Origin: a virus | DNA: 64,000 nucleotides | Reading direction: 5' to 3' (one strand) | Virus record (IMG/VR): IMGVR_UViG_3300027736_000027 | Location: 32,001 to 96,000 of that record | Shown here: in pieces, positions 1 to 64,000 of the stretch | Layout of the letters: every line of letters starts with the position of its first letter | Position numbering within the stretch: the first letter of the stretch is position 1 | The notes under the pieces: generated by a model | What the model was told of the DNA's origin: nothing | The model's input: the letters and a program-made list of their open reading frames with translations, nothing else | Database searches by the model: none | Position numbers and translations under genes: made by a program

Positions 1-68
1 GTAGATAGTGTTTGAGCCAGCCCGGTCTTACGGCCTGCTGAGCCTCCTAATTTAGGTAGATTTTTCAT
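1..68 (-). CDS. 5' part of a hypothetical protein running off the window edge
   Basis: ATG at 68 after an A-rich leader; frame MKNLPKLGGSAGRKTGLAQTLS stays open to base 1. Confidence 0.4.
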   Translation of the reverse strand, partial: MKNLPKLGGSAGRKTGLAQTLS

Positions 69-95
69 TGTTATATTTCTTTTTTTATATTATTA

Positions 96-401
96 TTATA
101 CCGATAAACAGTATCGGTGGCCGTACCTTGTCAACACCTCTGCCCATTCATACTCACCGTGCTCCACGGCCTGCTCAACCGTCTCTAAGAAGAGGCTACT
201 GATTCTCGACCTTAACCAGACCCGGTACTCTGCAGCCCAAGGCTCGGTACCTATACCCCGTTCCAAGTCAACAATATATTGTCCGACTGCCCGGTCCAGT
301 AAGAGCCAGTCGCGACCGGCGGTCTCTAACCTGATCAGCAACTCGGTCCGCATCTGGGCCAGGTCGCCTAATTCTAAATACTCATTGTAATCTGCTTTCA
401 T
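96..401 (-). CDS. hypothetical protein with C-terminal UVR-like motif (start re-assigned to 401)
   Basis: ATG at 401 with promoter motif at 408-434; C-terminal VEQAVEHGEYEWAEVL; the longer ORF from 629 only translates the GC-rich repeat. Confidence 0.65.
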   Translation of the reverse strand: MKADYNEYLELGDLAQMRTELLIRLETAGRDWLLLDRAVGQYIVDLERGIGTEPWAAEYRVWLRSRISSLFLETVEQAVEHGEYEWAEVLTRYGHRYCLSV

Positions 402-407
402 ACCTAT

Positions 408-434
408 ATTATATCCTACCTGCAGACTAAGTTT
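408..434 (-). promoter_or_regulatory. class-II promoter AAACT-N15-ATATAAT
   Basis: matches a bipartite motif found upstream of about 12 genes in the window. Confidence 0.55.
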
Positions 435-472
435 TAGCCCTACTCTCGACTGGCCAGCCTGCAGCCAGCCTA

Positions 473-668
473 CCTGGCCTGCCTGGATAGAGCCTACCTG
501 GCCTGCCTGCCGGCAGCCTGTACCGGCTCCTGGCCAGTACCCCTGGCTAGCCCTGGCTGCTGCCTGGATAGAGCCCGGCCTGCTGCCAGGGTCACTCCTG
601 GAGTCAATACCAGGCAGCCCTGGGACCACTCCTGGAGTCAGCCAGGGTCACTCCGGGAGGTGCCCCGG
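473..668. repeat. GC-rich array of CCNGG sites, about 11-bp phased from 529 to 664
   Basis: 13 CCWGG + 3 CCSGG; starts include 529,542,552,563,574,586,597,610,619,631,642,653,664. Confidence 0.85.
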
Positions 669-684
669 TAGTGAACTATGCCCC

Positions 685-727
685 TATAAAAAAAGTCTCC
701 AGGAGCAGAACTCATGACTTTTTTATA
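685..727. repeat. AT-rich inverted repeat at the centre of the GC-rich element
   Basis: TATAAAAAAAGTC (685-697) and GACTTTTTTATA (716-727). Confidence 0.75.
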
Positions 728-740
728 TTTTACCTGGTGC

Positions 741-954
741 CCCCAGGTCCAGGAACCGTCTCAGGAGCAATTTGCCCTTTTATCGGGCTCGTGGATCTTC
801 CCCCAGGTACGGGGACTCTTCCGGGTTAATTTGCCCTTTTATCTGGTTCGGGGATCTCCCCAGGTACGGGGCCTCTGCCTGGCTAATTTGTCCTAAGTGC
901 TGGTTCCTGGATTCCCCCAGGTCCAGGGCCGGTTTGGAACTAAATTTAGCCAGG
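741..954. repeat. imperfect tandem repeat, about 3.5 copies of 57-60 bp (iteron-like)
   Basis: units start CCCCAGGT at 741, 801, 858, 915 and the full units share AATTTG(C/T)CCT and GGAT. Confidence 0.85.
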
Positions 955-964
955 TCTGTTGCTG

Positions 965-972
965 TATAAATA
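965..972 (+). promoter_or_regulatory. T4-like late promoter TATAAATA
   Basis: exact gp55 consensus just upstream of the ATG at 999. Confidence 0.6.
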
Positions 973-998
973 AATTTATAAAAAAGTAGAAAAAAGTT

Positions 999-1589
999 AT
1001 GAAGTTTACAAAGGAACAAGTTGAAGCTGCCGTAAAGGCTAAAGGTTATGCCTGGTTTGAAGGCGCAGAGGACTATGACCTTAATATTGTAGGGGTCCGA
1101 AATGCCTCAACTGGCCAAGTTGTAACCAATGTATTTGATGACGTGCTAACCGTATCCTATAAAGTTGCCGGGGTTTGGAAATTTGAGAGCTGGCCAGCAA
1201 CAACTGACCCAGGTAAAAAAGGTGTCTTGGAATATCATAATGCGGCCGGGGTTGCCCGACTGGTTGAAGGCCAGTACCGGGGATCTCATACGATTAGATT
1301 GCATCAAGGCAAATACGAGGCTCTGGGGCAGGCCAAAAACGTAAAAGTATATCGTGACTCAAACAAGGATCTTACCTATAACGAGGATACCATCCAAGAA
1401 GGTATATTTGGAATCAATATTCATAAAGCGGGTGCCGACTCTACCTATGTTGAAAACTGGTCCGAAGGCTGTCAGGTATTTAAGAGGTCTGCTGACTTTG
1501 ACAAGTTCATGGCAATTTGTAGACTTGCAGCCTCAATCCATAAAAACTCTTTTAGCTATACCCTAATCCGGTCAACTGATATCAAATAA
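999..1589 (+). CDS. putative cell-wall enzyme with L,D-transpeptidase (YkuD)-like His/Cys motif
   Basis: GINIHKAG...WSEGCQV. Confidence 0.6.
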   Translation: MKFTKEQVEAAVKAKGYAWFEGAEDYDLNIVGVRNASTGQVVTNVFDDVLTVSYKVAGVWKFESWPATTDPGKKGVLEYHNAAGVARLVEGQYRGSHTIRLHQGKYEALGQAKNVKVYRDSNKDLTYNEDTIQEGIFGINIHKAGADSTYVENWSEGCQVFKRSADFDKFMAICRLAASIHKNSFSYTLIRSTDIK

Positions 1590-1602
1590 ACAATAAACAA
1601 CT

Positions 1603-2076
1603 ATGAAACACATTAAACTATTTGAAGGTTTCTCTAAAGAAGAGAATATGGCTAAGTCATATACATTAGAATTCCTGCCTAAATTCTGGGAGGATCTGGG
1701 TATTAAACGACCTGCTTTTGGTGCTGAGGCTGGTCATAGTCTTCTCAATAGAGACAATACTATAAAATTAACGGTAGGGAATGATCCAACTATTATTTAT
1801 AGAAGAGATACTCGTATGTATGATGATAAAGGTCGAAAGGCAGGTAGAGATGATGATAGTATATGGTATTCGATTAATTTATACAAAACTCCCAATGGCT
1901 TTATTTCCAAATCTGATAATAATATGCTAAAATATTCTCTTGATTTTCAAGAGGACAAAGATGCTAAGATAGGTGGTAATATGAATTTGATACCAATAGG
2001 TGTAGGAGAATTCGCATCAGAAGAAGTCGGTAGTATGGATAATAGGGAATTTTTTAAGATAGTAGCTGTTGACTAA
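1603..2076 (+). CDS. leader-tagged hypothetical protein (putative internal head protein)
   Basis: N-terminus MKHIKLFEGFSKEE. Confidence 0.75.
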   Translation: MKHIKLFEGFSKEENMAKSYTLEFLPKFWEDLGIKRPAFGAEAGHSLLNRDNTIKLTVGNDPTIIYRRDTRMYDDKGRKAGRDDDSIWYSINLYKTPNGFISKSDNNMLKYSLDFQEDKDAKIGGNMNLIPIGVGEFASEEVGSMDNREFFKIVAVD

Positions 2077-2089
2077 AAATAAATACAAT

Positions 2090-2560
2090 ATGAAACACAT
2101 TAAACTATTTGAAGGTTTCTCTAGAGAAGAGAATAGCTTAATATTAGAGTTTGATTATGAAAAACATAAACAAGAAGATCTAGACATAATTGATAGATTT
2201 ATTATCTCTATTAATCCAGGTACGGCTGATGTTCTTGAAGTGGAAGGACTTTTAGCAAGGACTAAACACCATAAGTTAGTATTTAAACCGTTAACCAATA
2301 CCAAGATATTTAAAAGTTCTGATTCTAGAAAACTACTCAAAGATGAGGAAATTAATTTGAATCAGGCTAGTCGAAACACAGATAACGCGGTAAACCATCT
2401 AAACACCAATATCAACAACTGGTTAGCTATCAAAACTGATTATGATAATTTAGTTCATGAAATACGGGTTGGTAAAATTATAGATGTTGCAGGATATGGA
2501 ACTTCTACTATCGGTGGTTTAAACTGTATATTTAATACTATAAAATTTGATAAAATATAA
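2090..2560 (+). CDS. leader-tagged hypothetical protein (start re-assigned to 2090)
   Basis: MKHIKLFEGFSREE; first 45 nt differ at one position from the gene at 1603. Confidence 0.75.
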   Translation: MKHIKLFEGFSREENSLILEFDYEKHKQEDLDIIDRFIISINPGTADVLEVEGLLARTKHHKLVFKPLTNTKIFKSSDSRKLLKDEEINLNQASRNTDNAVNHLNTNINNWLAIKTDYDNLVHEIRVGKIIDVAGYGTSTIGGLNCIFNTIKFDKI

Positions 2561-2573
2561 AATAAATACAATT

Positions 2574-3155
2574 ATGAAACACATTAAACTATTTGAAGGC
2601 TTTGTTGATGATCACGAAAGAATCTATAATAAGATTAGCCATTCACCAAGTAAGATAACTATAGAGTTAACTGAAAAGGGCAAAGACCTTATAGAAGGCC
2701 TACTACACGGTTGGGTGGAATCGTCAAGACCTGCTATTCAAACCGGCGGTTATAAACCACATACTATTATAGATATCAAAGATGCGGTAACAGTCTCAGC
2801 AAGTTATGGTGATGATGATAATAGTCGTCGTACTGTAGTGATTGGTCAGATTGAAATTAGAGGTAACTATGATAGTTGGGAGGGTATCTCACCGTTAACT
2901 AAATTATTACCAGATGAAAGTGGTAAAGAATACACAACGGGGTATTTCCAAATCTTTGTTAAATATTACCCGTTAGAAGATGAAGCTAGGACAGGAGCGA
3001 GTATAAGTATTCTGCAAGGTCTTAGGGCCAGTGAGAAGGATCAATATAAAGAACTAAAGAGAGGAAAATACCCTAAATACAATTGTGACTTTGATAAGGT
3101 TGAACCCGGCGAAGTAGATGATAGAGGTTACTTTAAGATAGTAGATATAAAATAA
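2574..3155 (+). CDS. leader-tagged hypothetical protein (start re-assigned to 2574)
   Basis: MKHIKLFEGF; C-terminal DDRGYFKIVDIK resembles DNREFFKIVAVD of gene 1603. Confidence 0.75.
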   Translation: MKHIKLFEGFVDDHERIYNKISHSPSKITIELTEKGKDLIEGLLHGWVESSRPAIQTGGYKPHTIIDIKDAVTVSASYGDDDNSRRTVVIGQIEIRGNYDSWEGISPLTKLLPDESGKEYTTGYFQIFVKYYPLEDEARTGASISILQGLRASEKDQYKELKRGKYPKYNCDFDKVEPGEVDDRGYFKIVDIK

Positions 3156-3169
3156 AATAAAGGATAATT

Positions 3170-3949
3170 ATGAAACACATTAAACTATTTGAAAGTTTCT
3201 CTGAAGAGTCAGGGTCAAGTCCAATTGAGGATTTTTATAAAAAGTATTATCCATCATCTTTAACGGCATCGCTAGACCCAAACTCCCAAGAAGCAAAGGA
3301 TCTACTGCTATATATTGACCTAAATTTAGGTCGACTAAGATCATCCGATGACACTGAGTTTTTACAAATACAAAAGAAATCTGGCTGGGGAGATATATTT
3401 CCAACCTATACAGAAATATTGAAAACTGATGATGCAGAACTTACTAAACTGGTTGATAACATTTATAAAAATGAAATTGCAGCCGTTAAGTCAATTTATA
3501 ATAACAAAAGCGATACGCAATTAACTGAAAGTTTTGATTTATCAAATGATAGCTGGAGAAATTGGGCTATTAGTAAAACTAAAAATCTGACATATGATGA
3601 TTTAGATAGTCATGAACAATCTTTTGTTGACCAAATATCTGATTTTATTAATGATACCTATTCTTATAAATTTCAAGAGTATAATGTTAATAGATATTCT
3701 AACGCGCCGCCCGCTGGGTTTAATAAACAATTGTTAAGGGTTGAAAATGGGCTAAGCCGAAAAGATATCGTTAATTTATCTGAAGATCTTGATACACGGT
3801 TTAATAAAGATAAATTTCTAACAATAGATGAATCTGGAACTCATTTTATAAAACTCGAACAAATTCTTGGAGATTACTATAAGTTGATATTAGACCCGCT
3901 TTTTATAAAAAAATATGAAAAAGAAGCCAAAGACTTTTATCGTAACTAA
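3170..3949 (+). CDS. leader-tagged hypothetical protein
   Basis: MKHIKLFESFSEE; internal LTES. Confidence 0.75.
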   Translation: MKHIKLFESFSEESGSSPIEDFYKKYYPSSLTASLDPNSQEAKDLLLYIDLNLGRLRSSDDTEFLQIQKKSGWGDIFPTYTEILKTDDAELTKLVDNIYKNEIAAVKSIYNNKSDTQLTESFDLSNDSWRNWAISKTKNLTYDDLDSHEQSFVDQISDFINDTYSYKFQEYNVNRYSNAPPAGFNKQLLRVENGLSRKDIVNLSEDLDTRFNKDKFLTIDESGTHFIKLEQILGDYYKLILDPLFIKKYEKEAKDFYRN

Positions 3950-4007
3950 CCCGGTTCCTGTCACCTGGCCCCTGGGCCCCCTTAAATTATTATCTGGTCC
4001 CGGCCCA

Positions 4008-4044
4008 AAACTTTAAGGATTCGGCGCGTATAGTTTTATAAATA
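4008..4044 (+). promoter_or_regulatory. class-II promoter (AAACT-N15-GTATAGT) followed by late TATAAATA
   Basis: motifs at 4008-4034 and 4037-4044 upstream of gene 4055. Confidence 0.5.
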
Positions 4045-4054
4045 ACTCTATACT

Positions 4055-4273
4055 ATGGAACTACTTACGCAATTGGCCCTACTGTGGCCCCAGCTCTTGA
4101 CACTTGCCGCGATTGGTGTAACTATATCGCTCTTAATTGGGTGGGCCAGACGTCAACCAGAGTCTATTGAGTTCATTGACTCGGGTGATATGACCCGTAC
4201 TGAAATTATATTAACTGTACTTGTTGCACTTGGTGCTGGGCTGTTTACTGCCTGGCTCTTTTGGATTATTTAA
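4055..4273 (+). CDS. small two-TM membrane protein
   Basis: two hydrophobic stretches in 72 aa. Confidence 0.6.
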   Translation: MELLTQLALLWPQLLTLAAIGVTISLLIGWARRQPESIEFIDSGDMTRTEIILTVLVALGAGLFTAWLFWII

Positions 4274-4298
4274 AAAAACTTAAAAAAACCCATACGCT

Positions 4299-4592
4299 AT
4301 GATTGGTTCACTATACTACAAAAAAGGCAAACCCTGGATTAATTTCGGCGATGATGACTCAATTGCAGTGACACCTGGCGAATTTGATATCTCAAATCTT
4401 AAACCGGGTATCTTGGTCCGGTTTGCAGTGGTTACAAATCTAAAAGGCAAACGCTCGGCCTCTATTATCGAGGTGTTTTACCGAAACCCAGAAGACGACT
4501 CTACCCTAATAGGCCTGGTTAAAAACTGGTTCAAGACCATAAACTGGCACCTAGGTAACATACTAAACCGTGGCTTTGGCCCAAAGTCATAA
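4299..4592 (+). CDS. hypothetical protein
   Basis: 97-aa ORF in operon context. Confidence 0.6.
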   Translation: MIGSLYYKKGKPWINFGDDDSIAVTPGEFDISNLKPGILVRFAVVTNLKGKRSASIIEVFYRNPEDDSTLIGLVKNWFKTINWHLGNILNRGFGPKS

Positions 4593-4640
4593 ACTGTACC
4601 AGATAAATAACTCTACAAGTTTATAAAAAAAGAAGATACC

Positions 4641-4988
4641 ATGACAAATAGAATAATTAAAGATTTTAGTGGCTGGAACCACATTACTGAAACCAGTGAT
4701 ATGGCTGATACTGCACCAGTTGCAGCCCCGGCCACTACTACTGGAACCACTGGAACCACTACACCGACTACACCAACCGGTACAGCTGCAACTAATGGAT
4801 CAGCTGGAACCTCTGGAACCGCTGGAACGGGTGGAACCTCTGCACCCGCTGCAACCTCTGCACCCGCTGCAACTAATGGATCAGCTGGAACTGCTGGAAC
4901 CTCTGCACCCACTGGTGTTGTTTATAATGGTGGAGCCCCGCCGGCTCAAACCCCGGCTCCTGCACCATACAGTCTACTTAGACAGTAA
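4641..4988 (+). CDS. leader-tagged Thr/Gly/Ala/Pro low-complexity protein with GTS/GTA motifs
   Basis: MTNRIIKDFSGWNHITE leader; GSAGTSGTAGTGGTS; GATAAATAAC at 4602. Confidence 0.7.
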   Translation: MTNRIIKDFSGWNHITETSDMADTAPVAAPATTTGTTGTTTPTTPTGTAATNGSAGTSGTAGTGGTSAPAATSAPAATNGSAGTAGTSAPTGVVYNGGAPPAQTPAPAPYSLLRQ

Positions 4989-5032
4989 GTTAAAGAAGAC
5001 TAATTAAAGAGTTTATAAAAAAGAAGATAAAT

Positions 5033-5638
5033 ATGCCAAATAGAATAGTTAAAGACTTTAAGAACTGGAACCTCATTACTGAAACCACTGATATTGTTGG
5101 TGCTACACAGGTCCTAGGTACTGGTACAGTTGGTGGTGGTTCACCCGGTTCCGATATTCCTACCGGTGGAGCCGAGGTAAAGGCTCCTGCTGGAACGTCC
5201 GGAACGTCTGGAGGATCCAACCGCGGTACAAGTTATCAAGCGGTAACGGCCGGAACTGATGGAACTGCCGCAACTTCTGCCCAGTTATTGCCGGCAGCGG
5301 TTGATAAACTGTCAAAAGAAATTGCTGAAATGATTGTTGCCTTATTTGCAAAGACTAGAGCATTTTGGGCTGGACAAAATGACCTTAACCTAAATGCAAC
5401 CGGTATGGTTGATGACAATGAAGAAACTGGAGTCAAAATATTTGAGGACTATTGGACTAAAAATATTTTACCAAAAATTTATATGCTACCTGTAGAAAAT
5501 AAAAATAAAGCAAGTCTTACTGCTCTCAAGACTCAAATTTCAGCTGCGATTACTGCTAGAAACACGAGTTTTACGTTTCAAATCTTCACAAGTGCAAGTA
5601 ATATTCCTACCAGCTACACAATAAACCCGGATTTTTAA
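5033..5638 (+). CDS. leader-tagged protein (second leader family)
   Basis: MPNRIVKDFKNWNLITE; AGTSGTSGGS. Confidence 0.75.
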   Translation: MPNRIVKDFKNWNLITETTDIVGATQVLGTGTVGGGSPGSDIPTGGAEVKAPAGTSGTSGGSNRGTSYQAVTAGTDGTAATSAQLLPAAVDKLSKEIAEMIVALFAKTRAFWAGQNDLNLNATGMVDDNEETGVKIFEDYWTKNILPKIYMLPVENKNKASLTALKTQISAAITARNTSFTFQIFTSASNIPTSYTINPDF

Positions 5639-5653
5639 AAAATAATAAATAAT

Positions 5654-6952
5654 ATGTCAAATAGAATAATTAAAGACTTTAAAGGCTGGAGCCTTATTCA
5701 TGAAAATAAAGGTCCAAATCCTGGTCCAAATCCTTTTCCACCCGGAACCAAAGATTGGGAGGATTGGCAAATGAACGTAGGAGGTGATGTTGAGGACGCG
5801 AACAGAACAGCAGCAGAGGCAGAGGTCGCGAAACAAGCAGCGGCAGAGGCAGAGGCTGCAAAAACTGCCGCTGCAAAAACTGCGGCTGCTGCTGGAACCT
5901 CTGGCACGGCTGGAACATCTGCTGTCACGAAAGCAGTCACATCAGTACCAGCTGCCCCGATTGTACCAACACCGGACTTAACAAAAGCAAATGCGGCTGC
6001 CTTAACTCGTAATGACTGGGCTGCAATACAAACTAAACTAAATGCGGCTGAACTAGCTTTACAGCAGACAACTCTAGTTAACCAGAGTAATCCTGCAAAT
6101 TTTAGTTTTGATAAAAAACCTAACCTAAATCCATTAATTAAAGAGTCTAGGTCAATGACTAAGCTATATGAAGAGCAATTAGTACCAGACGGCTTAGTTG
6201 GCCCAAAAACTTTATCCGCAATTGACACCTTTGTCTCCAACTATAATTCAAATCCGATAAATACCACAAAGCTCCCAGCCGATCCACTTAAGGATAAAGC
6301 GACGGCTACTACAATTAACCCGCTAGTATTAGCTGCAATTATTGCAGCAAGTACCGCACCAACTACTCAGCCGCCATCCGGACCAACCGGACCGGCCGCT
6401 ATTGCAGGTTCAGTATTTGGACCATCTGCAAATATTACAGAGGCTGATTGGGAGCCACAAATGACTAAAGACGCTCAAGGTAAGGACCAATCTACTTATT
6501 TAGAACCTACTTCACTACTACTCCAGGCCGCTAAACTGTTTATCTCTTCAACTTATAAACTGCTTGGCACGAACGAGGACAACATAATTAAAATTATTGA
6601 AAAGTGTGGATCCGCATCTGACTTTTATAAACTTAATGCACTAATATTTCAGTATTTAACTGTAACAGCTAAAAAGGCAGGTATGGATATTGCATATATA
6701 ATAAATGATGAGCTAGAAGGTGATAACAATGACGAAATTAAATTAATTAAAGATGCACTTACTAAATTAAATGTGCAATCGAGTTATGAGCTATATGCTG
6801 AAGGAACCGCTGAAGAAGGGTTTAAAAAGAATAGTTTTAAGATTACTATACCGTCAGGATCTGATCCAGAAACGGTATTACCGACTGCTGTGTATAAAAA
6901 ACTTGAGACTCAATACTTTAATCGGACAGCATCAACTGATATATTTTTATAA
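5654..6952 (+). CDS. leader-tagged protein with peptidoglycan-binding motif and annexin-like repeat
   Basis: MSNRIIKDFKGWSLIHE; PDGLVGPKTLSAI; LLGTNEDNIIKII...IINDELEGD. Confidence 0.7.
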   Translation: MSNRIIKDFKGWSLIHENKGPNPGPNPFPPGTKDWEDWQMNVGGDVEDANRTAAEAEVAKQAAAEAEAAKTAAAKTAAAAGTSGTAGTSAVTKAVTSVPAAPIVPTPDLTKANAAALTRNDWAAIQTKLNAAELALQQTTLVNQSNPANFSFDKKPNLNPLIKESRSMTKLYEEQLVPDGLVGPKTLSAIDTFVSNYNSNPINTTKLPADPLKDKATATTINPLVLAAIIAASTAPTTQPPSGPTGPAAIAGSVFGPSANITEADWEPQMTKDAQGKDQSTYLEPTSLLLQAAKLFISSTYKLLGTNEDNIIKIIEKCGSASDFYKLNALIFQYLTVTAKKAGMDIAYIINDELEGDNNDEIKLIKDALTKLNVQSSYELYAEGTAEEGFKKNSFKITIPSGSDPETVLPTAVYKKLETQYFNRTASTDIFL

Positions 6953-6965
6953 CCCAATAAACACT

Positions 6966-8573
6966 ATGAATTACTCCCCAATAATTAAAAGTTACACCAG
7001 TTGGTTAAATGAAAACCTGTTAATAACAGAAGCTGGCGAAGTTGATATTGATCAACTATATAGAGATGGAAACAGCTCAGCAATTATAGACTCTACAGTT
7101 GCCGCAGCCTCTGCTCAAGTTAAAGCTCATCCGGCCTATGCCGAGACACTGAATTGGTGGCGACGCGGTGGCGGAGATACTAATTTATTTCAGTCAATTT
7201 TTAAAAAGCCCTCAGCCCGCAAAAGTGACCGAGCCAATTCATTAAAATCTGCATACTATTGGGCCGGTTCAGGTTCAAATGTAAATATGGGTGCTCAACT
7301 TGCAACATTCTATAAAGTAGCAGACTCAATTATTACAAATGGTGCAAAACTTGGACTTGACGCAACCAAGATAGCTGGTCTCAGCTCTGCGGTTACCGGT
7401 TTAAAACAGGATCAAGCTGCTGGCTTTTTACTTAAAACCACTAGTTTACTTGGAGCATTTATTCCACTGCCGTTGGTTAAAGGTACAGTTACGGTGAGTG
7501 ATGCTGGCCAAGTTGATGTTGCAGCCTCTCTTGCCTCAGCTACACCAAATGCATTTATTTTAAGCCAACTAAAAACCTGGCAAGTTGCAGCAAACGCTGA
7601 TCCTGAACTAGCAAAGGATCCAGCAACTTCATATAAAACTTTAAAATCATATCAAGCAGATCCAGCTAAACTTAACAGCACCTGGCAAGGTAGTTTAAAC
7701 CTAACCGATCCTCAAAGATTAGAAATACTTGATGCTATTAGTGTCAAAACCGCTAATTATATTAAAAAAAATCCAACAATTGAATTAGCTAAGGCCATCT
7801 CAATTGCAACCGACCTGTACATTGTACCAAGGGCCCAGGAATTTAATATACAGCAACAGGCTGCTCAACCAGCGGCAGCTCCAAAAGTAATAATCGCTTC
7901 TTATCCTGGGATTCCAAAGGCTACAGGCGATCCAAATGTACAAAGTGGGCTTAGTTTTTTTCCAGATAATGGAATTACCGTAACTCCAGCAGCCTTGGCT
8001 GGAATAAATGAACTTATTAAAACCGCACTTGCTACCATCACACAAGCTGGTGGAACAATCACTGCGGTTAAAACATATGGTAAGTCATCAACTAGTAAAG
8101 TTGGAACAGATTATAAGTCAGCTTCAGGCACCGGCAATCCAGCTCTTGCAACTGACCGACTTGCTTCAATTAATACTGCTCTCGCTAATGCCCTAACTGC
8201 TAATGGTGTAACGGTTGCTCCAACTATTAATACCGCAGAGAATTTAGCAAAGCCTAACCAGGGACCTGACTGGACAGACAAAGATAAGACTGATCCTAAA
8301 TTTGGTAAACCTGGTGCCAGAACACCTGAATATGATAAGATATATGGTCCATATCGTTTTGCAATGGCATTTATTGAATTAACATATACGGTTCAATCGA
8401 CCGACCCGACTCAACCTGAAGTTACTGCAACTGCAAGTGGCACATGGAAAGTTTATATGAAGTGGGACAATGAATCTATTGAAATAAAATGGCCGCCTAT
8501 TCGAATTGGAGAGTGGCACGTTACTTTACCTAAACTAGGATCAATTGTGGTAGATGCATGTCCAATATTTTAA
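6966..8573 (+). CDS. leader-tagged protein with possible OmpA-like C-terminal domain (start re-assigned to 6966)
   Basis: IIKSYTSWLNENLLITE; FFPDNG...GNPALATDRLASINTAL. Confidence 0.65.
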   Translation: MNYSPIIKSYTSWLNENLLITEAGEVDIDQLYRDGNSSAIIDSTVAAASAQVKAHPAYAETLNWWRRGGGDTNLFQSIFKKPSARKSDRANSLKSAYYWAGSGSNVNMGAQLATFYKVADSIITNGAKLGLDATKIAGLSSAVTGLKQDQAAGFLLKTTSLLGAFIPLPLVKGTVTVSDAGQVDVAASLASATPNAFILSQLKTWQVAANADPELAKDPATSYKTLKSYQADPAKLNSTWQGSLNLTDPQRLEILDAISVKTANYIKKNPTIELAKAISIATDLYIVPRAQEFNIQQQAAQPAAAPKVIIASYPGIPKATGDPNVQSGLSFFPDNGITVTPAALAGINELIKTALATITQAGGTITAVKTYGKSSTSKVGTDYKSASGTGNPALATDRLASINTALANALTANGVTVAPTINTAENLAKPNQGPDWTDKDKTDPKFGKPGARTPEYDKIYGPYRFAMAFIELTYTVQSTDPTQPEVTATASGTWKVYMKWDNESIEIKWPPIRIGEWHVTLPKLGSIVVDACPIF

Positions 8574-8587
8574 AAATTAATAAATAC

Positions 8588-9235
8588 ATGAAAACTTTTA
8601 AATTTTTATCAATTGCCGTACTTACTATACTGTTGTTTACGGATTCAGTTAAAGAAGCTAGTCCAATAAAATTAGAACACAAAGGCTACACTGCATATTA
8701 CAGTAAAACTCTACACTATTCGGTTAATATTGAATGGTGGGATACCCGAGCCAGACTTGTTTGCCCAGAGTCAAAGGTTCCTAGAAAAGATGCATTTGCA
8801 CCTGATCCATTACTGCCTGCTGAAACTGACCTAATGGGCGACTATAAAGGTTCTGGATTTGACCGAGGTCATATGTGTCCAGCTGCAGATAATCAGTGCA
8901 GTTCTGAATTACAAGCAGAGTGTTTTTATTTTTCAAATATGTCACCACAATACCATTCACTAAATGCTGGTATCTGGAAAACACTAGAGTCTAGAACTCG
9001 TGAACTTGCTACCCAATTTGACTCAGTTAAAGTTTGGTGTGGATCGTTAGGTAGTGCTGGTAAAATTGGAACAGTTACAATTCCAACTCATTGCTGGAAA
9101 GTGATTTTTATTAAAAAAACCAAGGTTTGGGAAGCTTATCTTTTTGAAAATACTAAAGTTCAACCTAAAGACCTAGAGAGTAAATTAACACCGCTTTCAA
9201 AAATCGAAACAATTACCCGTATTAAATTTAAATAG
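8588..9235 (+). CDS. DNA/RNA non-specific endonuclease (NucA/EndA family) with signal peptide
   Basis: GFDRGHMCPAAD, FYFSNMSPQ, LNAGIWKTLE; hydrophobic N-terminus from ATG 8588. Confidence 0.9.
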   Translation: MKTFKFLSIAVLTILLFTDSVKEASPIKLEHKGYTAYYSKTLHYSVNIEWWDTRARLVCPESKVPRKDAFAPDPLLPAETDLMGDYKGSGFDRGHMCPAADNQCSSELQAECFYFSNMSPQYHSLNAGIWKTLESRTRELATQFDSVKVWCGSLGSAGKIGTVTIPTHCWKVIFIKKTKVWEAYLFENTKVQPKDLESKLTPLSKIETITRIKFK

Positions 9236-9259
9236 TAGAGACTAAACTCCCCTAATTAA

Positions 9260-9294
9260 AAATGGGTCAGTATTTTTTAGATATTGACCCATTT
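9260..9294. terminator. hairpin between convergent genes
   Basis: AAATGGGTCAGTAT / ATATTGACCCATTT. Confidence 0.7.
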
Positions 9295-9316
9295 GATATT
9301 TTAAAAGAAGTGTATT

Positions 9317-9952
9317 TTACTTTTTACCAGATAAAAATGCAGGTTTTCCGCCTTTTAGTGGCATTTTATTAGTTTCAGGCTTTGCAGATTTAACTGGCTT
9401 ACCGAATAACATTTTAGGCTTCATTGAAGATTCTTCTTCCTCTTCTTCTTCCATTTCCATGTTCTTCTTTGTCATTGGCTTCATTGGCATAGACTTCTTT
9501 GCTGGTTTCATTTTTGCAAATTTCTTGTCAATTGCATCAAGTGCCTCAATTTTTTCCTGCTTCTTAGCCTCAGATAATTCGCTAGCTGACATATTATCCA
9601 TTCTACCCATATTATGTCTGTCGATTTGACGATCTATTTTAGACCGTTGATAGGCATCTGCTTGACCATATAAGGTACGATCCATTTGACGTCCCATACC
9701 CTCAGGCTCTCCACATTCTATACAGTCACCATTATCATCAAACTTATAACAGTCACATGTTGCTAAATCATTACCTTCGTCATCATATCCACTTTCTAAA
9801 TCATTACCTTCGTCATCATATCCACTTTCTTCATAGCGATCATAACGGTTTTGCTTAGGTAACATATTATCATCTCCAGCATTTGGACTAAACATAGAAT
9901 CATGGTGACCTTCATTTACGAATTGACCAAATCTTTTTACTAAATTTTTCAT
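9317..9952 (-). CDS. leader-tagged charged, probably disordered protein
   Basis: MKNLVKRFGQFVNE; duplicated ESGYDDEGNDL; CDC...CIEC; poly-E and Lys/Met-rich tail. Confidence 0.7.
   Translation of the reverse strand: MKNLVKRFGQFVNEGHHDSMFSPNAGDDNMLPKQNRYDRYEESGYDDEGNDLESGYDDEGNDLATCDCYKFDDNGDCIECGEPEGMGRQMDRTLYGQADAYQRSKIDRQIDRHNMGRMDNMSASELSEAKKQEKIEALDAIDKKFAKMKPAKKSMPMKPMTKKNMEMEEEEEEESSMKPKMLFGKPVKSAKPETNKMPLKGGKPAFLSGKK
9763..9830. repeat. 33-bp tandem duplication inside a CDS
   Basis: CTAAATCATTACCTTCGTCATCATATCCACTTT twice. Confidence 0.85.
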
Positions 9953-9981
9953 TTTATTTTTATTTTTTTTTTAATTTTATA

Positions 9982-10416
9982 TTATGGCTCAATATCCTCA
10001 GCCTCTATTCCAGGAATTTCAACTCCTAATCCTAGGGCTTCATCATTAAATTTATTAAAAGCAGCCTCAGCATCTTTCATTGTTTTATTTAATATAATAA
10101 GCGAGTCTTTAAGGGTTTTAACCTTTTCTTTGTCTTCATCAGTTACTGGAGACTTACGAGTTTCAACATCAATTGCCAAAAATTCTTTTTGTTTATCTTT
10201 AAACGCCTTTACTGCAGTTTTACGATCCTGATCTAATTTTTGAAATTTACCGATTTCAGTAGTTTCATCAAATGTTTCAAGATCAGCAGCCGGTGGTTCA
10301 GATTCCATAGAATCGCTAGGTACAGCAGGTACAGCAGGCTGAGCTGCTGGGTCCATTACTGGTGGAGCCTCAACTGTTTCAGATTCTTTAATCCATTCGG
10401 AATATTTATAAATCAT
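9982..10416 (-). CDS. leader-tagged coiled-coil protein
   Basis: MIYKYSEWIKES; GATAAATA on the minus strand at 10436-10443. Confidence 0.7.
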   Translation of the reverse strand: MIYKYSEWIKESETVEAPPVMDPAAQPAVPAVPSDSMESEPPAADLETFDETTEIGKFQKLDQDRKTAVKAFKDKQKEFLAIDVETRKSPVTDEDKEKVKTLKDSLIILNKTMKDAEAAFNKFNDEALGLGVEIPGIEAEDIEP

Positions 10417-10470
10417 TTTAACTTGACTTTTTATTTATTTATCCAAGAACTTTTATAAATAATTTAGAAT

Positions 10471-10815
10471 ATGAAACATATTACTCTATTTGAAAATTGG
10501 AATACCCAGATTCAGCCAAGTGTGGCCAGTGATAGACCTCTTCGTAAATTAAGTGAATTAGGTATTAATCGACTCTTTAAAGATGAACGCTATGAATATG
10601 AACTATTTCCTAGATTTCGTAGACTGCAGCTTCAACACGATGAGTTTGAAAAGAAACCTAATTTAGCACAATGGTTTATTATGATGCAGAATTCGGATGC
10701 TGAATTTTATACACTGGTTCAAACTGGAGCTCTTGGTCAACCTGATGTTAGAGAACTATTTAGAGACTTAACTCGTCGACGTGCATCTAAAATGAAAAAG
10801 TATAACTTATCATAA
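10471..10815 (+). CDS. leader-tagged hypothetical protein
   Basis: MKHITLFENW; TATAAATA at 10454-10461. Confidence 0.7.
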   Translation: MKHITLFENWNTQIQPSVASDRPLRKLSELGINRLFKDERYEYELFPRFRRLQLQHDEFEKKPNLAQWFIMMQNSDAEFYTLVQTGALGQPDVRELFRDLTRRRASKMKKYNLS

Positions 10816-10816
10816 G

Positions 10817-11014
10817 TTAACCAGTAATGGACTTAGTGTAATAAGACCATAGTACTTGACAATACTCATACTTTTCTAATTTTTGAAATTCTTTAATTAT
10901 TGGTAAAATATCAACCCAATATTTAGAAGACGTGCCATTATTTAGCAAGTCCCTATACTTGAGTATAAGTTCTAAATTTAAGTCTTCTTTTTCTTTTTCG
11001 TGAATAGTGTACAT
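10817..11014 (-). CDS. small protein with UVR-like motif
   Basis: EFQKLEKYEYCQVL; likely start MYTIHEK at 11014. Confidence 0.5.
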   Translation of the reverse strand: MYTIHEKEKEDLNLELILKYRDLLNNGTSSKYWVDILPIIKEFQKLEKYEYCQVLWSYYTKSITG

Positions 11015-11972
11015 GAGAATTTTTATTTTTTCTAGGTTTAACCTCAAGCCGGTAGTCAATATTAATTCCAAGTAGCCGATTAATACATGCAACTAAATCA
11101 TAAGTATGTAAACTTAAGACTGTTGTATAGTCATCGGATCGGTATCCACCAAATAGGGCACATGAAACTGGTAGTGGTCGCCCTAACTTTTCATCCATTA
11201 CTTTTACCCAAGCCCAAAAAAAGTCAGCACATTTAGTCCAATACTCAGTACTACACTGATGGCCTAATTCATCGTCACAATGCGAATCTGCACCATGACA
11301 CCAAACTACATAGCTAATTTTACCCGATAAAATAGCTGGTTCCAAGGTATTTTTAATAAAGTCTACTAAATTTTCATAATATGAATAGTCAATTCCAGTT
11401 GGATTAAAATTAAAATTCTCTGGAATAGCCTCATTTATCTCAGGCTGAAATTCCCGACTGTCCTCTATTGAATTACCGAAGTGGCCGTCTAGGTCTAAAT
11501 AACAACCTCTTTTATTAAATTCTCTCCATATTTTAACTGATGCAATTACCTGTCCACTAAATGTACAAAATCCACTACCACCAGTTGGTCTAGCATGGTG
11601 AAACCCGCTGGTTGGACTGAAACTAACGGTTTCCGGCTCCACTATTGAATTTTTTATAGCTGAATATAGAGAGGCATTTGTGTATCTAACTGAGTTAGCA
11701 AATTGCGGACTCCATTCTAAGCCGTTTGATCTAGATAAGTATCCTCCACTAAAAAAATCATCAACATAATTATCGGTATGGGCTAATTTAAAATCAGCAT
11801 TACCGAATATATTAAAATTTTTAGTTATTGAAAAGTTACTTAATAAATTATTGTCTCTAAGATATTCAATTAATAATTTTGGTTTTAGCGGGCTCTTACT
11901 AAAATTTAAACTGGAATTATTTTCTAAAACCTGTTTTTCGTTATAAAATATTTTAATTAGGTTATTCCTCAT
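10953..11972 (-). CDS. zinc-dependent histone deacetylase family (HDAC/AcuC-like) protein
   Basis: GFHHA, SGFCTF, LDLDGHFGN, GADSHCDDELG, GGY motifs. Confidence 0.9.
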   Translation of the reverse strand: MRNNLIKIFYNEKQVLENNSSLNFSKSPLKPKLLIEYLRDNNLLSNFSITKNFNIFGNADFKLAHTDNYVDDFFSGGYLSRSNGLEWSPQFANSVRYTNASLYSAIKNSIVEPETVSFSPTSGFHHARPTGGSGFCTFSGQVIASVKIWREFNKRGCYLDLDGHFGNSIEDSREFQPEINEAIPENFNFNPTGIDYSYYENLVDFIKNTLEPAILSGKISYVVWCHGADSHCDDELGHQCSTEYWTKCADFFWAWVKVMDEKLGRPLPVSCALFGGYRSDDYTTVLSLHTYDLVACINRLLGINIDYRLEVKPRKNKNSHVHYSRKRKRRLKFRTYTQV

Positions 11973-11989
11973 AGTATTATTATACCAAA

Positions 11990-12021
11990 AAAAATGAGCT
12001 AATTTGAGTTAGCTCATTTTT
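11990..12021. terminator. terminator after dnaK, overlapping the HDAC class-II promoter (11979-12005)
   Basis: AAAAATGAGCTAA / TTAGCTCATTTTT. Confidence 0.75.
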
Positions 12022-12040
12022 AATTACTAAAAAAGTTATA

Positions 12041-13909
12041 TTATTTTACCTCTTCAAAATCGGCATCTGCAACTGGCTCATCAGCAGTAGGCGAAGTAGG
12101 TTCGGCCTGATTGGCTTTATACATATCTTCACTGGCTGCTGTCCAGGCTGCATTTATTGCAGCTAGAGCAGAGTCAATTTTTGAAAGGTCTTTAGCTGAA
12201 TACGCCTCCTTTAACTCAGTTAAAGCGGTTTCAATACCTGTCTTTTTCTCGGCAGGTATTTTATCTCCATATTCATTTAACTGTTTTTCGGTTTGAAAAA
12301 CCATACTATCAGCTTCATTTAATTTCTCAACTTCTTCTTTTACTTTTTTATCAGAATCTGCATTCATTTCAGCCTCACGTTTCATGCGATCAATTTCTTC
12401 TTTGCTTAAACCGCTTTTTGCCTCAATCCTGATATTATGTGATTTACCGGTTGCTTTATCTTTTGCACTTACATTTAAGATACCATTTGCATCAATATCC
12501 AAAGTAACTTCAACCTGAGGTACACCTCTTTGAGCTGGCGGAATTCCATCTAAATTAAATTCACCTAACTTTCTGTTATCTTTTGCCATTGGTCTCTCAC
12601 CTTGAAAAACAACTATTTGAACTGATGGCTGGTTATCCGCCGCTGTACTAAAATCTTGCGATTTTTTAGTTGGAATAGTTGTATTTGACTCTATTAATTT
12701 GGTAAATACTCCACCAACGGTTTCAATACCTAATGATAATGGAGTAACATCTAATAATAATACATCCTTTACATCACCAGATAAAACTCCTCCTTGAATT
12801 GCGGCGCCTAGTGCAACCACTTCATCTGGATTTACACTTCTATTTGGGGCTTTACCAAAGAATTTTTCAACTGCTGCTTGAATGGCTGGAATTCGGGTTG
12901 ATCCACCGACCAGGATAATTTCATCAATATCAGCCGTTGATAAACCTGCATTTTTTAGAGCAGATTTACATGGTTTAATTGTACGCTTAATCAAACTATC
13001 TGATAACTGTTCAAATTTAGCACGAGTAAGTGTTTTAACTAGGTGTTTAGGTATTCCATTTACCGGCATTATATACGGTAAATTAATTTCGGTACTGGTT
13101 GAACTAGATAATTCAACTTTTGCTTTTTCGGCCCCTTCCTTTAATCGTTGCAGAGACATTGGGTCGTGACGCAAATCTAAACCTTCTTCTTTTTTAAATT
13201 CATCGGCTAACCAGTCAATAATTACCTGATCAAAATCATCTCCACCTAGGTGAGTATCTCCATCGGTACTTTTAACCTCAAATACTCCATCACCTAGTTC
13301 AAGAACAGAAACGTCGTGTGTACCGCCTCCGCAATCAAACACAACAATTTTCATCTCTTTGCCTTTTTTATCCATACCATAGGCAAGAGCTGCAGCGGTA
13401 GGCTCATTGATAATTCGCTTTACCGTTAAACCTGCAATTTCGCCGGCCTCTTTGGTTGCCTGACGCTGAGCATCATTAAAGTAAGCAGGTACAGTAATAA
13501 CCGCTTCAGTTACTTCGGTTCCTAAATATTCTTCGGCTGTTTTTTTCATTTTTTGTAAAATGATAGCCGAAATTTCTTGAGCCGTATATTTTCTATCGTC
13601 AATTTCTACACGTGGGCTATTGTTTTCGCCTTTTACTATTAGATAAGGAACTTTTGCAATTTCCTTTACAATCTCAGCATACGTGTGGCCCATAAAACGT
13701 TTAATTGAATAAACTGTTTTTTTAGGATTAGTGATTGACTGTCGTTTTGCTGGATCTCCAACCTTACGTTCGCCGCCTTCTATAAAGGCAACAATTGAAG
13801 GCGTGGTACGTTTTCCTTCATTATTTGCAATAACCACAGGTTCATTACCTTCCATGACTGAAACACAACTATTAGTTGTTCCCAAGTCTATTCCTATTAT
13901 TTTTCCCAT
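12041..13909 (-). CDS. dnaK: chaperone DnaK (Hsp70), Bacteroidota-like
   Basis: [36 protein letters not shown]; full-length 622 aa. Confidence 0.98.
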
Positions 13910-14045
13910 TTTAATAAATTATTTTTAAGTAAATGTACTTTAACTTTAATAAAATTGGCAAGCCTGCCAAAATTATAAGCCACTTTTTTTAATTTTTGAT
14001 TTTTTGTTGATTTTTGCATAATTTGTCTTTTTAATATACTATATA

Positions 14046-14086
14046 ACAAATTCTATGCCAGTGTATTAAATATGACAAATTGTCAT
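14046..14086 (-). promoter_or_regulatory. putative sigma-54-like site plus palindromic operator upstream of dnaK
   Basis: TGGCATAGAATTTGT (GG-N10-GT) at 14046-14060; palindrome ATGACAAATTGTCAT at 14072-14086. Confidence 0.45.
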
Positions 14087-14790
14087 GCTTCTTTAAAATA
14101 TTTGTCAATATCGTCAATCCATGAAAATAATTCAGAAACAATAATTGGTCCACCTGTATTAACGGATTGAAATTCTTCTGGATGGTCTTTTATCTTGGTA
14201 AAGGTAATACTATTTGTTATTTGAGAAAAAATACAAGAAAGAGCCTCATATAGGGTCCATTGAATTATTCCTTCAAATTCAACCTCATTTTTTTCGGTAT
14301 CCATATACTCTAAATAGTCATCAATCTGTATAGTTAAGGTACACCAGTCATCAAACTTAATATCAGTTAATGAGTACAGAACATCTTCATCACCAGTCTC
14401 GCCAATCACCTCTAATCCCATTAGAGTTGGATAGCTAATAATATATGGAATCGATATTTCAGATTTTCTAATTTCGCCTAACTTAATTAAATACAGTTCA
14501 GTTGGCTCAATTAAACTAAGCCCAACCGGCTTATTAATAATTGATAAAATTTCATCAAATGGTACAATTAATAGAGATTTACTAAATGCAAACTCTAAGT
14601 CTTCTTGATACTGTGCAAAAAGTAATAATAAGTCAGTAATGGTTAAAAATTCTTCAATTTCTATACTATATTGAAAATACCAAGTAATTGGTAAATCTGA
14701 ATCAGAGATAAGTCTATCATTCCAGGAGAGGGTAGATTCATCCCAAAATGAAAAATATAGACCTGATTTTTTTATTATAATCTTTTCCAT
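14083..14790 (-). CDS. hypothetical protein
   Basis: 235-aa acidic ORF. Confidence 0.65.
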   Translation of the reverse strand: MEKIIIKKSGLYFSFWDESTLSWNDRLISDSDLPITWYFQYSIEIEEFLTITDLLLLFAQYQEDLEFAFSKSLLIVPFDEILSIINKPVGLSLIEPTELYLIKLGEIRKSEISIPYIISYPTLMGLEVIGETGDEDVLYSLTDIKFDDWCTLTIQIDDYLEYMDTEKNEVEFEGIIQWTLYEALSCIFSQITNSITFTKIKDHPEEFQSVNTGGPIIVSELFSWIDDIDKYFKEA

Positions 14791-14878
14791 TCTATATTAT
14801 TTATTTAGTATAACTATATTACACCAATTAATATTAAAGATCTCTTAAATAAATAAAACAAATAAATATATTAATTAT

Positions 14879-16843
14879 ATGATAAATTCATTTATTGAAT
14901 TAGTTAATGAATCAAATACACCTACTGGTCTAGTTGATGAAATGGGGATTAAAAGGGTTGAACGATTAAGCGGCAGCGACATGGGTGCAATGAGACAGGC
15001 CTCTCTTGATTTACGTAATAGACAACCGGTTAAGCCTAAAATATTTGAAGAAGTTGCTGGTGAATTAATATTAAAATTAAGACAAATTAACAGGTCTGAT
15101 ATTATAGTTGAGCCTATTTCAAATACTCGAAACTATTATATTAAATTTCCAACTGATATCGTTGAGTTAATGAAGTCTCTTAAATCAATTAATGAGTCTA
15201 AATTTGTTGATCTATTTGGAAAATGGAGAGATGTATTTCCAACCTATTCAGATGCAATTAAATTTAAAATTGATGATGAAGACTCATTTCAAAGAAGCCA
15301 TTTTCCCGGTGGAGGAATTCCACCTTCATTACGAGGTATTGGTCTAGGCTATAAAATGTACAGACAAGTATTAAAAACACTTGGCTATATTTCATCAAAT
15401 CCATCTGGCTCAACTGAAAAGGATAAGGCTTGGGGTTCTCTACTTTCATTTAAAGGAACCAATGGTATTGCAAATGAAGATGATGCTCATGCAATAATTG
15501 GAGTAAGAAATTGGTTAGCAATGGACAAAGCCTTGCCAACCGCTAAAAAAATTAAAGTTGCTGACTCTTTTATAGCTTCACTAGGTGGAACCAGCAGTAC
15601 TTCACCAACTAAATTTGATATAGATGATGAGCTATTAGAAATTTTACCAAATACTGTATTAGTTAAATTAAACAGTGACTATATTCGATCGCTAGTTACA
15701 GATTCACGAATATCTAGAGAAAAGGCTGAGCAAATTGAGTCAAGTAGAGATGAAGCGGATCGCCTTGCTCAAGAACGCCAAGCTAGACAACAGCAAGTCG
15801 ATCGAGAGAGACAAGCTAGAGAAGAAGTGGAAGTTCGCGAAAGACTTGCTGACCGAATCAGACAATATGGTGCTGATCCAGATGCAGATTGGGATATTGG
15901 TGATTTTATTGTTGTGAAGACCTATCTATACGATGCAAACTATTCAGGGCTGCCAATTCGTAGAGTTGTTTCCAGAAATAATACAGAGTATCGAGCTGCC
16001 AAAATATCAGATGCAATCAGAATAGATAATGGAGAAATTACTCCAACTCAATCAAATGATTCCAGAACAACAACCACAAAATCTTCATGGGTTAAGGTTA
16101 ATATTAATCAAATACCTGACCTAACTAGAGTTAATTTATCAACTGCTGAAATTAGATACGTTGAGGCCCTATTAAATCCAGAACTGGTTGCAGCTAGACA
16201 GGCTGAAGTAGAAGCGGCAACTGCCCGTAGATTAGAGACCGAGCGTACTCAAAATGCTGAGCGTGCTCAAAGTTTAGCTACATTTGGAACATTTCCGCCA
16301 ACTGGTGCAGAACTTAAGCGCGACATGGCAAACCGGTCAGCGCTTAGAAATTTTGAACTAGTAAAGAAATTTAAGTCACAAGATTTTACTAGAAATTTAC
16401 AGTTTATTGTATTAGGCCCAGCACAAAGAGACATGTTTAGAAATAATTGGGGAATTCCAGTTTTTATTCCATGGAAAGGATCACAATATAACCCTAGACC
16501 AATTAGCAGCCTGGCTGAATTAACTGAGTCTAATGCTCAAAATATTACACTAACCAATCCAGTAAATGGAGTTACCATAAATTATCCGTATGTTGGACTG
16601 GGTTTAACTGGCTATCAATTAAGTGAAGTTACAATGGATGATAAATTATCTGCAAGATCTGGTCAACACTATTATATTGCAGGTCACCAAAATGCATTTG
16701 GAATTATTGCGAAAAGTGAGTATGGTGCACGAAATACATCTGATCAGAAATTTATTTATGTAAAAGCATATGGTTGGGGAGATCGTAGCGTGTCAGTTAG
16801 ACTTGATCTACTTAGAAAGATTGGCGAGCCTATTCAAATTTAA
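14879..16843 (+). CDS. leader-tagged multidomain protein with GNAT-like acetyltransferase domain and coiled coils
   Basis: MINSFIELVNES; acetyl-CoA motif IPPSLRGIGLGYKMY; E/R/Q-rich coils. Confidence 0.7.
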   Translation: MINSFIELVNESNTPTGLVDEMGIKRVERLSGSDMGAMRQASLDLRNRQPVKPKIFEEVAGELILKLRQINRSDIIVEPISNTRNYYIKFPTDIVELMKSLKSINESKFVDLFGKWRDVFPTYSDAIKFKIDDEDSFQRSHFPGGGIPPSLRGIGLGYKMYRQVLKTLGYISSNPSGSTEKDKAWGSLLSFKGTNGIANEDDAHAIIGVRNWLAMDKALPTAKKIKVADSFIASLGGTSSTSPTKFDIDDELLEILPNTVLVKLNSDYIRSLVTDSRISREKAEQIESSRDEADRLAQERQARQQQVDRERQAREEVEVRERLADRIRQYGADPDADWDIGDFIVVKTYLYDANYSGLPIRRVVSRNNTEYRAAKISDAIRIDNGEITPTQSNDSRTTTTKSSWVKVNINQIPDLTRVNLSTAEIRYVEALLNPELVAARQAEVEAATARRLETERTQNAERAQSLATFGTFPPTGAELKRDMANRSALRNFELVKKFKSQDFTRNLQFIVLGPAQRDMFRNNWGIPVFIPWKGSQYNPRPISSLAELTESNAQNITLTNPVNGVTINYPYVGLGLTGYQLSEVTMDDKLSARSGQHYYIAGHQNAFGIIAKSEYGARNTSDQKFIYVKAYGWGDRSVSVRLDLLRKIGEPIQI

Positions 16844-16846
16844 CCT

Positions 16847-17593
16847 TTAGATAATTGGATGTAGTTTGTAAAATTTAGCAAGACGTTCCCTAAATTTAAA
16901 ATAATATTCCTTCATTTCACTAGGACTAATTGAAAAGTGCTGAGGCTTATCAGTAACCTCATTTGATATCCAAATTTTACAGGTGGTAGATTTAATATTA
17001 AGTCTATCCCAAATTGCAACTGAATAGGCTGCAACTTGATGTTTATAATCCTCTATCCATTTCTCGTCCTTTGGTTTTTTTGCAGTTTTAAAATCAACTA
17101 CTCCAATATCTCCAGTTATTAACTCGGATACATTATCGACTGTTCCAGCATAGCCGCCATCCCTAGAGGTCCATAGAAATTTTTCTTGAGCAATTACTTT
17201 GTGAATTTCATTAAATGAATTGGCCTTGATAAAATTGTAAAAGAGCATTCCGCCAACAATCTTAGCTCGGGTATCAAATTTTTCAATTTCGTCATCTAGT
17301 CTTGAAATTGATAGAGTCTCATCTAATCGGTCTTTTTGGCTTAGCGAACTTGGTAAATTTAGATAGAGTTCGCATAGTCTGTGCATCACAGTACCTCGAT
17401 TTGCTGCATCCTGGCCAATTTGGTCAGCTTTTGCATGGCCAATTCGGTCTCTCCATTGATTGAGCCCGGTTTTGTCAGAGGTTTCCCCCAATACTGTTGT
17501 AACACTAGGAAAGGTTCCAACTATTCCAGACTCATTAATTACTTGATAATATCTGAATCCGTTTATTACTACTCTTTTTATTTTGTCGGCCAT
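16847..17593 (-). CDS. PD-(D/E)XK exonuclease (Cas4/RecB-like phage type)
   Basis: PSVTTVL, YAGTVD, VVDFKT, QVAAY; class-II promoter at 17622-17648. Confidence 0.85.
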   Translation of the reverse strand: MADKIKRVVINGFRYYQVINESGIVGTFPSVTTVLGETSDKTGLNQWRDRIGHAKADQIGQDAANRGTVMHRLCELYLNLPSSLSQKDRLDETLSISRLDDEIEKFDTRAKIVGGMLFYNFIKANSFNEIHKVIAQEKFLWTSRDGGYAGTVDNVSELITGDIGVVDFKTAKKPKDEKWIEDYKHQVAAYSVAIWDRLNIKSTTCKIWISNEVTDKPQHFSISPSEMKEYYFKFRERLAKFYKLHPII

Positions 17594-17650
17594 GTGTTGA
17601 TAAATAGATATAATTAATACTCTAATACAAAAAATATAGTTAAAGTTTAT

Positions 17651-18013
17651 ATGCTTAAGAAATTTGATGAATTTAATCAGGAATTAAATGAAGGATTTTG
17701 GGATTGGTTAACTGGAAAATCTGAAACAGGTGACGCTAAAAAACCTAAAAAGAGCAAGGACGATGGCCCCGGTATAACCGATTCAACTACTAACGACTAT
17801 TATAAAACACTACAAGACTTTGCTGATTCAGGAAAGTCAATCGCAGTTCAAAAATATGGCAGTATGGAATATTCTAAAATGGTTGAAGATATTCAAATTG
17901 CTCTGAAATTTTTAGGATATCCACTTCCCAAATATGGAGTAGATGGATACTTTGGTAAAGAGACATTTGACTCAATTGCTAAGTTTAACACTGATACTAT
18001 AAGTAAAAAATAA
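17651..18013 (+). CDS. leader-tagged peptidoglycan-binding domain protein
   Basis: MLKKFDEFNQELNE; IQIALKFLGYPLPKYGVDGYFGKET. Confidence 0.8.
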   Translation: MLKKFDEFNQELNEGFWDWLTGKSETGDAKKPKKSKDDGPGITDSTTNDYYKTLQDFADSGKSIAVQKYGSMEYSKMVEDIQIALKFLGYPLPKYGVDGYFGKETFDSIAKFNTDTISKK

Positions 18014-18022
18014 ATAAATTAA

Positions 18023-19273
18023 ATGATACGCAGTTTTAGCAAATTTATAAAAACACTTAATGAGTCAACCCTAATGTCACCATTGCCTGTCTTTAATGTA
18101 ACTCACCCATTTGGAGAACCCAGGACATCACGTCCGCATAATGGTGTTGATTTGGCGACATATAGAGATGGAAAAATTGCATCTGGAGTGCCAGTTACTT
18201 CACCAGCTGACGGAGAGGTAATTGTTGCTAATATAAATGGTAATAGTATGTGTGGCGGAACTATTAGAATTAAACATGCTAATAATATTGTAACCGGTTA
18301 TTGTCATATTAAACAAGTTGATGTAAAAACCGGGGACCAAGTTAAACAGGGCCAAGTTATTGGATTAAGCGGTGGTGGAGCTGGTGATATAGGAAAAGGC
18401 AATTCAACCGGACCGCATTTACATTTTACCGTTACTGTAAATAATGAGGTGGTTGATCCAGCTGAATATATTGATAAACTTAATTTGCCACAATCTACTG
18501 AAAAAGTTGATGATAACACTGTATTAATTAATGCTGATTTAATTAACAGATTAATTAAAAAGTTGAAGGAGAAGAATTTTAGCCAAAGCGATTTAAGCGC
18601 CTATTCTAAATCTAGCGATTCCAAATCTAGTGGTGGATCACAGTCTACTGGTAATATTAATATTAGTTCTGGAAACTTTGACACAAATCAAAAAGAAAAT
18701 ATTTCATTATTAATTAGTTCAATGACAGCTAAAGGAATAACTGATCCACTTACCCAAATAGGTATATTATCCGTAATTTCAAAAGAGTGTAATTTTAAAC
18801 CTAAAAGTGAAGTTGGATATGACACAACCTCAAACTCAAGAATTAAAGGAATATTTGGAAGTAGAGTTAGCAGCTTATCTGATTCAGAATTAGATGCTCT
18901 TAAGAGTAAGCCTGAAGATTTTTTTAATTTGGTTTATGCAAATATTATTGGTAATGGACCAGCGTCAAGTGGAGACGGTTGGACATATAGAGGTCGTGGA
19001 TTTAACCAGTTAACCGGTAGAGCTAATTATAAAAAATACGGAAATATAATAGGTAAAGACCTAGTTGGCAATCCGGATTTGGTAAACGATCCTAAAATAG
19101 CTGCAGATATTGCAATAGCATTTGCAACAAAAGGAAAACCTGCATCAAACTTTCCAACCTTTACTGATAAAACTGCCGCTGCTGAATTTTTTGCAGATAT
19201 TAACGCAGGCGGCGGAGTAAGTAGCCATCGAAGTCATGCAGTTGCTGCCACTAATAAGTTTAATATTGCATAA
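18023..19273 (+). CDS. leader-tagged M23 peptidase + GH19-like lysozyme
   Basis: MIRSFSKFIKTLNES; HNGVD, YCH, STGPHLHF; DGWTYRGRGFNQLTGRANY. Confidence 0.9.
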   Translation: MIRSFSKFIKTLNESTLMSPLPVFNVTHPFGEPRTSRPHNGVDLATYRDGKIASGVPVTSPADGEVIVANINGNSMCGGTIRIKHANNIVTGYCHIKQVDVKTGDQVKQGQVIGLSGGGAGDIGKGNSTGPHLHFTVTVNNEVVDPAEYIDKLNLPQSTEKVDDNTVLINADLINRLIKKLKEKNFSQSDLSAYSKSSDSKSSGGSQSTGNINISSGNFDTNQKENISLLISSMTAKGITDPLTQIGILSVISKECNFKPKSEVGYDTTSNSRIKGIFGSRVSSLSDSELDALKSKPEDFFNLVYANIIGNGPASSGDGWTYRGRGFNQLTGRANYKKYGNIIGKDLVGNPDLVNDPKIAADIAIAFATKGKPASNFPTFTDKTAAAEFFADINAGGGVSSHRSHAVAATNKFNIA

Positions 19274-19367
19274 TATTTAGTATTTCAGATACTATTCCAA
19301 TAACTACTACCGTAATCATTAATGTAATACCGATACAGTCAACTGCTTTATTTAGGAAAGTTTTCAT
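19260..19367 (-). CDS. 35-aa single-TM peptide
   Basis: MKTFLNKAVDCIGITLMITVVVIGIVSEILNIMQY from ATG 19367. Confidence 0.45.
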   Translation of the reverse strand: MKTFLNKAVDCIGITLMITVVVIGIVSEILNIMQY

Positions 19368-19377
19368 ATGTTTTTTA

Positions 19378-19737
19378 TTAAAGATTAATTTCTCTCCATG
19401 GAGTCTCTTGACCGAACCATTCCCGAATCTCTCCAGGTTTAGGCTGCGAACTTTCATAATTTGACCGCTCTTTATCTAAATATTTTTTTACATTAGCAGC
19501 TTTCATTGATTCAGAAATAGTGGTCCAAGTATTAGCCAGGTCAGCCAATACAGAATCTTCAAAATTATATAGTAGACCATCTCGGTCAATCAGCACCCAT
19601 TTTGCTGAATCTAATATAGCCCATCTGGTTGAAGTGGTTACCCCATATAAAAATAGCATACGCGACTCTTCAAGTTCACCGTGCTCTTTAACTAGTTGAG
19701 TGAACACTAAGTTCCCCAAGTCTATTAAGTCCTTCAT
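19378..19737 (-). CDS. hypothetical protein
   Basis: ORF in minus-strand operon; start uncertain. Confidence 0.55.
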   Translation of the reverse strand: MKDLIDLGNLVFTQLVKEHGELEESRMLFLYGVTTSTRWAILDSAKWVLIDRDGLLYNFEDSVLADLANTWTTISESMKAANVKKYLDKERSNYESSQPKPGEIREWFGQETPWREINL

Positions 19738-20329
19738 TATGTTTCTGTATTGTTTGTTTAACCCATTCAAAATTTACTGGCGTATAATCCGTCAAGCAGG
19801 TACACACTGAATAGGCATTTTTTATTGGGTGCACAATTGTGTGTGAGTGACCGTATAAATGATATGCACCATGGTGCTTTCCATTAAATTCAAGAATTGG
19901 ATAGTGGAATAAGACAATTCTTCGATAACCAATTTGTTGGTCAGAATCAGGAAAGAAAATCTCATCATACTCTTTAAACTCTATAATCTTTGCGGCTTCA
20001 CTAAGTTCTCTAAACCACATGTCGGTTATATGAGTATCGTGATTACCCTTTAACCAAATAATATTTCCATTAAGCTGACTAAAAATCCATTTAAGATAAC
20101 TCAATTTAATTCGATACATTGAAGCATCACCTAGGAAAAAAACAGTATCGTCTTCCTGTACAACTGAATTCCAACGAGCAATTATTTCAGTATCATGCTC
20201 TTCAATTGACTTAAAGTTATGGAAACCTTCCTCAAATCTTAAAACATTACTATGATCAAAATGTGGATCACTTATAAACCAGGTCTTGGCTGGGTCGTAT
20301 ATTTTATTGGGCGGTATTTGTATGCTCAT
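19688..20329 (-). CDS. calcineurin-like metallophosphoesterase
   Basis: SDPHFDH, LGD, KGNHD, HYP, GHSH. Confidence 0.9.
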   Translation of the reverse strand: MSIQIPPNKIYDPAKTWFISDPHFDHSNVLRFEEGFHNFKSIEEHDTEIIARWNSVVQEDDTVFFLGDASMYRIKLSYLKWIFSQLNGNIIWLKGNHDTHITDMWFRELSEAAKIIEFKEYDEIFFPDSDQQIGYRRIVLFHYPILEFNGKHHGAYHLYGHSHTIVHPIKNAYSVCTCLTDYTPVNFEWVKQTIQKHNEGLNRLGELSVHSTS

Positions 20330-21390
20330 GCTAGTTTTTTACTAACATACTCAAAAGCGGTTTCGGCATCACTCATAACCTTAGCTCGTTGTTGATGGGC
20401 TAGATCAGTTTCAGCCTTATTATATTTAGACGAAGACGTGTGCTTGTCTATTTTTATTTTGTAAATATTAACGACTTCCTGTAAGAATTCTTGAGAGTTC
20501 TTGTATTTAGATTTAGGCAGCTCAAATGTACCATTTTGCTCTAGCGTTCTGGCAAATCCCAAAATACCATTGCAAATCTGTTCAAGACTTAATGCAGTCA
20601 CATCAATACCAGGGTGCTGTTGCAAGTATTGATCAAGCTGAACTGCTCGCTTCTCTCCACGCGTAAATTCATCAGTGAATTCTGCAAGCTGGGCTAGGAA
20701 CCGGTTAAAATCTCTGGTGACAATTCTCTCTTCAACTCCCTTACGTAATAATGGATTAACCAGCTCTCCGCCTTTAATCTTGGCAACAACACCTCGATCA
20801 GTTACCGAAACATCAAGCGCATTACCAAATGCTTGATATAAGAAACCTACAACAAATCCTTTAATACCCCGAATTGGCGTATATCTGGCTTTTGCCCAAT
20901 CTGATGAGTAATTAAATGTTGAAATAATATCGACTTGTACAGGTCCATCCTTTAAATTTATGACTAACTTAAGGGTACCTTCAGAGATGGCACTGGTTTC
21001 TTCTTTATCTAGGTCAGGTCGAGTTGTCTTGGCTAACCACTGTAAAAAAAGACCATTATATTTTTTAAGAGTATCAATTTCAGCTTGACGGCCTTGAGGC
21101 TCATTGAGCGGATACATTACAATAATATCAACATCACCATATGCCTTTTCAGGATTCTCTTCAAGATCCTTTTTGAAATAGACGCCTGATCCGCCAGGAC
21201 CAACTACGGTTAATGAATCAAATCCATGAGCCTGTGCCCATTGATTAAAATCGTTAAAAATATTTTCAAGAACCCCAATTGCCTCCTGTAAAACAGCCGG
21301 CGTTATTTTGGTTCCCTGCGTTTTAGTTGTTGCCCAGCCACCCATTTCATTTATTTGTAAAAAGTCAGTAAATGATTTAATATTCTTCAA
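20326..21390 (-). CDS. leader-tagged Pol-beta-superfamily nucleotidyltransferase
   Basis: MKNIKSFTDFLQINE; GGSG...YGDVDII...VQVDII; GATAAATAAC upstream. Confidence 0.7.
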   Translation of the reverse strand: MKNIKSFTDFLQINEMGGWATTKTQGTKITPAVLQEAIGVLENIFNDFNQWAQAHGFDSLTVVGPGGSGVYFKKDLEENPEKAYGDVDIIVMYPLNEPQGRQAEIDTLKKYNGLFLQWLAKTTRPDLDKEETSAISEGTLKLVINLKDGPVQVDIISTFNYSSDWAKARYTPIRGIKGFVVGFLYQAFGNALDVSVTDRGVVAKIKGGELVNPLLRKGVEERIVTRDFNRFLAQLAEFTDEFTRGEKRAVQLDQYLQQHPGIDVTALSLEQICNGILGFARTLEQNGTFELPKSKYKNSQEFLQEVVNIYKIKIDKHTSSSKYNKAETDLAHQQRAKVMSDAETAFEYVSKKLA

Positions 21391-21414
21391 AACTCTTAAT
21401 ATTCTTTTTGTTAT

Positions 21415-22221
21415 TTATCGCTGAAGAGTTGGCACCCAATGTGTAGTACGGCCATCTAGAGTCTCTTCACGAATAACAGTATTTCCGTTGAGATCGGTCT
21501 TTTGTGCATAGACCTCAAACTCAAAAGTAAATCCTCCAGTTTCTCCATTTACTTGTCGATAATTTCTAATACTTGCTCCGCCTTGATCATATGAAGCCTG
21601 CATTATTAATTTACCCCAATTCCATAATTGACAAATCTCATCTTGTGTTAAATCTTGCACCAATCGATGTGGCGATATCAGGCAGCGATAAAGCATTTCA
21701 CATTTAATATAGTTACCTATACCAGCAAATAGAGACTGGTTCATTAGGGCTTCAGCAACCGTTTTTTTCTGAATTTTAGGAATCTCAACTTTTCTAATAA
21801 AATCATAAATGCTCGAAGTTTGATCGTTTAACATATCTAGTCCAAGACTTGACAGTTTTTTTGAAAGCTCTGACTTCAGTGTAAACTTTAAGGTGCCAAA
21901 TCGGCGCTGATCAACAAAGTACAGAGAAGTATCATCGTCAAAACCTATTCGGAAATGACTATGTGGTTTAAGGCCGGTTGACCAATAACCGCTCATGCCC
22001 AGTGTTATCCACAGGCAAGTCTCGTCACTAAATTCCAACCAGATAAATTTACCTTTAACTCCTCCACCGCTCACACGGACTGGCACTGATGTTTTAACCG
22101 TAAGATCTGGTGCCCTTTTTAAGAAACGGCCACCAAGTACCTCAAATTGAGAAATTGTTTTATTTTTAGCGAATTCTGAGATTCCCTCATAAACTCGTCT
22201 GCATTCCGGTCCCTCAGGCAT
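21415..22221 (-). CDS. fpg: Fpg/Nei DNA glycosylase, zincless-finger type (start re-assigned to MPEGPE)
   Basis: catalytic MPEGPE, LGMSG, DQRRFG, H2TH GIGNY, GRTTHW without finger cysteines. Confidence 0.92.
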   Translation of the reverse strand: MPEGPECRRVYEGISEFAKNKTISQFEVLGGRFLKRAPDLTVKTSVPVRVSGGGVKGKFIWLEFSDETCLWITLGMSGYWSTGLKPHSHFRIGFDDDTSLYFVDQRRFGTLKFTLKSELSKKLSSLGLDMLNDQTSSIYDFIRKVEIPKIQKKTVAEALMNQSLFAGIGNYIKCEMLYRCLISPHRLVQDLTQDEICQLWNWGKLIMQASYDQGGASIRNYRQVNGETGGFTFEFEVYAQKTDLNGNTVIREETLDGRTTHWVPTLQR

Positions 22222-22257
22222 TATATAAATAACTTTATAAAAATATACCAAAAACAA

Positions 22258-22725
22258 ATGAAAAAATACGTTGAAATTTTTGAAAAGTTTGAAAAAGCTT
22301 TTGACAATATGCCAATTAAGAAAAAGAAGGTTGATCAAGATGCAGATGGTGATACTGATTTTATTGATGCAAAAGTTGCTCAATATCAAAAGGGCGGTAT
22401 GACAAAAGGGCAAGCAATCGCAAAGGCAAAACAGTTTGCAAAAAAGAATAACATCAAGGACTCTAATAAGTCAGTAAAAGAGGGCCTTTTTAATAGATTT
22501 ATGAAACCTTCTATTGATCAAGCCTCTGATGATTCAGTAAAGGGTCAAGGACACAGCCACCGAGGTAATGATGATTTTGCTACACCCGCTGGAGAATATA
22601 TTATGTTCAACGGTCAAAAATTTAGCCAAGACGAAATTGATTATGCTGATTATAACGATCTTGGCAAAATTCCTAGAGTTGAAGATGGCATGTTAATTAT
22701 TGCCAATCCAAATTGGAATAATTAA
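22258..22725 (+). CDS. leader-tagged protein with DxDxDG Ca-binding loop
   Basis: MKKYVEIFEKFE; DQDADGDTDFID; TATAAATAAC at 22224. Confidence 0.7.
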   Translation: MKKYVEIFEKFEKAFDNMPIKKKKVDQDADGDTDFIDAKVAQYQKGGMTKGQAIAKAKQFAKKNNIKDSNKSVKEGLFNRFMKPSIDQASDDSVKGQGHSHRGNDDFATPAGEYIMFNGQKFSQDEIDYADYNDLGKIPRVEDGMLIIANPNWNN

Positions 22726-22778
22726 TTTAAAACTGGTTAGCCGTTTCAAGTAAAACATATCAAATCAAAACTTAAAAT

Positions 22779-22976
22779 ATGTATTATTTAGCAAAACTAC
22801 GCTTTGAGTCAGAAGATGACAATGGCAAAACAAAAAAAATTAGAGAACAATATTTGGTACAGGCCTCATCAGTTGGGGAAGCTGAACAAAAATTAATGGA
22901 TCGATTTGGTCAAGGAATTTCGCCTTGCCAATTAGAGGCAGTTCAGGAGTCTAAAATATTAGGACTAATTGAGTAA
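22779..22976 (+). CDS. DUF4494-like protein (Bacteroidota family)
   Basis: YLAKLRFE...KKIREQYLVQASSVGEAE; class-II promoter at 22730-22756. Confidence 0.7.
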   Translation: MYYLAKLRFESEDDNGKTKKIREQYLVQASSVGEAEQKLMDRFGQGISPCQLEAVQESKILGLIE

Positions 22977-22980
22977 TTAA

Positions 22981-23004
22981 AAAAAGGGACGTAAGTCCCT
23001 TTTT
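22981..23004. terminator. bidirectional intrinsic terminator
   Basis: AAAAAGGGAC-GTAA-GTCCCTTTTT. Confidence 0.85.
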
Positions 23005-23017
23005 AAGTTTTTAAAGA

Positions 23018-23290
23018 TTACCATAATGGAGTTTCTCCGATTTGATCAAGTGCACAGTGAAAGCCTTGAAGCCGAGTTTTTGCTTCTAAAAAACAGCCAC
23101 ACAGTTTACATCTGGTAAATGTTGAGTCAAAGTGATCACACGTTTTACAAATAGAAAGCCTATGATTTTTAGTAGATTCTGAAACAAATACCTTATTTAT
23201 TATTTTAGAAAGAATTGTTGGCTGTGGAGTCTTTATTGCTGAAGAGCCACCGCATCCGCAGTCTTCAGTCGTTGTGTTAGTTGTATCCAT
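23018..23290 (-). CDS. Cys-rich putative metal-binding protein (DUF6171-like)
   Basis: RLSICKTC...RCKLCGCFL...HC. Confidence 0.65.
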   Translation of the reverse strand: MDTTNTTTEDCGCGGSSAIKTPQPTILSKIINKVFVSESTKNHRLSICKTCDHFDSTFTRCKLCGCFLEAKTRLQGFHCALDQIGETPLW

Positions 23291-24265
23291 TTAGGATTGA
23301 TTTTTTTCTAATATACTTTTATCATCAAATGGTAAATAGGTTTCACGTAGATTTGCAAAGTACATTCGATATTTAATTAGGGCAAGGTCTTTCATTTTAC
23401 ACTCAAGCTCGATATCAAACGTACGGTTATAGGTATTTATTTGTTCATAAATATAGTCCGCATGAGACCGCGCAATTACTGATGCATCTTCGTAGGTTTT
23501 TTTGCAACTTGAATAATGAGTTAATTGAGTAGCATTACCCCAAGTGGTTGAGGCTAGAATTAAAGCCTCTTCTTCAGTAAGCCCGCTGGTATTAAATCGG
23601 TGATGGTGAAAGTCAAAGGTAATTGGTGTTGATATTTTTTTATAAATTAAATTATATAGGTCAACTACTGAATATTGAGTTTCTTTATCATCATTTTCAA
23701 CAACAAGCCGCTTTTTTGTATTGGCTGATAACTTTTCAAAGTTAATACAGAATCGCTCAGCTGCTGCCTCTTTATCACCATACGTGCCGCCAACATGGAT
23801 ATTAATTGGAAACTCATGAGTTAACGGCAAGCCCATCAGATCCATAATTTCACAGTGCTGATCCAGATCCTTTAGCGTTTTTCTAACAACTGACTCGTTT
23901 GGAGATGGTAATACATCAAATTGACCAGGGTGCATTGATATGCGTATACCATTTGCGGTAACAAACTCGCCAATCTTTTGTAAATCCTTTAAAATTTCAG
24001 AAAAATTAGGAAGCTTTTGAATTTCATATTCTGACATCCATGGAAAAATATCGCTTGATATTCGATATACATAGATTTCATGTGTTAGATTCCAGCTTAG
24101 AATTGCAAGAACATCTTTTATATTTTGGTGTGCTAATAAACTACAGTAGTCTTGACCTTTTGCCTGAAAGGTCCTCTTAATCATTCCACGATTTGCTGTA
24201 ATTTTTCTACTGGCTAATGATAAATTAATACAACAATAGCCCAAACGTACATTATTATCTTTCAT
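23291..24265 (-). CDS. uvsE: UV-damage endonuclease UvsE/UVDE
   Basis: LGYCCIN, YRISSDIFP, SMHPGQF, IHVGG, LVVENDD, FDFHHH, HADY. Confidence 0.93.
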   Translation of the reverse strand: MKDNNVRLGYCCINLSLASRKITANRGMIKRTFQAKGQDYCSLLAHQNIKDVLAILSWNLTHEIYVYRISSDIFPWMSEYEIQKLPNFSEILKDLQKIGEFVTANGIRISMHPGQFDVLPSPNESVVRKTLKDLDQHCEIMDLMGLPLTHEFPINIHVGGTYGDKEAAAERFCINFEKLSANTKKRLVVENDDKETQYSVVDLYNLIYKKISTPITFDFHHHRFNTSGLTEEEALILASTTWGNATQLTHYSSCKKTYEDASVIARSHADYIYEQINTYNRTFDIELECKMKDLALIKYRMYFANLRETYLPFDDKSILEKNQS

Positions 24266-24289
24266 AATATTATTATACTACAAAATATA

Positions 24290-24922
24290 TTAAATTTGAC
24301 CAGTTGATTGGTAATCGGTAGTTGCAGTTCTGATAACTCTAACCACATCTAGTGCATCTTGCAGAGCCTCATGGGCTACTTTACGTGTTAATTTACATCG
24401 ATCCATACAGGTCTGTAAATTAGGTAAACTTTTATCAACCTGCCAATCCATTAATAAGATTGCTGGATCTATAATTCGCTGCCGGATTTGAATTTTATTT
24501 GACCAACCTGATAATTTTTCTAAAAATAATTTATCAAAAGTGGCAAAGTTTTTGCCAGCAACGGTTATACTAATTTGACTGGCGGTTTCATTGACTGGGC
24601 CTAACCCATTTGAGTTTAGCCACATTGAAAAAGACTGGACAACCAGTGATTCAGGTAAAATATTATACTCACTTCTAATTGCAAGACGATCCTCTTTATT
24701 TGAAGTTTGTAATTTTGCTAGAATTGATAAAATAGGTTGATTCATATCTAGAGCAAATGCCTGCCCAGTATATTTAGCGTGCTCAACAATACACTTAAAT
24801 TTAGGCAGTTGATCAAACGGTACCACATTTAAGGTATCTTCAATAACTGCACCAATTTGAAGAATTTGACAATATTCTGGATCTAATCCAGTGGTCTCAA
24901 TATCAATACTAACAAACCGCAT
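24290..24922 (-). CDS. DEDDh 3'-5' exonuclease / oligoribonuclease-like
   Basis: SIDIETTG, GKNFATFD, HEALQDA. Confidence 0.85.
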   Translation of the reverse strand: MRFVSIDIETTGLDPEYCQILQIGAVIEDTLNVVPFDQLPKFKCIVEHAKYTGQAFALDMNQPILSILAKLQTSNKEDRLAIRSEYNILPESLVVQSFSMWLNSNGLGPVNETASQISITVAGKNFATFDKLFLEKLSGWSNKIQIRQRIIDPAILLMDWQVDKSLPNLQTCMDRCKLTRKVAHEALQDALDVVRVIRTATTDYQSTGQI

Positions 24923-24931
24923 GGTTATATT

Positions 24932-25333
24932 CTAAAAAGGTAAATCATCATCAGTTAACTCATCAAGTAGAGTTGTTGATTTAGTGATAGGTGCTGATGT
25001 ATGAATATCATCAAAGTCGGTATCATCAGAAGAGTTTCCAATTTCTGCTCTTTTTTGACCACTAATTCTCCAAGCTTCAAGAGTTGTGAAATATTTTACT
25101 TGACCCGTTTTATCAGTCCAGTCGCGGCCCTTTGGGTTAAATGATACAGTAACAGTATCTCCGATACCAAATGACTCCAGCATATCGCATTTTTCTTGTA
25201 CTAATTGAAATAGTATTTTTTGTGGGTACTTATCCCCTGTCTCAACGACAAATTCGCGTTTACGAAATCCTTTGTTAAATGTTTGGGCTGGAAATGCCTC
25301 AATGATTACCCCTGTTAATTCAAAATTGCTCAT
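24932..25333 (-). CDS. DUF3127 OB-fold ssDNA-binding-like protein
   Basis: FRKREFVVET..KYPQKILFQL...AWRI; SSB-like tail DDDLPF. Confidence 0.85.
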   Translation of the reverse strand: MSNFELTGVIIEAFPAQTFNKGFRKREFVVETGDKYPQKILFQLVQEKCDMLESFGIGDTVTVSFNPKGRDWTDKTGQVKYFTTLEAWRISGQKRAEIGNSSDDTDFDDIHTSAPITKSTTLLDELTDDDLPF

Positions 25334-25334
25334 G

Positions 25335-25817
25335 TTAAAAGTTTTGATTTGTTATTTTTATATTATAGTTTTTAAAGTTTTTAAAATCTTCGCGATCAGC
25401 CTCGAGTCTACGCTCAACTGAATCGCCTGGCATTTTTCTCTCCAGTAATCTCTGTTTTCTTACCTCTTCATCAATGTCTAAATAAATTACAGTTGATGTT
25501 TTTCTATCATCTTCGGATAATTGATTTAGACCAGACGGTGTCATAATAAAAATATCATCATTATAAAACTGCTTTTTAGTTGTTCCATAAATCCATCCAT
25601 TAAATGCAACCCATTCATAAAATTCGCATTTATCAATCATGTCCTGCGCATCAGGCTGTTTAATAAAAAAATAATCTTGACCGCCTATTTCATCTGGTCT
25701 TGGAGGTCTAGTTGTATAGCTCACAGCATATTTAAAACCTTGAGCCTCAAATGTTTTACGAATATAGTCTTTGCCACTTGCAGCCTTACCTACTAATATT
25801 ATTCGTTTGTGTTTCAT
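25335..25817 (-). CDS. gmk: guanylate kinase-like protein
   Basis: GKAASGKD, SYTTRPPRPDE..GQDYFF, YGT. Confidence 0.85.
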   Translation of the reverse strand: MKHKRIILVGKAASGKDYIRKTFEAQGFKYAVSYTTRPPRPDEIGGQDYFFIKQPDAQDMIDKCEFYEWVAFNGWIYGTTKKQFYNDDIFIMTPSGLNQLSEDDRKTSTVIYLDIDEEVRKQRLLERKMPGDSVERRLEADREDFKNFKNYNIKITNQNF

Positions 25818-25821
25818 ATTG

Positions 25822-27117
25822 TTAAAATTCTCTAGCCTTTCCGTATATACCTTTGAATACTGGAAATCTTAATGAATGTGCACCGTGTTGGTCGGTTGTT
25901 TGTTCAAAAAATTGTACCGTTATTATTTTACCTAAAATTTCATTTGGGTTTTGGTGATAGTATCTGCGCTGTTCAAGATTAAAACCTGAACCTACTCTTA
26001 CCGTATTACCCTTATGCTCTACCATTACGGCCTTTAGCATAACCTCTTCAACCTCTTTACCTGCATCAATTATACGATTGACATCTGAATCTAGTCCAGT
26101 TACTGTATACTCAGCATCGTGCATCTTTTTAACTTTTAACAGATTTTTTGAGCGACGGCCTTCATAACCAACATCATGTCTAATCATTATACCTTCATAG
26201 CCCATTGCTGATGCATCAGCTACTAATACTTCAAAATGATCACGACTCTCTACTTTAAACTGATACAGTGGCTCGGCAAATTCAAGTTCTACCTCTTCAA
26301 ATAGTGTACTTATTATTACAAGCCTGGCGGTTAATGATATTTCGCCGGAACCTTTTTCAAATTCATCAAGCGTTAATAGGTCAAATATATGATATTTTGG
26401 CGACTTAATTACGTGATCTTTTTTACCAATTTCTTTTATTACACCCTGAAAATCTTCAAGACCAGACTCTTGCATTAGGCAAACTTCTCCGTCCAGCACA
26501 GTTGACCTTAAGCCTAATTTTTTAAGATCAGTAGCTAGATTAGCCAAGGTTAAAAACTCTTTACCTTGTCTGGAAAAAAACTTTATTTCTCCAACCTTAT
26601 CAATAACGGCAATACACCGGACTCCATCAAGCTTACGACTTGCCCACCAGGTTTGAGTCTCAAAGTCTATCTTTTTTTCAGCAGATTCAAATTTTTCAGC
26701 CAAGGCTACATTAAAAGTTGGAACTGTTCCAGGTAAAACTGAATTAATTAGGGTGGCCGTTGCTCGGGTTTTTATATTACGATCAACAATATCATAGATG
26801 ACATCTGAGAACTCCGGATATGTTGCAATAAAACCATTAACACACTGAATTGCAGTGTGGCCAGTCACATGCTTATCGTTTAGATCATCAAGTAACTGAA
26901 ATAAGTCATTATAGTTATATACTAAAGTTAGATCTGATCGCTTTTTAAGATTAGCAGAGGTTACATGGTACTGTTTAAATGGAGAATATGTATATTCAAA
27001 TATTTTTCTTAAGAACGGAGAATCATATTTTAATAGAATCTGCTTCTTTATAAGGACTGAAGAGTTAGATTTCATCTCTTCAATAAAGTTTTGTAACTGT
27101 ATAAAATCATTTTGCAT
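25822..27117 (-). CDS. ATP-dependent DNA ligase
   Basis: RKLDGVR, LDGE, EGIM, LLKVK, VGSGF, LRFP. Confidence 0.93.
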   Translation of the reverse strand: MQNDFIQLQNFIEEMKSNSSVLIKKQILLKYDSPFLRKIFEYTYSPFKQYHVTSANLKKRSDLTLVYNYNDLFQLLDDLNDKHVTGHTAIQCVNGFIATYPEFSDVIYDIVDRNIKTRATATLINSVLPGTVPTFNVALAEKFESAEKKIDFETQTWWASRKLDGVRCIAVIDKVGEIKFFSRQGKEFLTLANLATDLKKLGLRSTVLDGEVCLMQESGLEDFQGVIKEIGKKDHVIKSPKYHIFDLLTLDEFEKGSGEISLTARLVIISTLFEEVELEFAEPLYQFKVESRDHFEVLVADASAMGYEGIMIRHDVGYEGRRSKNLLKVKKMHDAEYTVTGLDSDVNRIIDAGKEVEEVMLKAVMVEHKGNTVRVGSGFNLEQRRYYHQNPNEILGKIITVQFFEQTTDQHGAHSLRFPVFKGIYGKAREF

Positions 27118-27141
27118 AAAACTATTATACTAAATAAAACA

Positions 27142-27168
27142 AAAAAAGCCGAATTTCTTCAGCTTTTT
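27142..27168 (-). terminator. probable terminator
   Basis: AAAAAAGCCGAA / TTCAGCTTTTTT. Confidence 0.55.
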
Positions 27169-27189
27169 TAAAAATTTATTTAAGTAAAA

Positions 27190-28692
27190 CTATTTTTTGT
27201 AAAAATCATTAAACGTTTTTAGTCGAGTAAAGTTAATAGATTCAGTAACTGCAGTGAATCCGCCGGTACCGCCTTGATCAGCTTGAGATGCTTCCTTTTG
27301 CATGCCTTGAGAAATCTTGTCAACTTGTCCAGCGAGAGGTCCTGATCCTGTAATACCTGCCCAATAACCGTTACATAGAGAAAGCATGTCTCCACTAATT
27401 TCAGAAGAAACACAATACTCGTAAAAGTCTCCGTCTTCTCCAAAATTCTTAGCCCATGATTGCATAACCGCCTGTGCTGTTTTTGGACTAAGTGTAGTAA
27501 TCATGAATGTGATTTGTAATTCATTACTACCGTCTGTATAACCTTTTGCTAATTCTTTGATTTGCGTACAAAATGCAAATGCTGCATCTTCTGCTGTAAA
27601 GTTTTGAACTTCTTGTTGTTCTGGATCCTCTGAGGCGGCAGCCGCTAGTCCTTGGCCAGCCGCGAGGCCTGCACCTGCACCTGCACCGATTTTTGCACCG
27701 ACTTTTGCAAAATAACCTGCCTTAGTTATTGCTGAGAAACCTGATTTTGCTAGGTCAGCGTCCTTTGCACCCTTTGCGAGCGTTGCAACGTTTGCCGCTC
27801 CGTTAATTCCAACCCCAGTTACTTTATTTGTTCCTTTTGCTGCAGTTAAGCCGCTTCTAAACCCTCTGAGACCGCCTTTTAATTTATTAATTGATCCAGC
27901 TGCTCTAACCATTTTGGCTCCACTAATAAGTCCTCTAGCAGCGGCACCAACTCCAAATGTACAGAGTCCAATTGCAACGTCTACAACCAATGATTGTAAA
28001 AAATCTACACCTATTGCTGCTGAAATTTCTCCATCGGTAATGGTATCACCATAAACTGCCCGAGCTAAAACTTCAGGAGTTCCAGAGAAGTCTGCTTCAA
28101 CTGCGTCCATTAGAGACTCATTGTATGCGCTCTGATATGCAGTACCTAATGCTTTAAATATTTCAGGTATATCCGCGTTTTTGTCATAACCAATACGATA
28201 AATTGCTCCAGCTAGTGCACCAAGTTTATCTTCATCTGTTCCAAAATTTAATCCAAAAATTGAACTTCCTTCAACTCCTTTTCTAAATTGAGTTGCTAAG
28301 AAATTCATATCTAGTCCTTCAATTACCCGTGCCGTTGAATCAAAATCAATATAAACTCCAGATTTTCCATCTGCTGTTTTACCACCAGCTACATAGATTG
28401 AAATTGCGTATTCTTTATCTCCGATTTTTATAGTAAGTCTATTTGGGCCAGGCGAACGTGCTTCTACTAGATTTGCTGCCTCAGTATTAATTTTTAAAAA
28501 TTCTGGATCTTGAACTGCCTTACCTGCGTTATCAATAATTAATTTCTTAACTGCCTTAACTTCAGGAGAATCCGATTCTTGAATTGAAATAGTGTTTGTA
28601 CTTACGTCACCAGCCGCTTCATTTAGCGAATAGTAGCCTAAAGATTTGTTCTCGTGTAGTAGTGCGTAATTTAATAGGTTAATCTGTTTCAT
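27190..28692 (-). CDS. leader-tagged protein with two annexin-like repeats and Gly/Ala-rich hydrophobic segments
   Basis: LLHE...SLNE; FGTDEDKL...AYQSAYNESLMDAVEADFSG; GSNELQI...SSEISGD; C-terminal TESINFTRLKTFNDFYKK. Confidence 0.7.
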   Translation of the reverse strand: MKQINLLNYALLHENKSLGYYSLNEAAGDVSTNTISIQESDSPEVKAVKKLIIDNAGKAVQDPEFLKINTEAANLVEARSPGPNRLTIKIGDKEYAISIYVAGGKTADGKSGVYIDFDSTARVIEGLDMNFLATQFRKGVEGSSIFGLNFGTDEDKLGALAGAIYRIGYDKNADIPEIFKALGTAYQSAYNESLMDAVEADFSGTPEVLARAVYGDTITDGEISAAIGVDFLQSLVVDVAIGLCTFGVGAAARGLISGAKMVRAAGSINKLKGGLRGFRSGLTAAKGTNKVTGVGINGAANVATLAKGAKDADLAKSGFSAITKAGYFAKVGAKIGAGAGAGLAAGQGLAAAASEDPEQQEVQNFTAEDAAFAFCTQIKELAKGYTDGSNELQITFMITTLSPKTAQAVMQSWAKNFGEDGDFYEYCVSSEISGDMLSLCNGYWAGITGSGPLAGQVDKISQGMQKEASQADQGGTGGFTAVTESINFTRLKTFNDFYKK

Positions 28693-28724
28693 TAGTTATG
28701 TAAGATTTTTTTAATTTTTTTTGA

Positions 28725-29801
28725 CTAGACTGGTTTATTAATATAGATAAAACCGTTTGTACCGGCTGTACCGGCTGTGCCTGCCGTACCTGCAGTACCG
28801 GCAGTACCGGCGGTACCTGCTGTACCAGAGGTACCAGATTTGGTTAACTCAGAGGCATCCCATATTTCTGGTAATCTATTATTACCTGCTGGCTTGCTAG
28901 TTGGCACTAGTAATTTAACTAGTGTACAGTATTTAGCAAGTTTTTCTAGATCAGCGGCTTCAATTGAATTATGTGGAGTATTTAACTTATCATCAAGTAG
29001 AGCACCATATGCCAGTGCAGTTTTTGGTCCGTATGTTCCGTCTGCTGAACCAAGTATAGCTGAAAGTTTTAGATCAGGCAGGGCTTTACTAAATTCAGGA
29101 GCTAATAATATTAACTGAGCAAATTTTACTTCTCTACCCTTTAATCCAGACTTAGCAAGTGTACCGATATTAGGAACACCTTTACTTAACAGCTTATCTT
29201 TTAAAAATGCAAGTACATCAGCATCGGCTGCTGGTAATACAATAGGATCCTTTTTATTTTGATCATCCTTCTTTTCCTCTTCTTTTATTTTTTCCTTATG
29301 CTCTTCCGTTTTAGGATTAACCTTTTGACCGTCTACAACCAGCTTATCCATATCAGTATCTAACCAGACATTTATACCACCAGGTTTCAGATACGGCGGT
29401 ACATTAGGGACCTTTGCCATATCAAAACGATCAGCCATTCTAAACGATAGTACTGCTCTTAATATCGCATTGTCATTATTAAATATTTGAGGTATAACTC
29501 CTCTTTGTTTGAGTGTATCTACTGTAATAAACACAAAGGTACCGGTTGCTGCCTTTTTAAATTTTTCATCACTTGCTAAATATGTTTCAAGATGTGTTTT
29601 AACTAGTGCTAGTGCTTGGTCTTTCGTTGCCTCATTTGGTGGATTAATTTTTGCAACTACTGAAAAGTTAGCTGTCTCACCGGCGTTTTTATCTGGTGTA
29701 TTAAGGTTGAGTTTTACAACTTCGTCTTGTTTTTCGTTAATCGGTGAAAAACTTGCTGAATTTGATTCAGTTAGGAATTGACTAAATGATTTAAATATCA
29801 T
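28725..29801 (-). CDS. leader-tagged peptidoglycan-binding protein with C-terminal (GTA)n tail
   Basis: MIFKSFSQFLTES; ADGTYGPKT; GTS(GTA)7GTNG; TATAAATAAC at 29856-29863 (-). Confidence 0.75.
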   Translation of the reverse strand: MIFKSFSQFLTESNSASFSPINEKQDEVVKLNLNTPDKNAGETANFSVVAKINPPNEATKDQALALVKTHLETYLASDEKFKKAATGTFVFITVDTLKQRGVIPQIFNNDNAILRAVLSFRMADRFDMAKVPNVPPYLKPGGINVWLDTDMDKLVVDGQKVNPKTEEHKEKIKEEEKKDDQNKKDPIVLPAADADVLAFLKDKLLSKGVPNIGTLAKSGLKGREVKFAQLILLAPEFSKALPDLKLSAILGSADGTYGPKTALAYGALLDDKLNTPHNSIEAADLEKLAKYCTLVKLLVPTSKPAGNNRLPEIWDASELTKSGTSGTAGTAGTAGTAGTAGTAGTAGTNGFIYINKPV

Positions 29802-29892
29802 AAATTTATTTACTTTTTTTATAATTAACTAAATAATATATTAGTTATACATAGTTATTTATATAGCATACATTAAGGATAAATAACTCTAT

Positions 29893-31020
29893 ATGAAATA
29901 TCTTTTTGAATTTGCAGAATATTTAGAGTCAACTGCACCGGATCAATCATTTGGAATACTTGGTGATGCTGGCACAGACTCTCAATTTGGTGAACAAACT
30001 GGTTATTTTAAAGAGTTAATTCAGTATGCAGCTGACTCAGGCGTTGATGCCTTTGTATTTACTGACTTTACCTCAACCGACTGTACGGCCTGGACCCTAG
30101 CTAATGATAACTGGACCTCATCCGTTAGAGGATTACCTGCGGTATTTTACGATAGAAGCTTTAAAAATAAAACAGATAAAGGTAAAACTTCAAATACCCG
30201 ATTTTTATTAAATTGTGGGTGTACTCCATTAAACAGTCCAGATTTTAGAAAAGTATCACTTGATAAATATTTAACCCATGAAACCTTAATAAATGAAGAC
30301 CTTGGAAAATTAAAGATTCCATATACTCAAAAATACAGTAAATCAAGTCTTATTAAGTTTATGAGTAATTATCCTGAAGCTATTATTAAACCTAGATTTG
30401 GCTCAGGCGGTAAAGGTATAATTAAGGTATCTAAAAACAAGTCAGGCTATTTAATTAACTATTTAGATAAGTCAACCTCTGCGACTGACTTAAATTTAGC
30501 AAATCGCATTGATGAAGTTCGTAAAAGCATGAGGTCCAATGGCCGAATTTATATTATTCAGGAGTGTATTGCGCTACCTCAATATAATGGTGGAGTATTT
30601 GATGTTAGGGTAATGTATCAAAGGGATAAGGCTAAAAAACCAGTAAGAACCGGCATGGCAGTTAGACTTGCTGCTCCCAGTAAAATTACAGCAAATTTAC
30701 ATCAAGGCGGCAGTAAAGAAACCCTAAGTAATATTTTAAAATCAATATTTAATCAAGACATAGACGGTCCCATTGCCCAGTCAATTAGAGATGCATCACA
30801 GGTAATATTTGATATTTTAGATAAAAAGTGTGGACCGATTGGAGAAATTGGATTGGATTTTTTAATTGATCAAAGCGGCGAAATCCACCTACTAGAGGTA
30901 AATTCAATTCCAGGAAGGAATTTATTTAAAATATTACCGGATATTAGAAAAACTGCAATTCAAAGGCCAGTTGACTATGCCAAACGGTTGTTAAAGGATC
31001 TTACCAAAAAAAGCCGCTAA
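29893..31020 (+). CDS. leader-tagged ATP-grasp ligase, YheC/YheD-like
   Basis: MKYLFEFAEYLES; IKPRFGSGGKGI, IIQE, FDVRV, ANLHQGG, GLDFLID, LLEVNSIPG. Confidence 0.88.
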   Translation: MKYLFEFAEYLESTAPDQSFGILGDAGTDSQFGEQTGYFKELIQYAADSGVDAFVFTDFTSTDCTAWTLANDNWTSSVRGLPAVFYDRSFKNKTDKGKTSNTRFLLNCGCTPLNSPDFRKVSLDKYLTHETLINEDLGKLKIPYTQKYSKSSLIKFMSNYPEAIIKPRFGSGGKGIIKVSKNKSGYLINYLDKSTSATDLNLANRIDEVRKSMRSNGRIYIIQECIALPQYNGGVFDVRVMYQRDKAKKPVRTGMAVRLAAPSKITANLHQGGSKETLSNILKSIFNQDIDGPIAQSIRDASQVIFDILDKKCGPIGEIGLDFLIDQSGEIHLLEVNSIPGRNLFKILPDIRKTAIQRPVDYAKRLLKDLTKKSR

Positions 31021-31031
31021 TGCGGCTTTTT
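31008..31031. terminator. bidirectional intrinsic terminator
   Basis: AAAAAGCCGC-TAAT-GCGGCTTTTT. Confidence 0.85.
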
Positions 31032-31050
31032 AATTTAAAATAAAACGATG

Positions 31051-31254
31051 TTACATTAGTTTAATTGTATTATAGAGTTTAAGTCTATTTTTAGCATTTC
31101 CATTTGAATATTTATCCCAAATAACAGAGGACTCAGTATCCATAAAGGAATAGGCATCAGCCGCAGTCATGTATTTTTCAAATAATTCATGGCTAGATGA
31201 AGCTGCTGCTAATTTAATTAAGTCAATATCTAATAATCGCCTATGATATCCCAT
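31051..31254 (-). CDS. hypothetical protein
   Basis: 67-aa ORF coupled to the upstream stop. Confidence 0.6.
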   Translation of the reverse strand: MGYHRRLLDIDLIKLAAASSSHELFEKYMTAADAYSFMDTESSVIWDKYSNGNAKNRLKLYNTIKLM

Positions 31255-31778
31255 TAATTAGAGGCTGGGGTGGTTTCAGTTTCTCGTAATTTTGCAATTT
31301 CAGAATCTAATGATTTCATTTCCATAATTACAGTATTTAAAGCAATTGCAATTCTAAATACACGCTGTGCAGTATCTAAGCCAGAGCCTTCATATCTATT
31401 TAAAATTAAGGCACAGGCTTCAATTGCAGATGCTGATAAATTTGCAGTAGGATTATCAATTCCACTATTAGTAGCTGCCTCTAGTGTTCCAATTGCAGAC
31501 GAAAAGCCTAAATAGCAAGTCATTAACATAAAAGCCTCATTTGGACCAATAAATGGAAATTTGTTATTACAGCCATTTTTAATCCATTTTAAATCAGTTA
31601 AGTCTAAATTAATAGCCCAATATCCAGTACGCTTATTAATTAATTTGTCAAGTTCTGACATTTCTTTAGCCTCAGGCTCAGTGGTAGTTTCAGTAGATGG
31701 TTCAGAGCCTGCAACTATTTCAGTATCAGGTGAATCCATTACTAGTGAATCAGTAATTAAGTCGGTTGTTTTTTTCAT
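31254..31778 (-). CDS. hypothetical protein
   Basis: 174 aa; class-II promoter at 31804-31830. Confidence 0.7.
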   Translation of the reverse strand: MKKTTDLITDSLVMDSPDTEIVAGSEPSTETTTEPEAKEMSELDKLINKRTGYWAINLDLTDLKWIKNGCNNKFPFIGPNEAFMLMTCYLGFSSAIGTLEAATNSGIDNPTANLSASAIEACALILNRYEGSGLDTAQRVFRIAIALNTVIMEMKSLDSEIAKLRETETTPASN

Positions 31779-31829
31779 AAATTATTTGGTTTGTATTTAG
31801 ATTATCTTACTAAAAAAAATAGGCAAGTT

Positions 31830-32297
31830 TCAGGAAATTCTATCTAAAATTATTCTTTGAGCCGAGGCTATTTTAGAATAGGCTAGCTCAATATCAATAA
31901 ACCCAGCCCAGTCAATTTCGCCACTTTGTAATTGTGATTTAGGCACAGTTAAACCAGTTAAGCCAATTTCAGATAGGCTATTGATATTACAAATTAAATA
32001 GTGAATATTATTAATAACAGTTTTTCCAGAATATACCTGAATTATTTCAGTATGTGGCTCTACCTGATTAGGCTTAATTAGTATACCAATTTCCTCGTAT
32101 GTTTCCCTAACTGCAGCCTCTTCCGGAGATTCACCATCCTCTATTTTACCCTTGGGAATTCCCATAACCGGCTTAGCCCAGCTGCCATTGGTTGCATGCA
32201 CTAATAAAATTTTTGAATTATAAATTATTGCAATTCCTGCACTGTCTCTCTTTTTTTTAGAGTCACGATTAGAGAACTTTTCAAATGTATTAATCAT
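31830..32297 (-). CDS. Nudix hydrolase with short leader
   Basis: Nudix box GKIEDGESPEEAAVRETYEEIG; MINTFEKF. Confidence 0.92.
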   Translation of the reverse strand: MINTFEKFSNRDSKKKRDSAGIAIIYNSKILLVHATNGSWAKPVMGIPKGKIEDGESPEEAAVRETYEEIGILIKPNQVEPHTEIIQVYSGKTVINNIHYLICNINSLSEIGLTGLTVPKSQLQSGEIDWAGFIDIELAYSKIASAQRIILDRIS

Positions 32298-32306
32298 AGT
32301 TAGTTA

Positions 32307-33035
32307 TTAAAGTAAATAAGGACACTTCTTGGAAATCTCCTCTCTATTAATATACTCACTTAAATATTTTTCAACTAATGATTTAGAGGTTTGGTGTTTA
32401 TACCAATTTGGGATTTTTCCAAGTTTAGATTCATATGCTTGAAAATATAAATCAACCAGTTCAGGTGTTTTTAATTTAAAATTTTCCATTGCCAATAGGA
32501 TCGGGCCGGTTTTTGTAAAACCTATTCTAAATCTAGAAAATTCTGATGATAATTTAGAATATAAGTTTTCAGAAATTTGAGATAATATTGGAATCTCAGG
32601 ATATCTAGCTATATTTAAATGAATTGGCCTGCCGTCAATTATTTCTCTGGCTCCAATTATACGCCCTTCATAGGTGGCAACCTGAATTTGAGTATCAATT
32701 TTTGGTTTATTAAAATAAATTGAACCCTTTAATAAATTTGCACGGTTTAGGTGTCTAAAAGTTGGAAACGTTTGAATGGTAGAGTTTGGAGAAATTACTG
32801 AAATTGGCGTTTTTAATTTCATAGCCTTAAATCTGTCTCCTACAAATCCTGGAATTAGGTCAGATCCGGCTAATCTATTAAATACTTGATGCGTTGAATA
32901 TTCGTTTGGGGTAATTTGTACGCTAATTTTTGCATCACTGTTAAATAGGTCAGGAATATTATGATTTTCCCCAATTAGGGCAATTTTTTTAGAAAAAATA
33001 TCATGAACTTGAAACTCATCAAACGGTCTTATCAT
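32307..33035 (-). CDS. leader-tagged hypothetical protein, possibly a degenerate ATP-grasp fold
   Basis: MIRPFDEF; weak similarity only. Confidence 0.55.
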   Translation of the reverse strand: MIRPFDEFQVHDIFSKKIALIGENHNIPDLFNSDAKISVQITPNEYSTHQVFNRLAGSDLIPGFVGDRFKAMKLKTPISVISPNSTIQTFPTFRHLNRANLLKGSIYFNKPKIDTQIQVATYEGRIIGAREIIDGRPIHLNIARYPEIPILSQISENLYSKLSSEFSRFRIGFTKTGPILLAMENFKLKTPELVDLYFQAYESKLGKIPNWYKHQTSKSLVEKYLSEYINREEISKKCPYLL

Positions 33036-35377
33036 CTACGTGTTATTAATTTTCCAATTTTAAAAAAAGATTCGTCTACATTAAGATTTCCAAGGCCCAA
33101 TGAATCTGGAACAGTTCCGTTTTTCCAATGAGTAAGAGTTTCGGCCTTAAGGCTTTCTTTTTTGTCTGGACTTAATGATCCACTTTCTACTAATTCATTA
33201 AGCGTTTTATCTAAATTAGATTTACCGGTTTCATTAATTAATATTGATCCAGTTTTTTCATGATATACATCAGCCAAATACGCTACATGATTAGGATCAG
33301 ATGCGGATATTGGGTGCTGAGGATCAATATTGGTATCTTCTCCAAGTAGAGCAAGGATTGATTTATTATATTTAATTAGCCCTGAATTTTCAAAATCCTC
33401 TGGTGTAATTAAATTAGTTACAACCTTGCCTTCTTTATATGCATGATGCCATTTTATAATATTACCAGCCTCAGCCTCAGCTACAGTACTATCAAATTGG
33501 CAAGCGTTAGGGTTAGTTTCTCTAATTACTTTTATCTTACTGGATTTAGCCTCAGCCATTTTATCAGATAATATCTGATATTCTTTAGGATTACTGGTTT
33601 TAAATTGTTCAAGATCAGCTGCACTTATTCCAGAAATAGGATCAGATTCTTCATATACTGCAATTTTAGATAATAGTTCATTCATTGAACTAATAAGAGT
33701 ACCTGCTGCCGTATCCGATACAGTTGATAAGATTTTATCCGGGCCTCTATTTATTATGTCCTGCACACATTTACCCTTGATACACTGTTTTAAAATAAAT
33801 CCAATAAGGGCTTTTAGGGTAACACTACGATGGGCTAATCCTCCAGTTAATTTAGCAAGAGTTTTTTGAATAGACCTTAGATTTTTAGTTCCAGAAATTA
33901 GGGCCTCAGGTGCCTCTTTAAATATAGATAAAGTGGCTGCAACCCTAGGTTGAGTTGCAATAATCTGTTCCATAATTTTAGGATTGGTAGTCATTTCACC
34001 AAATAATTTAGAAACAACGGCAGCATCCCCGGTTTTAATTGCATTGACTAGAGCAGCTTCACCCGGTTTCCATCCCATTTTTACAAGTTCACTAGATATT
34101 TTGGTCTCTTTCATTAAATTTACAATTGAAGTTGCTGATTTAGTATTAAGAACGCTGCCTATTAACTTTTCAGTCGCTGCAGATTTAAGATAAAGCTCTT
34201 CAATTGATGCGCTTGGCTTTGTTAACATAAATGATTTATATTCAGCAGATTTCATAATATCTGCCTCAATTTTTGTGCTTAATCCTTCAAGATTACCAAG
34301 AGCCTTTGATGTTTTAACTTCAATGTCAGCAGCGACTGTTGCATCTTTACCTGCAGCAAGAGCTGCATCCTTTGCTAAGGTTGAACCAGCAGCGGCCGTG
34401 CGTTCAGCACCAGCAAGTAATTGGGCATCTTGTTTTAGTAAAAGTTCACCAGCTTCAGTTGCAGCTTTTCCAGCAGAGCTTGCTTTAATAACAAGTTCAT
34501 CAATAAATTTAGTTGCAGGTAGTATTTTAGCTAAATCAATTAAACCAAATGATCCAAGCTTAACTGCCTTAGATATAATTGAAATTAATGTTTTAATTAT
34601 TTTTAGGCCAGTAGTAAGAAGAAATGTTCCAAATCCTTTTAACATGTCGCCAAATTTTGGAATAATACCAGTGGCCGCTCCTTTATCAATAGCAAGTGCA
34701 CCGGCCTTAAAGTCCATTGCTCCAGCCCTTAAGGCTGCTGACTCTGATCCTTTCCATATTAGACCAATTAACTTTTCTCCACCTACCATAAACGGTTTAA
34801 ATAGAGTTTTAAAACCAGCTAAAATTGGGCCAGCAAATGCCAATGCAACATTCATAAAACCTAGTAAATAACTTGGATTAGGCTGTATAAAATAAATTAG
34901 TGCATTTAATAAGTTTGCCGCAACATCGCTAGGAAAACCAATCCATGAGCCTGGAATAATTCCAATAATATCTAATACAAAGTGTAATATACCAAGCGGC
35001 GTGCCGCCTTCTGTCATTGTAGATAAAAAGCTTTTAACCGTAGAGGCAAGGCTTTCATTTAAAGATTCAAGTGATTCAAGAGTTTCTAAATATGCTCCTT
35101 CGAGTGTTAACGAAACTGGATTATAGCCATATCGGTTTAGTAAGCTTTCATTTCTATTAATATCTGAAATGCTATCAAAATTTTCTAATAGGTATATTTG
35201 GTGAGATGTTATTGCCTGGGCCTCCTGTTTAGAAATTTCCCTGGCAGGTTCAAAGGTAAGAGTACTGATATATTTCCAATTCTCAATCGGAACAGCTGAT
35301 ATTGATTCCCTAAGTTCAATTAATTTAGGATTATTATGAAGTTCAAAAAATTCGGTCGGTGATGTTATAAATTTCAT
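33032..35377 (-). CDS. large putative virion/ejected protein with pre-toxin (PT-TG-like) hydrophobic segment
   Basis: several LRES/RNES/LNES sites; ILHFVLDIIGIIPG...DVAANLLNALIYF. Confidence 0.65.
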   Translation of the reverse strand: MKFITSPTEFFELHNNPKLIELRESISAVPIENWKYISTLTFEPAREISKQEAQAITSHQIYLLENFDSISDINRNESLLNRYGYNPVSLTLEGAYLETLESLESLNESLASTVKSFLSTMTEGGTPLGILHFVLDIIGIIPGSWIGFPSDVAANLLNALIYFIQPNPSYLLGFMNVALAFAGPILAGFKTLFKPFMVGGEKLIGLIWKGSESAALRAGAMDFKAGALAIDKGAATGIIPKFGDMLKGFGTFLLTTGLKIIKTLISIISKAVKLGSFGLIDLAKILPATKFIDELVIKASSAGKAATEAGELLLKQDAQLLAGAERTAAAGSTLAKDAALAAGKDATVAADIEVKTSKALGNLEGLSTKIEADIMKSAEYKSFMLTKPSASIEELYLKSAATEKLIGSVLNTKSATSIVNLMKETKISSELVKMGWKPGEAALVNAIKTGDAAVVSKLFGEMTTNPKIMEQIIATQPRVAATLSIFKEAPEALISGTKNLRSIQKTLAKLTGGLAHRSVTLKALIGFILKQCIKGKCVQDIINRGPDKILSTVSDTAAGTLISSMNELLSKIAVYEESDPISGISAADLEQFKTSNPKEYQILSDKMAEAKSSKIKVIRETNPNACQFDSTVAEAEAGNIIKWHHAYKEGKVVTNLITPEDFENSGLIKYNKSILALLGEDTNIDPQHPISASDPNHVAYLADVYHEKTGSILINETGKSNLDKTLNELVESGSLSPDKKESLKAETLTHWKNGTVPDSLGLGNLNVDESFFKIGKLITRR

Positions 35378-35418
35378 TAATCATTAATACTTTTTATTAT
35401 TTATTAGTGAAATATTAA

Positions 35419-36483
35419 TTAAAGTGAATCTGCTATTTGGCTAAGTATTTTAAAATAGTCAGCCCCGGAACAGTCTTTTAAGAATTTACAAATTTCTTCA
35501 AATTCAGATACCGTATGGAAGGTTAGCGCAGGCTGGCTTCCAACCTTATATGAAATTGGGACAGTTCCGAATATAATAGATTCGTATACTCTGGCTGGAA
35601 TAAAACCTTCTTTTAAATAGAGATCTTTACTTACATTTACCGAAACCAGCGAATTTTCAAGAGCAGTCCAAATATCTTTACGGTTCTCTCTAGGACATAA
35701 CTTAACTGACCTAGTTGAATTAATCCATTGCTCAAGTTCAGGAGTTGACTTTGCAGCAACAGTCATTTTAAAAGAGTCACCACTAAATAGTGTCATATGG
35801 TCTACATTATTAATAATATCATTAATAATTGTATTTTTACTGTGGCCAGATTTATAATTTTCAAATGATAAATTTCCATAGTATATAAGATTTGCTGGCT
35901 TGGTTGTACTCGACTTTTGATGTAAATCCATGCAACTTTTCAAAAATGATTTGCCTATTCCAGGTATTGTAATTGATGGAATTTCTCTAGTGATTCCTAA
36001 TTCAGCAAGTCTGGCAATAAAAGATTCACTAAGCGAAAGATCTGTATCTAAAACTACAATATCTTTTGGGTCATAACCTGCAATAATTGCAACTTCAATA
36101 ATTTTTTCAAATTTTGAAGCATCCGTTAATTTTTTTTCAAGAGTTGATAAATTACGAAATCTGGCTTTTAGAAATAACTTTGAATAGCTCTTATCCTCAA
36201 TATTAGAAATAACTCGATTAAAGCCTATTCGGTAATGATCAATTAATTTTTTGCTATAGGTATGAAATATTGAACCTAATTTACCATCTCCGAAAATTGG
36301 AACCATATCAACTGGCGGAGCATCATCTATATAGTTTAAAAAATCAAATCGGCTAACTCCATATTTTTCAGAAATAGAGTCAAGTAAACCTAATTGATAA
36401 AATGTATGGCCTGGAATATTTCCACTAAATAAACCTAATTCTCCGAAATAAGCATATAAAGATTTAGATTCAGTAGTTTGCAT
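35419..36483 (-). CDS. GT-B glycosyltransferase resembling T4 DNA beta-glucosyltransferase
   Basis: LIYYG and SKDLYLKEGFIPARVYES resemble BGT VIYGG and GDKNYNDNFITLRVWE as recalled; class-II promoter at 36489-36514. Confidence 0.6.
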   Translation of the reverse strand: MQTTESKSLYAYFGELGLFSGNIPGHTFYQLGLLDSISEKYGVSRFDFLNYIDDAPPVDMVPIFGDGKLGSIFHTYSKKLIDHYRIGFNRVISNIEDKSYSKLFLKARFRNLSTLEKKLTDASKFEKIIEVAIIAGYDPKDIVVLDTDLSLSESFIARLAELGITREIPSITIPGIGKSFLKSCMDLHQKSSTTKPANLIYYGNLSFENYKSGHSKNTIINDIINNVDHMTLFSGDSFKMTVAAKSTPELEQWINSTRSVKLCPRENRKDIWTALENSLVSVNVSKDLYLKEGFIPARVYESIIFGTVPISYKVGSQPALTFHTVSEFEEICKFLKDCSGADYFKILSQIADSL

Positions 36484-36506
36484 ATCTAGTTATACTATTT
36501 AGATAA

Positions 36507-36689
36507 TTAAGTTTTATTTAATATATTATAAAGTTCGCAGTCTGCTGAATAAAGAGCCTCGGCGATTTTTTGCATCTGCTTGCCAGTAACAATATATTCA
36601 GATTTTTCAAATCCAACATAGACTGGGCAAGTTTCACCAATTGACTCCATAATTTCTCTAGCCTCTTCAATTACTTTTAATACTTCCAT
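36507..36689 (-). CDS. hypothetical protein
   Basis: 60-aa ORF abutting the methyltransferase. Confidence 0.55.
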   Translation of the reverse strand: MEVLKVIEEAREIMESIGETCPVYVGFEKSEYIVTGKQMQKIAEALYSADCELYNILNKT

Positions 36690-37490
36690 TTACACATTTT
36701 TAAATCCAGCAAAGTGAGTTATGAAATGCTTACTTGTTCCAGCATTTCGGTTTACAAAGATACGATCAAAGTTATTTTCCATAATTGACATTACTTCATT
36801 AAACTTTTGAGTGCGATTTTCAAGTAGCCAACTATAATGAAAATGATATTCTACAATAAATAATTTTATTTTACTCCAGTCAGTAATTGACCTAATCATT
36901 TCATATTCTAAACCTTCAATATCCATCTTTACACAATTAACCTTTTTAAGAACTTCATTAATGTTCTCAGCAGGCACGGTCATTACTTTTCTACCTTTTA
37001 CTGGATGAACTGAGTGTTTACCTGAATCCTGAGAAAGAAAAAAGTCTACTGAGGTTTCATCACCTGGTACAACTGCCTTTTCAATAATTTCGCAACGATC
37101 TTGTACACCATTCATTTCAATATTCTGTTGAGCAAATTCTACATTATTATGGAATGGCTCATATGAATAAACTTTTTTAATTTTAGGAAATTGGGTAAGT
37201 AGTCGGGTTGCAAATATACCAATATGGGCACCGGCGTCTAACCAAGTATCTTCTTGATTAAGATCGTCAAGGCTTAATGGATTACCGTCCTGTGCATAGT
37301 GAGGTAAAAATAATGGTTTAAAATACTCTCCACCAGTTGGCTTCATTGAGATATTTTGAGAAACATTGAATTTGATCTCTTCTTCTGACCTAACCAGAAA
37401 TTTATATTCGTGATATTTAGTCTTTTTTTCAAAGACTTGAAGAGTTCCAGCTTCTCTAGCTTCCTCAATTGAGCATAATACGTCTGCCAT
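36690..37490 (-). CDS. FkbM-family SAM-dependent methyltransferase
   Basis: WLDAGAHIG, YSYEP, VKMDIEGLE, VEYH. Confidence 0.88.
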   Translation of the reverse strand: MADVLCSIEEAREAGTLQVFEKKTKYHEYKFLVRSEEEIKFNVSQNISMKPTGGEYFKPLFLPHYAQDGNPLSLDDLNQEDTWLDAGAHIGIFATRLLTQFPKIKKVYSYEPFHNNVEFAQQNIEMNGVQDRCEIIEKAVVPGDETSVDFFLSQDSGKHSVHPVKGRKVMTVPAENINEVLKKVNCVKMDIEGLEYEMIRSITDWSKIKLFIVEYHFHYSWLLENRTQKFNEVMSIMENNFDRIFVNRNAGTSKHFITHFAGFKNV

Positions 37491-37522
37491 TTTTCTATAA
37501 TGTTTAGACTATTATACTATAA

Positions 37523-37827
37523 TTACTTGTCTTGGTTTAAATCAAATGGAGTATCTTTAATTGAAAGTTCATCCGTTTTATCTGGATTAATTCCAGATAT
37601 TTGATAGTCATTATCCTTGGGTTTTTCTAAACTTTCAATATCTGATGATTTAACTCGGATTGACCGGTTATCTGAAGTCATTAGTAGATAGGTTCCACTA
37701 ACTGCATCTATTCCAATAATTGTACCTGAAGTATCATCGTTTAGCACAACCCGTTTTCCAACACTATATTTTGCAGTTTTTGGAGAAACTAGAGTAATCG
37801 ACTCAGCTTCGTTTATGCTTTTTTTTT
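37523..37827 (-). CDS. -1 frame extension (SH3/KOW-like) of the upstream putative core protein
   Basis: frame is open through the A9 run: KKSINEAESITLVSPKTAKYSVGKRVVLNDDTSGTIIGID...; hairpin at 37785-37810. Confidence 0.65.
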
Positions 37828-39351
37828 CGATTGATCTAATTGAATATAGTGATTCTTAAGAGAGTTTACGTTCTTTTCAATTGAAACTTTAAGATCCGAT
37901 AATTGAGTTTGATACTCTTCAGATAAAGTAGAATCAGTTAAGGCTTCTTCTAATTTAGAAATTGACAATTCCAGTTTAGATAAGTCTGACTCAATTACCT
38001 TTTTATCTTCTTCAAGTTCACGAAGTTTAAATTCATTATCTTCTAACTCAATTGAATATAGTTCACTAACATCATATTTAAAATTTTCCATTACATAATT
38101 ATGAAATTGTAAACCGTCCATTTTCTTAATAAGTCTGGTTTGACCTAACTTTTCAAAGATATAAAGAGTTTCTCCAAGCGTAAATACCAATGAGTCTTTA
38201 TCTAATCTTTCATTTACAATTTTCTTAGCAAATTCCAAATTAACAATAGTGTCTAATGAATTAAATATCTTTGTTAATTTAGAACGAGTTTCAAACTGTT
38301 CCATAACAAATAATTCAGACAAGTTCATTTTAGTTAAGTCTTCAACTATATTATTATTAACAAATAGGGTTAAGTTACCATTTTCATTTATTGAAAACTT
38401 AATTTGTAAATTTCTACCGTTTGTAACAATTGAATTATCTTGCTCCTGAAAATTTAAACCTGCAAAAGCTTCGCAAACTTCAATAAATTCTGGAAATTCA
38501 GCAAGGTCTGAAATTTCGACCTGTTTAGGGATAGCCTCTTCAGTTAATTTAATAAACTTATTATCTACAAAAACAACTGCTGCTGACTCTGATATTTTAC
38601 AGAATGGGGCAATAATTGAATTAACCTTTGCGTCTCCATTTCCTAGTCCAATATTAAATCTACCTGATAACTTAGACTCAACCATACTTAGGGTATTAAT
38701 AAGTCTATTTACAATAGGTAGTGTAGATTTTCCACGCATTTTCATCTTAAGCGTATCTGCACTATATGAATTTTCTAATAATGAATTTTCAAGTTCTGCA
38801 ATAGACTCACTATAAATCATTGAACTCGTTTGTCTCATTTCGAATATTGCATTGATTACCTCTAATTTTGCACGATTTTTATTTACATAATTTGCTAATT
38901 TAGAAATAGTCTCTGCAACTGATTTGTCATATGCATACGGTGTTAATGCTTCAGAAATAACTCCAATTAGTCTAAACTCTGGAATACCCGCTAACTTTTC
39001 TTCAATTTTAGAAATTGTATATTTAAAAGTTGGATCTCCATACATCGCTGACTCTTTTAAGGCCTTAATCTTTAATGATATGCCGGCCTCTTTTGCCATG
39101 TTTTGAAGTCTCTGCGTAGGTTTTACTGCCATTTTTTTAAATTTAGCAACGACCTCTTTTAAGTTTTCATTAACTGTGGCCTGAGCTAACTGGTCAAGTG
39201 TAGAAAGTGCATTTTCCAATACATCAGAAGAAGCGACTCCTAATAGTACTGAATTATTAATTGACTCTAATACCACCTTTACGACAATACTATCTTTGAT
39301 TTGAGTATTTGATTTTAACTCTGTTGTTAATTCTTGTATGAGACTGTTCAT
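37813..39351 (-). CDS. putative prohead core/scaffold-like protein
   Basis: many VNE/LKE/LLE/ISE/INE sites, C-terminal coiled coil, GATAAATA at 39399-39406; ends in A9 run. Confidence 0.55.
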   Translation of the reverse strand: MNSLIQELTTELKSNTQIKDSIVVKVVLESINNSVLLGVASSDVLENALSTLDQLAQATVNENLKEVVAKFKKMAVKPTQRLQNMAKEAGISLKIKALKESAMYGDPTFKYTISKIEEKLAGIPEFRLIGVISEALTPYAYDKSVAETISKLANYVNKNRAKLEVINAIFEMRQTSSMIYSESIAELENSLLENSYSADTLKMKMRGKSTLPIVNRLINTLSMVESKLSGRFNIGLGNGDAKVNSIIAPFCKISESAAVVFVDNKFIKLTEEAIPKQVEISDLAEFPEFIEVCEAFAGLNFQEQDNSIVTNGRNLQIKFSINENGNLTLFVNNNIVEDLTKMNLSELFVMEQFETRSKLTKIFNSLDTIVNLEFAKKIVNERLDKDSLVFTLGETLYIFEKLGQTRLIKKMDGLQFHNYVMENFKYDVSELYSIELEDNEFKLRELEEDKKVIESDLSKLELSISKLEEALTDSTLSEEYQTQLSDLKVSIEKNVNSLKNHYIQLDQSKKKA

Positions 39352-39430
39352 TGAACTAGTTATCTTTTTTATTATTTATTTAATATATTCTCTAACTTTA
39401 TTTATCTATGGCTTTTTATAATAATTATTA

Positions 39431-41791
39431 TTATTCAGTTATCACCAAATAGTCTGGGCCAGTTGCAGCACCAGCCGAGCCGCCGATTGTTCTTATTGAT
39501 ATTCCGACTCCTGTTGGAAAAGGAATGATGTCTCCGATACCAGCTGGAACAGTAAACGCCATGAACCCGGAACCATTTGTTGGTGGATAACTATTAGCCG
39601 GCACTAAGGTATTTCCTAATTTAATCTCAGTAATAGTTGTGTTATTTACATTTGTAAATAAACCAATAGTTTCACCAGTTTTTGCATAGGTTATGTTTGC
39701 AACCGCCGCAATATTTGTGGTTGCGTTAGTATACCGAATAATTACAGGGACCGGCGGTGGCGGTACAGTTGTTGTAGGCGGAGGAATTGTTGTAGGAGGA
39801 AGAATTGTGAGTCCGCCGGTATCAGCTCCTCCTACCCCAGCAGTATTATGAGTCTGCATATGCGTGGCAAGTGCAGAAGTTGCAGCTGTTTTTTCTAAAG
39901 TTAATTGACTAATTAGAAGATTTTTTTCAGTAATTTGAGCATTGGCCGCCGCTAATGAGGCTGCATTTATGGCAGCGGTGGTAGCTGCTGCAGCGGCTGA
40001 TGTTGCTGCTTGATAGTCAACGGATGATAACCAGGTACCAGTATACATAAGAGTTTCAGTTAGATTTGGGTCAACCTTTGTTACCATAAAATTATGCTCT
40101 GAATTTTCTAATATTAATTTGGCTTGAATCGATGGAATTTTAAATAATAGTTGCCCATTTGCTAAATTAGACATATTAGCAATAAAAATATTTGAAAATA
40201 TAAAATCAGTAGTATTGCCAAATGTTAATTTAAATATTACTCCAGTAAATCCCGACACTAAATTTATTGGGGTGGCGGCAGTTGAAGTTCTAGCATTTGC
40301 ACTATTTGAATAAATGGTTATTATTATTAAATTATCAACCGGATCAATCACTAAAAGCCCTTCGCCCTGTCCATAAATAAGCTGAGTGCCGTCCGCTGAT
40401 AGCACATTACCACTGCTTAATTTAATATTTTCCTGTTTAATAAATGGAGTAGTTGTAATTATTGCATTTGCTAATTGTACCTGTAGTGCAAGTTTATCAG
40501 CAGTTAAGTCTGAAATTGACTTAGTTAAGGCCGCAGTATTTGGAGCGCTTGTGCTTATTGATGGTGCTGATCCTGTAAAAATTGAATTTGTCTCAAAGTT
40601 TTTTTGCTCAATTTTATTGTATATTCGCATTGACTGTGGACCGTTTGGTAATTCAATTTTTTGTAATTTTTTACCATACCGGTTTGGATTAATAATACTC
40701 ATTGAGGCATTTTTTATTATTTGGTCCCCATTTTTTTTATTGATTAATCTCATAATATAGTCAATTGACATTGCTACCGCAAATCCAGCCTGTTTTAATA
40801 TAGGTCGATACGTTAATGGGGTATCAAAATTAGACTCTTGATAAATCAAAGAATTTCCAGATAGCACAATATCCGAACCAATATGTTCATATATAGTTAG
40901 TTGATGTGATATTATCCATTCTTGATCCGCACCTTCCTCGTTGAGTGTTGCAATTAATGAATCTGGAAATGCTCCGTTCCATGTTGCAAAAAATTCAATA
41001 TAGTCACCGTCTTCTGCCTCTGCTATATGGCAGCCTAGTGTATCAAATTTATTAACTTGGGAAACTGAGCCTTCATAGTATTGAGTAATTTGATATTGCT
41101 CATATGTTATATTATTTGGTGCAAAGTAATCAGATTGGGTGGCCTCTGCTAAAAATACTGTAATTGGGGCATTTTTAATAAAACCAATCCCGCCAGTTAT
41201 TGCATGTTCAAATGAATTAACTCCAAACTGAGTGAAGTCTGCATCGAGCCATGGAATTGATGGAATTTTAACATCAATATACTTATCATATATAGTATTG
41301 GCTAAAAATAGGGGTCTGGTATTATAACTAAAAAGTGAGGCCGTGGTAACTGAATTTAATATAATATTGGCTAACTGGATTTGAGTAATATTATTAAGTT
41401 TATGACGGGCTCCAACAATTATATGTTCAACGTCAGTAAAATTAAAACCTGATGCAAAATGAAATCGCATTGTGTCCATTACCATATTAATACTTAATTC
41501 ACTAGAAACAGTGGTTTCTGTTATTAATGGATCAAAATCTGAATACATTGGGCTTAATGTAATATCATTATAGATTAACTTAGACCCGCCTAGCCCAATA
41601 AGACTAAAATCTCTAGTATTATGAGTCTGTGTTGAATATCCATCAGTATTATAAATTTGGTTAATACCTAGGTGCTTATTATCGACTAAATAAAATTGCG
41701 AAGTTAATAATGGTGGACTTGGATCGCCAATCGGTGTTGACCTAAATTCAAGTACACAATAACTTGATAAATTTATAAAATTTGAAATCAT
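39431..41791 (-). CDS. putative virion structural protein with Pro/Thr linker and Ig/IPT-like C-terminus
   Basis: 786 aa; Ala-rich coil; PPTTIPPPTTTVPPPP. Confidence 0.6.
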   Translation of the reverse strand: MISNFINLSSYCVLEFRSTPIGDPSPPLLTSQFYLVDNKHLGINQIYNTDGYSTQTHNTRDFSLIGLGGSKLIYNDITLSPMYSDFDPLITETTVSSELSINMVMDTMRFHFASGFNFTDVEHIIVGARHKLNNITQIQLANIILNSVTTASLFSYNTRPLFLANTIYDKYIDVKIPSIPWLDADFTQFGVNSFEHAITGGIGFIKNAPITVFLAEATQSDYFAPNNITYEQYQITQYYEGSVSQVNKFDTLGCHIAEAEDGDYIEFFATWNGAFPDSLIATLNEEGADQEWIISHQLTIYEHIGSDIVLSGNSLIYQESNFDTPLTYRPILKQAGFAVAMSIDYIMRLINKKNGDQIIKNASMSIINPNRYGKKLQKIELPNGPQSMRIYNKIEQKNFETNSIFTGSAPSISTSAPNTAALTKSISDLTADKLALQVQLANAIITTTPFIKQENIKLSSGNVLSADGTQLIYGQGEGLLVIDPVDNLIIITIYSNSANARTSTAATPINLVSGFTGVIFKLTFGNTTDFIFSNIFIANMSNLANGQLLFKIPSIQAKLILENSEHNFMVTKVDPNLTETLMYTGTWLSSVDYQAATSAAAAATTAAINAASLAAANAQITEKNLLISQLTLEKTAATSALATHMQTHNTAGVGGADTGGLTILPPTTIPPPTTTVPPPPVPVIIRYTNATTNIAAVANITYAKTGETIGLFTNVNNTTITEIKLGNTLVPANSYPPTNGSGFMAFTVPAGIGDIIPFPTGVGISIRTIGGSAGAATGPDYLVITE

Positions 41792-42018
41792 GAGTTTTGT
41801 AATTCTTGTAAAATTTTATAAAAGTCAGGAACTTCTCCAGTTTCAGACTTTATTTTATCTATTAGGAGCCGTTCCGACTCTTTTACTTCAGCTAACTGTA
41901 ATTCAATTGAATTTTTACTTAAATTTAGTATATGAGCCTGTTCTTCTAATAAATTTAAAGATTGCTGAATTTTATCGTAACTTAATACAATTTTCTTTAT
42001 TTGGTCTAGATATTTCAT
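41788..42018 (-). CDS. small coiled-coil protein
   Basis: 76 aa, overlapping start/stop codons with neighbours. Confidence 0.65.
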   Translation of the reverse strand: MKYLDQIKKIVLSYDKIQQSLNLLEEQAHILNLSKNSIELQLAEVKESERLLIDKIKSETGEVPDFYKILQELQNS

Positions 42019-43766
42019 TATGAGTATTTTACTTTTATTCCGGTACTTAGTAAATCGTATATTGCATTTAATAGTTGAGAATTAAGTTCCGATTGTGAAT
42101 TATCAACAGAGTCAGAGTCCTCTTTTGGTTCGTTAGGCTTAGTCGGGTCTTCAGGTTTAAGCGGCTGGGTATTATCAAGTTTGAATTGGTTAGCGGCAGC
42201 AGCCTTATTATTGGTTTTATTATTACTAGTATTTGTATTATTAATACTGGTATTAGTAGCGGTAGTTTTAGCGCTACTGACAAGAGTCTGTAATAACTTT
42301 TTTTGCTCCATTTGAAGTGGTGTCGGTGGCGTTTGGTTCAATTTTTTTACGTCAATCTTCTCCTTTTTTATCTCACCAGGTTTAACAAACTTGTCGGTTT
42401 CCTTCTTCTCAGATTCTTTATTAATATTAGAGTCGCCCTTAATTTGAGCTTGGGTCGGTTCGTCAAATTTCTTTTGTTCAAATTCTAATGGTTTAGTAAT
42501 ATTTGATATAATCTTCTTAGCCGCACTATCATCATCAGAAGATTTGGCCGACTCTTTAGTAATAGCAGCCGGTGTATTGTCCTTTGTATTATCCTTAGGT
42601 AATTTGGAGTCTTTTGCGGTAGGTTGGATCTTAATATCCGACGACTTAGTTTCTATTTTTGGGATTTCAGCTAATTTATTCGCCTCAGCTAAGTTAAACA
42701 TTGCCTTTTCAACCCCAGCAGGTTTTTCGGCCTTTTCGCTATCTGTCTTTTTAGTTTGTGCCTCTGTTTTTAATTGTTCCTTTTTAACTTCAGCTTCTGT
42801 TTTATATTTGTTATCTCCAGGATGCGCCTTATTATATTTTGTAATCTCTTTCTTAATGTCAGCATCTACCTTAGCTAGTTCGGTCTTGGCTATTTTTAGG
42901 GTCTCGGCAGTATACTGATCTCTATTTTTTTTATCTAGAATATATTCGTAATTGCTCTTAGACTTATATAAATCAGTAATTGTACGGCTATTGTCGGATA
43001 CGTCACTAAATGTGTTGGTTGAAGAACTTGTTATTGCGTTTGATTGATTATTATTAGTAATAGTAGTATTATTATTGACGTCTCCCTTGCTCTTTGACAG
43101 CTTTATTAACTCATTTTTCTTATCTAGATTAGCAACACTAAAATCAGTAGACACATTTGATTTATTATCAGTAGGGGTTGCTGGCTGAGCAGATCGGTTA
43201 AACACGGGAGCCGATCCATAACCATCACTTTCATTCTTGATTTTTTGTAATGCATCTGCATTAGTCAACAAATTACTTTCACTCTTAACAAACTCAATCA
43301 TGCCCGATTTACGTTGAAAAGCGTCATTTTGATCAGTTGCAATACGATTAGGTGTTAGCTCCGGTGAGTTACCTAATGACTCTTTTGCAAATGGAAAAAT
43401 AGTCGGTTCAGGAACAAGGTCGGCCTGTGCTCGTGTTACACCAGACGGAGAATTGTCAGTAATTCGCTCAGTAAGTTTATCTGGATCTGGATCAATAACC
43501 TCTGAATATCTATATAGAATAAGATCTCGAGACTCTGCAATTAAGTCCTTTAACACTCCTTTTCTTAAATTAGCTTCAACATATCCCTGGCTGTCAGCAT
43601 CAGTCTCTCCCTTTTTATATTTTGTATATTTTGTAGGTTTGCTAGTTGCTATTAAGTCTTCTTCAATAAATCCATTTCGTTGAATTACTATATATAATGA
43701 AACCGATAATCTAGATCTTTTTACATCGTTATTGATTTTATATTCAAAACTGGCACCAGTATTCAT
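42018..43766 (-). CDS. Lys/Asp/Thr/Asn-rich protein at a tape-measure-like position
   Basis: follows the gp26/gp51-like pair; TATAAATAAC at 43797-43804 (-). Confidence 0.5.
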   Translation of the reverse strand: MNTGASFEYKINNDVKRSRLSVSLYIVIQRNGFIEEDLIATSKPTKYTKYKKGETDADSQGYVEANLRKGVLKDLIAESRDLILYRYSEVIDPDPDKLTERITDNSPSGVTRAQADLVPEPTIFPFAKESLGNSPELTPNRIATDQNDAFQRKSGMIEFVKSESNLLTNADALQKIKNESDGYGSAPVFNRSAQPATPTDNKSNVSTDFSVANLDKKNELIKLSKSKGDVNNNTTITNNNQSNAITSSSTNTFSDVSDNSRTITDLYKSKSNYEYILDKKNRDQYTAETLKIAKTELAKVDADIKKEITKYNKAHPGDNKYKTEAEVKKEQLKTEAQTKKTDSEKAEKPAGVEKAMFNLAEANKLAEIPKIETKSSDIKIQPTAKDSKLPKDNTKDNTPAAITKESAKSSDDDSAAKKIISNITKPLEFEQKKFDEPTQAQIKGDSNINKESEKKETDKFVKPGEIKKEKIDVKKLNQTPPTPLQMEQKKLLQTLVSSAKTTATNTSINNTNTSNNKTNNKAAAANQFKLDNTQPLKPEDPTKPNEPKEDSDSVDNSQSELNSQLLNAIYDLLSTGIKVKYS

Positions 43767-43806
43767 TTAATTAAATAATTTAGTATTTCTTTTGGTTATT
43801 TATAAT

Positions 43807-43846
43807 AAAAAAACCAAACTGGCTAATTAAGCTGGCCGGTTTGGTT
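43807..43846 (-). terminator. terminator hairpin with U-tract
   Basis: AACCAAACCGGC...GCCAGTTTGGTT-TTTTT on the minus strand. Confidence 0.6.
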
Positions 43847-44006
43847 CAAGTTCAAAGACTTCATTTAAATTTTCATTAGTCTCATTTATTAAAAGTTTTA
43901 AATAGTACATATATTCATAATAAGGTAATTCATATAGACTATTAAATGATTGATTAAGCTTCACTGCCAGAATCCGGTTAATATCAAATAAGTTCGTCAA
44001 GTCCAC
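43827..44006 (-). CDS. gp51-like / tail-chaperone second ORF (59 aa, absent from ORF track)
   Basis: VDLTNLFDINRILAVKLNQSFNSLYELPYYEYMYYLKLL; overlaps the upstream gene in its +1 frame. Confidence 0.7.
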   Translation of the reverse strand: MDLTNLFDINRILAVKLNQSFNSLYELPYYEYMYYLKLLINETNENLNEVFELEPNRPA

Positions 44007-44991
44007 CTGAAATAAGGAAAAAATCCCTAAACGTGAAGCTGGACTGTGTAAAAAGAGGTGATGTTACCTTGTTTCCACAATTTGGACAAACTGTATTTAC
44101 AACAGATTCTCTAGCATTTTCTATTAATTCGGTAAACTTTTTAATAAATGTAAATTTATTAATATGCCAAGCATAAGAGGTATTAATCAAGTTATAATAT
44201 TCCTGTTGAGTAAATGACTGCCAGTCTTGAATTAAATAGGATGATACTGATAAAAATGCCATATCTGGTTTTCGATTTTTAGATCGAGCCTCAGCAATTC
44301 TGGCCCTTAATCGTTCAATTGCTCCAATCGTTGGCATATATAAATAAAAAGTCTCATTTAATTTTTCGGACTTTACTTCAAAGCATCTATATTCAGCTGA
44401 ATAATATTTCATTACTTCCTCAGGTAAGTCAATAAAGTTTAACATTGAACTCTTAATCTTAACTGAGTCTTTCCATTTAACCGGGCCTTTACATGATTCA
44501 GTACACTCAAATTCTGCAAATAATGAATTTTGATCAGCCGGAAATGTTAATTCTTGAATTAGAAAAATAATAGCAACTCTATCTAATTCTGAAATATCTC
44601 TCCATGATAACCATGAAGTTCCGCCTTTTATTTTAAATCGACTGCACTTTTCAATAACATAATTTAGTTTATCATCAATATCTAATATGTCAGAGTCATC
44701 AATGGTAGACCAGTGTCTAATTTCAGCAACTGTTGCTGCCTTTATTGTAATCTCTGCACCTGCTGGATAAAATAGTCCTTTACTTGGCAGGTTTTCAATT
44801 GGAATATTTTTCCAAAGTGAATCATTTGGGCCGCCAATTGTAGACTCTAGCATTGGAGTTAAGGCATTACCTAATGAGGTAACTGGAGCAGGTTGAGCTA
44901 CCTTTTTAATATCAACATTTTTTCCGTAAATCTTATCTTGATTTTCCAAAAAAAGTGCAGCCTCATCTAATGGTTGTTCTTCTTCTATCAT
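43984..44991 (-). CDS. T4 gp26-like baseplate hub / tail assembly chaperone
   Basis: LPSKGLFY, ECTESC, CPNCG, terminal FRDFF. Confidence 0.75.
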   Translation of the reverse strand: MIEEEQPLDEAALFLENQDKIYGKNVDIKKVAQPAPVTSLGNALTPMLESTIGGPNDSLWKNIPIENLPSKGLFYPAGAEITIKAATVAEIRHWSTIDDSDILDIDDKLNYVIEKCSRFKIKGGTSWLSWRDISELDRVAIIFLIQELTFPADQNSLFAEFECTESCKGPVKWKDSVKIKSSMLNFIDLPEEVMKYYSAEYRCFEVKSEKLNETFYLYMPTIGAIERLRARIAEARSKNRKPDMAFLSVSSYLIQDWQSFTQQEYYNLINTSYAWHINKFTFIKKFTELIENARESVVNTVCPNCGNKVTSPLFTQSSFTFRDFFLISGGLDELI

Positions 44992-45014
44992 AATTAATTG
45001 AGTTGTTTAGATAA

Positions 45015-45467
45015 TTATATCACAAATGCTAGGAAGGTTTTCGCTAGGTATGATTTGGATTCGGTTAATCGGTTTAAACTTTCTGGATAAACTTCAACTT
45101 TCTTGAAGGTCTGTTGATCAGTAATAAATGCTCTAATTGTCTTGGTTCCTTTATCTATTGTCATGCCTTCGAATTTACCAATTATCATAGTTGGTTCCTT
45201 TTTCTTATTGGTAAATGTTGAATTAATTTTTACACCAGTAATTCTAGAGCCTTTTTTAAATTGATTATTTAGAGCTTTAAGATCAATATCAAATTCGTCA
45301 GTTACAACCACTTCAGGTCTAGATAAATCAGCTAATGGCAGTAATTTAATTGAAATACCATTACTAAATGGCGATTTTGAGGCAACAAAATTAAAGTCAG
45401 ATTTTCCATAAAATGGAAGACCTGTTAGTGCTTGCTGTCTTTGACCAAAGGTTAAAACTGGTACCAT
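45015..45467 (-). CDS. hypothetical protein with C-terminal leader-like motif
   Basis: ends LTESKSYLAKTFLAFVI. Confidence 0.65.
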   Translation of the reverse strand: MVPVLTFGQRQQALTGLPFYGKSDFNFVASKSPFSNGISIKLLPLADLSRPEVVVTDEFDIDLKALNNQFKKGSRITGVKINSTFTNKKKEPTMIIGKFEGMTIDKGTKTIRAFITDQQTFKKVEVYPESLNRLTESKSYLAKTFLAFVI

Positions 45468-45793
45468 TATAGAGAAACTTGAGTATTTGTTGTACCTAAT
45501 AAAGTAACTGGTCCACTTGTGCCAACCGTTAATTTTGAAATATTTGCATAAAAAGTATCTCCTTGAGCTACATAAACGCTTACGCCAGTTCCAGCAGTTC
45601 CTTGTTCAACTGTCCATACTGAAATTGTTTGAGCAGCACTATAGTTATGTACACCATAATACAGGGGAGTCCATGAACCAACTGATCCATTTGAGCTTCC
45701 AAAACCGGATAGGTCAGTAAAAGCTGGGGTATAATTTGTTGAATTCTCAGCAACCGTATGTTTTCTTAAAAATTTAGCAGGGGGTCCAATCAT
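45467..45793 (-). CDS. putative structural protein
   Basis: 108-aa Ser/Thr/Gly-rich ORF in morphogenesis operon. Confidence 0.55.
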   Translation of the reverse strand: MIGPPAKFLRKHTVAENSTNYTPAFTDLSGFGSSNGSVGSWTPLYYGVHNYSAAQTISVWTVEQGTAGTGVSVYVAQGDTFYANISKLTVGTSGPVTLLGTTNTQVSL

Positions 45794-45808
45794 TTTAATA
45801 TCTTTTTT

Positions 45809-46477
45809 TTAACAAGCACAATCGCTTGGGTCTTCATTACTTTTTACATATACAATTAATCCAGTTACTTTAATACTAAAATTATCATTTGGATTAAATA
45901 TCTCTATTTTATTTATCAAACTATCCGCTCCCCTGGTTTCAGGATTAGAGAAATGAGCGAAGAACTGATGTAATGAAACTGTATGGGTTTCAAGAGTTCG
46001 ATTTGTTAATATTAAGTTACATTCATGATCTGCTGGTAATATATCATCTCCGTTTTTATCAAGAGATGGATAGGTTACATATAGTATACATCCTCTAGCA
46101 TAGTTTCGGTCATTTGCCGTTAAGTAAAAAACTGTACCATTTCCAACCGATTCAATATATTCAGCGTCAGCTCCAAGTGGATAATTAGATGGAGTACCGG
46201 ATGCAGTATAGGAACTAATATCATCTAATCCATTATCAAATATTGATAAGGTTTCATTTGCGCATACTTCAAAATTAATTGATAATTGTCCATCTACTGG
46301 ATAAATAAACTCCTCTAATTCACAAAAGGTAGCCTCTTTCTTTGACCCATTAAAAATAGAAAAACATCGGTCTACTAGTTTTAAAAATTTCTTACTTGGA
46401 AATTTACTACATAGATTGGCATATGCTGCACTAACTCTTTTAGCTAAAGGATCGTCCTTATATGTGATATATGACAT
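45809..46477 (-). CDS. hypothetical (putative structural) protein
   Basis: 222 aa in morphogenesis operon. Confidence 0.6.
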   Translation of the reverse strand: MSYITYKDDPLAKRVSAAYANLCSKFPSKKFLKLVDRCFSIFNGSKKEATFCELEEFIYPVDGQLSINFEVCANETLSIFDNGLDDISSYTASGTPSNYPLGADAEYIESVGNGTVFYLTANDRNYARGCILYVTYPSLDKNGDDILPADHECNLILTNRTLETHTVSLHQFFAHFSNPETRGADSLINKIEIFNPNDNFSIKVTGLIVYVKSNEDPSDCAC

Positions 46478-46493
46478 TCATCAGTTAATATTT

Positions 46494-47183
46494 TTATGGA
46501 TCAAATGGTTTTTTTAAACCACTAAACCCTCTTGCAATGGCTGAATCTGTTATTTTAATGGATCCTCTAGGCTTATTAGGCTCAGGAGTATCTACAATAA
46601 CTGGCTCAGCCGGTTCACTTGGTAAATATTGATCCATATAAGTAGTATTAGTGTCCTCAATTGGATCAGGCTCAATACTATTTATTATAGGAGTTGCTGA
46701 TTTAATGTCAGGTTCAATTATATTATCTGATTTAACCTCAATTGGCTCAGGACTTGGCTTAATATAGTCAACCAGTGCTTTAATAAAGCCCAAGGCAATG
46801 ACTGGTAAAATTGCACCGCTTACAATTGATAAAATTCGCTTTTGATAGATTGGGTCCTCTTCGCTTAATCCAAACAGTTCAATCCAACCTTGGAAGTTTT
46901 CTAAATTAATATAGGCATAGTAGGTATTACCCATTGCCTGCATGCATGTTAAAATAATAAAAAGCCCCCATACAATACCCTTATTCATTTTATCAAGGGT
47001 TATTAATGACGCCAATGAGGCAGCTGCTCCAATTTCAAATGCAATAGCCAAGCTTATAGCTAACCATTGCGGATTTGATAATTCAAAAAAGCTGATTACG
47101 TGAATTGTAGAGATAACTGATACTAACAGGTATAGAGTTACAAATGTGCTAATTATAAAATATTTAACAGTATTTGACCCCAT
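46494..47183 (-). CDS. multi-pass membrane protein
   Basis: four hydrophobic helices then a Pro/Glu-rich tail. Confidence 0.75.
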   Translation of the reverse strand: MGSNTVKYFIISTFVTLYLLVSVISTIHVISFFELSNPQWLAISLAIAFEIGAAASLASLITLDKMNKGIVWGLFIILTCMQAMGNTYYAYINLENFQGWIELFGLSEEDPIYQKRILSIVSGAILPVIALGFIKALVDYIKPSPEPIEVKSDNIIEPDIKSATPIINSIEPDPIEDTNTTYMDQYLPSEPAEPVIVDTPEPNKPRGSIKITDSAIARGFSGLKKPFDP

Positions 47184-47485
47184 TACTTAGTTGATTCAAT
47201 CTTTTTAATCTCTTTATCAATTTCAGCTTGACGATTTACATCAAATATCTTACGGTCAGTTGATTGAATCATTCTTTTTTCAGATTTTAAACCCTCAATT
47301 TCAATTAATTTAGCAATATCATTTTTAGTAAATAAAATAGCCTGAATTGAATCTAATCGAGCATTTGTCATTTTTGACTGCTTTTCTAAACTTGAAGACT
47401 TTCGTGAAATTGTACACATTTGTATAAAGGTAATAATCGATACAATAATTACAATTTTAGTAAAGTGTTGATCTATAAATTTCAT
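47183..47485 (-). CDS. membrane-anchored coiled-coil protein
   Basis: N-terminal TM ending FIQMC, then coil. Confidence 0.65.
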   Translation of the reverse strand: MKFIDQHFTKIVIIVSIITFIQMCTISRKSSSLEKQSKMTNARLDSIQAILFTKNDIAKLIEIEGLKSEKRMIQSTDRKIFDVNRQAEIDKEIKKIESTK

Positions 47486-47511
47486 TTGTAATTTATTTTT
47501 TAGTTATTTAT

Positions 47512-48012
47512 TTACTTTCGGTTAATAAAGTCCCCAAACCATGTTTGGATTTGAGTATAGTTTAAACAGCCAGTATAGATCCAATAGGCAATAAAAGTTA
47601 AACAGGTTAACCAGCTTAATACATATACGTGGTTTGACACAGTAGCCATTGGTCTATATTTAATTTGAATTAGGTAGGCATAGTATTCAGAGGTTTTAAT
47701 TCTGTCAGTTTTTGCCTCAATTAATTCAGTTAAATTATGGGTTTCAAAAAGTTCCTTCTTTTTAGCTAATGATTCAAATACTCTACTTTTTTCTAAGTCT
47801 AGTGTATCTTGGCCCATCATTAATAATTCAGGTTCAATATTTAATACATAATATGCCCTAGCTCGGCGGTCTAATCTTAAACCTGTCTGTTTTAGAATTC
47901 CACTTTTATTGATATCGGACATTTTTGTTCTATAAAAAATAAAATTTTTTAAATTTTTAATTATGATTACGGTAGTTTCATAAAAAGTAACAGGGTTAAT
48001 AAAATCTTTCAT
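47512..48012 (-). CDS. hypothetical protein with C-terminal TM
   Basis: VYVLSWLTCLTFIAYWIY. Confidence 0.65.
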   Translation of the reverse strand: MKDFINPVTFYETTVIIIKNLKNFIFYRTKMSDINKSGILKQTGLRLDRRARAYYVLNIEPELLMMGQDTLDLEKSRVFESLAKKKELFETHNLTELIEAKTDRIKTSEYYAYLIQIKYRPMATVSNHVYVLSWLTCLTFIAYWIYTGCLNYTQIQTWFGDFINRK

Positions 48013-48015
48013 AAT

Positions 48016-48642
48016 TTAAAAATAAGTAGTTAAATTTTCTTTCATTTGTGGATTTTTAATAAGAACTGAATCCTTTAACATCTTTCGAGCCTTTCTAATT
48101 TTAGTTTTAACAGTATTTAAATTCATATTATATTTAGAGGCAATTGCATCGCCTTTCATTGAATGAATTTCCTTGTCTACTAAAATTGATTTTTCAATAC
48201 CATCCGGCAGAGATTGCAATTCGTCAGTTGTCATTTTATAGAGAGACTCAATGTACATTTCTTTATCAAAATTAAAAACGCTATCGTCTTCAATATTTAA
48301 AGGTCTAGTCATATTATCAATCCTGATAGCATAATTTTTAATTAACTTATGCTTATGTAATAGTGCCTCATTTTTTGCAATTGTATAAATCCAGGTCGTA
48401 AATCTAAATGTATCATTATACGAATCCAGGCCTTTAAATATTTTAAACAGAGTATTGTGTAATACCTCGGCAGTTTCATCTTCATCATTAAAAAATTTCC
48501 ATATAAAATATTTTAATTTTGGATACATAATTGAAGCTAATCTGTTTCGATCACGTTCAGTATAGTCTTTGCTTTTTATTTTTTCAGCAAGTTTTTGCAT
48601 CTCATTATTGAGTTGCTTGTTTATTAGGTCGTATGCGCTCAT
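48016..48642 (-). CDS. ECF-type sigma-70 family RNA polymerase sigma factor
   Basis: region 2 EVLHNTLFKIF...FRFTTWIYTIAKN; region 4 IASKYNMNLNTVKTKIRKARKML. Confidence 0.9.
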   Translation of the reverse strand: MSAYDLINKQLNNEMQKLAEKIKSKDYTERDRNRLASIMYPKLKYFIWKFFNDEDETAEVLHNTLFKIFKGLDSYNDTFRFTTWIYTIAKNEALLHKHKLIKNYAIRIDNMTRPLNIEDDSVFNFDKEMYIESLYKMTTDELQSLPDGIEKSILVDKEIHSMKGDAIASKYNMNLNTVKTKIRKARKMLKDSVLIKNPQMKENLTTYF

Positions 48643-48659
48643 ATTTTGGTTTTTAAAAC

Positions 48660-49400
48660 TTACTTAAAAAATTGATGATTTGGGTTTGACTCTTTCCATT
48701 TATCGTAGCGGTCAGCTATTTGAATTAAAATTTTATTTCTTACAATATCTTCGTCGTTAAATTTATGAACGTCTAATCCGTTAATTCCAGATAGCACATT
48801 TATAAAATCCGGTAAAGCTACTTTACTCTTTGCAATATCATATTGGCTTACATCTCCGCAAATCAATACTTTAGAATCTTTTCCCATTCTGGTTACAAAT
48901 AACATTAATTGTTTAAAATCTGCATTTTGAGCTTCATCTAATATCATTAAGCAATTATCAAAGGTTGCGCCTCTCATATAGGCAAGTGGCCTAAATTCAA
49001 TAACTCCAATTGACTCTAACCAACTAACTAAATTTGGGTCATGTATTAATTTTACTAAATTTGATCGATAACTTTCCATAAATGGATCAATTTTATCCTT
49101 TATTTCTCCAGGTAAAAATCCAAGCTTTTCACCAGATTCTTGGATAGGCTTAGATAAAATGATCTTTTTTATTTTGCCATCTAAATATAATTGAAGAGCC
49201 GCTAGACATGCAGTAAACGTTTTAGACGTTCCAGCTGGTCCATAACAAAAGGTTATTTCATTTGCTATAATTTTATTAAAATATATTTGTTGAGACTGCT
49301 TTAGTGTAATATTTCTTAAATCCTTTTTTGAAATTTCATATGTCTCACGTTTAGGTTTATTTGACCTGGCCGGTTTTTTAGAATCCTTACGATTTTCCAT
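48660..49400 (-). CDS. phoH: PhoH-family ATPase
   Basis: GPAGTSKT, LGFLPG, YMRGATF, LDEAQN, GDVSQYD, DIVRN. Confidence 0.95.
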   Translation of the reverse strand: MENRKDSKKPARSNKPKRETYEISKKDLRNITLKQSQQIYFNKIIANEITFCYGPAGTSKTFTACLAALQLYLDGKIKKIILSKPIQESGEKLGFLPGEIKDKIDPFMESYRSNLVKLIHDPNLVSWLESIGVIEFRPLAYMRGATFDNCLMILDEAQNADFKQLMLFVTRMGKDSKVLICGDVSQYDIAKSKVALPDFINVLSGINGLDVHKFNDEDIVRNKILIQIADRYDKWKESNPNHQFFK

Positions 49401-49692
49401 TTTTTCTAGTTTTTTTAATTGGTAATTTAATTAATTGATTAAGATTTTTACATCGCTGGCATGATTCATAATCTTCAATGCTTTCAAAAAAGGTTAAGGC
49501 TCTAGTTAAACAACCCGGCCATTCATCGCGGGTTGCGATTACATCAACCACTTCTTCCATTAATTTAATATTCTTAATAAAAATATTTGGAGACTTTTTT
49601 AAATGAGAGCGCTCAATTGCATTAATAATTTTAGTAAAAATTATCTGCTTATCGTTTAAAAAATCCGGTTTTTCTAAATCTGTAAATTTCAT
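49387..49692 (-). CDS. hypothetical protein with UVR-like motif
   Basis: ALTFFESIEDYESCQRCKNL. Confidence 0.65.
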   Translation of the reverse strand: MKFTDLEKPDFLNDKQIIFTKIINAIERSHLKKSPNIFIKNIKLMEEVVDVIATRDEWPGCLTRALTFFESIEDYESCQRCKNLNQLIKLPIKKTRKNGKS

Positions 49693-51641
49693 TAGTCAGT
49701 GTTTCCATAAAATTTTTGTAGAGTCAATTTATGATTATCAATATAATTTTCATCTAGTCTGCGGCTAGCCTTGCCTGTTTTAGCCGAGCCAGATCCATTC
49801 ATAGAATTTATCATTTCAAAATCATAATTTGACTCTTTTGATAAATATACTTCATTTAAAAAATTTAAGTAGATTTCTGCCATATATTCCGGTGGCTGTT
49901 TATCAAGTTCATCATTTGCTAATTCAAAAAAATTAGGTGATTCAAAAAATGCAGCTGAATTAACACACGTCATTGCTAAATCATCATTACCACTTTGGCT
50001 ACGGTATGTACCATTAGAGGTTCTGCCAAACGCTCCAAGCTCATGAACTGTCTTAAATTCATTTGGTAATATTTTATTAACGGCAGTTAAGTATTTAAAG
50101 CGTTCACAAAATTTAATTTTATTAGTGGTAGTTAATTTAAGCCCAGGCTTAAGGTGCTGTGCAGATTCGGTATGCTTTGAAAAAACAAGGAGTCCACTCC
50201 AATAGGCTTCATGTTTCATAATTTTATCCATTACATATTCGCCTTTATGATTTAATTCAACCAGTAATCTTACCTTATCTGTATTAAATACAGTATATAA
50301 TAAGTATTCTAATGAATTACAATATTGATTAATATCTTTGGTATTTGTCCTAAATGTTGCAACTTGAACTAGTGAAAAAATATCGGTTTCATTTTTAATG
50401 AAATCCTTTACTGGAGTCAGCATTTTTAGCGGCAGTGCAATAAACTTAAAAATATTAATTACTGAATAGTCACGATTTAAACCGTCAGCCGTATCAATTG
50501 AAAATATATAGTAGTTTTTATCATTTTTAATATCATCTAGGGTTAACTTGTTAAAGTTTGGGTGAACTGTCAGGCCATGTAATAGATCTAATGTAGTCGG
50601 GGTTTGCGCCCACTCTGGGATGACGTATTGAGTTCTAAGGGCAAATATTTTTTTAAGATCTTTAGACTGTAGTAATAATTTATCGGATGAAAAGAATTGT
50701 AGCCCATATTCCTGGTTAAAGTCTTCTTCTGACCCTAAATTCGCAATTGTGCTGCGTTTCCATTCTTCATCTCTTCCTGGAACCTGCCACCAATCTACTC
50801 GTAATGGAACATATTCATTATTATGATTCATTGCATCCATGTAAATTTCATAGAAGCGATTCATGCCATTTGGAGTTGAAGTTATTATGATTTTTGAGTT
50901 CTTTGATGCTGAAATAGTTGGATAAATTGCTCGATAGAAAAAGTCCAAATATGAGGCATTAATATGCGCAAATTCGTCAATATAGAGTACATGGATTGTA
51001 AAACCAATACCAGTATTTTTAGTGGTAGTCCGGCCAATTAGTCTGCACCCATTATCGTATTTCATTGACATTACATTATTTGAAACACAGCCAGGTTTTA
51101 GAAAGAACGGTAAATTTTCAAGTACTGATTTAATTTTATCTAAAACCTCTTTAGTGGTTGATGCAATATTGGCTACAGCCAATACATTTTTATCAGTATG
51201 AAATACCAGGTACCATGCAATAAATAGGCCAGACATTACCGTTTTTCCAATTTGTCTAGACGCCATTAAGCAGTTAAATCTGTTATCTTTAAATGATTTA
51301 ATTATTTCTTCCTGATAATCTCTTAGCCTAATTTGGTCAATGCCCTGTTCCTGCATTACTTGAGCATGTCTACTTGCAAAATAAACAGGATCAGCTTTAC
51401 ACTTTCTGATTTCGTCAAGCTCTTCTGGAGTATATTCAAATACTAGATTTGCTTTTTTCCAGGCTGGATCGTTATCTTTAAATGGAGAATTTTTAATTGT
51501 TTTAATATCAATTACTCCATTTTCAAAATCTTCTAATAGTTGATTAATCTTTTCGGATGTCCAAATTGCATTATTCTCAGGATCTAAATTTGAAAGTTTT
51601 AATTTAGAGGTTCCTCCACTATTTGTTATAAAATCTTTCAT
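49692..51641 (-). CDS. terL: terminase large subunit, T4 gp17-like
   Basis: LRDYQ, SRQIGKT, YIDEFAH, TSTPNG, FNQEY, SIDTADG, NDDLAM. Confidence 0.95.
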   Translation of the reverse strand: MKDFITNSGGTSKLKLSNLDPENNAIWTSEKINQLLEDFENGVIDIKTIKNSPFKDNDPAWKKANLVFEYTPEELDEIRKCKADPVYFASRHAQVMQEQGIDQIRLRDYQEEIIKSFKDNRFNCLMASRQIGKTVMSGLFIAWYLVFHTDKNVLAVANIASTTKEVLDKIKSVLENLPFFLKPGCVSNNVMSMKYDNGCRLIGRTTTKNTGIGFTIHVLYIDEFAHINASYLDFFYRAIYPTISASKNSKIIITSTPNGMNRFYEIYMDAMNHNNEYVPLRVDWWQVPGRDEEWKRSTIANLGSEEDFNQEYGLQFFSSDKLLLQSKDLKKIFALRTQYVIPEWAQTPTTLDLLHGLTVHPNFNKLTLDDIKNDKNYYIFSIDTADGLNRDYSVINIFKFIALPLKMLTPVKDFIKNETDIFSLVQVATFRTNTKDINQYCNSLEYLLYTVFNTDKVRLLVELNHKGEYVMDKIMKHEAYWSGLLVFSKHTESAQHLKPGLKLTTTNKIKFCERFKYLTAVNKILPNEFKTVHELGAFGRTSNGTYRSQSGNDDLAMTCVNSAAFFESPNFFELANDELDKQPPEYMAEIYLNFLNEVYLSKESNYDFEMINSMNGSGSAKTGKASRRLDENYIDNHKLTLQKFYGNTD

Positions 51642-52375
51642 ATTAACGAGTTAACATCATCTGAAAAATCATCAATCGAAGTTTCTGGCTTTATTACTTG
51701 AGTTAATCCACGTTCTTGCATAACTTCAGTTTTTCGATCAGGATGAGTTAGGTGGCGAGTATCTGATGGTTTATCAATTTCCTCAACTGTTATCTCTTTT
51801 ATTAAATTTTTAGTACCTGCGGTTATATAATATTCATTACTAGACTCAATTAATGGAGTTACTGACTTGGAGGATCCGCTGCCTCGTTGTTCAATATCTT
51901 GATGTACTTTTTTATAGGTATCCTCTAGAAATAACATGTAATTGGCTTGGGTTTTTACAACCATTGTTAATTTATCTTGTAACTGCCCAAATACTTCAAA
52001 AAGTCGTGGATGAGTATTGCCTTGATTAATTTCTTCTGTTATTTTTTCAATTGCCATTCGAATTGTTTTTAACTGAAAAAAGATATTTTGAATATTTGAA
52101 TTATCTAAAATTTGTTTCTGTTTTAAATATTCATGTTTTTCAAGTACTCCTAATTCTACATAAAATTTAAGCATTGAATTTGTAATATCCTTTGCCTGTT
52201 TCTCAAAGTTAGAATTCATCTCTTCAAAATCAAGAGGCGGAGCCATTGCAATTTCGCCTAGTTGAGAATCCGCAATATCATCTACTGGATTTGGTCCGCC
52301 TTGGTATGTTGATAATAGGTCTTCAAGTTCACCACGAATTTGTGCCTTTTTTTCTTTGTTAAATACTTGAGCCAT
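51638..52375 (-). CDS. putative terminase small subunit (positional)
   Basis: overlaps the terL start; helical; HPRLFEVFGQL resembles the gp16 PR.xEV motif. Confidence 0.55.
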   Translation of the reverse strand: MAQVFNKEKKAQIRGELEDLLSTYQGGPNPVDDIADSQLGEIAMAPPLDFEEMNSNFEKQAKDITNSMLKFYVELGVLEKHEYLKQKQILDNSNIQNIFFQLKTIRMAIEKITEEINQGNTHPRLFEVFGQLQDKLTMVVKTQANYMLFLEDTYKKVHQDIEQRGSGSSKSVTPLIESSNEYYITAGTKNLIKEITVEEIDKPSDTRHLTHPDRKTEVMQERGLTQVIKPETSIDDFSDDVNSLI

Positions 52376-52382
52376 GAATTAT

Positions 52383-52628
52383 TTAATTTAGTCGGTTTTC
52401 GTTTTTATCTAGTGCCGGATTGGCAAAAATTTTTATTTGCTTTACTGACTCTATATGCTCATAGATAAATGATTCCATATAGGTAAGAAATCCATCTAAT
52501 ATTGGATTAATTCCAAACATTTGATTAGATAGAGTCTTTTTTAAAACTTGACCCTTATATCTAAATCCTAAATTTAGTCGACGGTCTTTTCTATTGTATA
52601 TACCCCAATAAATTGAATTTCTTATCAT
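52383..52628 (-). CDS. small baseplate-associated hypothetical protein
   Basis: ATGA overlap with the wedge gene. Confidence 0.6.
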   Translation of the reverse strand: MIRNSIYWGIYNRKDRRLNLGFRYKGQVLKKTLSNQMFGINPILDGFLTYMESFIYEHIESVKQIKIFANPALDKNENRLN

Positions 52629-54355
52629 AATAATTTTATTTTGTTACGTCTTGATTTAACTGCTTTTATTTCAATATTAATTGGGCTAAGTTGAGTAGTT
52701 GAGATAACTTCACTATACAAATTTTGGGCACGATCTCTCCAGCCTCCTCTAATAACTGGAAATTCATTAGACTTAATAATAATATCGTTAAATTCATCTA
52801 ATCCAATTAATTCTTCAGGTTTAGCTATACTCAAAGCTGGCCTAACTGAGCTAGCAATTGCAGCCTTTTCATTTTCTTCAGATAATATAGTGATACTTAC
52901 TGAGTCTACTCCATTTATCTCTTCTATAATTTTAATTAAATCACTTTTTGGAACTCGATCGTGCCTACTTAATTTAATAAAATATTGACCGATTGCATTG
53001 GTTATATCAGCTTTAATTATATCATTTGAAACATCTTCAAATCCAATAACACTTATATTTAAAACATATTTAGTTATGATAGGATCAATAATTATAATAT
53101 CAGTGGAAATCATTTTAGTACCAGATCGCTCTATGAAATTTAAAAGTTGATTTTTTTGATATTGTGTTAATCTAAACTTATCTGTATTCATTTTAAAATA
53201 GTCACTACCGTTTGTAAATAATTGTGAAATATCTGGTATTAAAAATAAATTAATCATACGGGCAAGAGCAGAACCGGTTGCTCCAGCCAAAGGCGGCGGA
53301 GCTAAAAATACCCGAACCGTTGAAAACATTTGTAATTTATGTAATAAGACTTCATAATTATCTACATTAATTAGTGCAAAATTCTTAGATGCCTTTGGAG
53401 CAATTAATTTGGTTAATTCAAGCTCTTCTGGGTCAACACCAAAGCTTGGAGGACTTATTACTGTAATTTCCAATACCGAATTTAAGTCAATTTCATCGCC
53501 TACTATTGAAAAACCAGTCTCATCAAACGTAAAGTTAATTTGTCTAACATCATCTACCTTAATATTGCCACCAGCTCCTTCTGAACTAAGATATTCAACA
53601 ACAATAGTAGAGCCAAGAGTTGGTATTTTACCAAATGATCCATTTCCAAAATATAGATCTAATCCATTTGTTATTCCAGTTTTAATAATAAAACCTTTAT
53701 CTCCTCTTGGTATATCTAATAGGGACTCATATTTAGTCCACATTTCTCCATTTACATAAACATTTACTTTAAAATGATCAACATAATAATTATTTTGTAA
53801 ACCCATTTGGTAACTCTCAAATGCAATACCCTTTGCGGTAAAGGTTTGAGACTGAACATCCCCTTGCCTAATACTTACCACAGTTAAAGCGGTTGAATTA
53901 GTTAAATCAAGTCGAAGTTCATCTTGTGATAATTCAAGTACATATTGAAGTCCATTATTTGTACACTTAAGCTTAAGTAAATCATTTAATATTATAATAT
54001 TATTTTCAAAGGTTATACCGGTCTTTGGCTTAATTCTAATTTGGGCAGTTGCCCCAATTGCTCGGCTTGGATTATGTCCAGCTAAACTAGCTAATGAGTA
54101 TATTGAAGATGCCCTAGAGGCTTCATAAATATTAAGTTCAGTAATTGAATCTTCAATATAATAAAAAATTAATTGACTTAAGTTTTCAAAAACAATTAAT
54201 AATTGACCAAATGGAGAAGCTGCGGTAAATATTGTTTTAGTTTGTTTAAAGGTTTCCTGTAAAAAACCAATAGTTTCACCTAAGATATCACCGATTCTTA
54301 TTTTAAGGCTTGTAAATAGCCTAAGCGAATTATTTTGAGTTGATAAATTAGCCAT
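52625..54355 (-). CDS. baseplate wedge subunit, T4 gp6-like
   Basis: SIYSLASLAGHNPSR, LYFGNGSFGKIP, VEYLSSEGAGGN; TATAAATAAC at 54378-54385 (-). Confidence 0.85.
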   Translation of the reverse strand: MANLSTQNNSLRLFTSLKIRIGDILGETIGFLQETFKQTKTIFTAASPFGQLLIVFENLSQLIFYYIEDSITELNIYEASRASSIYSLASLAGHNPSRAIGATAQIRIKPKTGITFENNIIILNDLLKLKCTNNGLQYVLELSQDELRLDLTNSTALTVVSIRQGDVQSQTFTAKGIAFESYQMGLQNNYYVDHFKVNVYVNGEMWTKYESLLDIPRGDKGFIIKTGITNGLDLYFGNGSFGKIPTLGSTIVVEYLSSEGAGGNIKVDDVRQINFTFDETGFSIVGDEIDLNSVLEITVISPPSFGVDPEELELTKLIAPKASKNFALINVDNYEVLLHKLQMFSTVRVFLAPPPLAGATGSALARMINLFLIPDISQLFTNGSDYFKMNTDKFRLTQYQKNQLLNFIERSGTKMISTDIIIIDPIITKYVLNISVIGFEDVSNDIIKADITNAIGQYFIKLSRHDRVPKSDLIKIIEEINGVDSVSITILSEENEKAAIASSVRPALSIAKPEELIGLDEFNDIIIKSNEFPVIRGGWRDRAQNLYSEVISTTQLSPINIEIKAVKSRRNKIKLL

Positions 54356-54454
54356 TATCTTGAGACTTCTTTTTAGTTATTTATAATCCCAATATTTATT
54401 ACCTAATTTTTGATACCAGATAAATAATTATAGTATATTATTATTATACTAATT

Positions 54455-54836
54455 GGGGGCGACCGGATTTGACGTTAGTTATCCAATTGAGTCTGCATGT
54501 CGAGGATGATACTTAAAGCTCGTAAACCTGGTATTACTGTAAGTTAATTGACAACAATATAACTTTCTGGAGCCTTGTTAACCAAGTTAACACTCCAGCT
54601 ACTGAAGAGCTTTTATTAGCTGCATAAGTGGTAAGCGGCAACTGCTTAAGTAACCCAAAGTTGCAAACCGATATGATCAATATCGTTAAAAGTGATATAG
54701 AAGATAAGTTCTCAGTAAACCGACCTATTCAATAAGGGAACTGTGAAGTTTGTTAGTTTAGCAAAATTAACTAAGCATGTAAACGAAGGCCTAATTTGAG
54801 GCTATACGGACGAGGTTTCGAATACCTCCGCCTCCA
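54455..54836 (+). ncRNA. ssrA: tmRNA (one-piece); tag (A)DNNITFWSLVNQVNTPATEELLLAA at 54550-54627
   Basis: acceptor GGGGGCG/CGCCTCC with G3:U pair and discriminator A; GGATTTGAC; T-arm GAGGT-TTCGAAT-ACCTC; tag ends LAA-stop; CCA not encoded. Confidence 0.95.
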
Positions 54837-54848
54837 CTGTGACTGTTT

Positions 54849-54879
54849 TTGCAAACAAGTTTTTATGGCTTGTTTGCAA
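54849..54879. terminator. hairpin downstream of tmRNA
   Basis: TTGCAAACAAG / CTTGTTTGCAA. Confidence 0.7.
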
Positions 54880-54917
54880 TAAATAGTTAGATAGAAAAAC
54901 TTAATATAAATAACTAT

Positions 54918-55271
54918 ATGACAGGACTAGTAAATGGAACCAAACTAATTTGGACCTTGGTAATTATAATTGTAATTTTAATTGTATCACTATGTATTTC
55001 AATTGACTCAGACCAGTCAGACAAGTATAGTAAAGAAAAGTCACAAATTGATAGTTTATCAACAATTATCTCTAAATTAGAAAAAGATCAACTTAAATAC
55101 GATAGCCTAATTATAGGGTATCAACATAACTTAGTTGTTGCAGATCAACAAATTGACTCAACTAAAAATAAAATAAAAGAAATACAAAATTATTATGGTA
55201 AGAAAATTAAAGATATTAGTCGGGCTACTCCTGTTGAACTTGATGACTTTTTCACAAATCGCTACAAATAA
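54918..55271 (+). CDS. TM + coiled-coil protein (spanin-like)
   Basis: N-terminal TM and coil; TATAAATAAC at 54905. Confidence 0.55.
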   Translation: MTGLVNGTKLIWTLVIIIVILIVSLCISIDSDQSDKYSKEKSQIDSLSTIISKLEKDQLKYDSLIIGYQHNLVVADQQIDSTKNKIKEIQNYYGKKIKDISRATPVELDDFFTNRYK

Positions 55272-55608
55272 AAAAGTTCACTGCTTTCCAGATAGTATTG
55301 CAAAGCAGATTGCAATAGATTTAGTAAGAGGCGACTCTGCTAAAATAGAATTAACTAAAACTATTATATTAGTAAATCAGTTAGAAGAAAAGAATTTAAC
55401 TAATGAGAGACTTGTTAATACATATGTTTCTAAAGTAGCTAATTTTTCATCACAAATTGATTTATATAGACAAAAAGAGGTTAAGTACACACAAATTGTT
55501 ACAGGTTTAGAAAAGGATGTTAAGAAAGAACGCAGTAAGAATAAAATTATAAAAATTGCAGCTGGTGTATTTGCAGTATTGGCAGTAATCGGATTTTCAT
55601 CAAATTAA
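55195..55608 (+). CDS. signal peptide + coiled coil + C-terminal TM (spanin-like partner)
   Basis: overlaps the previous gene; hydrophobic at both ends. Confidence 0.55.
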   Translation: MVRKLKILVGLLLLNLMTFSQIATNKKVHCFPDSIAKQIAIDLVRGDSAKIELTKTIILVNQLEEKNLTNERLVNTYVSKVANFSSQIDLYRQKEVKYTQIVTGLEKDVKKERSKNKIIKIAAGVFAVLAVIGFSSN

Positions 55609-55621
55609 ATAATTAATAAAT

Positions 55622-56389
55622 ATGAATACCCTAAATACCGATGATATATTTTTAAGAAATTTAACAATTTCTCTGCTTGACTTATTAAACAGTGAAATGC
55701 ATCTTACTATTTCTAGAGCAGATCATAAAGAGACATTTTCAGTGCCATTTTTATATAATTTTGCAACAGATGAAGGTTTCTTAAAAGATTTTTATGTAGG
55801 TTTACCAGATAATTGTGAAATACCGGTAGCTGAAGGAGCTTACGATATTATCCCTAGGGGAATTGTATCATTGACTTCATTTGAGGTGAGTTCGGCTGAT
55901 ATTACAAATAAATTTGTTAGAGGACAATTTTCAGCTACTGAAAAAGGAGCTAATGATGCCAATATTCTTACTGGTTATTCAGCTCAACTCTATACACTTC
56001 CGCTCTCTGTAAAATTTGATATTAAAATTATTTGTGATAATTTAAATAAAGCATTTAAAATTGCTGAACAGTTATTAGACATATATTATTCAAATAGAGT
56101 AATGTATTTTCAATATAATGGAGTTAGAATTCCTGCGCAATTTTCATTTCCATCTACTGAACTTGTTGATAAAAAATATTCAACATTTACAATGAACACC
56201 GATAATAAAATAACGGTTTCATTATCGATTGCAATTGAAACGTATTTCCCTAGTTTTGAAAAAACTTCTAAACGTAAAAGTTCTAATATTATGGACAAAA
56301 TTAATATAACTAAAAGGGATTCAATTAATAATAATACACTAGCAAGTGTCTGGGTTGATCAAACAACCGGTCAAGATCCAAATATATGA
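55622..56389 (+). CDS. tail terminator / sheath stabiliser, T4 gp15-like
   Basis: SVPFLY, IIPRG, LPLSVKFDIKI...AFKIAEQLL, IETYFP. Confidence 0.7.
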   Translation: MNTLNTDDIFLRNLTISLLDLLNSEMHLTISRADHKETFSVPFLYNFATDEGFLKDFYVGLPDNCEIPVAEGAYDIIPRGIVSLTSFEVSSADITNKFVRGQFSATEKGANDANILTGYSAQLYTLPLSVKFDIKIICDNLNKAFKIAEQLLDIYYSNRVMYFQYNGVRIPAQFSFPSTELVDKKYSTFTMNTDNKITVSLSIAIETYFPSFEKTSKRKSSNIMDKINITKRDSINNNTLASVWVDQTTGQDPNI

Positions 56390-57183
56390 AGTATCTAGTA
56401 GAGTTTAAAACATTTACAATTAACGAAGGTGGAAATGCTTTTCCAGATGCACAGAGTCTTACTCGTGCAGAAGTTGAGCCGGCCTTTGCTAAATTCCAAA
56501 GTGCAATGACTCAATTATTTGGAGAAGCTGAACTTGAATTAATTGGTTCATGGAGACAAAAAGATATTTCTGGAGATCTTGATGCTCTATTTTATTCTGA
56601 GCTTAGTCTGCCTGATATATCAGCAAAAATTCAAACCGCTGGCTATGAAACAAAAATATTTTATGGATTTAATATTGTGTCAGTTAAATTTGAAATTTCT
56701 ACAGGGCACTTTGTACAATTTGATATGTTCGTCAAACCGTTAGACACAAATCGTAATATAAATGATATTTTCTATAAGTCAATTGATGAAGAAGACTATT
56801 CCACTAAGCACCGAGTCTTTTTGATATTTTGTGCACTAGACTCTATGCAGTTTGATAAAATTGAAAAGAACGGTACGGTAACCCAGTTTAAAGGATATAT
56901 GTTTAGACCGGATGGAATATATCAATTTACTAAAGAATTAAAAAAGATTAATTATAAAATAGTTGATCGCAAGCTTATTGCAGATACAATTCCTGAAATT
57001 TCAGATATACTATTTGGAAAAAATTATCCATATGCTAAATGGAATACCTACGAAAAGACAATAGCTTTATTAACAGCCGCTAGTCAAAGTACTAATCCTA
57101 AATTAAATATGCCTCTTATTTTAAAAGAATATCGAGCTAAACTAGAAGAAGAAGGTTTAGTAATTCCAGGCGGAATTGATTAG
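56386..57183 (+). CDS. leader-tagged Pol-beta-superfamily nucleotidyltransferase
   Basis: MKYLVEFKTFTINEGGNAF; LIGS...SGDLDAL...VQFDMF. Confidence 0.75.
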   Translation: MKYLVEFKTFTINEGGNAFPDAQSLTRAEVEPAFAKFQSAMTQLFGEAELELIGSWRQKDISGDLDALFYSELSLPDISAKIQTAGYETKIFYGFNIVSVKFEISTGHFVQFDMFVKPLDTNRNINDIFYKSIDEEDYSTKHRVFLIFCALDSMQFDKIEKNGTVTQFKGYMFRPDGIYQFTKELKKINYKIVDRKLIADTIPEISDILFGKNYPYAKWNTYEKTIALLTAASQSTNPKLNMPLILKEYRAKLEEEGLVIPGGID

Positions 57184-57797
57184 TCAAAATCTAATTCCAA
57201 ATCAAAATTATAATAGCTAAAAGTTGCAGTAAAATAGCTAAACTTTGGAACCACTGATGAATAACTTAAGGTTAATTCACTAAGTTGTTTAAGTTGAGGC
57301 CGGTTAAATATTACTGAACTTACTGCATAACCCTCGTTATTTAATAGAGTTAATCGGATTGGACTAAAAAATGGATGATTATTATTGGCAATTGGCGCAA
57401 CCGTTAACGATTGACCAAGTGAAGTATCTCCAATATAAGAGGTTGAGGTGTTTGCTGGTTCTAAATAATTTAGTGCATTATCTAAAAATATAAAATAGTT
57501 AAGATATGCATCAGTTAATTTAAAAGTTAATTTTAACTCTCTAGTAAACATATCAGCAATAGGTTTTGCGCTCTGCACTTCTTGAATTTTGCCTAGTGTT
57601 CTAATTTGAGTAGGCAATACAGTTGTTAAACCTGGAAAATTAACTCCTTGAATGGTAGATGCCATAAAATCTGAAATTGATTTATACGGTAATAATAAAT
57701 TTCTGTAATATTTATCATATCGGGTTTGAACCTCAGCATTAAAAAAATCCTGCGGTAAATTTATTAGAAATCCATTTTGTCTTGAGTTTAAAATCAT
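57180..57797 (-). CDS. tail tube-fold protein (gp3/gp19-like)
   Basis: IQGVNFPG, LKLTFKL, LSELTLSY, FTATFSY. Confidence 0.6.
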   Translation of the reverse strand: MILNSRQNGFLINLPQDFFNAEVQTRYDKYYRNLLLPYKSISDFMASTIQGVNFPGLTTVLPTQIRTLGKIQEVQSAKPIADMFTRELKLTFKLTDAYLNYFIFLDNALNYLEPANTSTSYIGDTSLGQSLTVAPIANNNHPFFSPIRLTLLNNEGYAVSSVIFNRPQLKQLSELTLSYSSVVPKFSYFTATFSYYNFDLELDFD

Positions 57798-57807
57798 ATA
57801 GAATTAT

Positions 57808-60132
57808 CTATACGAGACCAAGTATCGTCTTTAATTGAGATATTACTGAGTCTGCGGTAATTAATTTAGAACATTCAAATTGTCTATCTGTACCTTTGTG
57901 TATCGGACACCAATTCCAGTCACTTGGATCTAACCTGTGTGTATTAAAACAACCTGCACATTTACCAGCCGGCGAACAAATTCTAGTGGTATTGGTAAGT
58001 GGTTCAGTATAGGCATGTGAGAATCCTGAAATTAAGATAGTTGGAGTTCCTAGTGCCCAAGCTAACCAACTCAGACCGCTGCCGATTCCAATAAAAGCCT
58101 CAGATTTTGAAATTTCAGAAATAGCCGCCTCAATTGGACCGCTTGGTAATTTTCTAATACCAGTAGGCTGAATATTTCCCATGAAACCTGAATCTTCTCT
58201 TGAAATTAGGACAACTTCATAATTATGGGAACTACACCAGTCAACAACCTCTTGCCAACCAGTTGGATTATTCCAATATTTAGCCTGACATGTTGCATGA
58301 ATTGCAATTGCAACCTGTTTCTTTTTAGTTTCAGTTGGAATACTTAATTTTGGAACAACTTCTTGATAGTCAAGCCCTAAAATATCAAATGCAGTTTTTT
58401 GCATTGGTTGATTTTTAGTTTCATTAGGATTCATATTTGGATTTAATTCTTCATTTTCACCATAATACCACCCAATTGAGTATAGGGCTTTTACATCGTG
58501 TACTTCATCTCCCGGTTTAATAAATTCTATTTCTGGATAGGTTTTTTCAAAAAAATCATTTTGAAAAGTAGAGCATATAACTTTACACTTGTGTTTTTTA
58601 CGAAATTCTTCAACTGCTGGAAACCAGGCTAGGGTATCACCTAATGATTTTGAATCAAGCGAAATATAGACACGTTTATCTAATAGATCTAATTTTTTGT
58701 TAAACACAATTTCTCCGGACGAAAGGTCTTTTACGGTTATTAACCAGTCAATAAAATAGGTTTTACTGGTTTTAATCCACATACTATTTGAAATTTCTCC
58801 AGAGTGTTCAACTTTGCCGGTTGATTGATTTATAAATTCAACCCAATATTGATTAGGATCGCCTCCGGATAACTCAATATGTGCGCCTCTAACAAAATGA
58901 TGGCCAATATTTAGCGGTTTGCTAGCAGCTGAGTTCACACGGTTAATGATTTCAGACTGACTATTAATATGATCCATTGTCTCTTTTGCAATTTTATCCC
59001 AATTAAAATTTTTATGAATTTCCTTGGCCTGGGATAGTGCCTCCTTTTTATATTTAGCCCAATTGGTATAGGCAGATCTCATTACCTTTGCTAGGTCTAC
59101 AAAGTCAGGCTCATAATAGTTTCCAATACTCTCATTAAAATGAGCATAGGTACTTTCACTAATCGGCCTTTCACCAACTATTTTAACTGGTAAACCTTTA
59201 CCTTCTGCAAATTCTAATTGAGCTGAGCAGTTTGAATAGATTGATGGAGTTCCACAAGCCATTGCCTCAATTAATGGAAGATTCCAACCTTCGGCTCGGG
59301 CACATGAAAGAAATACGTTAGTTGACTTTAATAATTTAATATATTCTTCTCTAGGTGGTAGGTGTAATACTTTAAGGCGGTCATCAGTAAAGTTATAATG
59401 GGCAAGTCTCTCTTCTGTACCGGTTAGCCCATCACCAGAGTATGGATTATCAATACTTAATATTAGGTCAACTGGTTCATCTTTTGAAAATTCAGATAAA
59501 AAAGTTTCTATTAATTCCTTGGTTGACTTTCGGTAATCCCATCTTCCAAATATAGAAAAGGTAAATCTGCCATTACTTGTTAGTGGATGGCTAACCTCTT
59601 CTGGAAAAAATATTTCAGAGTCAACGCCTTCTGGTATAACAAATATTTTATCAGCTGGATAACCTTGAGCAATCGTACAGTCACGTTGCCATTTTGAAGG
59701 AACCCATAATTCATTAAAGTCTAATAGTCTATTAAAAAAAGCTTCAGGTTGTAAAGTTGATTCCCAAACATTATAGGCAATTGAATAGCCTTGATAGTCT
59801 TGATAAAAATAGTGATGATTTGTTTCATTTAAAACTACGTTAATATCTGCTTTGCCTGGATTATGCCAATTTTTATAAATTGGATAGTCAGACAGCCGCT
59901 TATTATGATCCCATAAACTTTGTTGAACTAACATTGTTTTTAGGGTATTATCTAAATACGGCTCACCATTATGTGGTTCATCTGAATAATTAGTCCAGCT
60001 TTTACCTATTGTAAAATTTCTAACTTCAACTGGTGTATACTTTGATAGGGTTTTAAAAAATGACTGAGCATGATTATTATAACCGGTGGTTCCAATAAAC
60101 GAAGTATGAGCCTTTATTTTTAAATTTGACAT
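57808..60132 (-). CDS. fusion of GT4 glycosyltransferase and Aah/TibC-like autotransporter O-heptosyltransferase
   Basis: EGWNLPLIEAMACGTP; SLGDTLAWFP, KYWNNPTGW, FIGIGSGLSWLAWA, CAGCFN...WCP..K...FECSK. Confidence 0.88.
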   Translation of the reverse strand: MSNLKIKAHTSFIGTTGYNNHAQSFFKTLSKYTPVEVRNFTIGKSWTNYSDEPHNGEPYLDNTLKTMLVQQSLWDHNKRLSDYPIYKNWHNPGKADINVVLNETNHHYFYQDYQGYSIAYNVWESTLQPEAFFNRLLDFNELWVPSKWQRDCTIAQGYPADKIFVIPEGVDSEIFFPEEVSHPLTSNGRFTFSIFGRWDYRKSTKELIETFLSEFSKDEPVDLILSIDNPYSGDGLTGTEERLAHYNFTDDRLKVLHLPPREEYIKLLKSTNVFLSCARAEGWNLPLIEAMACGTPSIYSNCSAQLEFAEGKGLPVKIVGERPISESTYAHFNESIGNYYEPDFVDLAKVMRSAYTNWAKYKKEALSQAKEIHKNFNWDKIAKETMDHINSQSEIINRVNSAASKPLNIGHHFVRGAHIELSGGDPNQYWVEFINQSTGKVEHSGEISNSMWIKTSKTYFIDWLITVKDLSSGEIVFNKKLDLLDKRVYISLDSKSLGDTLAWFPAVEEFRKKHKCKVICSTFQNDFFEKTYPEIEFIKPGDEVHDVKALYSIGWYYGENEELNPNMNPNETKNQPMQKTAFDILGLDYQEVVPKLSIPTETKKKQVAIAIHATCQAKYWNNPTGWQEVVDWCSSHNYEVVLISREDSGFMGNIQPTGIRKLPSGPIEAAISEISKSEAFIGIGSGLSWLAWALGTPTILISGFSHAYTEPLTNTTRICSPAGKCAGCFNTHRLDPSDWNWCPIHKGTDRQFECSKLITADSVISQLKTILGLV

Positions 60133-60181
60133 ATAATTAAATCTTTTAAGATTATACTTATATTACACTAGTGGTTTTTAA

Positions 60182-60550
60182 TTAAAATGATAAAGGTACC
60201 CATTCAGATAGGGTTTCATTCCAAGTATAGTGACCACTACTTGGATAGGTTACTTGTGATTTCCATTTAAAATTAGCATCTAATACCCAACTCGGAAAGG
60301 GTTTAGGTGAAATAAAAACATTATTAATTTCATTCCAGGTGTCTCCTATTCCTGCATATTTACTTCTAAAATTTGAATTATAAGAGGTTTGTCTTACCGT
60401 ATCATAATCATAAATACCTTTAATATTTAAAGAGTCTATTAAGTCAATACCTAATTGTTCAACCTCAACTCCATTATCTGTAATTGTAGTATTATCAATA
60501 ACAATTACGGCAACTACAATATTTTCTTTTATCAGTGCAAAATGTGCCAT
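60182..60550 (-). CDS. fibre-associated small protein
   Basis: MAHFAL...QTSYNSNFRSKYAGIG...PKPFPSW; abuts the Gly-rich gene. Confidence 0.7.
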   Translation of the reverse strand: MAHFALIKENIVVAVIVIDNTTITDNGVEVEQLGIDLIDSLNIKGIYDYDTVRQTSYNSNFRSKYAGIGDTWNEINNVFISPKPFPSWVLDANFKWKSQVTYPSSGHYTWNETLSEWVPLSF

Positions 60551-61525
60551 TTATTGGAATTTATATTTTATAATTACTACGCCTGATCCACCATTACCTC
60601 CATGTAAATAGCCTCCACCCGCTTCTCCATATCCACCTCCTCCACCACCGGTGTAATCAGTTCCATCTACTCCATTTGCGCTCGAGCCTCCAGTTGCTCC
60701 AGCTCCTCCACCGCCAGTACCACCAGCGCCGGCTGACCCGCCTGTATAGGTTGAACCACCGCCTCCGCCTCCGTAATAGTTACCATCAATTGCTGCTAAA
60801 ACGCCTGTACCGCCATCACCTCCGTAAACTATACCACTATAATATCCATTTCCTCCAACTGCACCAGCTCCTCCACCGCCGCCTGCACCATAGTTACCTT
60901 TTCCTAATTCTCCTGTTCCATCTCCTCCTGTATTACCTTGACCGGCTGTACCCGAAGCTCCGGCTATTGATGAACCATTACCGGTAACACCCGCGCCACC
61001 GCCACCTGATCCACCAGATAATGGTGCGGCATAATGTGCACCACCTCCACCTCCACCATATGCTGTATTACTATCAAAAGATGAATTTGTACCAGTACTA
61101 CCAGTATTAAAATAGTAATATGCACCGGCTCCACCACCACCAACTGCTACTGAATAGGTTGTTGCTCCTGAAGATAAAGCATAACTTGTGTTTTCAATGA
61201 CGCCGCCGCCACCTCCACCTCCACCGATATATTGTCCACCTCCTCCACCACCTCCTGCAACAATTAATACTTGAAACTTATTATTTGGAGCAGTTCCAAC
61301 TGTACTAACTACAAAGTTTGTACTACCTACACTAGTAAATGTATGTATTTTATAATTACCAGAAGTTGTTACGGTTCCGCCAGTTGCTGAAGTAAATCCA
61401 CCAGAGGTTGTTGTAGTGGTAGTTGATATAACTGGAAGGGCTACTCCAGATATTTTTGTTATAGAGGCTCGAGCAATTCCATTAATTTTAGTAATACTGG
61501 TAGTAGCTACTCCTTTAATTTTCAT
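60551..61525 (-). CDS. glycine-rich (polyglycine-II-type) fibre/adhesin domain protein
   Basis: GGTVTTSGNYKIHTFT, VLIVAGGGGGG, GGSGVVIIKY. Confidence 0.8.
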   Translation of the reverse strand: MKIKGVATTSITKINGIARASITKISGVALPVISTTTTTTSGGFTSATGGTVTTSGNYKIHTFTSVGSTNFVVSTVGTAPNNKFQVLIVAGGGGGGGQYIGGGGGGGGVIENTSYALSSGATTYSVAVGGGGAGAYYYFNTGSTGTNSSFDSNTAYGGGGGGAHYAAPLSGGSGGGGAGVTGNGSSIAGASGTAGQGNTGGDGTGELGKGNYGAGGGGGAGAVGGNGYYSGIVYGGDGGTGVLAAIDGNYYGGGGGGSTYTGGSAGAGGTGGGGAGATGGSSANGVDGTDYTGGGGGGYGEAGGGYLHGGNGGSGVVIIKYKFQ

Positions 61526-61535
61526 AAACCGTGTG

Positions 61536-64000
61536 TTATAATTCTATCCAAGAGCTTTCAGGATTAAAATGTATTATTATTTTTGTATTCGTATTGCTGC
61601 TCCAAAATGTATGCCCTATTAATCTAACCGCATTTCCAACCGTTGTTGGTGCTGTTTTAGTCATACTGCCGGCAGTCGTAGCCATATATAAAGGCTCTCC
61701 AGATTTTACAACAGCTGCATAAGTAGCAGTTTCAACAAATCCATTAATTAATATAGAAGTTGGATTGGTTGATGTTGAAGATTTAACACAAATACCTAAC
61801 ATATTAAATGCAGCTGCTGAGTTTGCTGCGGTTGCATCAGCTAATATCCAAGTGTTGGTTTGTGTCCTATAACATAATTGGCCAAAGGTAATTGTTCCTC
61901 CTGCTGTTTCTGAATATAGTACAGTACCTTGATAATAATTACTAGTCCATGAATTTAAATCTCCAAGTACAGAGGTTACTCCATCTTGTATTGTTCCAGC
62001 TAATGGAGTTGGATTATATCCAGCAACTAATGAAGTTGTTGTCGCTTTTATATTAGTTCCATCATCCGTTATTGTTGAATTACCAACAGTTGAAGAAGAT
62101 GTGAATTTAACAAGGGTATTATTTGTTCCAGAAACAGCAACAGAAGTACCGCTAGAACCTGAAGTTCCAGAAGAACCACTTGACCCATTTGAACCAGTTG
62201 CACCACTAGAACCTGAAGTACCACTAGACCCACTTGAACCAGTTGCACCACTTGATCCACTAGAACCTGAAGAACCAGAAGTTCCAGAAGAACCGTTTGA
62301 CCCGGTTGCGCCACTAGAACCTGAAGAACCTGAAGTTCCACTTGAACCATTTAAACCGTTTGAACCAGTTGCACCGGACGTACCGCTAGAACCTGAAGAA
62401 CCTGAAGTTCCGCTTGAACCGTTTGAACCAGTTCCGCCTGATGTACCAGAAGTTCCATTTACTCCAGAAATACCTGAAGTACCTGAACTGCCACTAATAC
62501 CAGAAGTTCCACTTGAACCGCTTGAGCCTGATGTTCCTGAACTACCGCTTGAACCTGAGCTGCCGCTTGTTCCACTTGAACCAGAAGAGCCTGATGTTCC
62601 AGAGCTACCGCTTGAACCTGATGTTCCACTAGAGCCATTTGACCCAGTTGCACCTGACGTACCAGAGGTTCCGCTTGAACCATTTATACCAGAAGTTCCA
62701 CTTGAACCTGACGAACCTGAAGAACCGGAAGTTCCTGAACTACCACTAGAACCTGAAGAACCTGAACTACCGCTTGAGCCTGAAGAACCAGAAGTTCCAC
62801 TTGAACCTGAAGTTCCGCTTGAACCATTTGCACCGTTTAAGCCAGACGTACCACTTGAACCTGAGTTACCGGAAGTTCCACTTGACCCGCTAGAACCTGA
62901 ATTACCAGAAGTACCGCTTGAACCATTTGCACCAGAAGTACCAGAAGTTCCATTTACTCCAGAAATACCAGAAGTACCACTTGAACCGCTTAAACCTGAT
63001 GTTCCAGAACTACCACTTGAACCTGAAGAACCAGAAGTTCCACTTGAACCAGAAGTTCCGCTTGAACCTGAACTACCACTTGAACCTGATGTACCTGAGC
63101 TACCACTTGAACCAGAAGTTCCAGATATTCCAGATGTTCCACTTGAACCTGATACGCCTGATGTTCCAGAACTACCGCTTGAACCGGAAGAACCTGAACT
63201 ACCGCTTGAACCTGAAGAACCGGAAGTCCCACTTGAACCTGAAGTTCCAGAGCTACCGCTTGAACCTGATATACCAGAAGTTCCACTAGAACCATTTATA
63301 CCAGAAGTACCGCTTGATCCTGAACTACCACTTGAACCTGATGTACCTGAGCTACCGCTTGTTCCACTTGAACCAGAAGAACCAGAAGAACCGTTTGAAC
63401 CAGTTGCACCAGATGTACCAGATGTACCATTTATTCCTGAAATACCAGAAGTACCGCTTGAACCTGAAATACCAGAAGTACCGCTTGAGCCTGAACTACC
63501 GCTTGAGCCTGATGTTCCACTTGAACCACTTGACCCAGAAGTTCCACTTGAACCTGAGATACCGCTTGTTCCACTTGAACCAGAAGAACCTGATGTTCCA
63601 CTTGACCCGGAACTACCGCTTGAACCAGAAGTTCCGCTTGAACCGCTTGATCCAGAAGTTCCGCTTGATCCAGATTCACCACTTGAACCAGAAGAACCTG
63701 AACTACCACTTAAACCTGAGCTACCGCTTGTTCCACTTGAACCAGAAGTTCCAGAAGAACCATTTATACCAGAAGTTCCTGAACTACCGCTTGAGCCGGA
63801 AGTTCCACTAGAACCATTAGACCCAGATGTTCCAGAAGAACCTGAAGTTCCACTTGAACCATTTATACCAGAAGTACCGCTTGAACCCGATGTTCCGTTT
63901 ATTCCTGAAATACCAGAAGTACCGCTTGAACCTGATATACCGCTTGAACCAGAAGAACCAGAAGTACCGCTTGAACCTGACGAACCGCTTGAACCTGAAC
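61536..64000 (-). CDS. very long Gly-X-Y (Ser/Thr) repeat fibre protein, 5'-truncated by the window edge
   Basis: Gly frame at the window edge equals the frame of the C-terminal domain ending WIEL-stop; the ORF track reports only the last 88 aa. Confidence 0.85.
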   Translation of the reverse strand, partial: SGSSGSSGSSGTSGSSGSSGISGSSGTSGISGINGTSGSSGTSGINGSSGTSGSSGTSGSNGSSGTSGSSGSSGTSGINGSSGTSGSSGTSGSSGLSGSSGSSGSSGESGSSGTSGSSGSSGTSGSSGSSGSSGTSGSSGSSGTSGISGSSGTSGSSGSSGTSGSSGSSGSSGTSGISGSSGTSGISGINGTSGTSGATGSNGSSGSSGSSGTSGSSGTSGSSGSSGSSGTSGINGSSGTSGISGSSGSSGTSGSSGTSGSSGSSGSSGSSGSSGSSGTSGVSGSSGTSGISGTSGSSGSSGTSGSSGSSGSSGTSGSSGTSGSSGSSGSSGTSGLSGSSGTSGISGVNGTSGTSGANGSSGTSGNSGSSGSSGTSGNSGSSGTSGLNGANGSSGTSGSSGTSGSSGSSGSSGSSGSSGSSGTSGSSGSSGSSGTSGINGSSGTSGTSGATGSNGSSGTSGSSGSSGTSGSSGSSGTSGSSGSSGSSGTSGSSGSSGTSGISGSSGTSGISGVNGTSGTSGGTGSNGSSGTSGSSGSSGTSGATGSNGLNGSSGTSGSSGSSGATGSNGSSGTSGSSGSSGSSGATGSSGSSGTSGSSGATGSNGSSGSSGTSGSSGTSVAVSGTNNTLVKFTSSSTVGNSTITDDGTNIKATTTSLVAGYNPTPLAGTIQDGVTSVLGDLNSWTSNYYQGTVLYSETAGGTITFGQLCYRTQTNTWILADATAANSAAAFNMLGICVKSSTSTNPTSILINGFVETATYAAVVKSGEPLYMATTAGSMTKTAPTTVGNAVRLIGHTFWSSNTNTKIIIHFNPESSWIEL
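62144..64000 (-). repeat. about 200 degenerate 9-bp units encoding GSS/GTS/GSN/GAT/GIN triplets
   Basis: recurrent GAACC, GAAGTTCC, GAACTACC, CTTGAACC on the + strand. Confidence 0.95.

Follow-up and report, generated by a model that had tools for sequence, protein, structure and literature searches.

A phased CCNGG array, most likely in a cis-acting DNA control region of uncultured T4-like jumbo phages

Dense, regularly spaced CCNGG sites in the non-coding DNA of an AT-rich phage genome raise the question of what recognizes them and what they control. The window analyzed here, a stretch of 64,000 nucleotides, represents bases 32001-96000 of a 110,950-bp viral contig (G000) with a GC content of 37.3% and an IMG/VR completeness estimate of 41%. 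Near its left end, ~600 bp of non-coding DNA separate a leftward gene from a rightward gene (gene A and the endolysin-like gene in Table 1). A preliminary description of this DNA interpreted the region as a GC-rich element with iteron-like repeats. It proposed a replication origin or a packaging/terminus site, possibly gated by cytosine modification, or a decoy for restriction enzymes. T4-type jumbo phages of lakes are abundant and uncultured, and to our knowledge nothing is known about where their replication starts or how they switch between early and late genes.

The analysis indicates that the region is most likely a single-copy, cis-acting DNA control region common to a clade of uncultured T4-like jumbo phages. 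Its tentatively preferred function is a cooperative protein-docking or operator array on double-stranded DNA at the early/late junction, with a small basic protein, designated protein C, as the putative binder. No description of such an element was found in the literature search.

Composition, parts and conservation of the element

The GC content across positions 473-954 is 59%. This segment contains 24 CCWGG sites (at 473, 482, 497, 529, 542, 552, 563, 586, 597, 610, 619, 631, 642, 699, 733, 743, 749, 803, 860, 878, 906, 917, 923, and 950) and four CCSGG sites (574, 653, 664, and 821). The remaining 63 one-kb bins of the window contain 0 to 4 CCWGG sites each. In 3000 first-order Markov simulations with the dinucleotide make-up of the region itself, the segment had 4.1 CCWGG sites on average (sd 2.0) and 12 at the maximum, against the 24 observed. 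The enrichment and the phasing of the CCNGG sites are far beyond chance. The site positions given in the preliminary description were confirmed exactly. Its other structural observations were also reproduced: the divergent flanking genes in an AT-rich genome, the 13 consecutive CCNGG sites about 11 bp apart (529-664), the AT-rich inverted repeat at 685-727, seen on inspection of the sequence, and the ~3.5 copies of a 57-60 bp unit, recognized by their four heads.

Table 1. Features in and around the element, in window coordinates.
Feature	Position	Strand	Basis or remark
Gene B, 5' part	1..68	-	ORF; homologues adjoin protein A in the G001, G002, G003, and G009 lineages
Gene A	96..401	-	ORF; heads the leftward operon and points away from the element
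Sigma-70-like site	385-412	+	Promoter listing; putative assignment
Spacer with promoter-like boxes	402..449 (48 bp)	.	Sequence inspection
TATAAT	413->408	-	6 nt ahead of the gene A ATG; putative promoter
TAAGTTTT	428-435	+	Like the phage's own -7 box, pointing into the array; putative promoter
Three tandem 24-bp repeats (CTGGCCTGCCTGCAGNCAGCCTAC)	450..521	.	Hold the first three CCTGG sites
Main phased array, 13 CCNGG	529..668	.	Mean spacing 11.25 bp; lattice kept in 26 distinct homologues
AT-rich core	684..735	.	A-box + CCAGGAG + T-tract
A-box TATAAAAAAA	685-694	.	Core
CCAGGAG site	699-705	.	Core
T-tract	719-731	.	Core
3.5 copies of the 57-60 bp unit	738..930	.	Repeat search; comparison with homologues
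CCAGGTCT box + T4-type late promoter TATAAATA (965-972)	950..972	+	Serves the rightward gene
Endolysin-like gene (phrog_3000)	999..1589	+	Rightward neighbour

The 24-bp tandem repeats at the left edge belong to the element, though they were absent from the preliminary description. The short repeats found here vary by lineage: L101, for example, has three copies of a 22-bp unit, and L208-L210 have CGCAAC and CAGGTCT repeats. In the part of the main array near the core, the palindromic ACTCCNGGAG(T) alternates with plain CCNGG, resulting in a super-period of 22-23 bp. The last site of the array (664) and the site in the core (699) are 35 bp apart, approximately three lattice steps.

The conserved AT-rich core is ~50 bp long and flanked by GC-rich DNA. 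Its inverted repeat is composed of TATAAAAAAAGTC (685-697) opposite GACTTTTTTATA (716-727), and apart from a single extra A the two arms are complementary. The head of the 57-60 bp unit, TTCCCCCAGGTACGGGG, is present in four copies at 738, 798, 855, and 912. Each unit contains a short G+C hairpin or palindrome (CCCCAGGTACGGGG) and a AATTTGCCC box, and 57 bp corresponds to five lattice steps. Relatives have one or two modules of this kind. The end composed of the CCAGGTCT box and the late promoter is shared by the L205 group, and the TATAAATA end is found in L101, L208, and L210.

Gene A encodes an acidic protein of 101 aa with a pI of 4.8. The protein A family includes 105 clusters, all unnamed, and its median pI is 4.7. 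The structural model (pLDDT 84.6) is a predicted four-helix bundle, for which the structure comparison returned no informative fold match. None of the cultured phages in the phage collection encodes protein A. Gene B, the second gene of the leftward operon, encodes a small membrane protein with the motif PVKWLWNWL and runs left beyond the window to genome position 31796.

Homologues of the element were sought by motif scans of viral contigs, blastn of the region, and protein A scans of viral and metagenome contigs. The preliminary description had counted a lack of equivalents in relatives against itself. The core profile revealed 46 loci, which together with the window's own genome yield 32 distinct sequences from contigs of uncultured jumbo phages. 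The set leaves aside the loci of proteins 84-90% identical to protein A, which are close relatives of the window element. The models core.hmm and R1 were built from a part of the element that includes the core stretch.

The order of parts is common to all homologues: gene A pointing away, short repeats, the CCNGG array, the core, hairpin modules, and a promoter. The A-box, CCNGGAG, and T-tract of the core contain invariant T and A columns in alignments A6 and A7. The hairpin modules (ATTCTCCCCNGG...GGGG) number one to four. The element is present in one copy in each of G000, G001, G002, G004, and G006, and it is also present in G003. It lies at a divergent junction in G000 and G001. With 32 distinct homologues in which the lattice and the core are conserved, a local oddity or a recent functionless GC-rich insert is ruled out. 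Pattern matches in L159, L163, L116, and L160 were false positives from collagen-like Gly-Pro coding repeats.

The element is linked to gene A. In every locus with enough flanking sequence, gene A is 0.1-1.4 kb from the element, with 1:1 co-occurrence, and protein A has one match in each of G001, G006, G007, G008, and G009. The next gene after the element is unrelated between lineages. Due to this variation, the rightward endolysin-like gene is not counted as part of the module. Among the 69 closest relatives of the endolysin-like gene, none has a CCNGG cluster upstream, indicating that the module is tied to gene A and not to the endolysin-like gene. Both the element and protein A are absent from G005 (99% complete) and G012 (100% complete). 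G005 is distant, having 149 of the 889 G001 ORFs in common, and thus the absence of the module there shows clade specificity only. For the same reason, profiling of gene presence and absence against G005 was uninformative.

The 11-bp lattice and its central base

The steps between consecutive sites of the window array (529-664) are 13, 10, 11, 11, 12, 11, 13, 9, 12, 11, 11, and 11 bp. Phase coherence in this array is highest at a period of 11.25 bp (R = 0.88), compared with a 95th percentile of 0.63 for random positions. Of the 26 distinct elements, 23 fit best to a period of 11.15-11.7 bp, and the three most divergent ones to 10.55-10.65 bp. Over the homologues, the distance between neighbouring sites is most often 11 bp (100 cases), followed by 12 (64), 10 (51), and 13 (44), with harmonics at 22-23 and 33-34. 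Sequence autocorrelation has peaks at lags of 11-12, 23, 33-34, and 46, and the strongest is at lag 23. The alternation seen in the window array is widespread: the palindromic CTCCNGGAG, with the fuller form TGACTCCWGGAGTCA, alternates with plain CCNGG in a clear majority of elements. It is strict in 15 of 25 elements and cleanest beside the core. Across the A-box, the last site of the array and the site in the core are 33-35 nt apart, or three lattice steps, in 17 of the 26 homologues. The claim of iteron-like phased sites is therefore supported, in an element that is conserved, non-coding, and cis-acting.

Translation of the region can be excluded, in line with what the preliminary description presumed. 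A period of 11 bp does not correspond to a whole number of codons. A Phe-rich mini-ORF following the CCAGGAG box (MTFSYFSKIP in L161) has lost its start codon in L226, L242, L158, and L208, and the frames differ among lineages.

The central base of CCNGG is A, T, G, or C across homologues. Blocks with the same central base are observed, such as seven CCAGG in L101 and eight CCTGG in L158, suggesting that the array grew by local duplication of units, as in iterons. The free central base means that the motif is CCNGG, not the Dcm target CCWGG. This bears on the proposal of a site gated by methylation, or a decoy for CCWGG- or CCNGG-specific restriction enzymes. What favours the proposal is the identity of the motif with the targets of Dcm/EcoRII and SsoII/ScrFI, and nothing else. 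Many lineages are rich in CCSGG. No gene for a C5 or N4/N6 methylase was found in the contig and the five large relatives G001-G005 with PF00145 and PF01555, for which the positive controls matched. CCWGG is not avoided in the rest of the genome either, with 114 sites observed against 75 expected, and a strict lattice and a conserved AT-rich core would be superfluous for a decoy. Clustered sites activate EcoRII-type enzymes and give no protection, which also counts against a decoy. Neither gating by cytosine modification nor a restriction decoy is upheld by these results, and this explanation is very improbable.

Transcription, replication, and packaging

Another explanation is that the region acts as RNA, being a non-coding RNA gene or a long regulatory leader transcribed rightward. 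Such an RNA could be a protein sponge with repeated GGA/CCNGG hairpins, or a terminator/antiterminator leader before the late gene. The region is GC-high inside an AT-rich genome, short G+C hairpins recur in its 3' part, and the array folds at -105 kcal/mol, compared with -84.5 kcal/mol for shuffled sequences. Gene contexts in several lineages are also consistent with an RNA. The L094 lineage has a stereotyped promoter cassette (ATTTTTTCCTTTCGCG...TTACTTTTACC) ahead of nearly every gene, with the start codon 36-86 nt downstream. Ten of ten other cassettes precede an ORF at +36 to +86, and the eleventh faces the array with no ORF behind it. A gene in the same orientation precedes the element in L095, L125, and L158, and the L158 junction is closed by a convergent terminator.

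The tests for RNA structure, however, do not point to an RNA. The fold energy of the array is the same on both strands (-105 and -103 vs. -84.5 kcal/mol), which palindromic motifs would be expected to produce. The 3' part of the element folds only mildly below shuffles. RNAalifold with 13 core sequences gave -1.58 kcal/mol and no compensatory pair. The power of these structure tests is limited to approximately six independent lineages. Hairpin mismatches show no bias toward G.U over A.C (5 vs. 9 in the 3' part and 26 vs. 32 in the array). The central bases of neighbouring sites are complementary in 65 of 203 pairs at lag 1 (68.9 expected) and in 53 of 165 pairs at lag 2 (57.8 expected). There is no excess at either lag, and hairpins that pair neighbouring CCNGG sites are thereby ruled out. 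The Rfam scan of window positions 1-3000 returned one match, at chance level, and the Phe-rich ORF is not conserved. The array shows no G/C strand skew (mean -0.01). The RNA-structure tests and the absence of strand skew favour a double-stranded DNA element, and a function as RNA is improbable.

The array itself is probably transcribed in the L094, L095, L125, and L158 phages, considering the ORF-less cassette in L094 and the co-oriented upstream genes in the other three. This transcription fits either a role as RNA or a transcript that activates or primes a DNA site.

The main rival to the docking array is a replication origin of the iteron type, with T4 oriE as a parallel. In such an origin, the phased repeats would be the assembly site for an initiator or the phage replisome, and the AT-rich core would then melt, possibly helped or primed by a transcript from the adjacent promoter. 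The element is single-copy, is located at a divergent junction in G000 and G001, and has lineage-specific auxiliary repeats. Phased direct repeats beside an AT-rich region constitute the grammar of iteron origins (PMC4980987). R6K gamma, RK2 oriV, and P1 oriR share with the element the ~22 bp super-period, the cooperative spacing dependent on helical phase, and the AT-rich neighbour (PMC4980987). In contrast to these plasmid origins, the sites of the element are many more and much shorter, and neither a winged-helix Rep initiator nor DnaA boxes were seen.

In T4 oriE, 12-nt repeats are evenly spaced close to a point where transcription diverges, and this origin is dependent on an early promoter; the role of its iterons is itself unproven (PMC3016281). 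The element resembles oriE in its T4-type phage, its even direct repeats (12 nt in T4, 11.3 here), its position near a switch in the direction of transcription, and an early-type promoter nearby. The L094 promoter directed into the ORF-less array is similar to the promoter-plus-unwinding-element design of T4 oriF and oriG (PMC3016281). The repeat sequences, however, are unrelated between oriE and the element, and the GC-rich composition of the element has no counterpart in T4.

Cumulative GC skew, one of the checks suggested in the preliminary description, did not bear out an origin. Neither the 111-kb contig nor the complete genome of the relative G001 (270,962 bp), in which the skew rises almost monotonically, shows an inflection at the element, although T4-type phages need not show one. 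No Rep-like initiator is adjacent, as A, B, and C match no Rep family in Pfam or PHROGs. The array also has no G-rich strand that would favour an R-loop. The origin stays under consideration because the layout resembles iteron origins (PMC4980987) and T4 oriE (PMC3016281). It is an unlikely explanation when taken alone, and an origin and a docking array are not mutually exclusive.

The element could alternatively be a pac or genome-terminus site recognized by terminase. A clustered, phased, single-copy site is formally like the pac of P1 or SPP1, and pac sites are normally in or beside the small terminase gene. The T4-type large terminase gene, however, is ~49 kb from the element. The complete relative G001 assembles into a circular genome through an overlap of 127 bp, and the ends of this assembly have no relation to the element. 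The packaging or terminus site of the preliminary description is thus disfavoured, and its probability is minimal.

Protein C and the putative docking array

Protein C was singled out by the comparison of the early modules of G000 and the distant G009. Its gene is just left of the window at genome positions 31525-31761 on the minus strand (L001:19525-19761), and in G000 it comes third in the leftward operon. The protein is 78 aa long and very basic (pI 11.7), with a predicted Cro/C1-like helix-turn-helix. The gene is 0.9-1.8 kb from the core in most lineages and at most 5 kb in all checkable lineages. In the G001 and L208-L210 lineages, it is across the element and still adjacent. It is single-copy in G000, G001, G002, and G009, and it is absent from G005, which likewise lacks the element. 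The distance of 4.7-4.9 kb in L094 and L125 argues against a binder role.

The protein C family has the conserved stretch GD..x.VA..TG(F/V)S...(Y/F)(V/T)S.V(L/I).G. Weak Pfam matches are HTH_26, HTH_3, and HTH_31 (E 0.03-0.16), and the PDB profile match is a Cro-like YdaS structure (E = 0.009). The model (pLDDT 85) is all-helical with five helices. Its structural neighbours are almost all Cro/C1/XRE proteins, with weak scores (Foldseek E ~1, VIA Z <=4.3). The predicted helix-turn-helix fold is weak but consistent and provides a lead.

Other candidates for the binder were less suitable. Protein A is unlikely, with its acidic family and no DNA-binding fold. The dead IS607 TnpA is ~13-25 kb off in G000, G001, G002, G008, and G009 and was not found in G003 or G004, both of which have the element. 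The search for an EcoRII-C-like reader of CCNGG gave no match in the phage, and none in the control genomes either, which makes its outcome uninformative. A candidate actin-fold gene 12 kb away, considered as a ParM, is a full-length Hsp70 (PF00012, E = 7e-256).

In the docking model, 10-20 CCNGG sites on an 11.3-bp lattice would form a track. Near the core, its palindromic TGACTCCWGGAGTCA-like units recur with the super-period of 22-23 bp. On this track, a small phage DNA-binding protein, for which protein C is the best candidate, would assemble cooperatively into one long nucleoprotein complex. The complex would abut the conserved AT-rich core, which is likely to be easily bent or melted and sits between the leftward early operon (A, B, and C) and the rightward late gene. 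As protein C accumulates, the complex may switch transcription at the junction. Its effects could be shut-off or autoregulation of the early operon, together with control over a core promoter.

Further observations weigh against the docking array, among them the weak scores behind the helix-turn-helix of protein C. The lattice of 11.3 bp departs from the 10.5 bp of relaxed B-DNA. In L095, L125, and L158, the array comes after a short ORF of the same orientation and is not between divergent promoters.

The array is also upstream of the likely gene A promoter and not over it, which speaks against the docking array too. A simple repressor-operator model also leaves the conserved AT-rich core and the downstream hairpin modules unexplained.

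A more elaborate possibility is that the element, acidic protein A, and basic helix-turn-helix-like protein C together constitute a previously undescribed three-part phage module. Protein C would polymerize along the 150-250 bp CCNGG lattice. The 11.3-bp pitch would force the DNA into an under-wound, superhelically wrapped form, and the adjacent AT-rich core would open. Protein A would tune the complex as a DNA mimic or a partner. One structure would then be both the early/late switch and the primary origin in a large clade of freshwater jumbo phages. This joint reading is quite unlikely as a whole.

The element is a conserved, single-copy, and sharply delimited landmark for which few candidate partner proteins come into question. 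For a cooperative DNA-protein filament, a lattice of 20 sites at a pitch of 11.3 bp, each with a pentamer core whose central base is free, would be an unusual design, and such a lattice could inform how filament assemblies read DNA shape and twist.

The closest working analogies to the docking array are R1 parC/ParR and the lambdoid Cro operators, and neither likeness establishes family membership. In lambdoid OR and OL, palindromes of ~17 bp are 22-24 bp apart, with the Cro/C1 gene alongside, at a divergent transcription junction. The element is similar to these operators with Cro and cI in the spacing of palindromes, the linked small helix-turn-helix gene, and the divergent junction. Lambda has three operators, whereas the element has up to ~ten double units with an extra CCNGG between palindromes. 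Unlike lambdoid phages, it is accompanied by neither a repressor/antirepressor pair nor a lysogeny module.

The R1 parC locus has 11-bp iterons to either side of a promoter, and ParR binds them cooperatively (PMC2241845). As in the element, short sites occur every 11 bp in long runs (PMC2241845). The parC repeats flank a promoter-bearing spacer of ~40 bp, are bound by a small protein encoded in the neighbourhood, and double as an operator (PMC2241845). The two systems differ in several respects. The site is the pentamer CCNGG with a free centre in the element and an 11-bp iteron in parC, and there are 13-20 sites in the element and 5 + 5 in parC. The candidate binder is helix-turn-helix-like, whereas ParR is a ribbon-helix-helix protein. 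No ParM-like ATPase is near the element, and for the lytic-type T4-like phage that carries it, a need for partition is not obvious. Placed beside the parC layout, the element has a long left set of sites and, beyond an AT-rich core containing a TATAAAAA box, a right set that is sparser and roughly in-lattice. Operator-type spacing is also present in it, as ACTCCNGGAGT / TGACTCCWGGAGTCA units alternate with plain sites, with lag 23 the strongest.

Second array and conserved genes of the early module

At the far end of the early module from the element, the GC-rich CCNGG array with the AT-rich core, there is a second GC-rich array adjoining an IS607-like serine recombinase gene. The second array contains five copies of the ACTAGGGAGT motif at a spacing of exactly 58 bp. 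This motif is similar to the array unit ACTCCNGGAGT of the element, and 58 bp corresponds to about five steps of the element's lattice. A recombinase-like gene is also found ~21-25 kb from the element in two related phage genomes (G008 and G009). The search for it in G003 and G004 found none.

The sigma-70-like protein of the module keeps 63-73% identity across G001, G002, and G009. The TATAAAAA-type box in the element's core could be read by a phage sigma factor. The DUF6011 protein, basic (pI 10.1) with a Cys-rich C-terminus, is kept in the early module in all four compared genomes and is another possible DNA-binding candidate.

Coordinates of the features
Feature	Position	Strand	Remark
Second GC-rich array	L001:1008-1240 (genome 13008-13240)		far end of early module
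IS607-like serine recombinase gene	L001:1390-2025		adjoins second array
Sigma-70-like protein gene	genome 23536-24258 (L001:11536-12258)	-	early module, outside window
DUF6011 protein gene	genome 29720-30232 (L001:17720-18232)	-	early module
Four neighbouring genes, common leader	window 1603-3949	+
Histone-deacetylase-domain gene	window 10953-11972	-
Full-length Hsp70/DnaK gene	window 12041-13909	-	PF00012, E = 7e-256
tmRNA-like gene	window 54455-54837	+	ARAGORN call
Cassette examples	L094:7030; L095:3119		L095: minus strand
Collagen-like Gly-X-Pro coding repeats	L159:1200-1700; L163:13300-13700; L116:2500-3500; L160:780-900		other viral contigs

Promoter cassettes

In the phage lineage of the homologous loci L094, L095, L125, and L158, a stereotyped cassette, ATTTTTTCCT(T/G)TC...T(T/A)AC(T)TTTA(C/G)C, precedes nearly all genes, 36-86 nt from the start codon. 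The likeness of its second box to TAnnTTTG, the -7 element of Bacteroidota, hints at the host group of the lineage.

Motif-scan matches and other window features

The scan matches in L159, L163, L116, and L160 were rejected as homologues of the element. They are false positives from collagen-like coding repeats, whose CCWGG content is very high.

In the window, the leader MKHIKLFE(G/S)F is common to four adjoining genes with unrelated bodies. The tmRNA-like gene, which would encode the tag peptide DNNITFWSLVNQVNTPATEELLLAA, is flanked by tail and baseplate genes and may be a false call.

Follow-up and report, generated by a model that had tools for sequence, protein, structure and literature searches.

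A recurrent N-terminal leader on unrelated proteins of an uncultured T4-type phage resembles a capsid targeting sequence

Introduction

Why do wall hydrolases, a NUDIX hydrolase, a nucleotidyltransferase and many proteins without an assigned function, all encoded by one phage, begin with the same short peptide? The question is raised by a stretch of 64,000 nt (the window), which is part of a 110,950 bp contig (about 41% complete) of an uncultured T4-type phage of about 250 kb. A preliminary description of this DNA had proposed that the leader directs wall hydrolases, membrane proteins and host-modifying enzymes into the phage head. In T4, a capsid targeting sequence (CTS) is found on few internal proteins; at least one of them, IPI, inactivates a restriction enzyme of the host when it enters the cell. 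The T4 CTS reads MKTYQEFIAE (PMC8442874); its residues 4 and 7 are responsible for targeting and its residues 8 and 10 for processing, with cleavage by gp21 taking place after L/I-X-E (PMC9026906).

Results

The leader follows the consensus M-K-[YH]-I-K-L-[FY]-E-x-[FW] and commonly trails into [VIL]-[NT]-E-[SG]. It was found on 34 proteins of the whole contig, 20 of which are encoded in the window (Table 1). This corresponds to 34 of about 112 ORFs of at least 80 aa, or about a quarter of the genes of the fragment; in complete relatives about 9-12% of the genes are tagged. All 20 leaders listed in the preliminary description sit at real gene starts, and its count of about 24 is to be lowered to 20 for the window. 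Three genes (ORFs 2069 and 2547 and the gene at 6966) begin not at the first codon of the longest ORF but at an ATG within it. Methionine is the first residue in 34/34 leaders, which are 8-17 residues long and have the predicted P1 glutamate at residues 6-17. The first aromatic position is occupied by F or Y in 34/34 and the second by F, W or Y in 33/34 of the tagged proteins of the contig, and as the aromatic pair belonged to the search pattern, the significance of these counts depends on the shuffle controls described below. An [ILV]-x-E motif with its glutamate at residues 5-20 is present in 32/34 tagged as compared to 19/102 untagged proteins (odds ratio 70, p=1e-15), where the L-[FY]-E of the short-type leaders lies within the conserved core and is not independent evidence for a cut site. 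In the remaining two of the 34 there is no [ILV]-x-E at all. The exact T4 pattern [FYW]xx[FYWL][ILV]xE, which MKTYQEFIAE fits, occurs in 10/34 leaders, the comparison with T4 being one of the published CTS sequence against this pattern.

Table 1. Tagged genes and other genes of reference in the window (positions of the window; Glu, residue number of the glutamate that ends the leader motif).
Position	Strand	Length (aa)	Leader	Remarks
1603..2076	+	157	short type, MKHIKLFEGF; L-F-E, Glu8	no Pfam family
2090..2560	+	156	short type, as 1603..2076	starts within ORF 2069
2574..3155	+	193	short type, as 1603..2076	starts within ORF 2547
3170..3949	+	259	short type, ...LFESF; Glu8	
4641..4988	+	115	long type to I-T-E, Glu17	then Thr/Pro/Ala-rich linker
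5033..5638	+	201	long type to I-T-E, Glu17	
5654..6952	+	432	long type to I-H-E, Glu17	then Gly/Pro/Asn-rich linker
6966..8573	+	535	to L-N-E, Glu16	starts within ORF 6771; leader retained in G002 homologue
9317..9952	-	211	exact T4 geometry, ...RFGQFVNE; Glu14	
9982..10416	-	144	to I-K-E, Glu11	upstream GATAAATA
10471..10815	+	114	short type; L-F-E, Glu8	upstream TATAAATA
12041-13909			none	full Hsp70 (DnaK)
14879..16843	+	654	to V-N-E, Glu11	no known family; G002 homologue 55% identical, same leader
17651..18013	+	120	to L-N-E, Glu14	weak peptidoglycan-binding domain, 22.5 bits (cut-off 23)
18023..19273	+	416	to L-N-E, Glu14	Peptidase_M23 + GH19-like wall hydrolase
20326..21390	-	354	to I-N-E, Glu15	TTG start; Pol-beta-superfamily nucleotidyltransferase fold
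28725..29801	-	358	exact T4 geometry, to L-T-E, Glu12	upstream TATAAATA
29893..31020	+	375	MKYLFEF..Y	YheC/D-type ATP-grasp enzyme
31830..32297	-	155	present, no [ILV]-x-E site in this lineage	NUDIX hydrolase
32307..33035	-	242	MIRPFDEF, no [ILV]-x-E site	G002 homologue 56% identical, leader kept
48016..48642	-	208	none	sigma factor, region 2 only
49692-51641			none	large terminase
52625-54355		576	none	gp6-like baseplate protein
56386..57183	+	265	to I-N-E, Glu14	then conserved GGNAF

Could such a pattern arise from the Lys/Ile/Phe/Asn/Glu-rich N-termini of an AT-rich genome? In its loosest form the pattern does match 14/132 spurious ORFs and 2.7% of internal Met positions (n=297). At the first codon, however, the loose pattern is found in 35/156 ORFs, as compared to a mean of 6.0 and a maximum of 14 in 2000 shuffles of the N-termini, and the leader with an x-[NT]-E-like end occurs in 16 ORFs versus 0.27 expected from shuffles, 1/297 internal Met positions and 0/132 spurious ORFs. 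The stricter pattern of leader plus [ILV]-x-E was observed 26 times on this contig where shuffled N-termini give 0.44, and the enrichment was seen again in two relatives (26 versus 0.76 expected in G002, 30 versus 1.26 in G003). Furthermore, the AT-rich Tenacibaculum phage PTm1 has 0 matches in its first 50 kb. With the shuffle, internal-Met and out-of-frame controls combined, we consider an origin by composition or chance ruled out, its remaining likelihood being negligible.

The proteins behind the leader are indeed unrelated, as had been proposed: from residue 19 on they fall into about 27 BLAST families, and the only bodies related to each other are those of eight repeat proteins encoded upstream of the window. 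Also in agreement with the preliminary description, the leader is missing from Hsp70/DnaK, ATP DNA ligase, UvdE, PhoH, the sigma factor and the large terminase; exonuclease, guanylate kinase and the gp6-like baseplate protein are untagged as well. The tagged set comprises two to three wall hydrolases, the nucleotidyltransferase, the NUDIX and ATP-grasp enzymes, an array of LRR-like proteins and many proteins without assigned function, and most of its members are acidic (pI 4-6). The expected wall hydrolases were recovered, namely the M23+GH19 protein, the peptidoglycan-binding protein and a T4-lysozyme-family protein encoded just upstream of the window. Membrane proteins, on the other hand, have to be struck from the list: transmembrane-like segments are absent from the tagged set, and a 19-residue hydrophobic stretch was found in none of its members (maximum Kyte-Doolittle mean 1.52). 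That the nucleotidyltransferase, NUDIX and YheC/D ATP-grasp enzymes might modify the host is only a guess. Most tagged proteins could not be assigned to a family of Pfam or PHROGs, and the same holds for most large proteins of structural size at 33-47 kb. Likewise, no match was obtained by megablast of 22 kb against a phage collection, by PDB sequence searches with three tagged proteins or by an Atlas search with the 654-aa protein; an Atlas search with the 354-aa protein returned a weak nucleotidyltransferase lead only. A Sec or lipoprotein signal peptide was also considered for the leader and rejected, because charged and hydrophobic residues alternate in it and it has no hydrophobic core. 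Signal-peptide-like N-termini are present on other genes of the window, at 8558-9235 and 55195-55608.

Several observations support in silico that the leader is a detachable add-on. AlphaFold2 leaves it outside the fold in two tagged enzymes. Its pLDDT is 67-70 in the NUDIX protein; it falls below 50 for residues 1-18 of the nucleotidyltransferase, in which the conserved MGGWATT begins directly after Glu15. NUDIX homologues of at least 44% identity have the leader, and those at 32-48% identity without it begin at the first strand; the untagged NUDIX enzyme of cultured T4-like phages can be aligned only from residues 16-19 onwards. The leader is kept in 45/47 homologues of the YheC/D ATP-grasp family and in orthologues of the gene at 56386..57183 that adjoin gp6 in relatives of 55-85% gp6 identity. 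In G002, it is kept in 13/13 homologues of tagged proteins, in one despite a swapped neighbouring domain; the counterpart of the wall hydrolase at 18023..19273 differs in its N-terminal domain and retains the leader.

The motif KATAAATA had been described as a late promoter preceding many tagged genes. It lies 8-80 nt upstream of 10/34 tagged versus 8/102 untagged genes (p=0.003), and a second genome likewise shows an association of the late motif with tagged genes (p=3e-4). This part of the claim stands, but the total count of the motif equals the shuffle expectation. The region 2 protein at 48016..48642 is a possible candidate for a late sigma factor reading the TATAAATA-type motif.

The match of the 576-aa window protein to annotated gp6 baseplate wedge genes, together with the large terminase of the window and the Gp23 family of relatives, supports in silico the membership of the phage in the T4 superfamily. 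On the window's own contig, which is about 41% complete and has no head genes, neither Peptidase_S77 nor Gp23 nor a scaffold was found, so the link to protease and capsid goes via relatives. Three relatives (246-253 kb, 92-94% complete) each encode Peptidase_S77 and Gp23 above the Pfam cut-offs, the Gp23 family being present in G001-G003. Peptidase_S77 exceeds the cut-off in 4/5 larger relatives and is fused to an extension of about 500 residues; the G002 protease shows a weak Peptidase_S80 match as well. The end motif of the leader, [ILV][NT]E[SGAN], recurs at 4-9 sites in this protease-scaffold protein (five in G002, where 0.43 are expected, Poisson 9e-5; nine in the G004 and four in the G003 homologue). 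In the propeptide region of the capsid protein, residue 53 falls in S-L-N-E in two relatives, G001 and G002; G003 has A-L-F-E there. These sites calibrate the proposed cut site independently of the leaders.

Discussion

Taken together, the leader is probably a T4-type capsid targeting sequence, which by analogy would serve head loading and clipping on a scale far above that of T4. As in the T4 CTS, it starts at Met and has two aromatic residues at a spacing of three, with hydrophobic-x-Glu behind them; it is borne by otherwise unrelated, fast-evolving accessory proteins, and genes for a gp6-type baseplate protein and, in relatives, for a gp21-type protease and a gp23-type capsid protein occur in the lineage. 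Apart from the membrane proteins, the head-loading interpretation of the preliminary description is supported in part, and in silico, by the CTS layout, the T4 superfamily affiliation, the S77 protease and end motif in relatives and the detachable nature of the tag. There are also differences from T4: a handful of tagged proteins there, 34 of about 112 ORFs here and about 9-12% of the genes in complete relatives; P2 is mostly Asn or Thr; the cargo is mostly acidic and includes enzymes of up to 654 aa; the protease, as seen in relatives, carries the fused extension, and the tag is known from genes alone.

In the proposed pathway, the tagged genes would be made late, some perhaps from TATAAATA-like promoters common to structural genes, for which the indications are weak. 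The first 8-17 residues would form a short amphipathic helix, and by analogy with the targeting residues 4 and 7 of the T4 CTS, the aromatic pair would bind the scaffold core while the prohead assembles and so dock the protein there. Cleavage after the Glu of [ILV]-x-E might then be carried out by a serine protease of the gp21 type (Peptidase_S77) with a preference for Asn or Thr at P2, the predicted site being [ILV]-[NT]-E followed by S, G or A. The mature proteins would remain in the head until they are delivered into the cell along with the DNA.

Other large phages offer partial parallels. In phiKZ, 201phi2-1 and SPN3US, a related protease (gp175/gp245) cuts after S/A/G-X-E or A-X-E, the head propeptides are mostly longer than 100 residues without a common short tag, and only eight head proteins are processed in SPN3US (PMC5694885). 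These phages are likewise large, with dozens of head proteins and cleavage after Glu; in contrast, a single consensus of 8-17 residues is reused here. In phage P1, N-terminal regions of the Dar antirestriction proteins direct defence-countering proteins into the head (PMC9024508); P1 belongs to another phage lineage with another assembly pathway, and the part of that account drawn on here contains no common short consensus. No paper describing the present tag was found in the literature, and the tag was not found in the cultured phages searched, Lak-B5 giving one loose, non-leader-like match and LR756504 three loose matches.

A handle for a target other than the prohead core, such as Hsp70/DnaJ, the neck, fibres or head decoration, or another intracellular site, with the Glu motif being incidental, appears unlikely to us but deserves consideration. 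Hydrophobic-aromatic cores with flanking Lys resemble Hsp70-binding peptides, and the leader core may, by this analogy, be one; the phage encodes a full Hsp70, and in G002 a DnaJ gene directly adjoins the protease-scaffold gene. LRR-like and wall-hydrolase cargo would fit an external location on the virion, too. However, an incidental Glu motif is difficult to reconcile with its enrichment in the protease-scaffold protein and its presence in the capsid propeptide region, with a layout that agrees with the four residues known to function in the T4 CTS (4, 7, 8 and 10), and with a nucleotidyltransferase family whose conserved sequence starts directly after the Glu.

Less probable still is that the leader has no role as a peptide and represents a mobile 5' cassette of promoter, start and first codons, or an AT-rich translation start for a host without Shine-Dalgarno sequences. 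The first 30 nt or so of the gene at 1603..2076 are near-identical to those of the next three genes (up to 3949), whose bodies are unrelated, the A-rich upstream regions lack a Shine-Dalgarno sequence, and the tagged genes form clusters of variable content, with a G002 homologue for only 13/34 of them as compared to 48/79 untagged genes. Selection on the peptide is nevertheless suggested by the conservative non-synonymous swaps at aromatic (F/Y/W) and aliphatic (I/L/V) positions, by different codons for 22/81 identical residues and by the persistence of the peptide in genomes of 26-41% GC. ATP-grasp homologues of 49-95% identity and NUDIX homologues of 44-96% identity furthermore retain it, and out-of-frame ORFs of the same DNA contain the full motif in 0/132 cases.

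Several points count against head loading itself: the head genes are missing from the window's own contig, two tagged proteins have no [ILV]-x-E, at least 30 cargo species per head would far exceed T4, acidic tagged proteins are unlike the basic T4 internal proteins, and the upstream motif is genome-wide no commoner than chance.

With a quarter of its genes tagged, the set of enzymes that the phage packs together with its DNA may be unusually large and change fast. More tentatively, and at somewhat less than even likelihood, the sequences suggest an uncultured clade of the T4 superfamily with genomes of about 250-460 kb, in which 10-25% of the genes would encode tagged, rapidly exchanged cargo and the head would be a bulk delivery vehicle for a pre-made effector repertoire far larger than any described. 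If at least 30 proteins per genome are tagged in this way, the tag would provide a sequence-only way to list the proteins that such a phage brings into the cell. If true, this would point to new counter-defence and take-over enzymes among the unannotated genes, and with the leader a short, ready-made tag would be at hand by which large capsids could be loaded with foreign proteins.

Presence and enrichment of the leader

All 20 N-terminal leaders listed in the preliminary description, which had assigned a peptide resembling the T4 capsid targeting sequence (CTS) to about 24 unrelated proteins, are located at true gene starts. The single, linear IMG/VR viral contig (110,950 bp, completeness about 41% according to CheckV) is AT-rich with a GC content of 30-42%. 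The window covers its bases 32001-96000. With simple longest-ORF gene calls, 34 of about 112 ORFs of at least 80 aa carry a leader, and the tagged genes form clusters of 13, 1, 11, 4, 4 and 1 along the contig. For the strict core [IL]K.[FY]..[FW], 14 N-terminal occurrences compare with three in 26,931 internal positions. As a control, N-termini were shuffled 2000 times. In 35 of 156 ORFs a looser pattern stands at the first codon, compared to a mean of 6.0 and a maximum of 14 after shuffling. Combined with the trailing Glu motif it was observed in 16 ORFs (0.27 from shuffles), at one of 297 internal Met positions and in none of 132 out-of-frame ORFs, and the leader plus [ILV]-x-E was observed 26 times with 0.44 expected. 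This enrichment over the controls excludes the leader as a product of chance.

The tagged proteins are otherwise unrelated, as had been proposed, and the leader is absent from housekeeping and structural genes of known family. After removal of the first 18 residues the tagged bodies fall into about 27 BLAST families, the only paralogues being eight repeat proteins encoded upstream of the window. Even among the four genes that begin identically with MKHIKLFE[GS]F, no relation between the bodies was detected at E<=10. Judged from its sequence, the group of four adjacent tagged genes at 1603-3949 looks like the outcome of leader-mediated recombination or cassette exchange.

Features of the window, of the upstream contig and of the relative G002 (plain coordinates are window positions)
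Feature	Position	Strand	Remarks
Four adjacent tagged genes	1603-3949	+	leader DNA (first ~30 nt) nearly identical, bodies unrelated
Histone-deacetylase-family domain protein	10953-11972	-	untagged; 57.9 bits
Hsp70/DnaK	12041-13909	-	complete; 851 bits
PG-binding domain	17651-18013		tagged; weak match
Peptidase_M23 plus GH19	18023-19273		tagged
Nucleotidyltransferase, 354 aa	20326-21390	-	tagged; TTG start here and in G002
ATP-grasp	29893-31020		tagged
NUDIX	31830-32297	-	tagged
Large terminase	49692-51641
gp6-like baseplate-wedge protein, 576 aa	52625-54355		matches annotated T4 gp6 genes
tmRNA	54455-54839	+	full-length; Rfam RF00023, 100 bits; between gp6-like gene and next gene block
Glycosyltransferase, 774 aa	57808-60132		adjoins Ser/Thr/Gly-rich repeat proteins
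Ser/Thr/Gly-rich repeat proteins	60551-64000		GC-rich (42%) region
13 further tagged genes	L103 (G000:C1:3700-14600)		upstream of window
DnaJ-type co-chaperone, G002	L078:3319-4194		directly adjoins prohead protease-scaffold gene
Lys-rich protein, 119 aa, G002	159054-159413 (L077:19054-19413)	-	directly downstream of capsid gene

Comparison with the T4 capsid targeting sequence

Aligned on the aromatic pair, the leaders yield the consensus M-K-[YH]-I-K-L-[FY]-E-x-[FW]-[VIL]-[NT]-E-[SG]. A short form contains L-[FY]-E, its Glu lying at residue 8 as part of the conserved core, and a long form terminates in [ILV]-[NT]-E, its Glu lying at residues 11-17; a Thr/Pro/Gly/Ala-rich linker often follows. 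The motif [ILV]-x-E with the Glu at residues 5-20 is found in 32 of 34 tagged proteins and, among the untagged ones, in 19 of 102 (odds ratio 70, p=1e-15). The T4 CTS is MKTYQEFIAE (PMC8442874); its residues 4 and 7 serve targeting, residues 8 and 10 processing, and gp21 cleaves after L/I-X-E (PMC9026906). Its exact geometry, [FYW]xx[FYWL][ILV]xE, is shared by ten of the 34 leaders, whereas the others differ by one to four extra residues ahead of the hydrophobic-x-Glu.

The leader as a detachable module

With the gp6-like protein as query, 65 related viral loci were found, among them three contigs of 246-253 kb (G001-G003, 92-94% complete). Every tagged protein with a homologue in G002 keeps its leader there (13/13), including the M23 protein, in which the N-terminal domain is replaced. 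NUDIX homologues with 44-96% identity, many on viral contigs of up to 253 kb, carry leaders mostly terminating in F-[LIV]-x-E; homologues with 32-48% identity (129-148 aa) begin with the first fold strand itself, and for the NUDIX genes of T4-like cultured phages the alignment sets in only at residues 16-19. In the AlphaFold2 model of the NUDIX protein (pLDDT 91.6; first 20 residues 67-70) a helix (5-11) and a coil (12-18) precede the fold, which begins at residue 19. Among ATP-grasp homologues with 49-96% identity, 44 of 46 have MKY[LIV]FEF..Y or something close to it; of the other two, one is a 219-aa fragment and one starts at an internal Met. The leader is not kept in the single homologue with 25% identity. 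Thus, the leader is a detachable module.

The NUDIX lineage of the window has kept the aromatic pair and lost the [ILV]-x-E of most orthologues. In T4, a CTS with Asp at position 10 still targets its protein although it is not processed (PMC9026906). The NUDIX protein of the window may be targeted without being clipped. All homologues of the 354-aa nucleotidyltransferase, with ATG, GTG or TTG starts, carry the leader with [IL]-x-E at its end, directly followed by an invariant MGGWATTKTQ, and residues 1-18 of its model are below pLDDT 50 (overall 86.6). An in-frame Met lies directly after the predicted cleavage Glu, and some public gene callers report 354 aa and others a 339-aa form beginning there; the enzyme might be made in both tagged and untagged form.

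Proposed cargo and expression

Wall hydrolases had been proposed as cargo, and the tagged set does comprise Peptidase_M23, GH19 and PG-binding domains. In the L103 region upstream of the window, a T4-lysozyme-family protein (Phage_lysozyme, 28.8 bits) and an LRR-like repeat array (LRR_EndoS; one match above cut-off, others below) are tagged. Further tagged families are NUDIX, YheC/D ATP-grasp and a Pol-beta-superfamily nucleotidyltransferase, the 354-aa protein, with the motif GPGGSG...GDVDILV and, in Foldseek, weak similarity to Pol lambda/beta and TUTases (E ~4e-4, TM 0.3-0.44). No family was found for the remaining tagged proteins. The tagged set as a whole is mostly acidic, and none of its proteins has a transmembrane-like segment, so that the membrane proteins also proposed as cargo are not borne out. 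A G002 homologue is present for 13 of 34 tagged versus 48 of 79 untagged proteins (p=0.04); turnover is therefore faster among the tagged proteins.

Many tagged genes or their operons had also been described as following late promoters. [TG]ATAAATA, identical to the T4 late-promoter consensus TATAAATA, indeed lies 8-80 nt upstream of 10/34 tagged versus 8/102 untagged genes (p=0.003), and in G002 of 9/26 versus 19/254 (p=3e-4), the untagged ones there including the protease-scaffold, gp6 and a sheath-sized gene. However, counted over the whole contig the motif does not exceed chance, which makes the support from expression modest.

Genome context and distribution

Genes for ATP-dependent DNA ligase, UvdE, exonuclease, guanylate kinase, PhoH and a sigma factor with region 2 only were also identified. 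The histone-deacetylase-family domain is unusual in a phage, and the tag peptide of the tmRNA is unusually long according to ARAGORN. The gp6-like protein has annotated matches in Aeromonas, Tenacibaculum, Flavobacterium and Sphingomonas phages as well as in Lak and other huge phages. Gene starts are A-rich without Shine-Dalgarno sequences, which together with the hosts of the relatives may point to a host from the Bacteroidota.

Strict leader matches occur in 26 of 280 proteins of G002 (41% GC) and 36 of 294 of G003 (26% GC), there mostly MKHIKLFEQFISEE... The small Lys-rich 119-aa protein of G002 has a leader-like N-terminal peptide ending in L-F-E and may be an internal or core protein. The published 462-kb huge-phage assembly LR756500.1 has eight leaders within 41.7 kb around gp6. 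LR756504 has three loose matches and Lak-B5 one, unlike the leader in look; the first 50 kb of PTm1 contain none. Full-text literature searches brought up the CTS of T4 and, for SPN3US and phiKZ, long propeptides, and found no account of a short CTS-like tag being reused in phages that are huge or uncultured.

A candidate protease site and alternative functions

A leader acting as a functionless 5' cassette or as an optimum for translation start is contradicted by its conservation at the protein level across GC contents; relative to G002, identical leader residues are encoded by different codons in 22 of 81 cases. Alternatively, the leader may be a handle for a phage chaperone pair or for another virion site. 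The Hsp70 of the window and the DnaJ-type protein encoded beside the protease-scaffold gene of G002 suggest such a pair, which would act in head assembly or cargo handling. Use of the leader as a handle, however, would leave the shared cut-site motif unexplained.

The link to a protease runs via the relatives. G001-G003 each contain one Peptidase_S77 (T4 gp21) and one Gp23 match, both above Pfam cut-offs. In G002, the S77 domain comprises residues 37-149 of a 660-aa protease-scaffold protein encoded at 161268-163250, directly upstream of the capsid gene. This protein contains [ILV][NT]E[SGAN] five times, where the rate across the proteome predicts 0.43 (Poisson 9e-5); in G003 and the further relative G004 its homologues contain four and nine, respectively. 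At residue 53, the T4 gp23-related capsid protein of G001 and G002 carries S-L-N-E and then A or S; that of G003 has A-L-F-E and then S. The site lies upstream of the segment aligning with the mature gp23 start. Thus, the motif at the leader end is the one concentrated in the gp21-type substrates known from T4. This shared putative cut-site motif is the strongest indirect support for reading the leader as a probable CTS, which would serve head loading and clipping as in T4 at a much larger scale.

Follow-up and report, generated by a model that had tools for sequence, protein, structure and literature searches.

Annexins bind calcium and membranes and have been regarded as a protein family of eukaryotes with few representatives in bacteria. 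The eukaryotic proteins (PF00191; annexin A2 (5lq0), annexin A5, annexin I domain 1 (1bo9) and the giardins) are built from five-helix repeats in which helix A is followed by a GT(D)E loop and the D–E turn contains an acidic residue, and carry the signature Y..(Y/F)GE(S/D)L...(I/V)..(D/E)(F/L)SG. In the annexin topology, the termini of each repeat lie on the face opposite the Ca2+/membrane loops. As a reference for a type II Ca2+ site, we used (M/L)-K-G-x-G-T in the A–B loop and an acidic residue ~38 positions downstream. Bacterial annexins have a variable number of repeats, often pairs, and are fused to other domains and to transmembrane (TM) regions; their GxGTD motif is often partly substituted, with a hydrophobic W, F, I, V or M before GT (PMC3894181). 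The survey that described them found none in viruses (Kodavali et al., 2014; PMC3894181). A viral or phage annexin was likewise not found among reports in the literature.

During entry, the ejection proteins of T7 and of SPN3US/phiKZ-like giant phages exit the head, where they are stored, along with the DNA and work on the wall and the membrane; those of T7 are gp14, gp15 and gp16, of which gp16 carries a transglycosylase. We know of no annexin fold in either group. In the SPN3US/phiKZ-like phages, the ejection proteins form a bolus and a gp21-related protease cuts after Glu (PMC5694885, PMC7411985). In T4, the internal proteins IPI, IPII, IPIII and Alt are unrelated proteins with a short tag that ends in L/I-x-E (PMC9026906, PMC3012670). 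Targeting depends on a tag of ~10 residues at the N-terminus (PMC3012670), L/I-x-E is the gp21 cleavage consensus (PMC9026906), and the cargo, which consists of anti-restriction or ADP-ribosylating proteins, comes in variable sets.

Here, we analyze a stretch of 64,000 nucleotides (the window; positions 32,001 to 96,000 of IMG/VR record IMGVR_UViG_3300027736_000027) from an uncultured jumbo phage of the T4 superfamily. The source genome, of ~250 kb in full, is represented by a fragment that is 41% complete, and its TerL is of the T4 type.

Results

A 500-residue protein with two annexin-like repeats

An initial annotation of the window had reported the strings FGTDEDKL and SSEISGD on either side of a Gly/Ala-rich, hydrophobic segment. 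Both strings do lie in one minus-strand ORF of 500 aa (P0001; 27190–28692), and the segment between them (residues 229–365) contains 39% Gly+Ala and reaches a hydrophobicity peak of 1.85. The ORF call and an alignment of 31 homologues (A1) define the following layout, all on the minus strand. Residues 1–25 (28618–28692) form an N-terminal leader, in which conservation in A1 marks two candidate protease sites, LLHE/N (E14) and SLNE/A (E25). An alpha/beta domain in the AlphaFold2 (AF2) model covers residues 33–127 (28312–28596; pLDDT ~57–80), with weak PAS-like fold matches at Z 5–6.2. Annexin-like repeat 1 (residues 128–228; 28009–28311) was delimited by hhalign, superposition and Pfam; the insert (residues 229–365, 137 aa; 27598–28008) by composition and hydrophobicity; and annexin-like repeat 2 (residues 366–465; 27298–27597) by hhalign and fold match. 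The C-terminal tail (residues 466–500; 27193–27297), which is kept in part of the family, is of low complexity and then contains VTE/S and LKTFNDFYKK. This tail looks like the N-terminal leader of the same protein, and a leader-like tail past VTE/S is a likeness to T4 Alt, which is processed at both ends.

None of the 44 homologues of P0001 has a functional name, and those that are named are called 'hypothetical protein'. A tblastn search of 50,697 phage records with P0001, two remote homologues and a true annexin as queries gave no matches; no cultured relative with a gene for the annexin-like protein was found, PHROGs yielded no family for P0001 or for the protein encoded at 5654 described below, and a search of the ESM Atlas gave no usable match. 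Gene neighborhoods were taken exclusively from IMG/VR loci.

P0001 is a very divergent annexin homologue

The motifs of P0001 are FGTDEDKL (150–157), AYQSAY (185–190), EADFSG (199–204), KGYTDG (383–388) and SSEISGD (429–435), and the annexin signature appears in it as AYQSAYNESLMDAVEADFSG. Nine positions do not vary across the 31 sequences of A1 (G151, T152, E154, K383, G384, Y385, T386, E391 and E431), and position 201 is acidic (D or E) in 31 of 31. The loop of repeat 1 reads G147-L-N-F-G151-T-D-E, with the acidic D/E201 50 residues after G151, and the loop of repeat 2 reads K383-G-Y-T-D, with the invariant E431 (in SEISGD) and without the second Gly. Judged by these residues, the Ca2+ loops of both repeats are non-canonical. 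As in bacterial annexins, a hydrophobic residue (F150) precedes GT.

The initial annotation had proposed a profile search against PF00191. With Pfam alone, P0001 scores 17.4 bits (E 0.0048) and does not reach the gathering cut-off of 25 bits; repeat 1 alone scores 18.6 bits (E 0.002), and repeat 2 alone gives no match. Profile–profile alignment, in contrast, supports both repeats: against 24 true annexin repeats, hhalign assigns repeat 1 a probability of 98.8% (E 5e-17) and repeat 2 a probability of 86.4% (E 4.7e-6, 64 columns), compared to ≤3.2% (E ≥0.014) for six control segments from the same proteins. Within the family, the Pfam Annexin model matches 24 of 31 members at E ≤1 (best 4.7e-5); the remote member P0082 attains the whole-protein cut-off (25.6 bits), and in the remote member P0086 the match falls in repeat 2. 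When the 150 ORFs of the genome were searched with an HMM of bona fide annexin repeats, P0001 scored E 2.9e-12 and both of its repeats were reported. HMMs of repeats 1 and 2 matched none of the other ORFs in the genome, and an hhalign comparison of repeat 1 with repeat 2 found no significant similarity (E 0.064).

Searches of large libraries also led to annexins. The A1 profile matched almost exclusively annexins among PDB sequences (best E 5.7e-4), and an exhaustive search of 1.84 billion proteins with the family profile found multi-repeat proteins at E 7e-11 to 1e-3. Ten of these were tested, and Pfam identifies every one as an annexin (E down to 1e-101). One of the ten, named 'annexin [Deltaproteobacteria bacterium]', is among the true annexins nearest to the family profile, a further likeness to the bacterial proteins. 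These results show that P0001 is a true, very divergent annexin homologue. A separate gene at 3170–3949 was considered as annexin-like and rejected; it has a partial profile match (positions 18–53) that lacks the Gly loop.

The initial annotation had named a predicted fold other than the five-helix annexin repeat as the result that would overturn its assignment. The AF2 model of P0001 has helices at 154–227 and 388–464, with those of repeat 1 at 154–170, 175–190, 194–201, 205–213 and 220–227, and annexin I domain 1 (1bo9) superposes on residues 126–215 over 73 of 73 residues (Z 8.2, rmsd 1.8 Å), so the predicted fold is the one expected. Whole annexins fit the model at Z 13.5–13.8 (rmsd 3.2–3.4 Å, 177–178 residues), to be read with the VIA-align caveat that helical models can attain Z ~13 by chance. 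In an unbiased search of 48,161 chains, annexin-fold chains take all of the top 10 places (Z 13.5 to 8.2), and no unrelated chain scores above 6.2; annexins also rank first in Foldseek and VIA-align searches with the P0001 model, and an astrotactin-2 chain fits residues 365–450 at Z 9.1. Because ~165–189 residues align at once, both repeats are in an annexin-like mutual arrangement. In the model, the two five-helix repeats pack as a pair of repeats does in one half of an annexin core, with the insert in the place of annexin repeats II and III.

Several features set P0001 apart from described annexins. Unlike the eukaryotic proteins, it has two repeats rather than four, split by the 137-residue insert, and thus is not the disc of four (or eight) repeats; the spacing in repeat 1 is ~11 residues longer, the loops are non-canonical, and the protein is virus-encoded, has a leader and an alpha/beta domain, and falls below the Pfam cut-off. 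Unlike the bacterial annexins, the phage sequences are too diverged for Pfam, and a split pair with a long insert and a T4-type leader is not among the architectures described for them (PMC3894181). No sequence or fold relationship was found between P0001 and the ejection proteins of T7 or of SPN3US/phiKZ-like phages.

The insert is basic in all family members with both modules

The insert of P0001 has a net charge of +7 and is predicted with pLDDT <50. The maximum of the Kyte–Doolittle 19-residue mean (KD19) lies around residues 223–258, and this TM-grade segment starts inside the helix that closes repeat 1. The insert also has basic amphipathic stretches at ~247–291 and 313–330 and a weaker Gly/Ala zipper at 331–354. 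All 28 family members with both modules have an insert of 140–250 aa with a net charge of +2 to +23, and ~12 of these 28, and 8 of 24 remote members, reach TM-grade hydrophobicity (KD19 >1.6). Across the remote homologues, the basic charge of the insert is thus kept, whereas TM-grade hydrophobicity is not. By the textbook topology, a hydrophobic insert would exit from the face opposite the membrane-binding loops, which complicates a simple picture in which insert and loops bind the same membrane.

A second protein combines an annexin-like repeat with a peptidoglycan-binding-like motif

The gene at 5654–6952 (plus strand) encodes a protein of 432 aa in which alignment A2 delineates a leader (MSNRIIKDFKGWSLIHE/N), a variable linker, a peptidoglycan (PG)-binding-like region and one annexin-like repeat. 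The repeat (residues 284–371; 6503–6766, plus strand), assigned by AF2 and hhalign, has five predicted helices, with pLDDT of 72–90 in 10-residue blocks, and contains the motifs LGTNED (304–309) and NDELEGD (351–357). The earlier claim that this gene joins an annexin-like motif to a PG-binding motif stands, with the latter (residues 170–191; 6161–6226, plus strand) matching PG_binding_3 weakly (E 0.043) and lying ~110 residues upstream. Each of PG_binding_1 and PG_binding_3 weakly matches 15 of 29 members of the family. Against the 24 true annexin repeats, hhalign gives the repeat a probability of 96.7% (E 4.2e-10); annexins account for 51 of the top 52 matches of the A2 profile among PDB sequences (best E 7e-4), and they come first in a Foldseek search with the model, though at E ≥0.1. 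The Pfam Annexin model has no matches in the 5654 family, nor on a piece covering most of the 5654 repeat.

Unrelated proteins share an N-terminal leader that ends in [L/I/V/M]-x-E

All sequences of A1 have E25 in the leader, 30 of 31 also have E14, and position P3 is always L, I, V or M; the 30 columns past E25 are variable (identity 0.29, gaps 43%). The leader of the 5654 family behaves alike, with an invariant E17 and 93% identity followed by 30 columns that are 9% identical. The motif [L/I/V/M]-x-E is 100% conserved in four families, 21 remote homologues among them, at E25 (A1), E17 (A2), E12 and E23 (A4) and E20 (A3). In all, 25 of 105 N-termini fit the leader pattern, compared to ~5% of internal windows. 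Unrelated proteins here therefore share an N-terminus that ends in L/I-x-E, as T4 internal proteins do; the leaders are longer than in T4, at 12–25 residues with one or two sites, and the putative cargo is far larger and has membrane- and wall-directed modules.

One such protein is a cell-wall hydrolase (18023–19273, plus strand), in which the leader MIRSFSKFIKTLNE/S is followed by Peptidase_M23 (E 6.5e-23) and Glyco_hydro_19 (E 1.1e-7) domains identified with Pfam, and which also matches PHROG endolysin and minor head protein families. Another protein (L045) combines a leader, an annexin-like repeat and Phage_lysozyme. A leader-like N-terminus also occurs on an ATP-grasp enzyme (29893–31020), and the ligase fits the loose leader pattern; because these proteins share it and the ATP-grasp enzyme looks cytoplasmic, the tag is not proven specific. 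The gp21-type protease (PF03420) was not found in the window's own 41%-complete fragment. Two relatives (253 kb, 93–94% complete) that have the same gene encode PF03420 above the cut-off, adjoining a Gp23 capsid gene (E 2.5e-42), a likeness of the lineage, in these near-complete relatives, to T4. In the relative G001, the ORF with PF03420 lies at 64429–66411 (minus strand). The T4-type leader, the presence of the gp21-type protease and gp23 in relatives, and the late-promoter-like element described below make the label 'cargo protein' for P0001 plausible but indirect.

The P0001 gene and an upstream partner appear to form a late unit

The gene upstream of P0001 (28725–29801, minus strand) encodes a partner of 358 aa for which alignment A4 shows a leader (MIFKSFSQFLTE/S), a DGxYGPKT motif and a short, collagen-like Gly-Thr-Ala tail. 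By eye, DGxYGPKT looks like a PG-binding motif; a Pfam PG_binding match to the partner was not obtained. In relatives, this gene always adjoins the annexin-like gene in the same orientation. A remote clade has a different partner, which was rejected as a homologue of the window's partner (hhalign probability 0.2%). P0100, from that clade, is a natural fusion of partner and annexin-like protein; because the remote partner is not detectably homologous, this fusion supports coupling in the remote clade only.

Sequence signals bracket the gene pair. The T4-late-promoter-like element TATAAATA (29856–29863, minus strand) lies 55 nt upstream of the partner gene, and its ATAAATAA core is found again before the partner gene in five of five relatives examined. 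In the genome, 9 of 17 copies of TATAAATA fall ≤80 nt upstream of a same-strand start, compared to 17% for permuted 8-mers (p 8e-4); the element is not over-represented (11 found versus 13 expected), and only its position is informative. Directly past the P0001 stop codon is a terminator-like hairpin with a T-run (27142–27169, minus strand), which occurs at the same place in 5 relatives with differing stem sequences and is followed by a GTATAAT box before the ligase gene. The neighbors of the pair are the ligase, a kinase-like gene, an OB-fold protein and an exonuclease-like gene.

Discussion

We put the probability at roughly 50% that P0001 is a membrane binder that is packaged in the head via its T4-type leader, ejected at infection and encoded in a late two-gene unit. 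The likeness of the short tag to the head-loading tag of T4 suggests, by analogy, that the phage annexin-like proteins probably enter by injection and target the cell membrane of the host. In such a mechanism, P0001 and its leader-tagged partner would be expressed as a two-gene unit from the late-type promoter; the leader, like the T4 capsid-targeting sequence, would bring P0001 into the prohead core, where a gp21-type prohead protease would cut it off after [L/I/V]-x-E. Mature P0001 would then ride in the head with the DNA and with leader-tagged lysozyme, M23/GH19 and peptidoglycan-binding proteins, to be ejected into the envelope at infection. There, the annexin loop face would contact the cytoplasmic membrane by docking on the head groups of anionic phospholipids, with Ca2+ bound by the GT(D)E loops together with D201 and E431 as a possible bridge, and the basic hydrophobic insert would engage the bilayer or the entering DNA and thereby stabilize, anchor or reseal the entry site. 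The initial annotation had put forward, as possible roles, membrane-binding parts of a DNA ejection conduit or the sealing of the membrane at entry.

We judge it unlikely that the protein is instead made in the infected cell and never packaged, being held at the inner face of the cytoplasmic membrane by the insert and annexin pair and acting in membrane remodeling, assembly or replication anchoring, superinfection exclusion or lysis timing. The single TM-grade segment could be the membrane anchor in that case, and the gene pair does adjoin replication and repair genes; however, the conserved terminator parts the gene from the ligase block, and a late-type element lies upstream. The shared N-terminus would then signal translation or folding, or be no more than a habit of the lineage, and its occurrence on the ATP-grasp enzyme and the loose fit of the ligase speak for this, whereas the combination of an invariant [L/I/V]-x-E with hypervariable linkers behind it agrees with a cleaved tag. 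The leader-tagged wall-hydrolase and wall-binding partners, moreover, have no hydrophobic signal peptide in the N-termini read, so the simplest route of these proteins to the wall is from the outside, by ejection.

In our view, it is quite improbable that P0001 is an internal protein of the head that mainly binds DNA, with the basic insert organizing the genome or holding the leading DNA end and the annexin pair serving as a module for protein–protein contacts or for bridging the DNA end to the membrane. Exit of the insert opposite the membrane loops would suit such bridging, and positive charge, not hydrophobicity, is the most conserved property of the insert. T4 internal proteins are embedded in the packaged DNA (PMC3012670), and they are basic as well. 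Nevertheless, the Gly/Ala zipper and TM-grade segments are typical of membrane-active regions, no known DNA-binding fold was found in Pfam, PHROGs or the fold search, and the annexin loops are conserved with their invariant acidic residues, which argues that the usual ligand, a cation plus phospholipid, matters.

A convergent or chance resemblance, in which a generic helical repeat has a GT(D)E-like motif without common ancestry, is very improbable: the sub-threshold Pfam score, the missing Pfam match to repeat 2 alone, the insignificant similarity between the repeats and the chance Z scores of helical models would accommodate it, but it is opposed by significant library-wide matches to true annexins, full-repeat profile–profile alignments with clean controls, the sharp fall from annexin-fold Z ≥8.2 to unrelated Z ≤6.2, and the conservation of hallmark positions.

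The phage family, which comprises at least ~70 sequence clusters and loci with a two-repeat annexin module, widens the known distribution of annexins, and P0001 is a natural 'half annexin' for studying membrane binding by the annexin fold. A broader proposal may be entertained tentatively, namely that these are the first virus-encoded annexins and that a clade of T4-like giant phages injects a tagged head kit that builds, anchors or reseals the entry site. The kit would consist of annexin-type membrane binders, some joined to lysozyme, M23/GH19 and peptidoglycan-binding modules by fusion or pairing. If true, bacterial viruses would have their own counterpart of annexin-mediated membrane repair, and P0001 would be a minimal annexin core with its own membrane-active insert. 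How T4-like DNA passes the cytoplasmic membrane and what purpose the head-stored proteins of giant phages serve are open questions in phage biology, for which the tagged set of membrane- and wall-directed proteins offers concrete, testable candidates. The leader, if it acts like that of T4, might also serve as a handle by which foreign proteins are loaded into these capsids.

The eCIS_core domain marks proteins associated with extracellular contractile injection systems, a group of machines related to phage tails. A bacterial protein from our searches (P0112) combines eCIS_core (DUF4157) with canonical annexin repeats, has neither leader nor insert, and would be an independent case of an annexin module in likely injected cargo.

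Homology of the annexin-like protein to annexins

The annexin-like motifs placed by the initial annotation at window 27190–28692 fall in one ORF of 500 aa on the minus strand. FGTDEDKL (residues 150–157) and AYQSAY...EADFSG (185–204) lie in repeat 1 (128–228), and KGYTDG (383–388) and SSEISGD (429–435) lie in repeat 2 (366–465). Between them, the Gly/Ala-rich hydrophobic segment that had been described is present as an insert (229–365; 39% Gly+Ala, net charge +7) with basic amphipathic stretches at about 247–291 and 313–330 and a Gly/Ala zipper at 331–354; one transmembrane-grade stretch lies around 223–258 (Kyte-Doolittle 19-residue mean up to 1.85). A set of 44 homologues was gathered, all lacking a functional name, and 31 were aligned. 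The alignment shows conservation of both motif blocks: G151, T152, E154, K383–T386, E391, and E431 do not vary, and the residue at 201 is acidic in every sequence. An N-terminal alpha/beta domain (residues 33–127; window 28312–28596, minus strand) gives PAS-like fold matches (Z 5–6.2), including the TraJ N-terminal PAS domain, that are too weak for a name.

Pfam by itself was insufficient to call this protein an annexin: its Annexin score of 17.4 bits fell short of the cut-off (25), with weak matches in 24/31 members of the alignment (best E 4.7e-5), and a PHROGs search gave no match. A profile of the alignment retrieved annexins almost exclusively from all PDB sequences (best E 5.7e-4). Decisive evidence came from searching 1.84 billion representative proteins exhaustively with the family profile, which reached proteins outside the family with several matched stretches (E 7e-11 to 1e-3); all 10 matches scanned proved to be genuine annexins by Pfam, with E as low as 1e-101, and one match carries the NCBI name 'annexin [Deltaproteobacteria bacterium]'. 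In a profile–profile comparison with 24 canonical repeats cut from the true annexins found by this search, the probability was 98.8% for repeat 1 (E 5e-17, 67 columns), 86.4% for repeat 2 (E 4.7e-6, 64 columns), and 96.7% for the repeat of a second protein, encoded by the 5654 gene (E 4.2e-10, 63 columns), compared to at most 3.2% for control segments from the same proteins (n = 6). This set could favor repeat 1, because the repeat 1 profile found it; repeat 2 and the 5654 repeat are free of this bias. Remote members of the family attain or near the Pfam cut-off (25.6 bits for homologue P0082), and in homologue P0086 the match falls in repeat 2. The proposed annexin-like repeats are thus backed by profile search and profile–profile comparison, and the protein is almost certainly homologous to annexins.

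An AF2 model (mean pLDDT 58) was confident at residues 33–228 and 366–465 and fell below pLDDT 50 across the insert. In it, each GT(D)E-type loop leads into five helices; the predicted fold is the five-helix annexin repeat, and not a different one that would have refuted the initial annotation. The model's best PDB matches by Foldseek were annexins (E 3e-4), and VIA-align superposed it on annexin A2 (Z 13.8, rmsd 3.2 Å, 177 residues), with annexins or annexin fusions making up all of the best 50 chains listed. In a Foldseek-independent search of 48,161 representative chains, the top ten had only the annexin fold (Z 13.5 to 8.2), including annexin I domain 1, which superposed on residues 126–215 (rmsd 1.8 Å, 73/73 residues), and astrotactin-2 chain 5j67, which matched residues 365–450; the best unrelated chain after these was a PAS-like match on the N-terminal domain (Z 6.2). 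Some 165–189 residues superpose simultaneously on annexins, and in the model repeats 1 and 2 are therefore mutually placed like two annexin-core repeats, with the insert in the place of the other two.

The protein is an annexin homologue but not a typical member: whereas typical annexins have four repeats, it has two, its Ca2+ loops are non-canonical, and its Pfam score is below the cut-off. In freedom of architecture it is similar to bacterial annexins, a survey of which found no viral annexins (PMC3894181). We found none in later literature, and neither homologues of this protein nor canonical annexins in 50,697 deposited phage genomes. The exhaustive search added ~25 more 50%-identity clusters of the same plan, consisting of a leader, repeat 1, an insert of 140–250 aa, and repeat 2.

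A conserved leader in a T4-type lineage

Many ORFs of the source genome begin M-x-(I/L)-K-x-F-x-x-(F/W)..., followed by [L/I/V]-x-E. A loose form of this leader pattern matched 25/105 N-termini compared to ~5% of internal windows, and each of four independent alignments shows E at P1 and L/I/V/M at P3 without exception, with sites at E14 and E25 of the annexin-like protein, E17 of the 5654 family, E12 and E23 of the partner encoded directly upstream, and E20 of 21 remote homologues. Across the 5654 family, identity is 93% in the leader and 9% in the 30 columns that follow, which in sequence terms is the pattern of a conserved, putatively removable tag. The motif is identical to that of T4, in which gp21 cleaves after L/I-x-E (PMC9026906) and the N-terminal 10 residues of IPIII are enough to send proteins into the head (PMC3012670). 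T4-type head machinery is present in the lineage: in relatives, a Gp23 capsid gene (E 2.5e-42) has a gp21-family protease gene (PF03420, above cut-off) as its neighbor, and the capsid protein of a near-complete relative likewise begins MATKIFKRLNDASVTE↓T, where the arrow marks the putative prohead-protease cut point. The C-terminal tail of the annexin-like protein (residues 466–500; window 27193–27297, minus strand), kept in part of the family and missing from the rest, resembles these leaders; it comes after another x-x-E site, ends ...VTE↓SINFTRLKTFNDFYKK, and could be a second, C-terminal propeptide, by analogy with T4 Alt.

The source is a 110,950-bp IMG/VR record rated 41% complete, and homologues lie on contigs of 253 kb and 252.6 kb, with completeness ratings of 94% and 93%. 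TerL is of the phage T4 type, nearest to huge-phage MAGs, Sphingomonas phage PAU, Tenacibaculum phage PTm1, and T4-like cyanophages, and the genome encodes a baseplate wedge gene. Between this gene and a small-gene block lies a full-length tmRNA (window 54455–54839, plus strand; Rfam RF00023, 100 bits, E 8e-40), with a tag peptide that ends ...LLLAA per ARAGORN. GC content is ~46% at window 1–2000 and 62001–64000 and ~33% inside.

Other annexin-like and wall-directed proteins

For the 5654 gene (window 5654–6952, plus strand), an annexin-like motif next to a peptidoglycan-binding motif had been proposed. The former stands (LGTNED at 304–309, NDELEGD at 351–357); the peptidoglycan-binding match (170–191) is weak. 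Annexins were 51 of the top 52 rows when the family profile was searched against PDB (best E 7e-4), and the model has five helices at 284–371 (pLDDT 72–90), with Foldseek annexin matches that are suggestive only (E ≥0.1, rmsd 3.1–3.7 Å, 77–88 columns). The gene is the last of three in tandem (4641, 5033, and 5654; window 4641–6952, plus strand) with a near-identical leader, M(T/P/S)NRI(I/V)KDF..W..I.E, ahead of low-complexity regions that are rich in Thr/Gly/Ala/Pro and unrelated to one another; from their sequences, the three genes resemble an array of cassettes sharing a single tag.

When the genome's 150 ORFs were scanned with an HMM built from true annexin repeats, it matched the 500-aa protein (E 2.9e-12, two domains) and a 281-aa protein, L045 (E 6e-4), encoded outside the window (genome 7324–8169, minus strand). 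L045 has a Phage_lysozyme domain of the GH24 type (PF00959, above the Pfam cut-off) together with a leader (MKYLQVFEGWINE↓A) and an annexin-like repeat (residues ~19–81; hhalign probability 55%), and is therefore an annexin-like module fused to a muramidase. Window gene 3170–3949 gave only a partial match to this HMM and was not counted. Peptidase_M23 and GH19 domains mark the leader-tagged product of window 18023–19273 (plus strand; MIRSFSKFIKTLNE↓S) as a candidate cell-wall hydrolase packaged in the head.

A putative late two-gene unit

The leader-tagged partner gene (358 aa; window 28725–29801, minus strand) lies 32 nt upstream of the annexin-like gene, and its product combines a DGxYGPKT motif, which resembles peptidoglycan-binding motifs, with a short collagen-like tail of Gly-Thr-Ala. 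A TATAAATA element is 55 nt upstream of the partner gene. This element, with copies at window 965, 4037, 10454, 29856, 43797, and 54378, lies ≤80 nt upstream of same-strand starts, including that of the baseplate wedge gene, in 9/17 genome copies, compared to 17% for 55 permuted 8-mers (p 8e-4); the nine starts, which include that of a 582-aa gene (42018–43766), are 7–57 nt away. Such placement suggests that T4-type late promoters exist in this lineage. Directly 3′ of the annexin-like gene's stop codon is a hairpin with a T-run; five relatives have a hairpin with different stems at the same site, then GTATAAT ahead of a ligase gene. With TATAAATA upstream and the hairpin and T-run downstream, the two genes appear to form a late unit of their own, apart from the adjacent replication genes.

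The order of a leader protein (330–400 aa) followed by an annexin-like protein was seen in 5/5 close loci and 7/7 remote IMG/VR loci read; no homology between the remote-clade partner and that of the window was detectable. In the remote clade, partner and annexin-like protein are naturally fused in three 838-aa sequences (P0100, P0152, and P0154; compare L027:4870–7590) on contigs of 49, 46, and 19 kb. The fusion retains an internal ...MFE↓QSAV site and so would be a polyprotein cleaved by the prohead protease.

Role of the annexin-like protein

We favor, at a probability of roughly 0.5, a packaged and ejected membrane binder. The leader would bring the protein into the prohead and then be cut off, and the protein would be ejected together with DNA. 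Through its loop face, the annexin pair would bind anionic lipids, perhaps via divalent cations, and the insert would engage the bilayer or DNA. In loading, it would resemble T4 internal proteins and, in site of action, T7 and giant-phage ejection proteins. The non-canonical Ca2+ loops and the exit face of the insert weigh against a simple membrane plug: by textbook annexin topology, rather than from the model, the insert presumably exits on the side away from the membrane-binding loops, a geometry that would fit bridging better.

An intracellular membrane protein that is never packaged is an unlikely alternative to weigh against the gene's co-occurrence with tagged wall-hydrolase and wall-binding proteins; some leader-tagged proteins do look cytoplasmic, such as a YheC/D-type ATP-grasp enzyme (window 29893–31020, plus strand; E 1.6e-55) with the leader-like N-terminus MKYLFEFAEYLE↓S. 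The ATP-grasp gene is divergent from the partner/annexin-like pair, a layout kept in relatives L002, L004, and L010. Still less probable is a head protein directed at DNA through its basic insert. The insert's charge is positive throughout the family (+2 to +23), and its hydrophobicity is transmembrane-grade in only ~12/28 members (8/24 among remote ones). Convergence or chance as the source of the likeness to annexins is very improbable beside the profile and fold matches. One bacterial annexin bears an eCIS_core domain and may represent a parallel instance in which injected cargo carries an annexin module.
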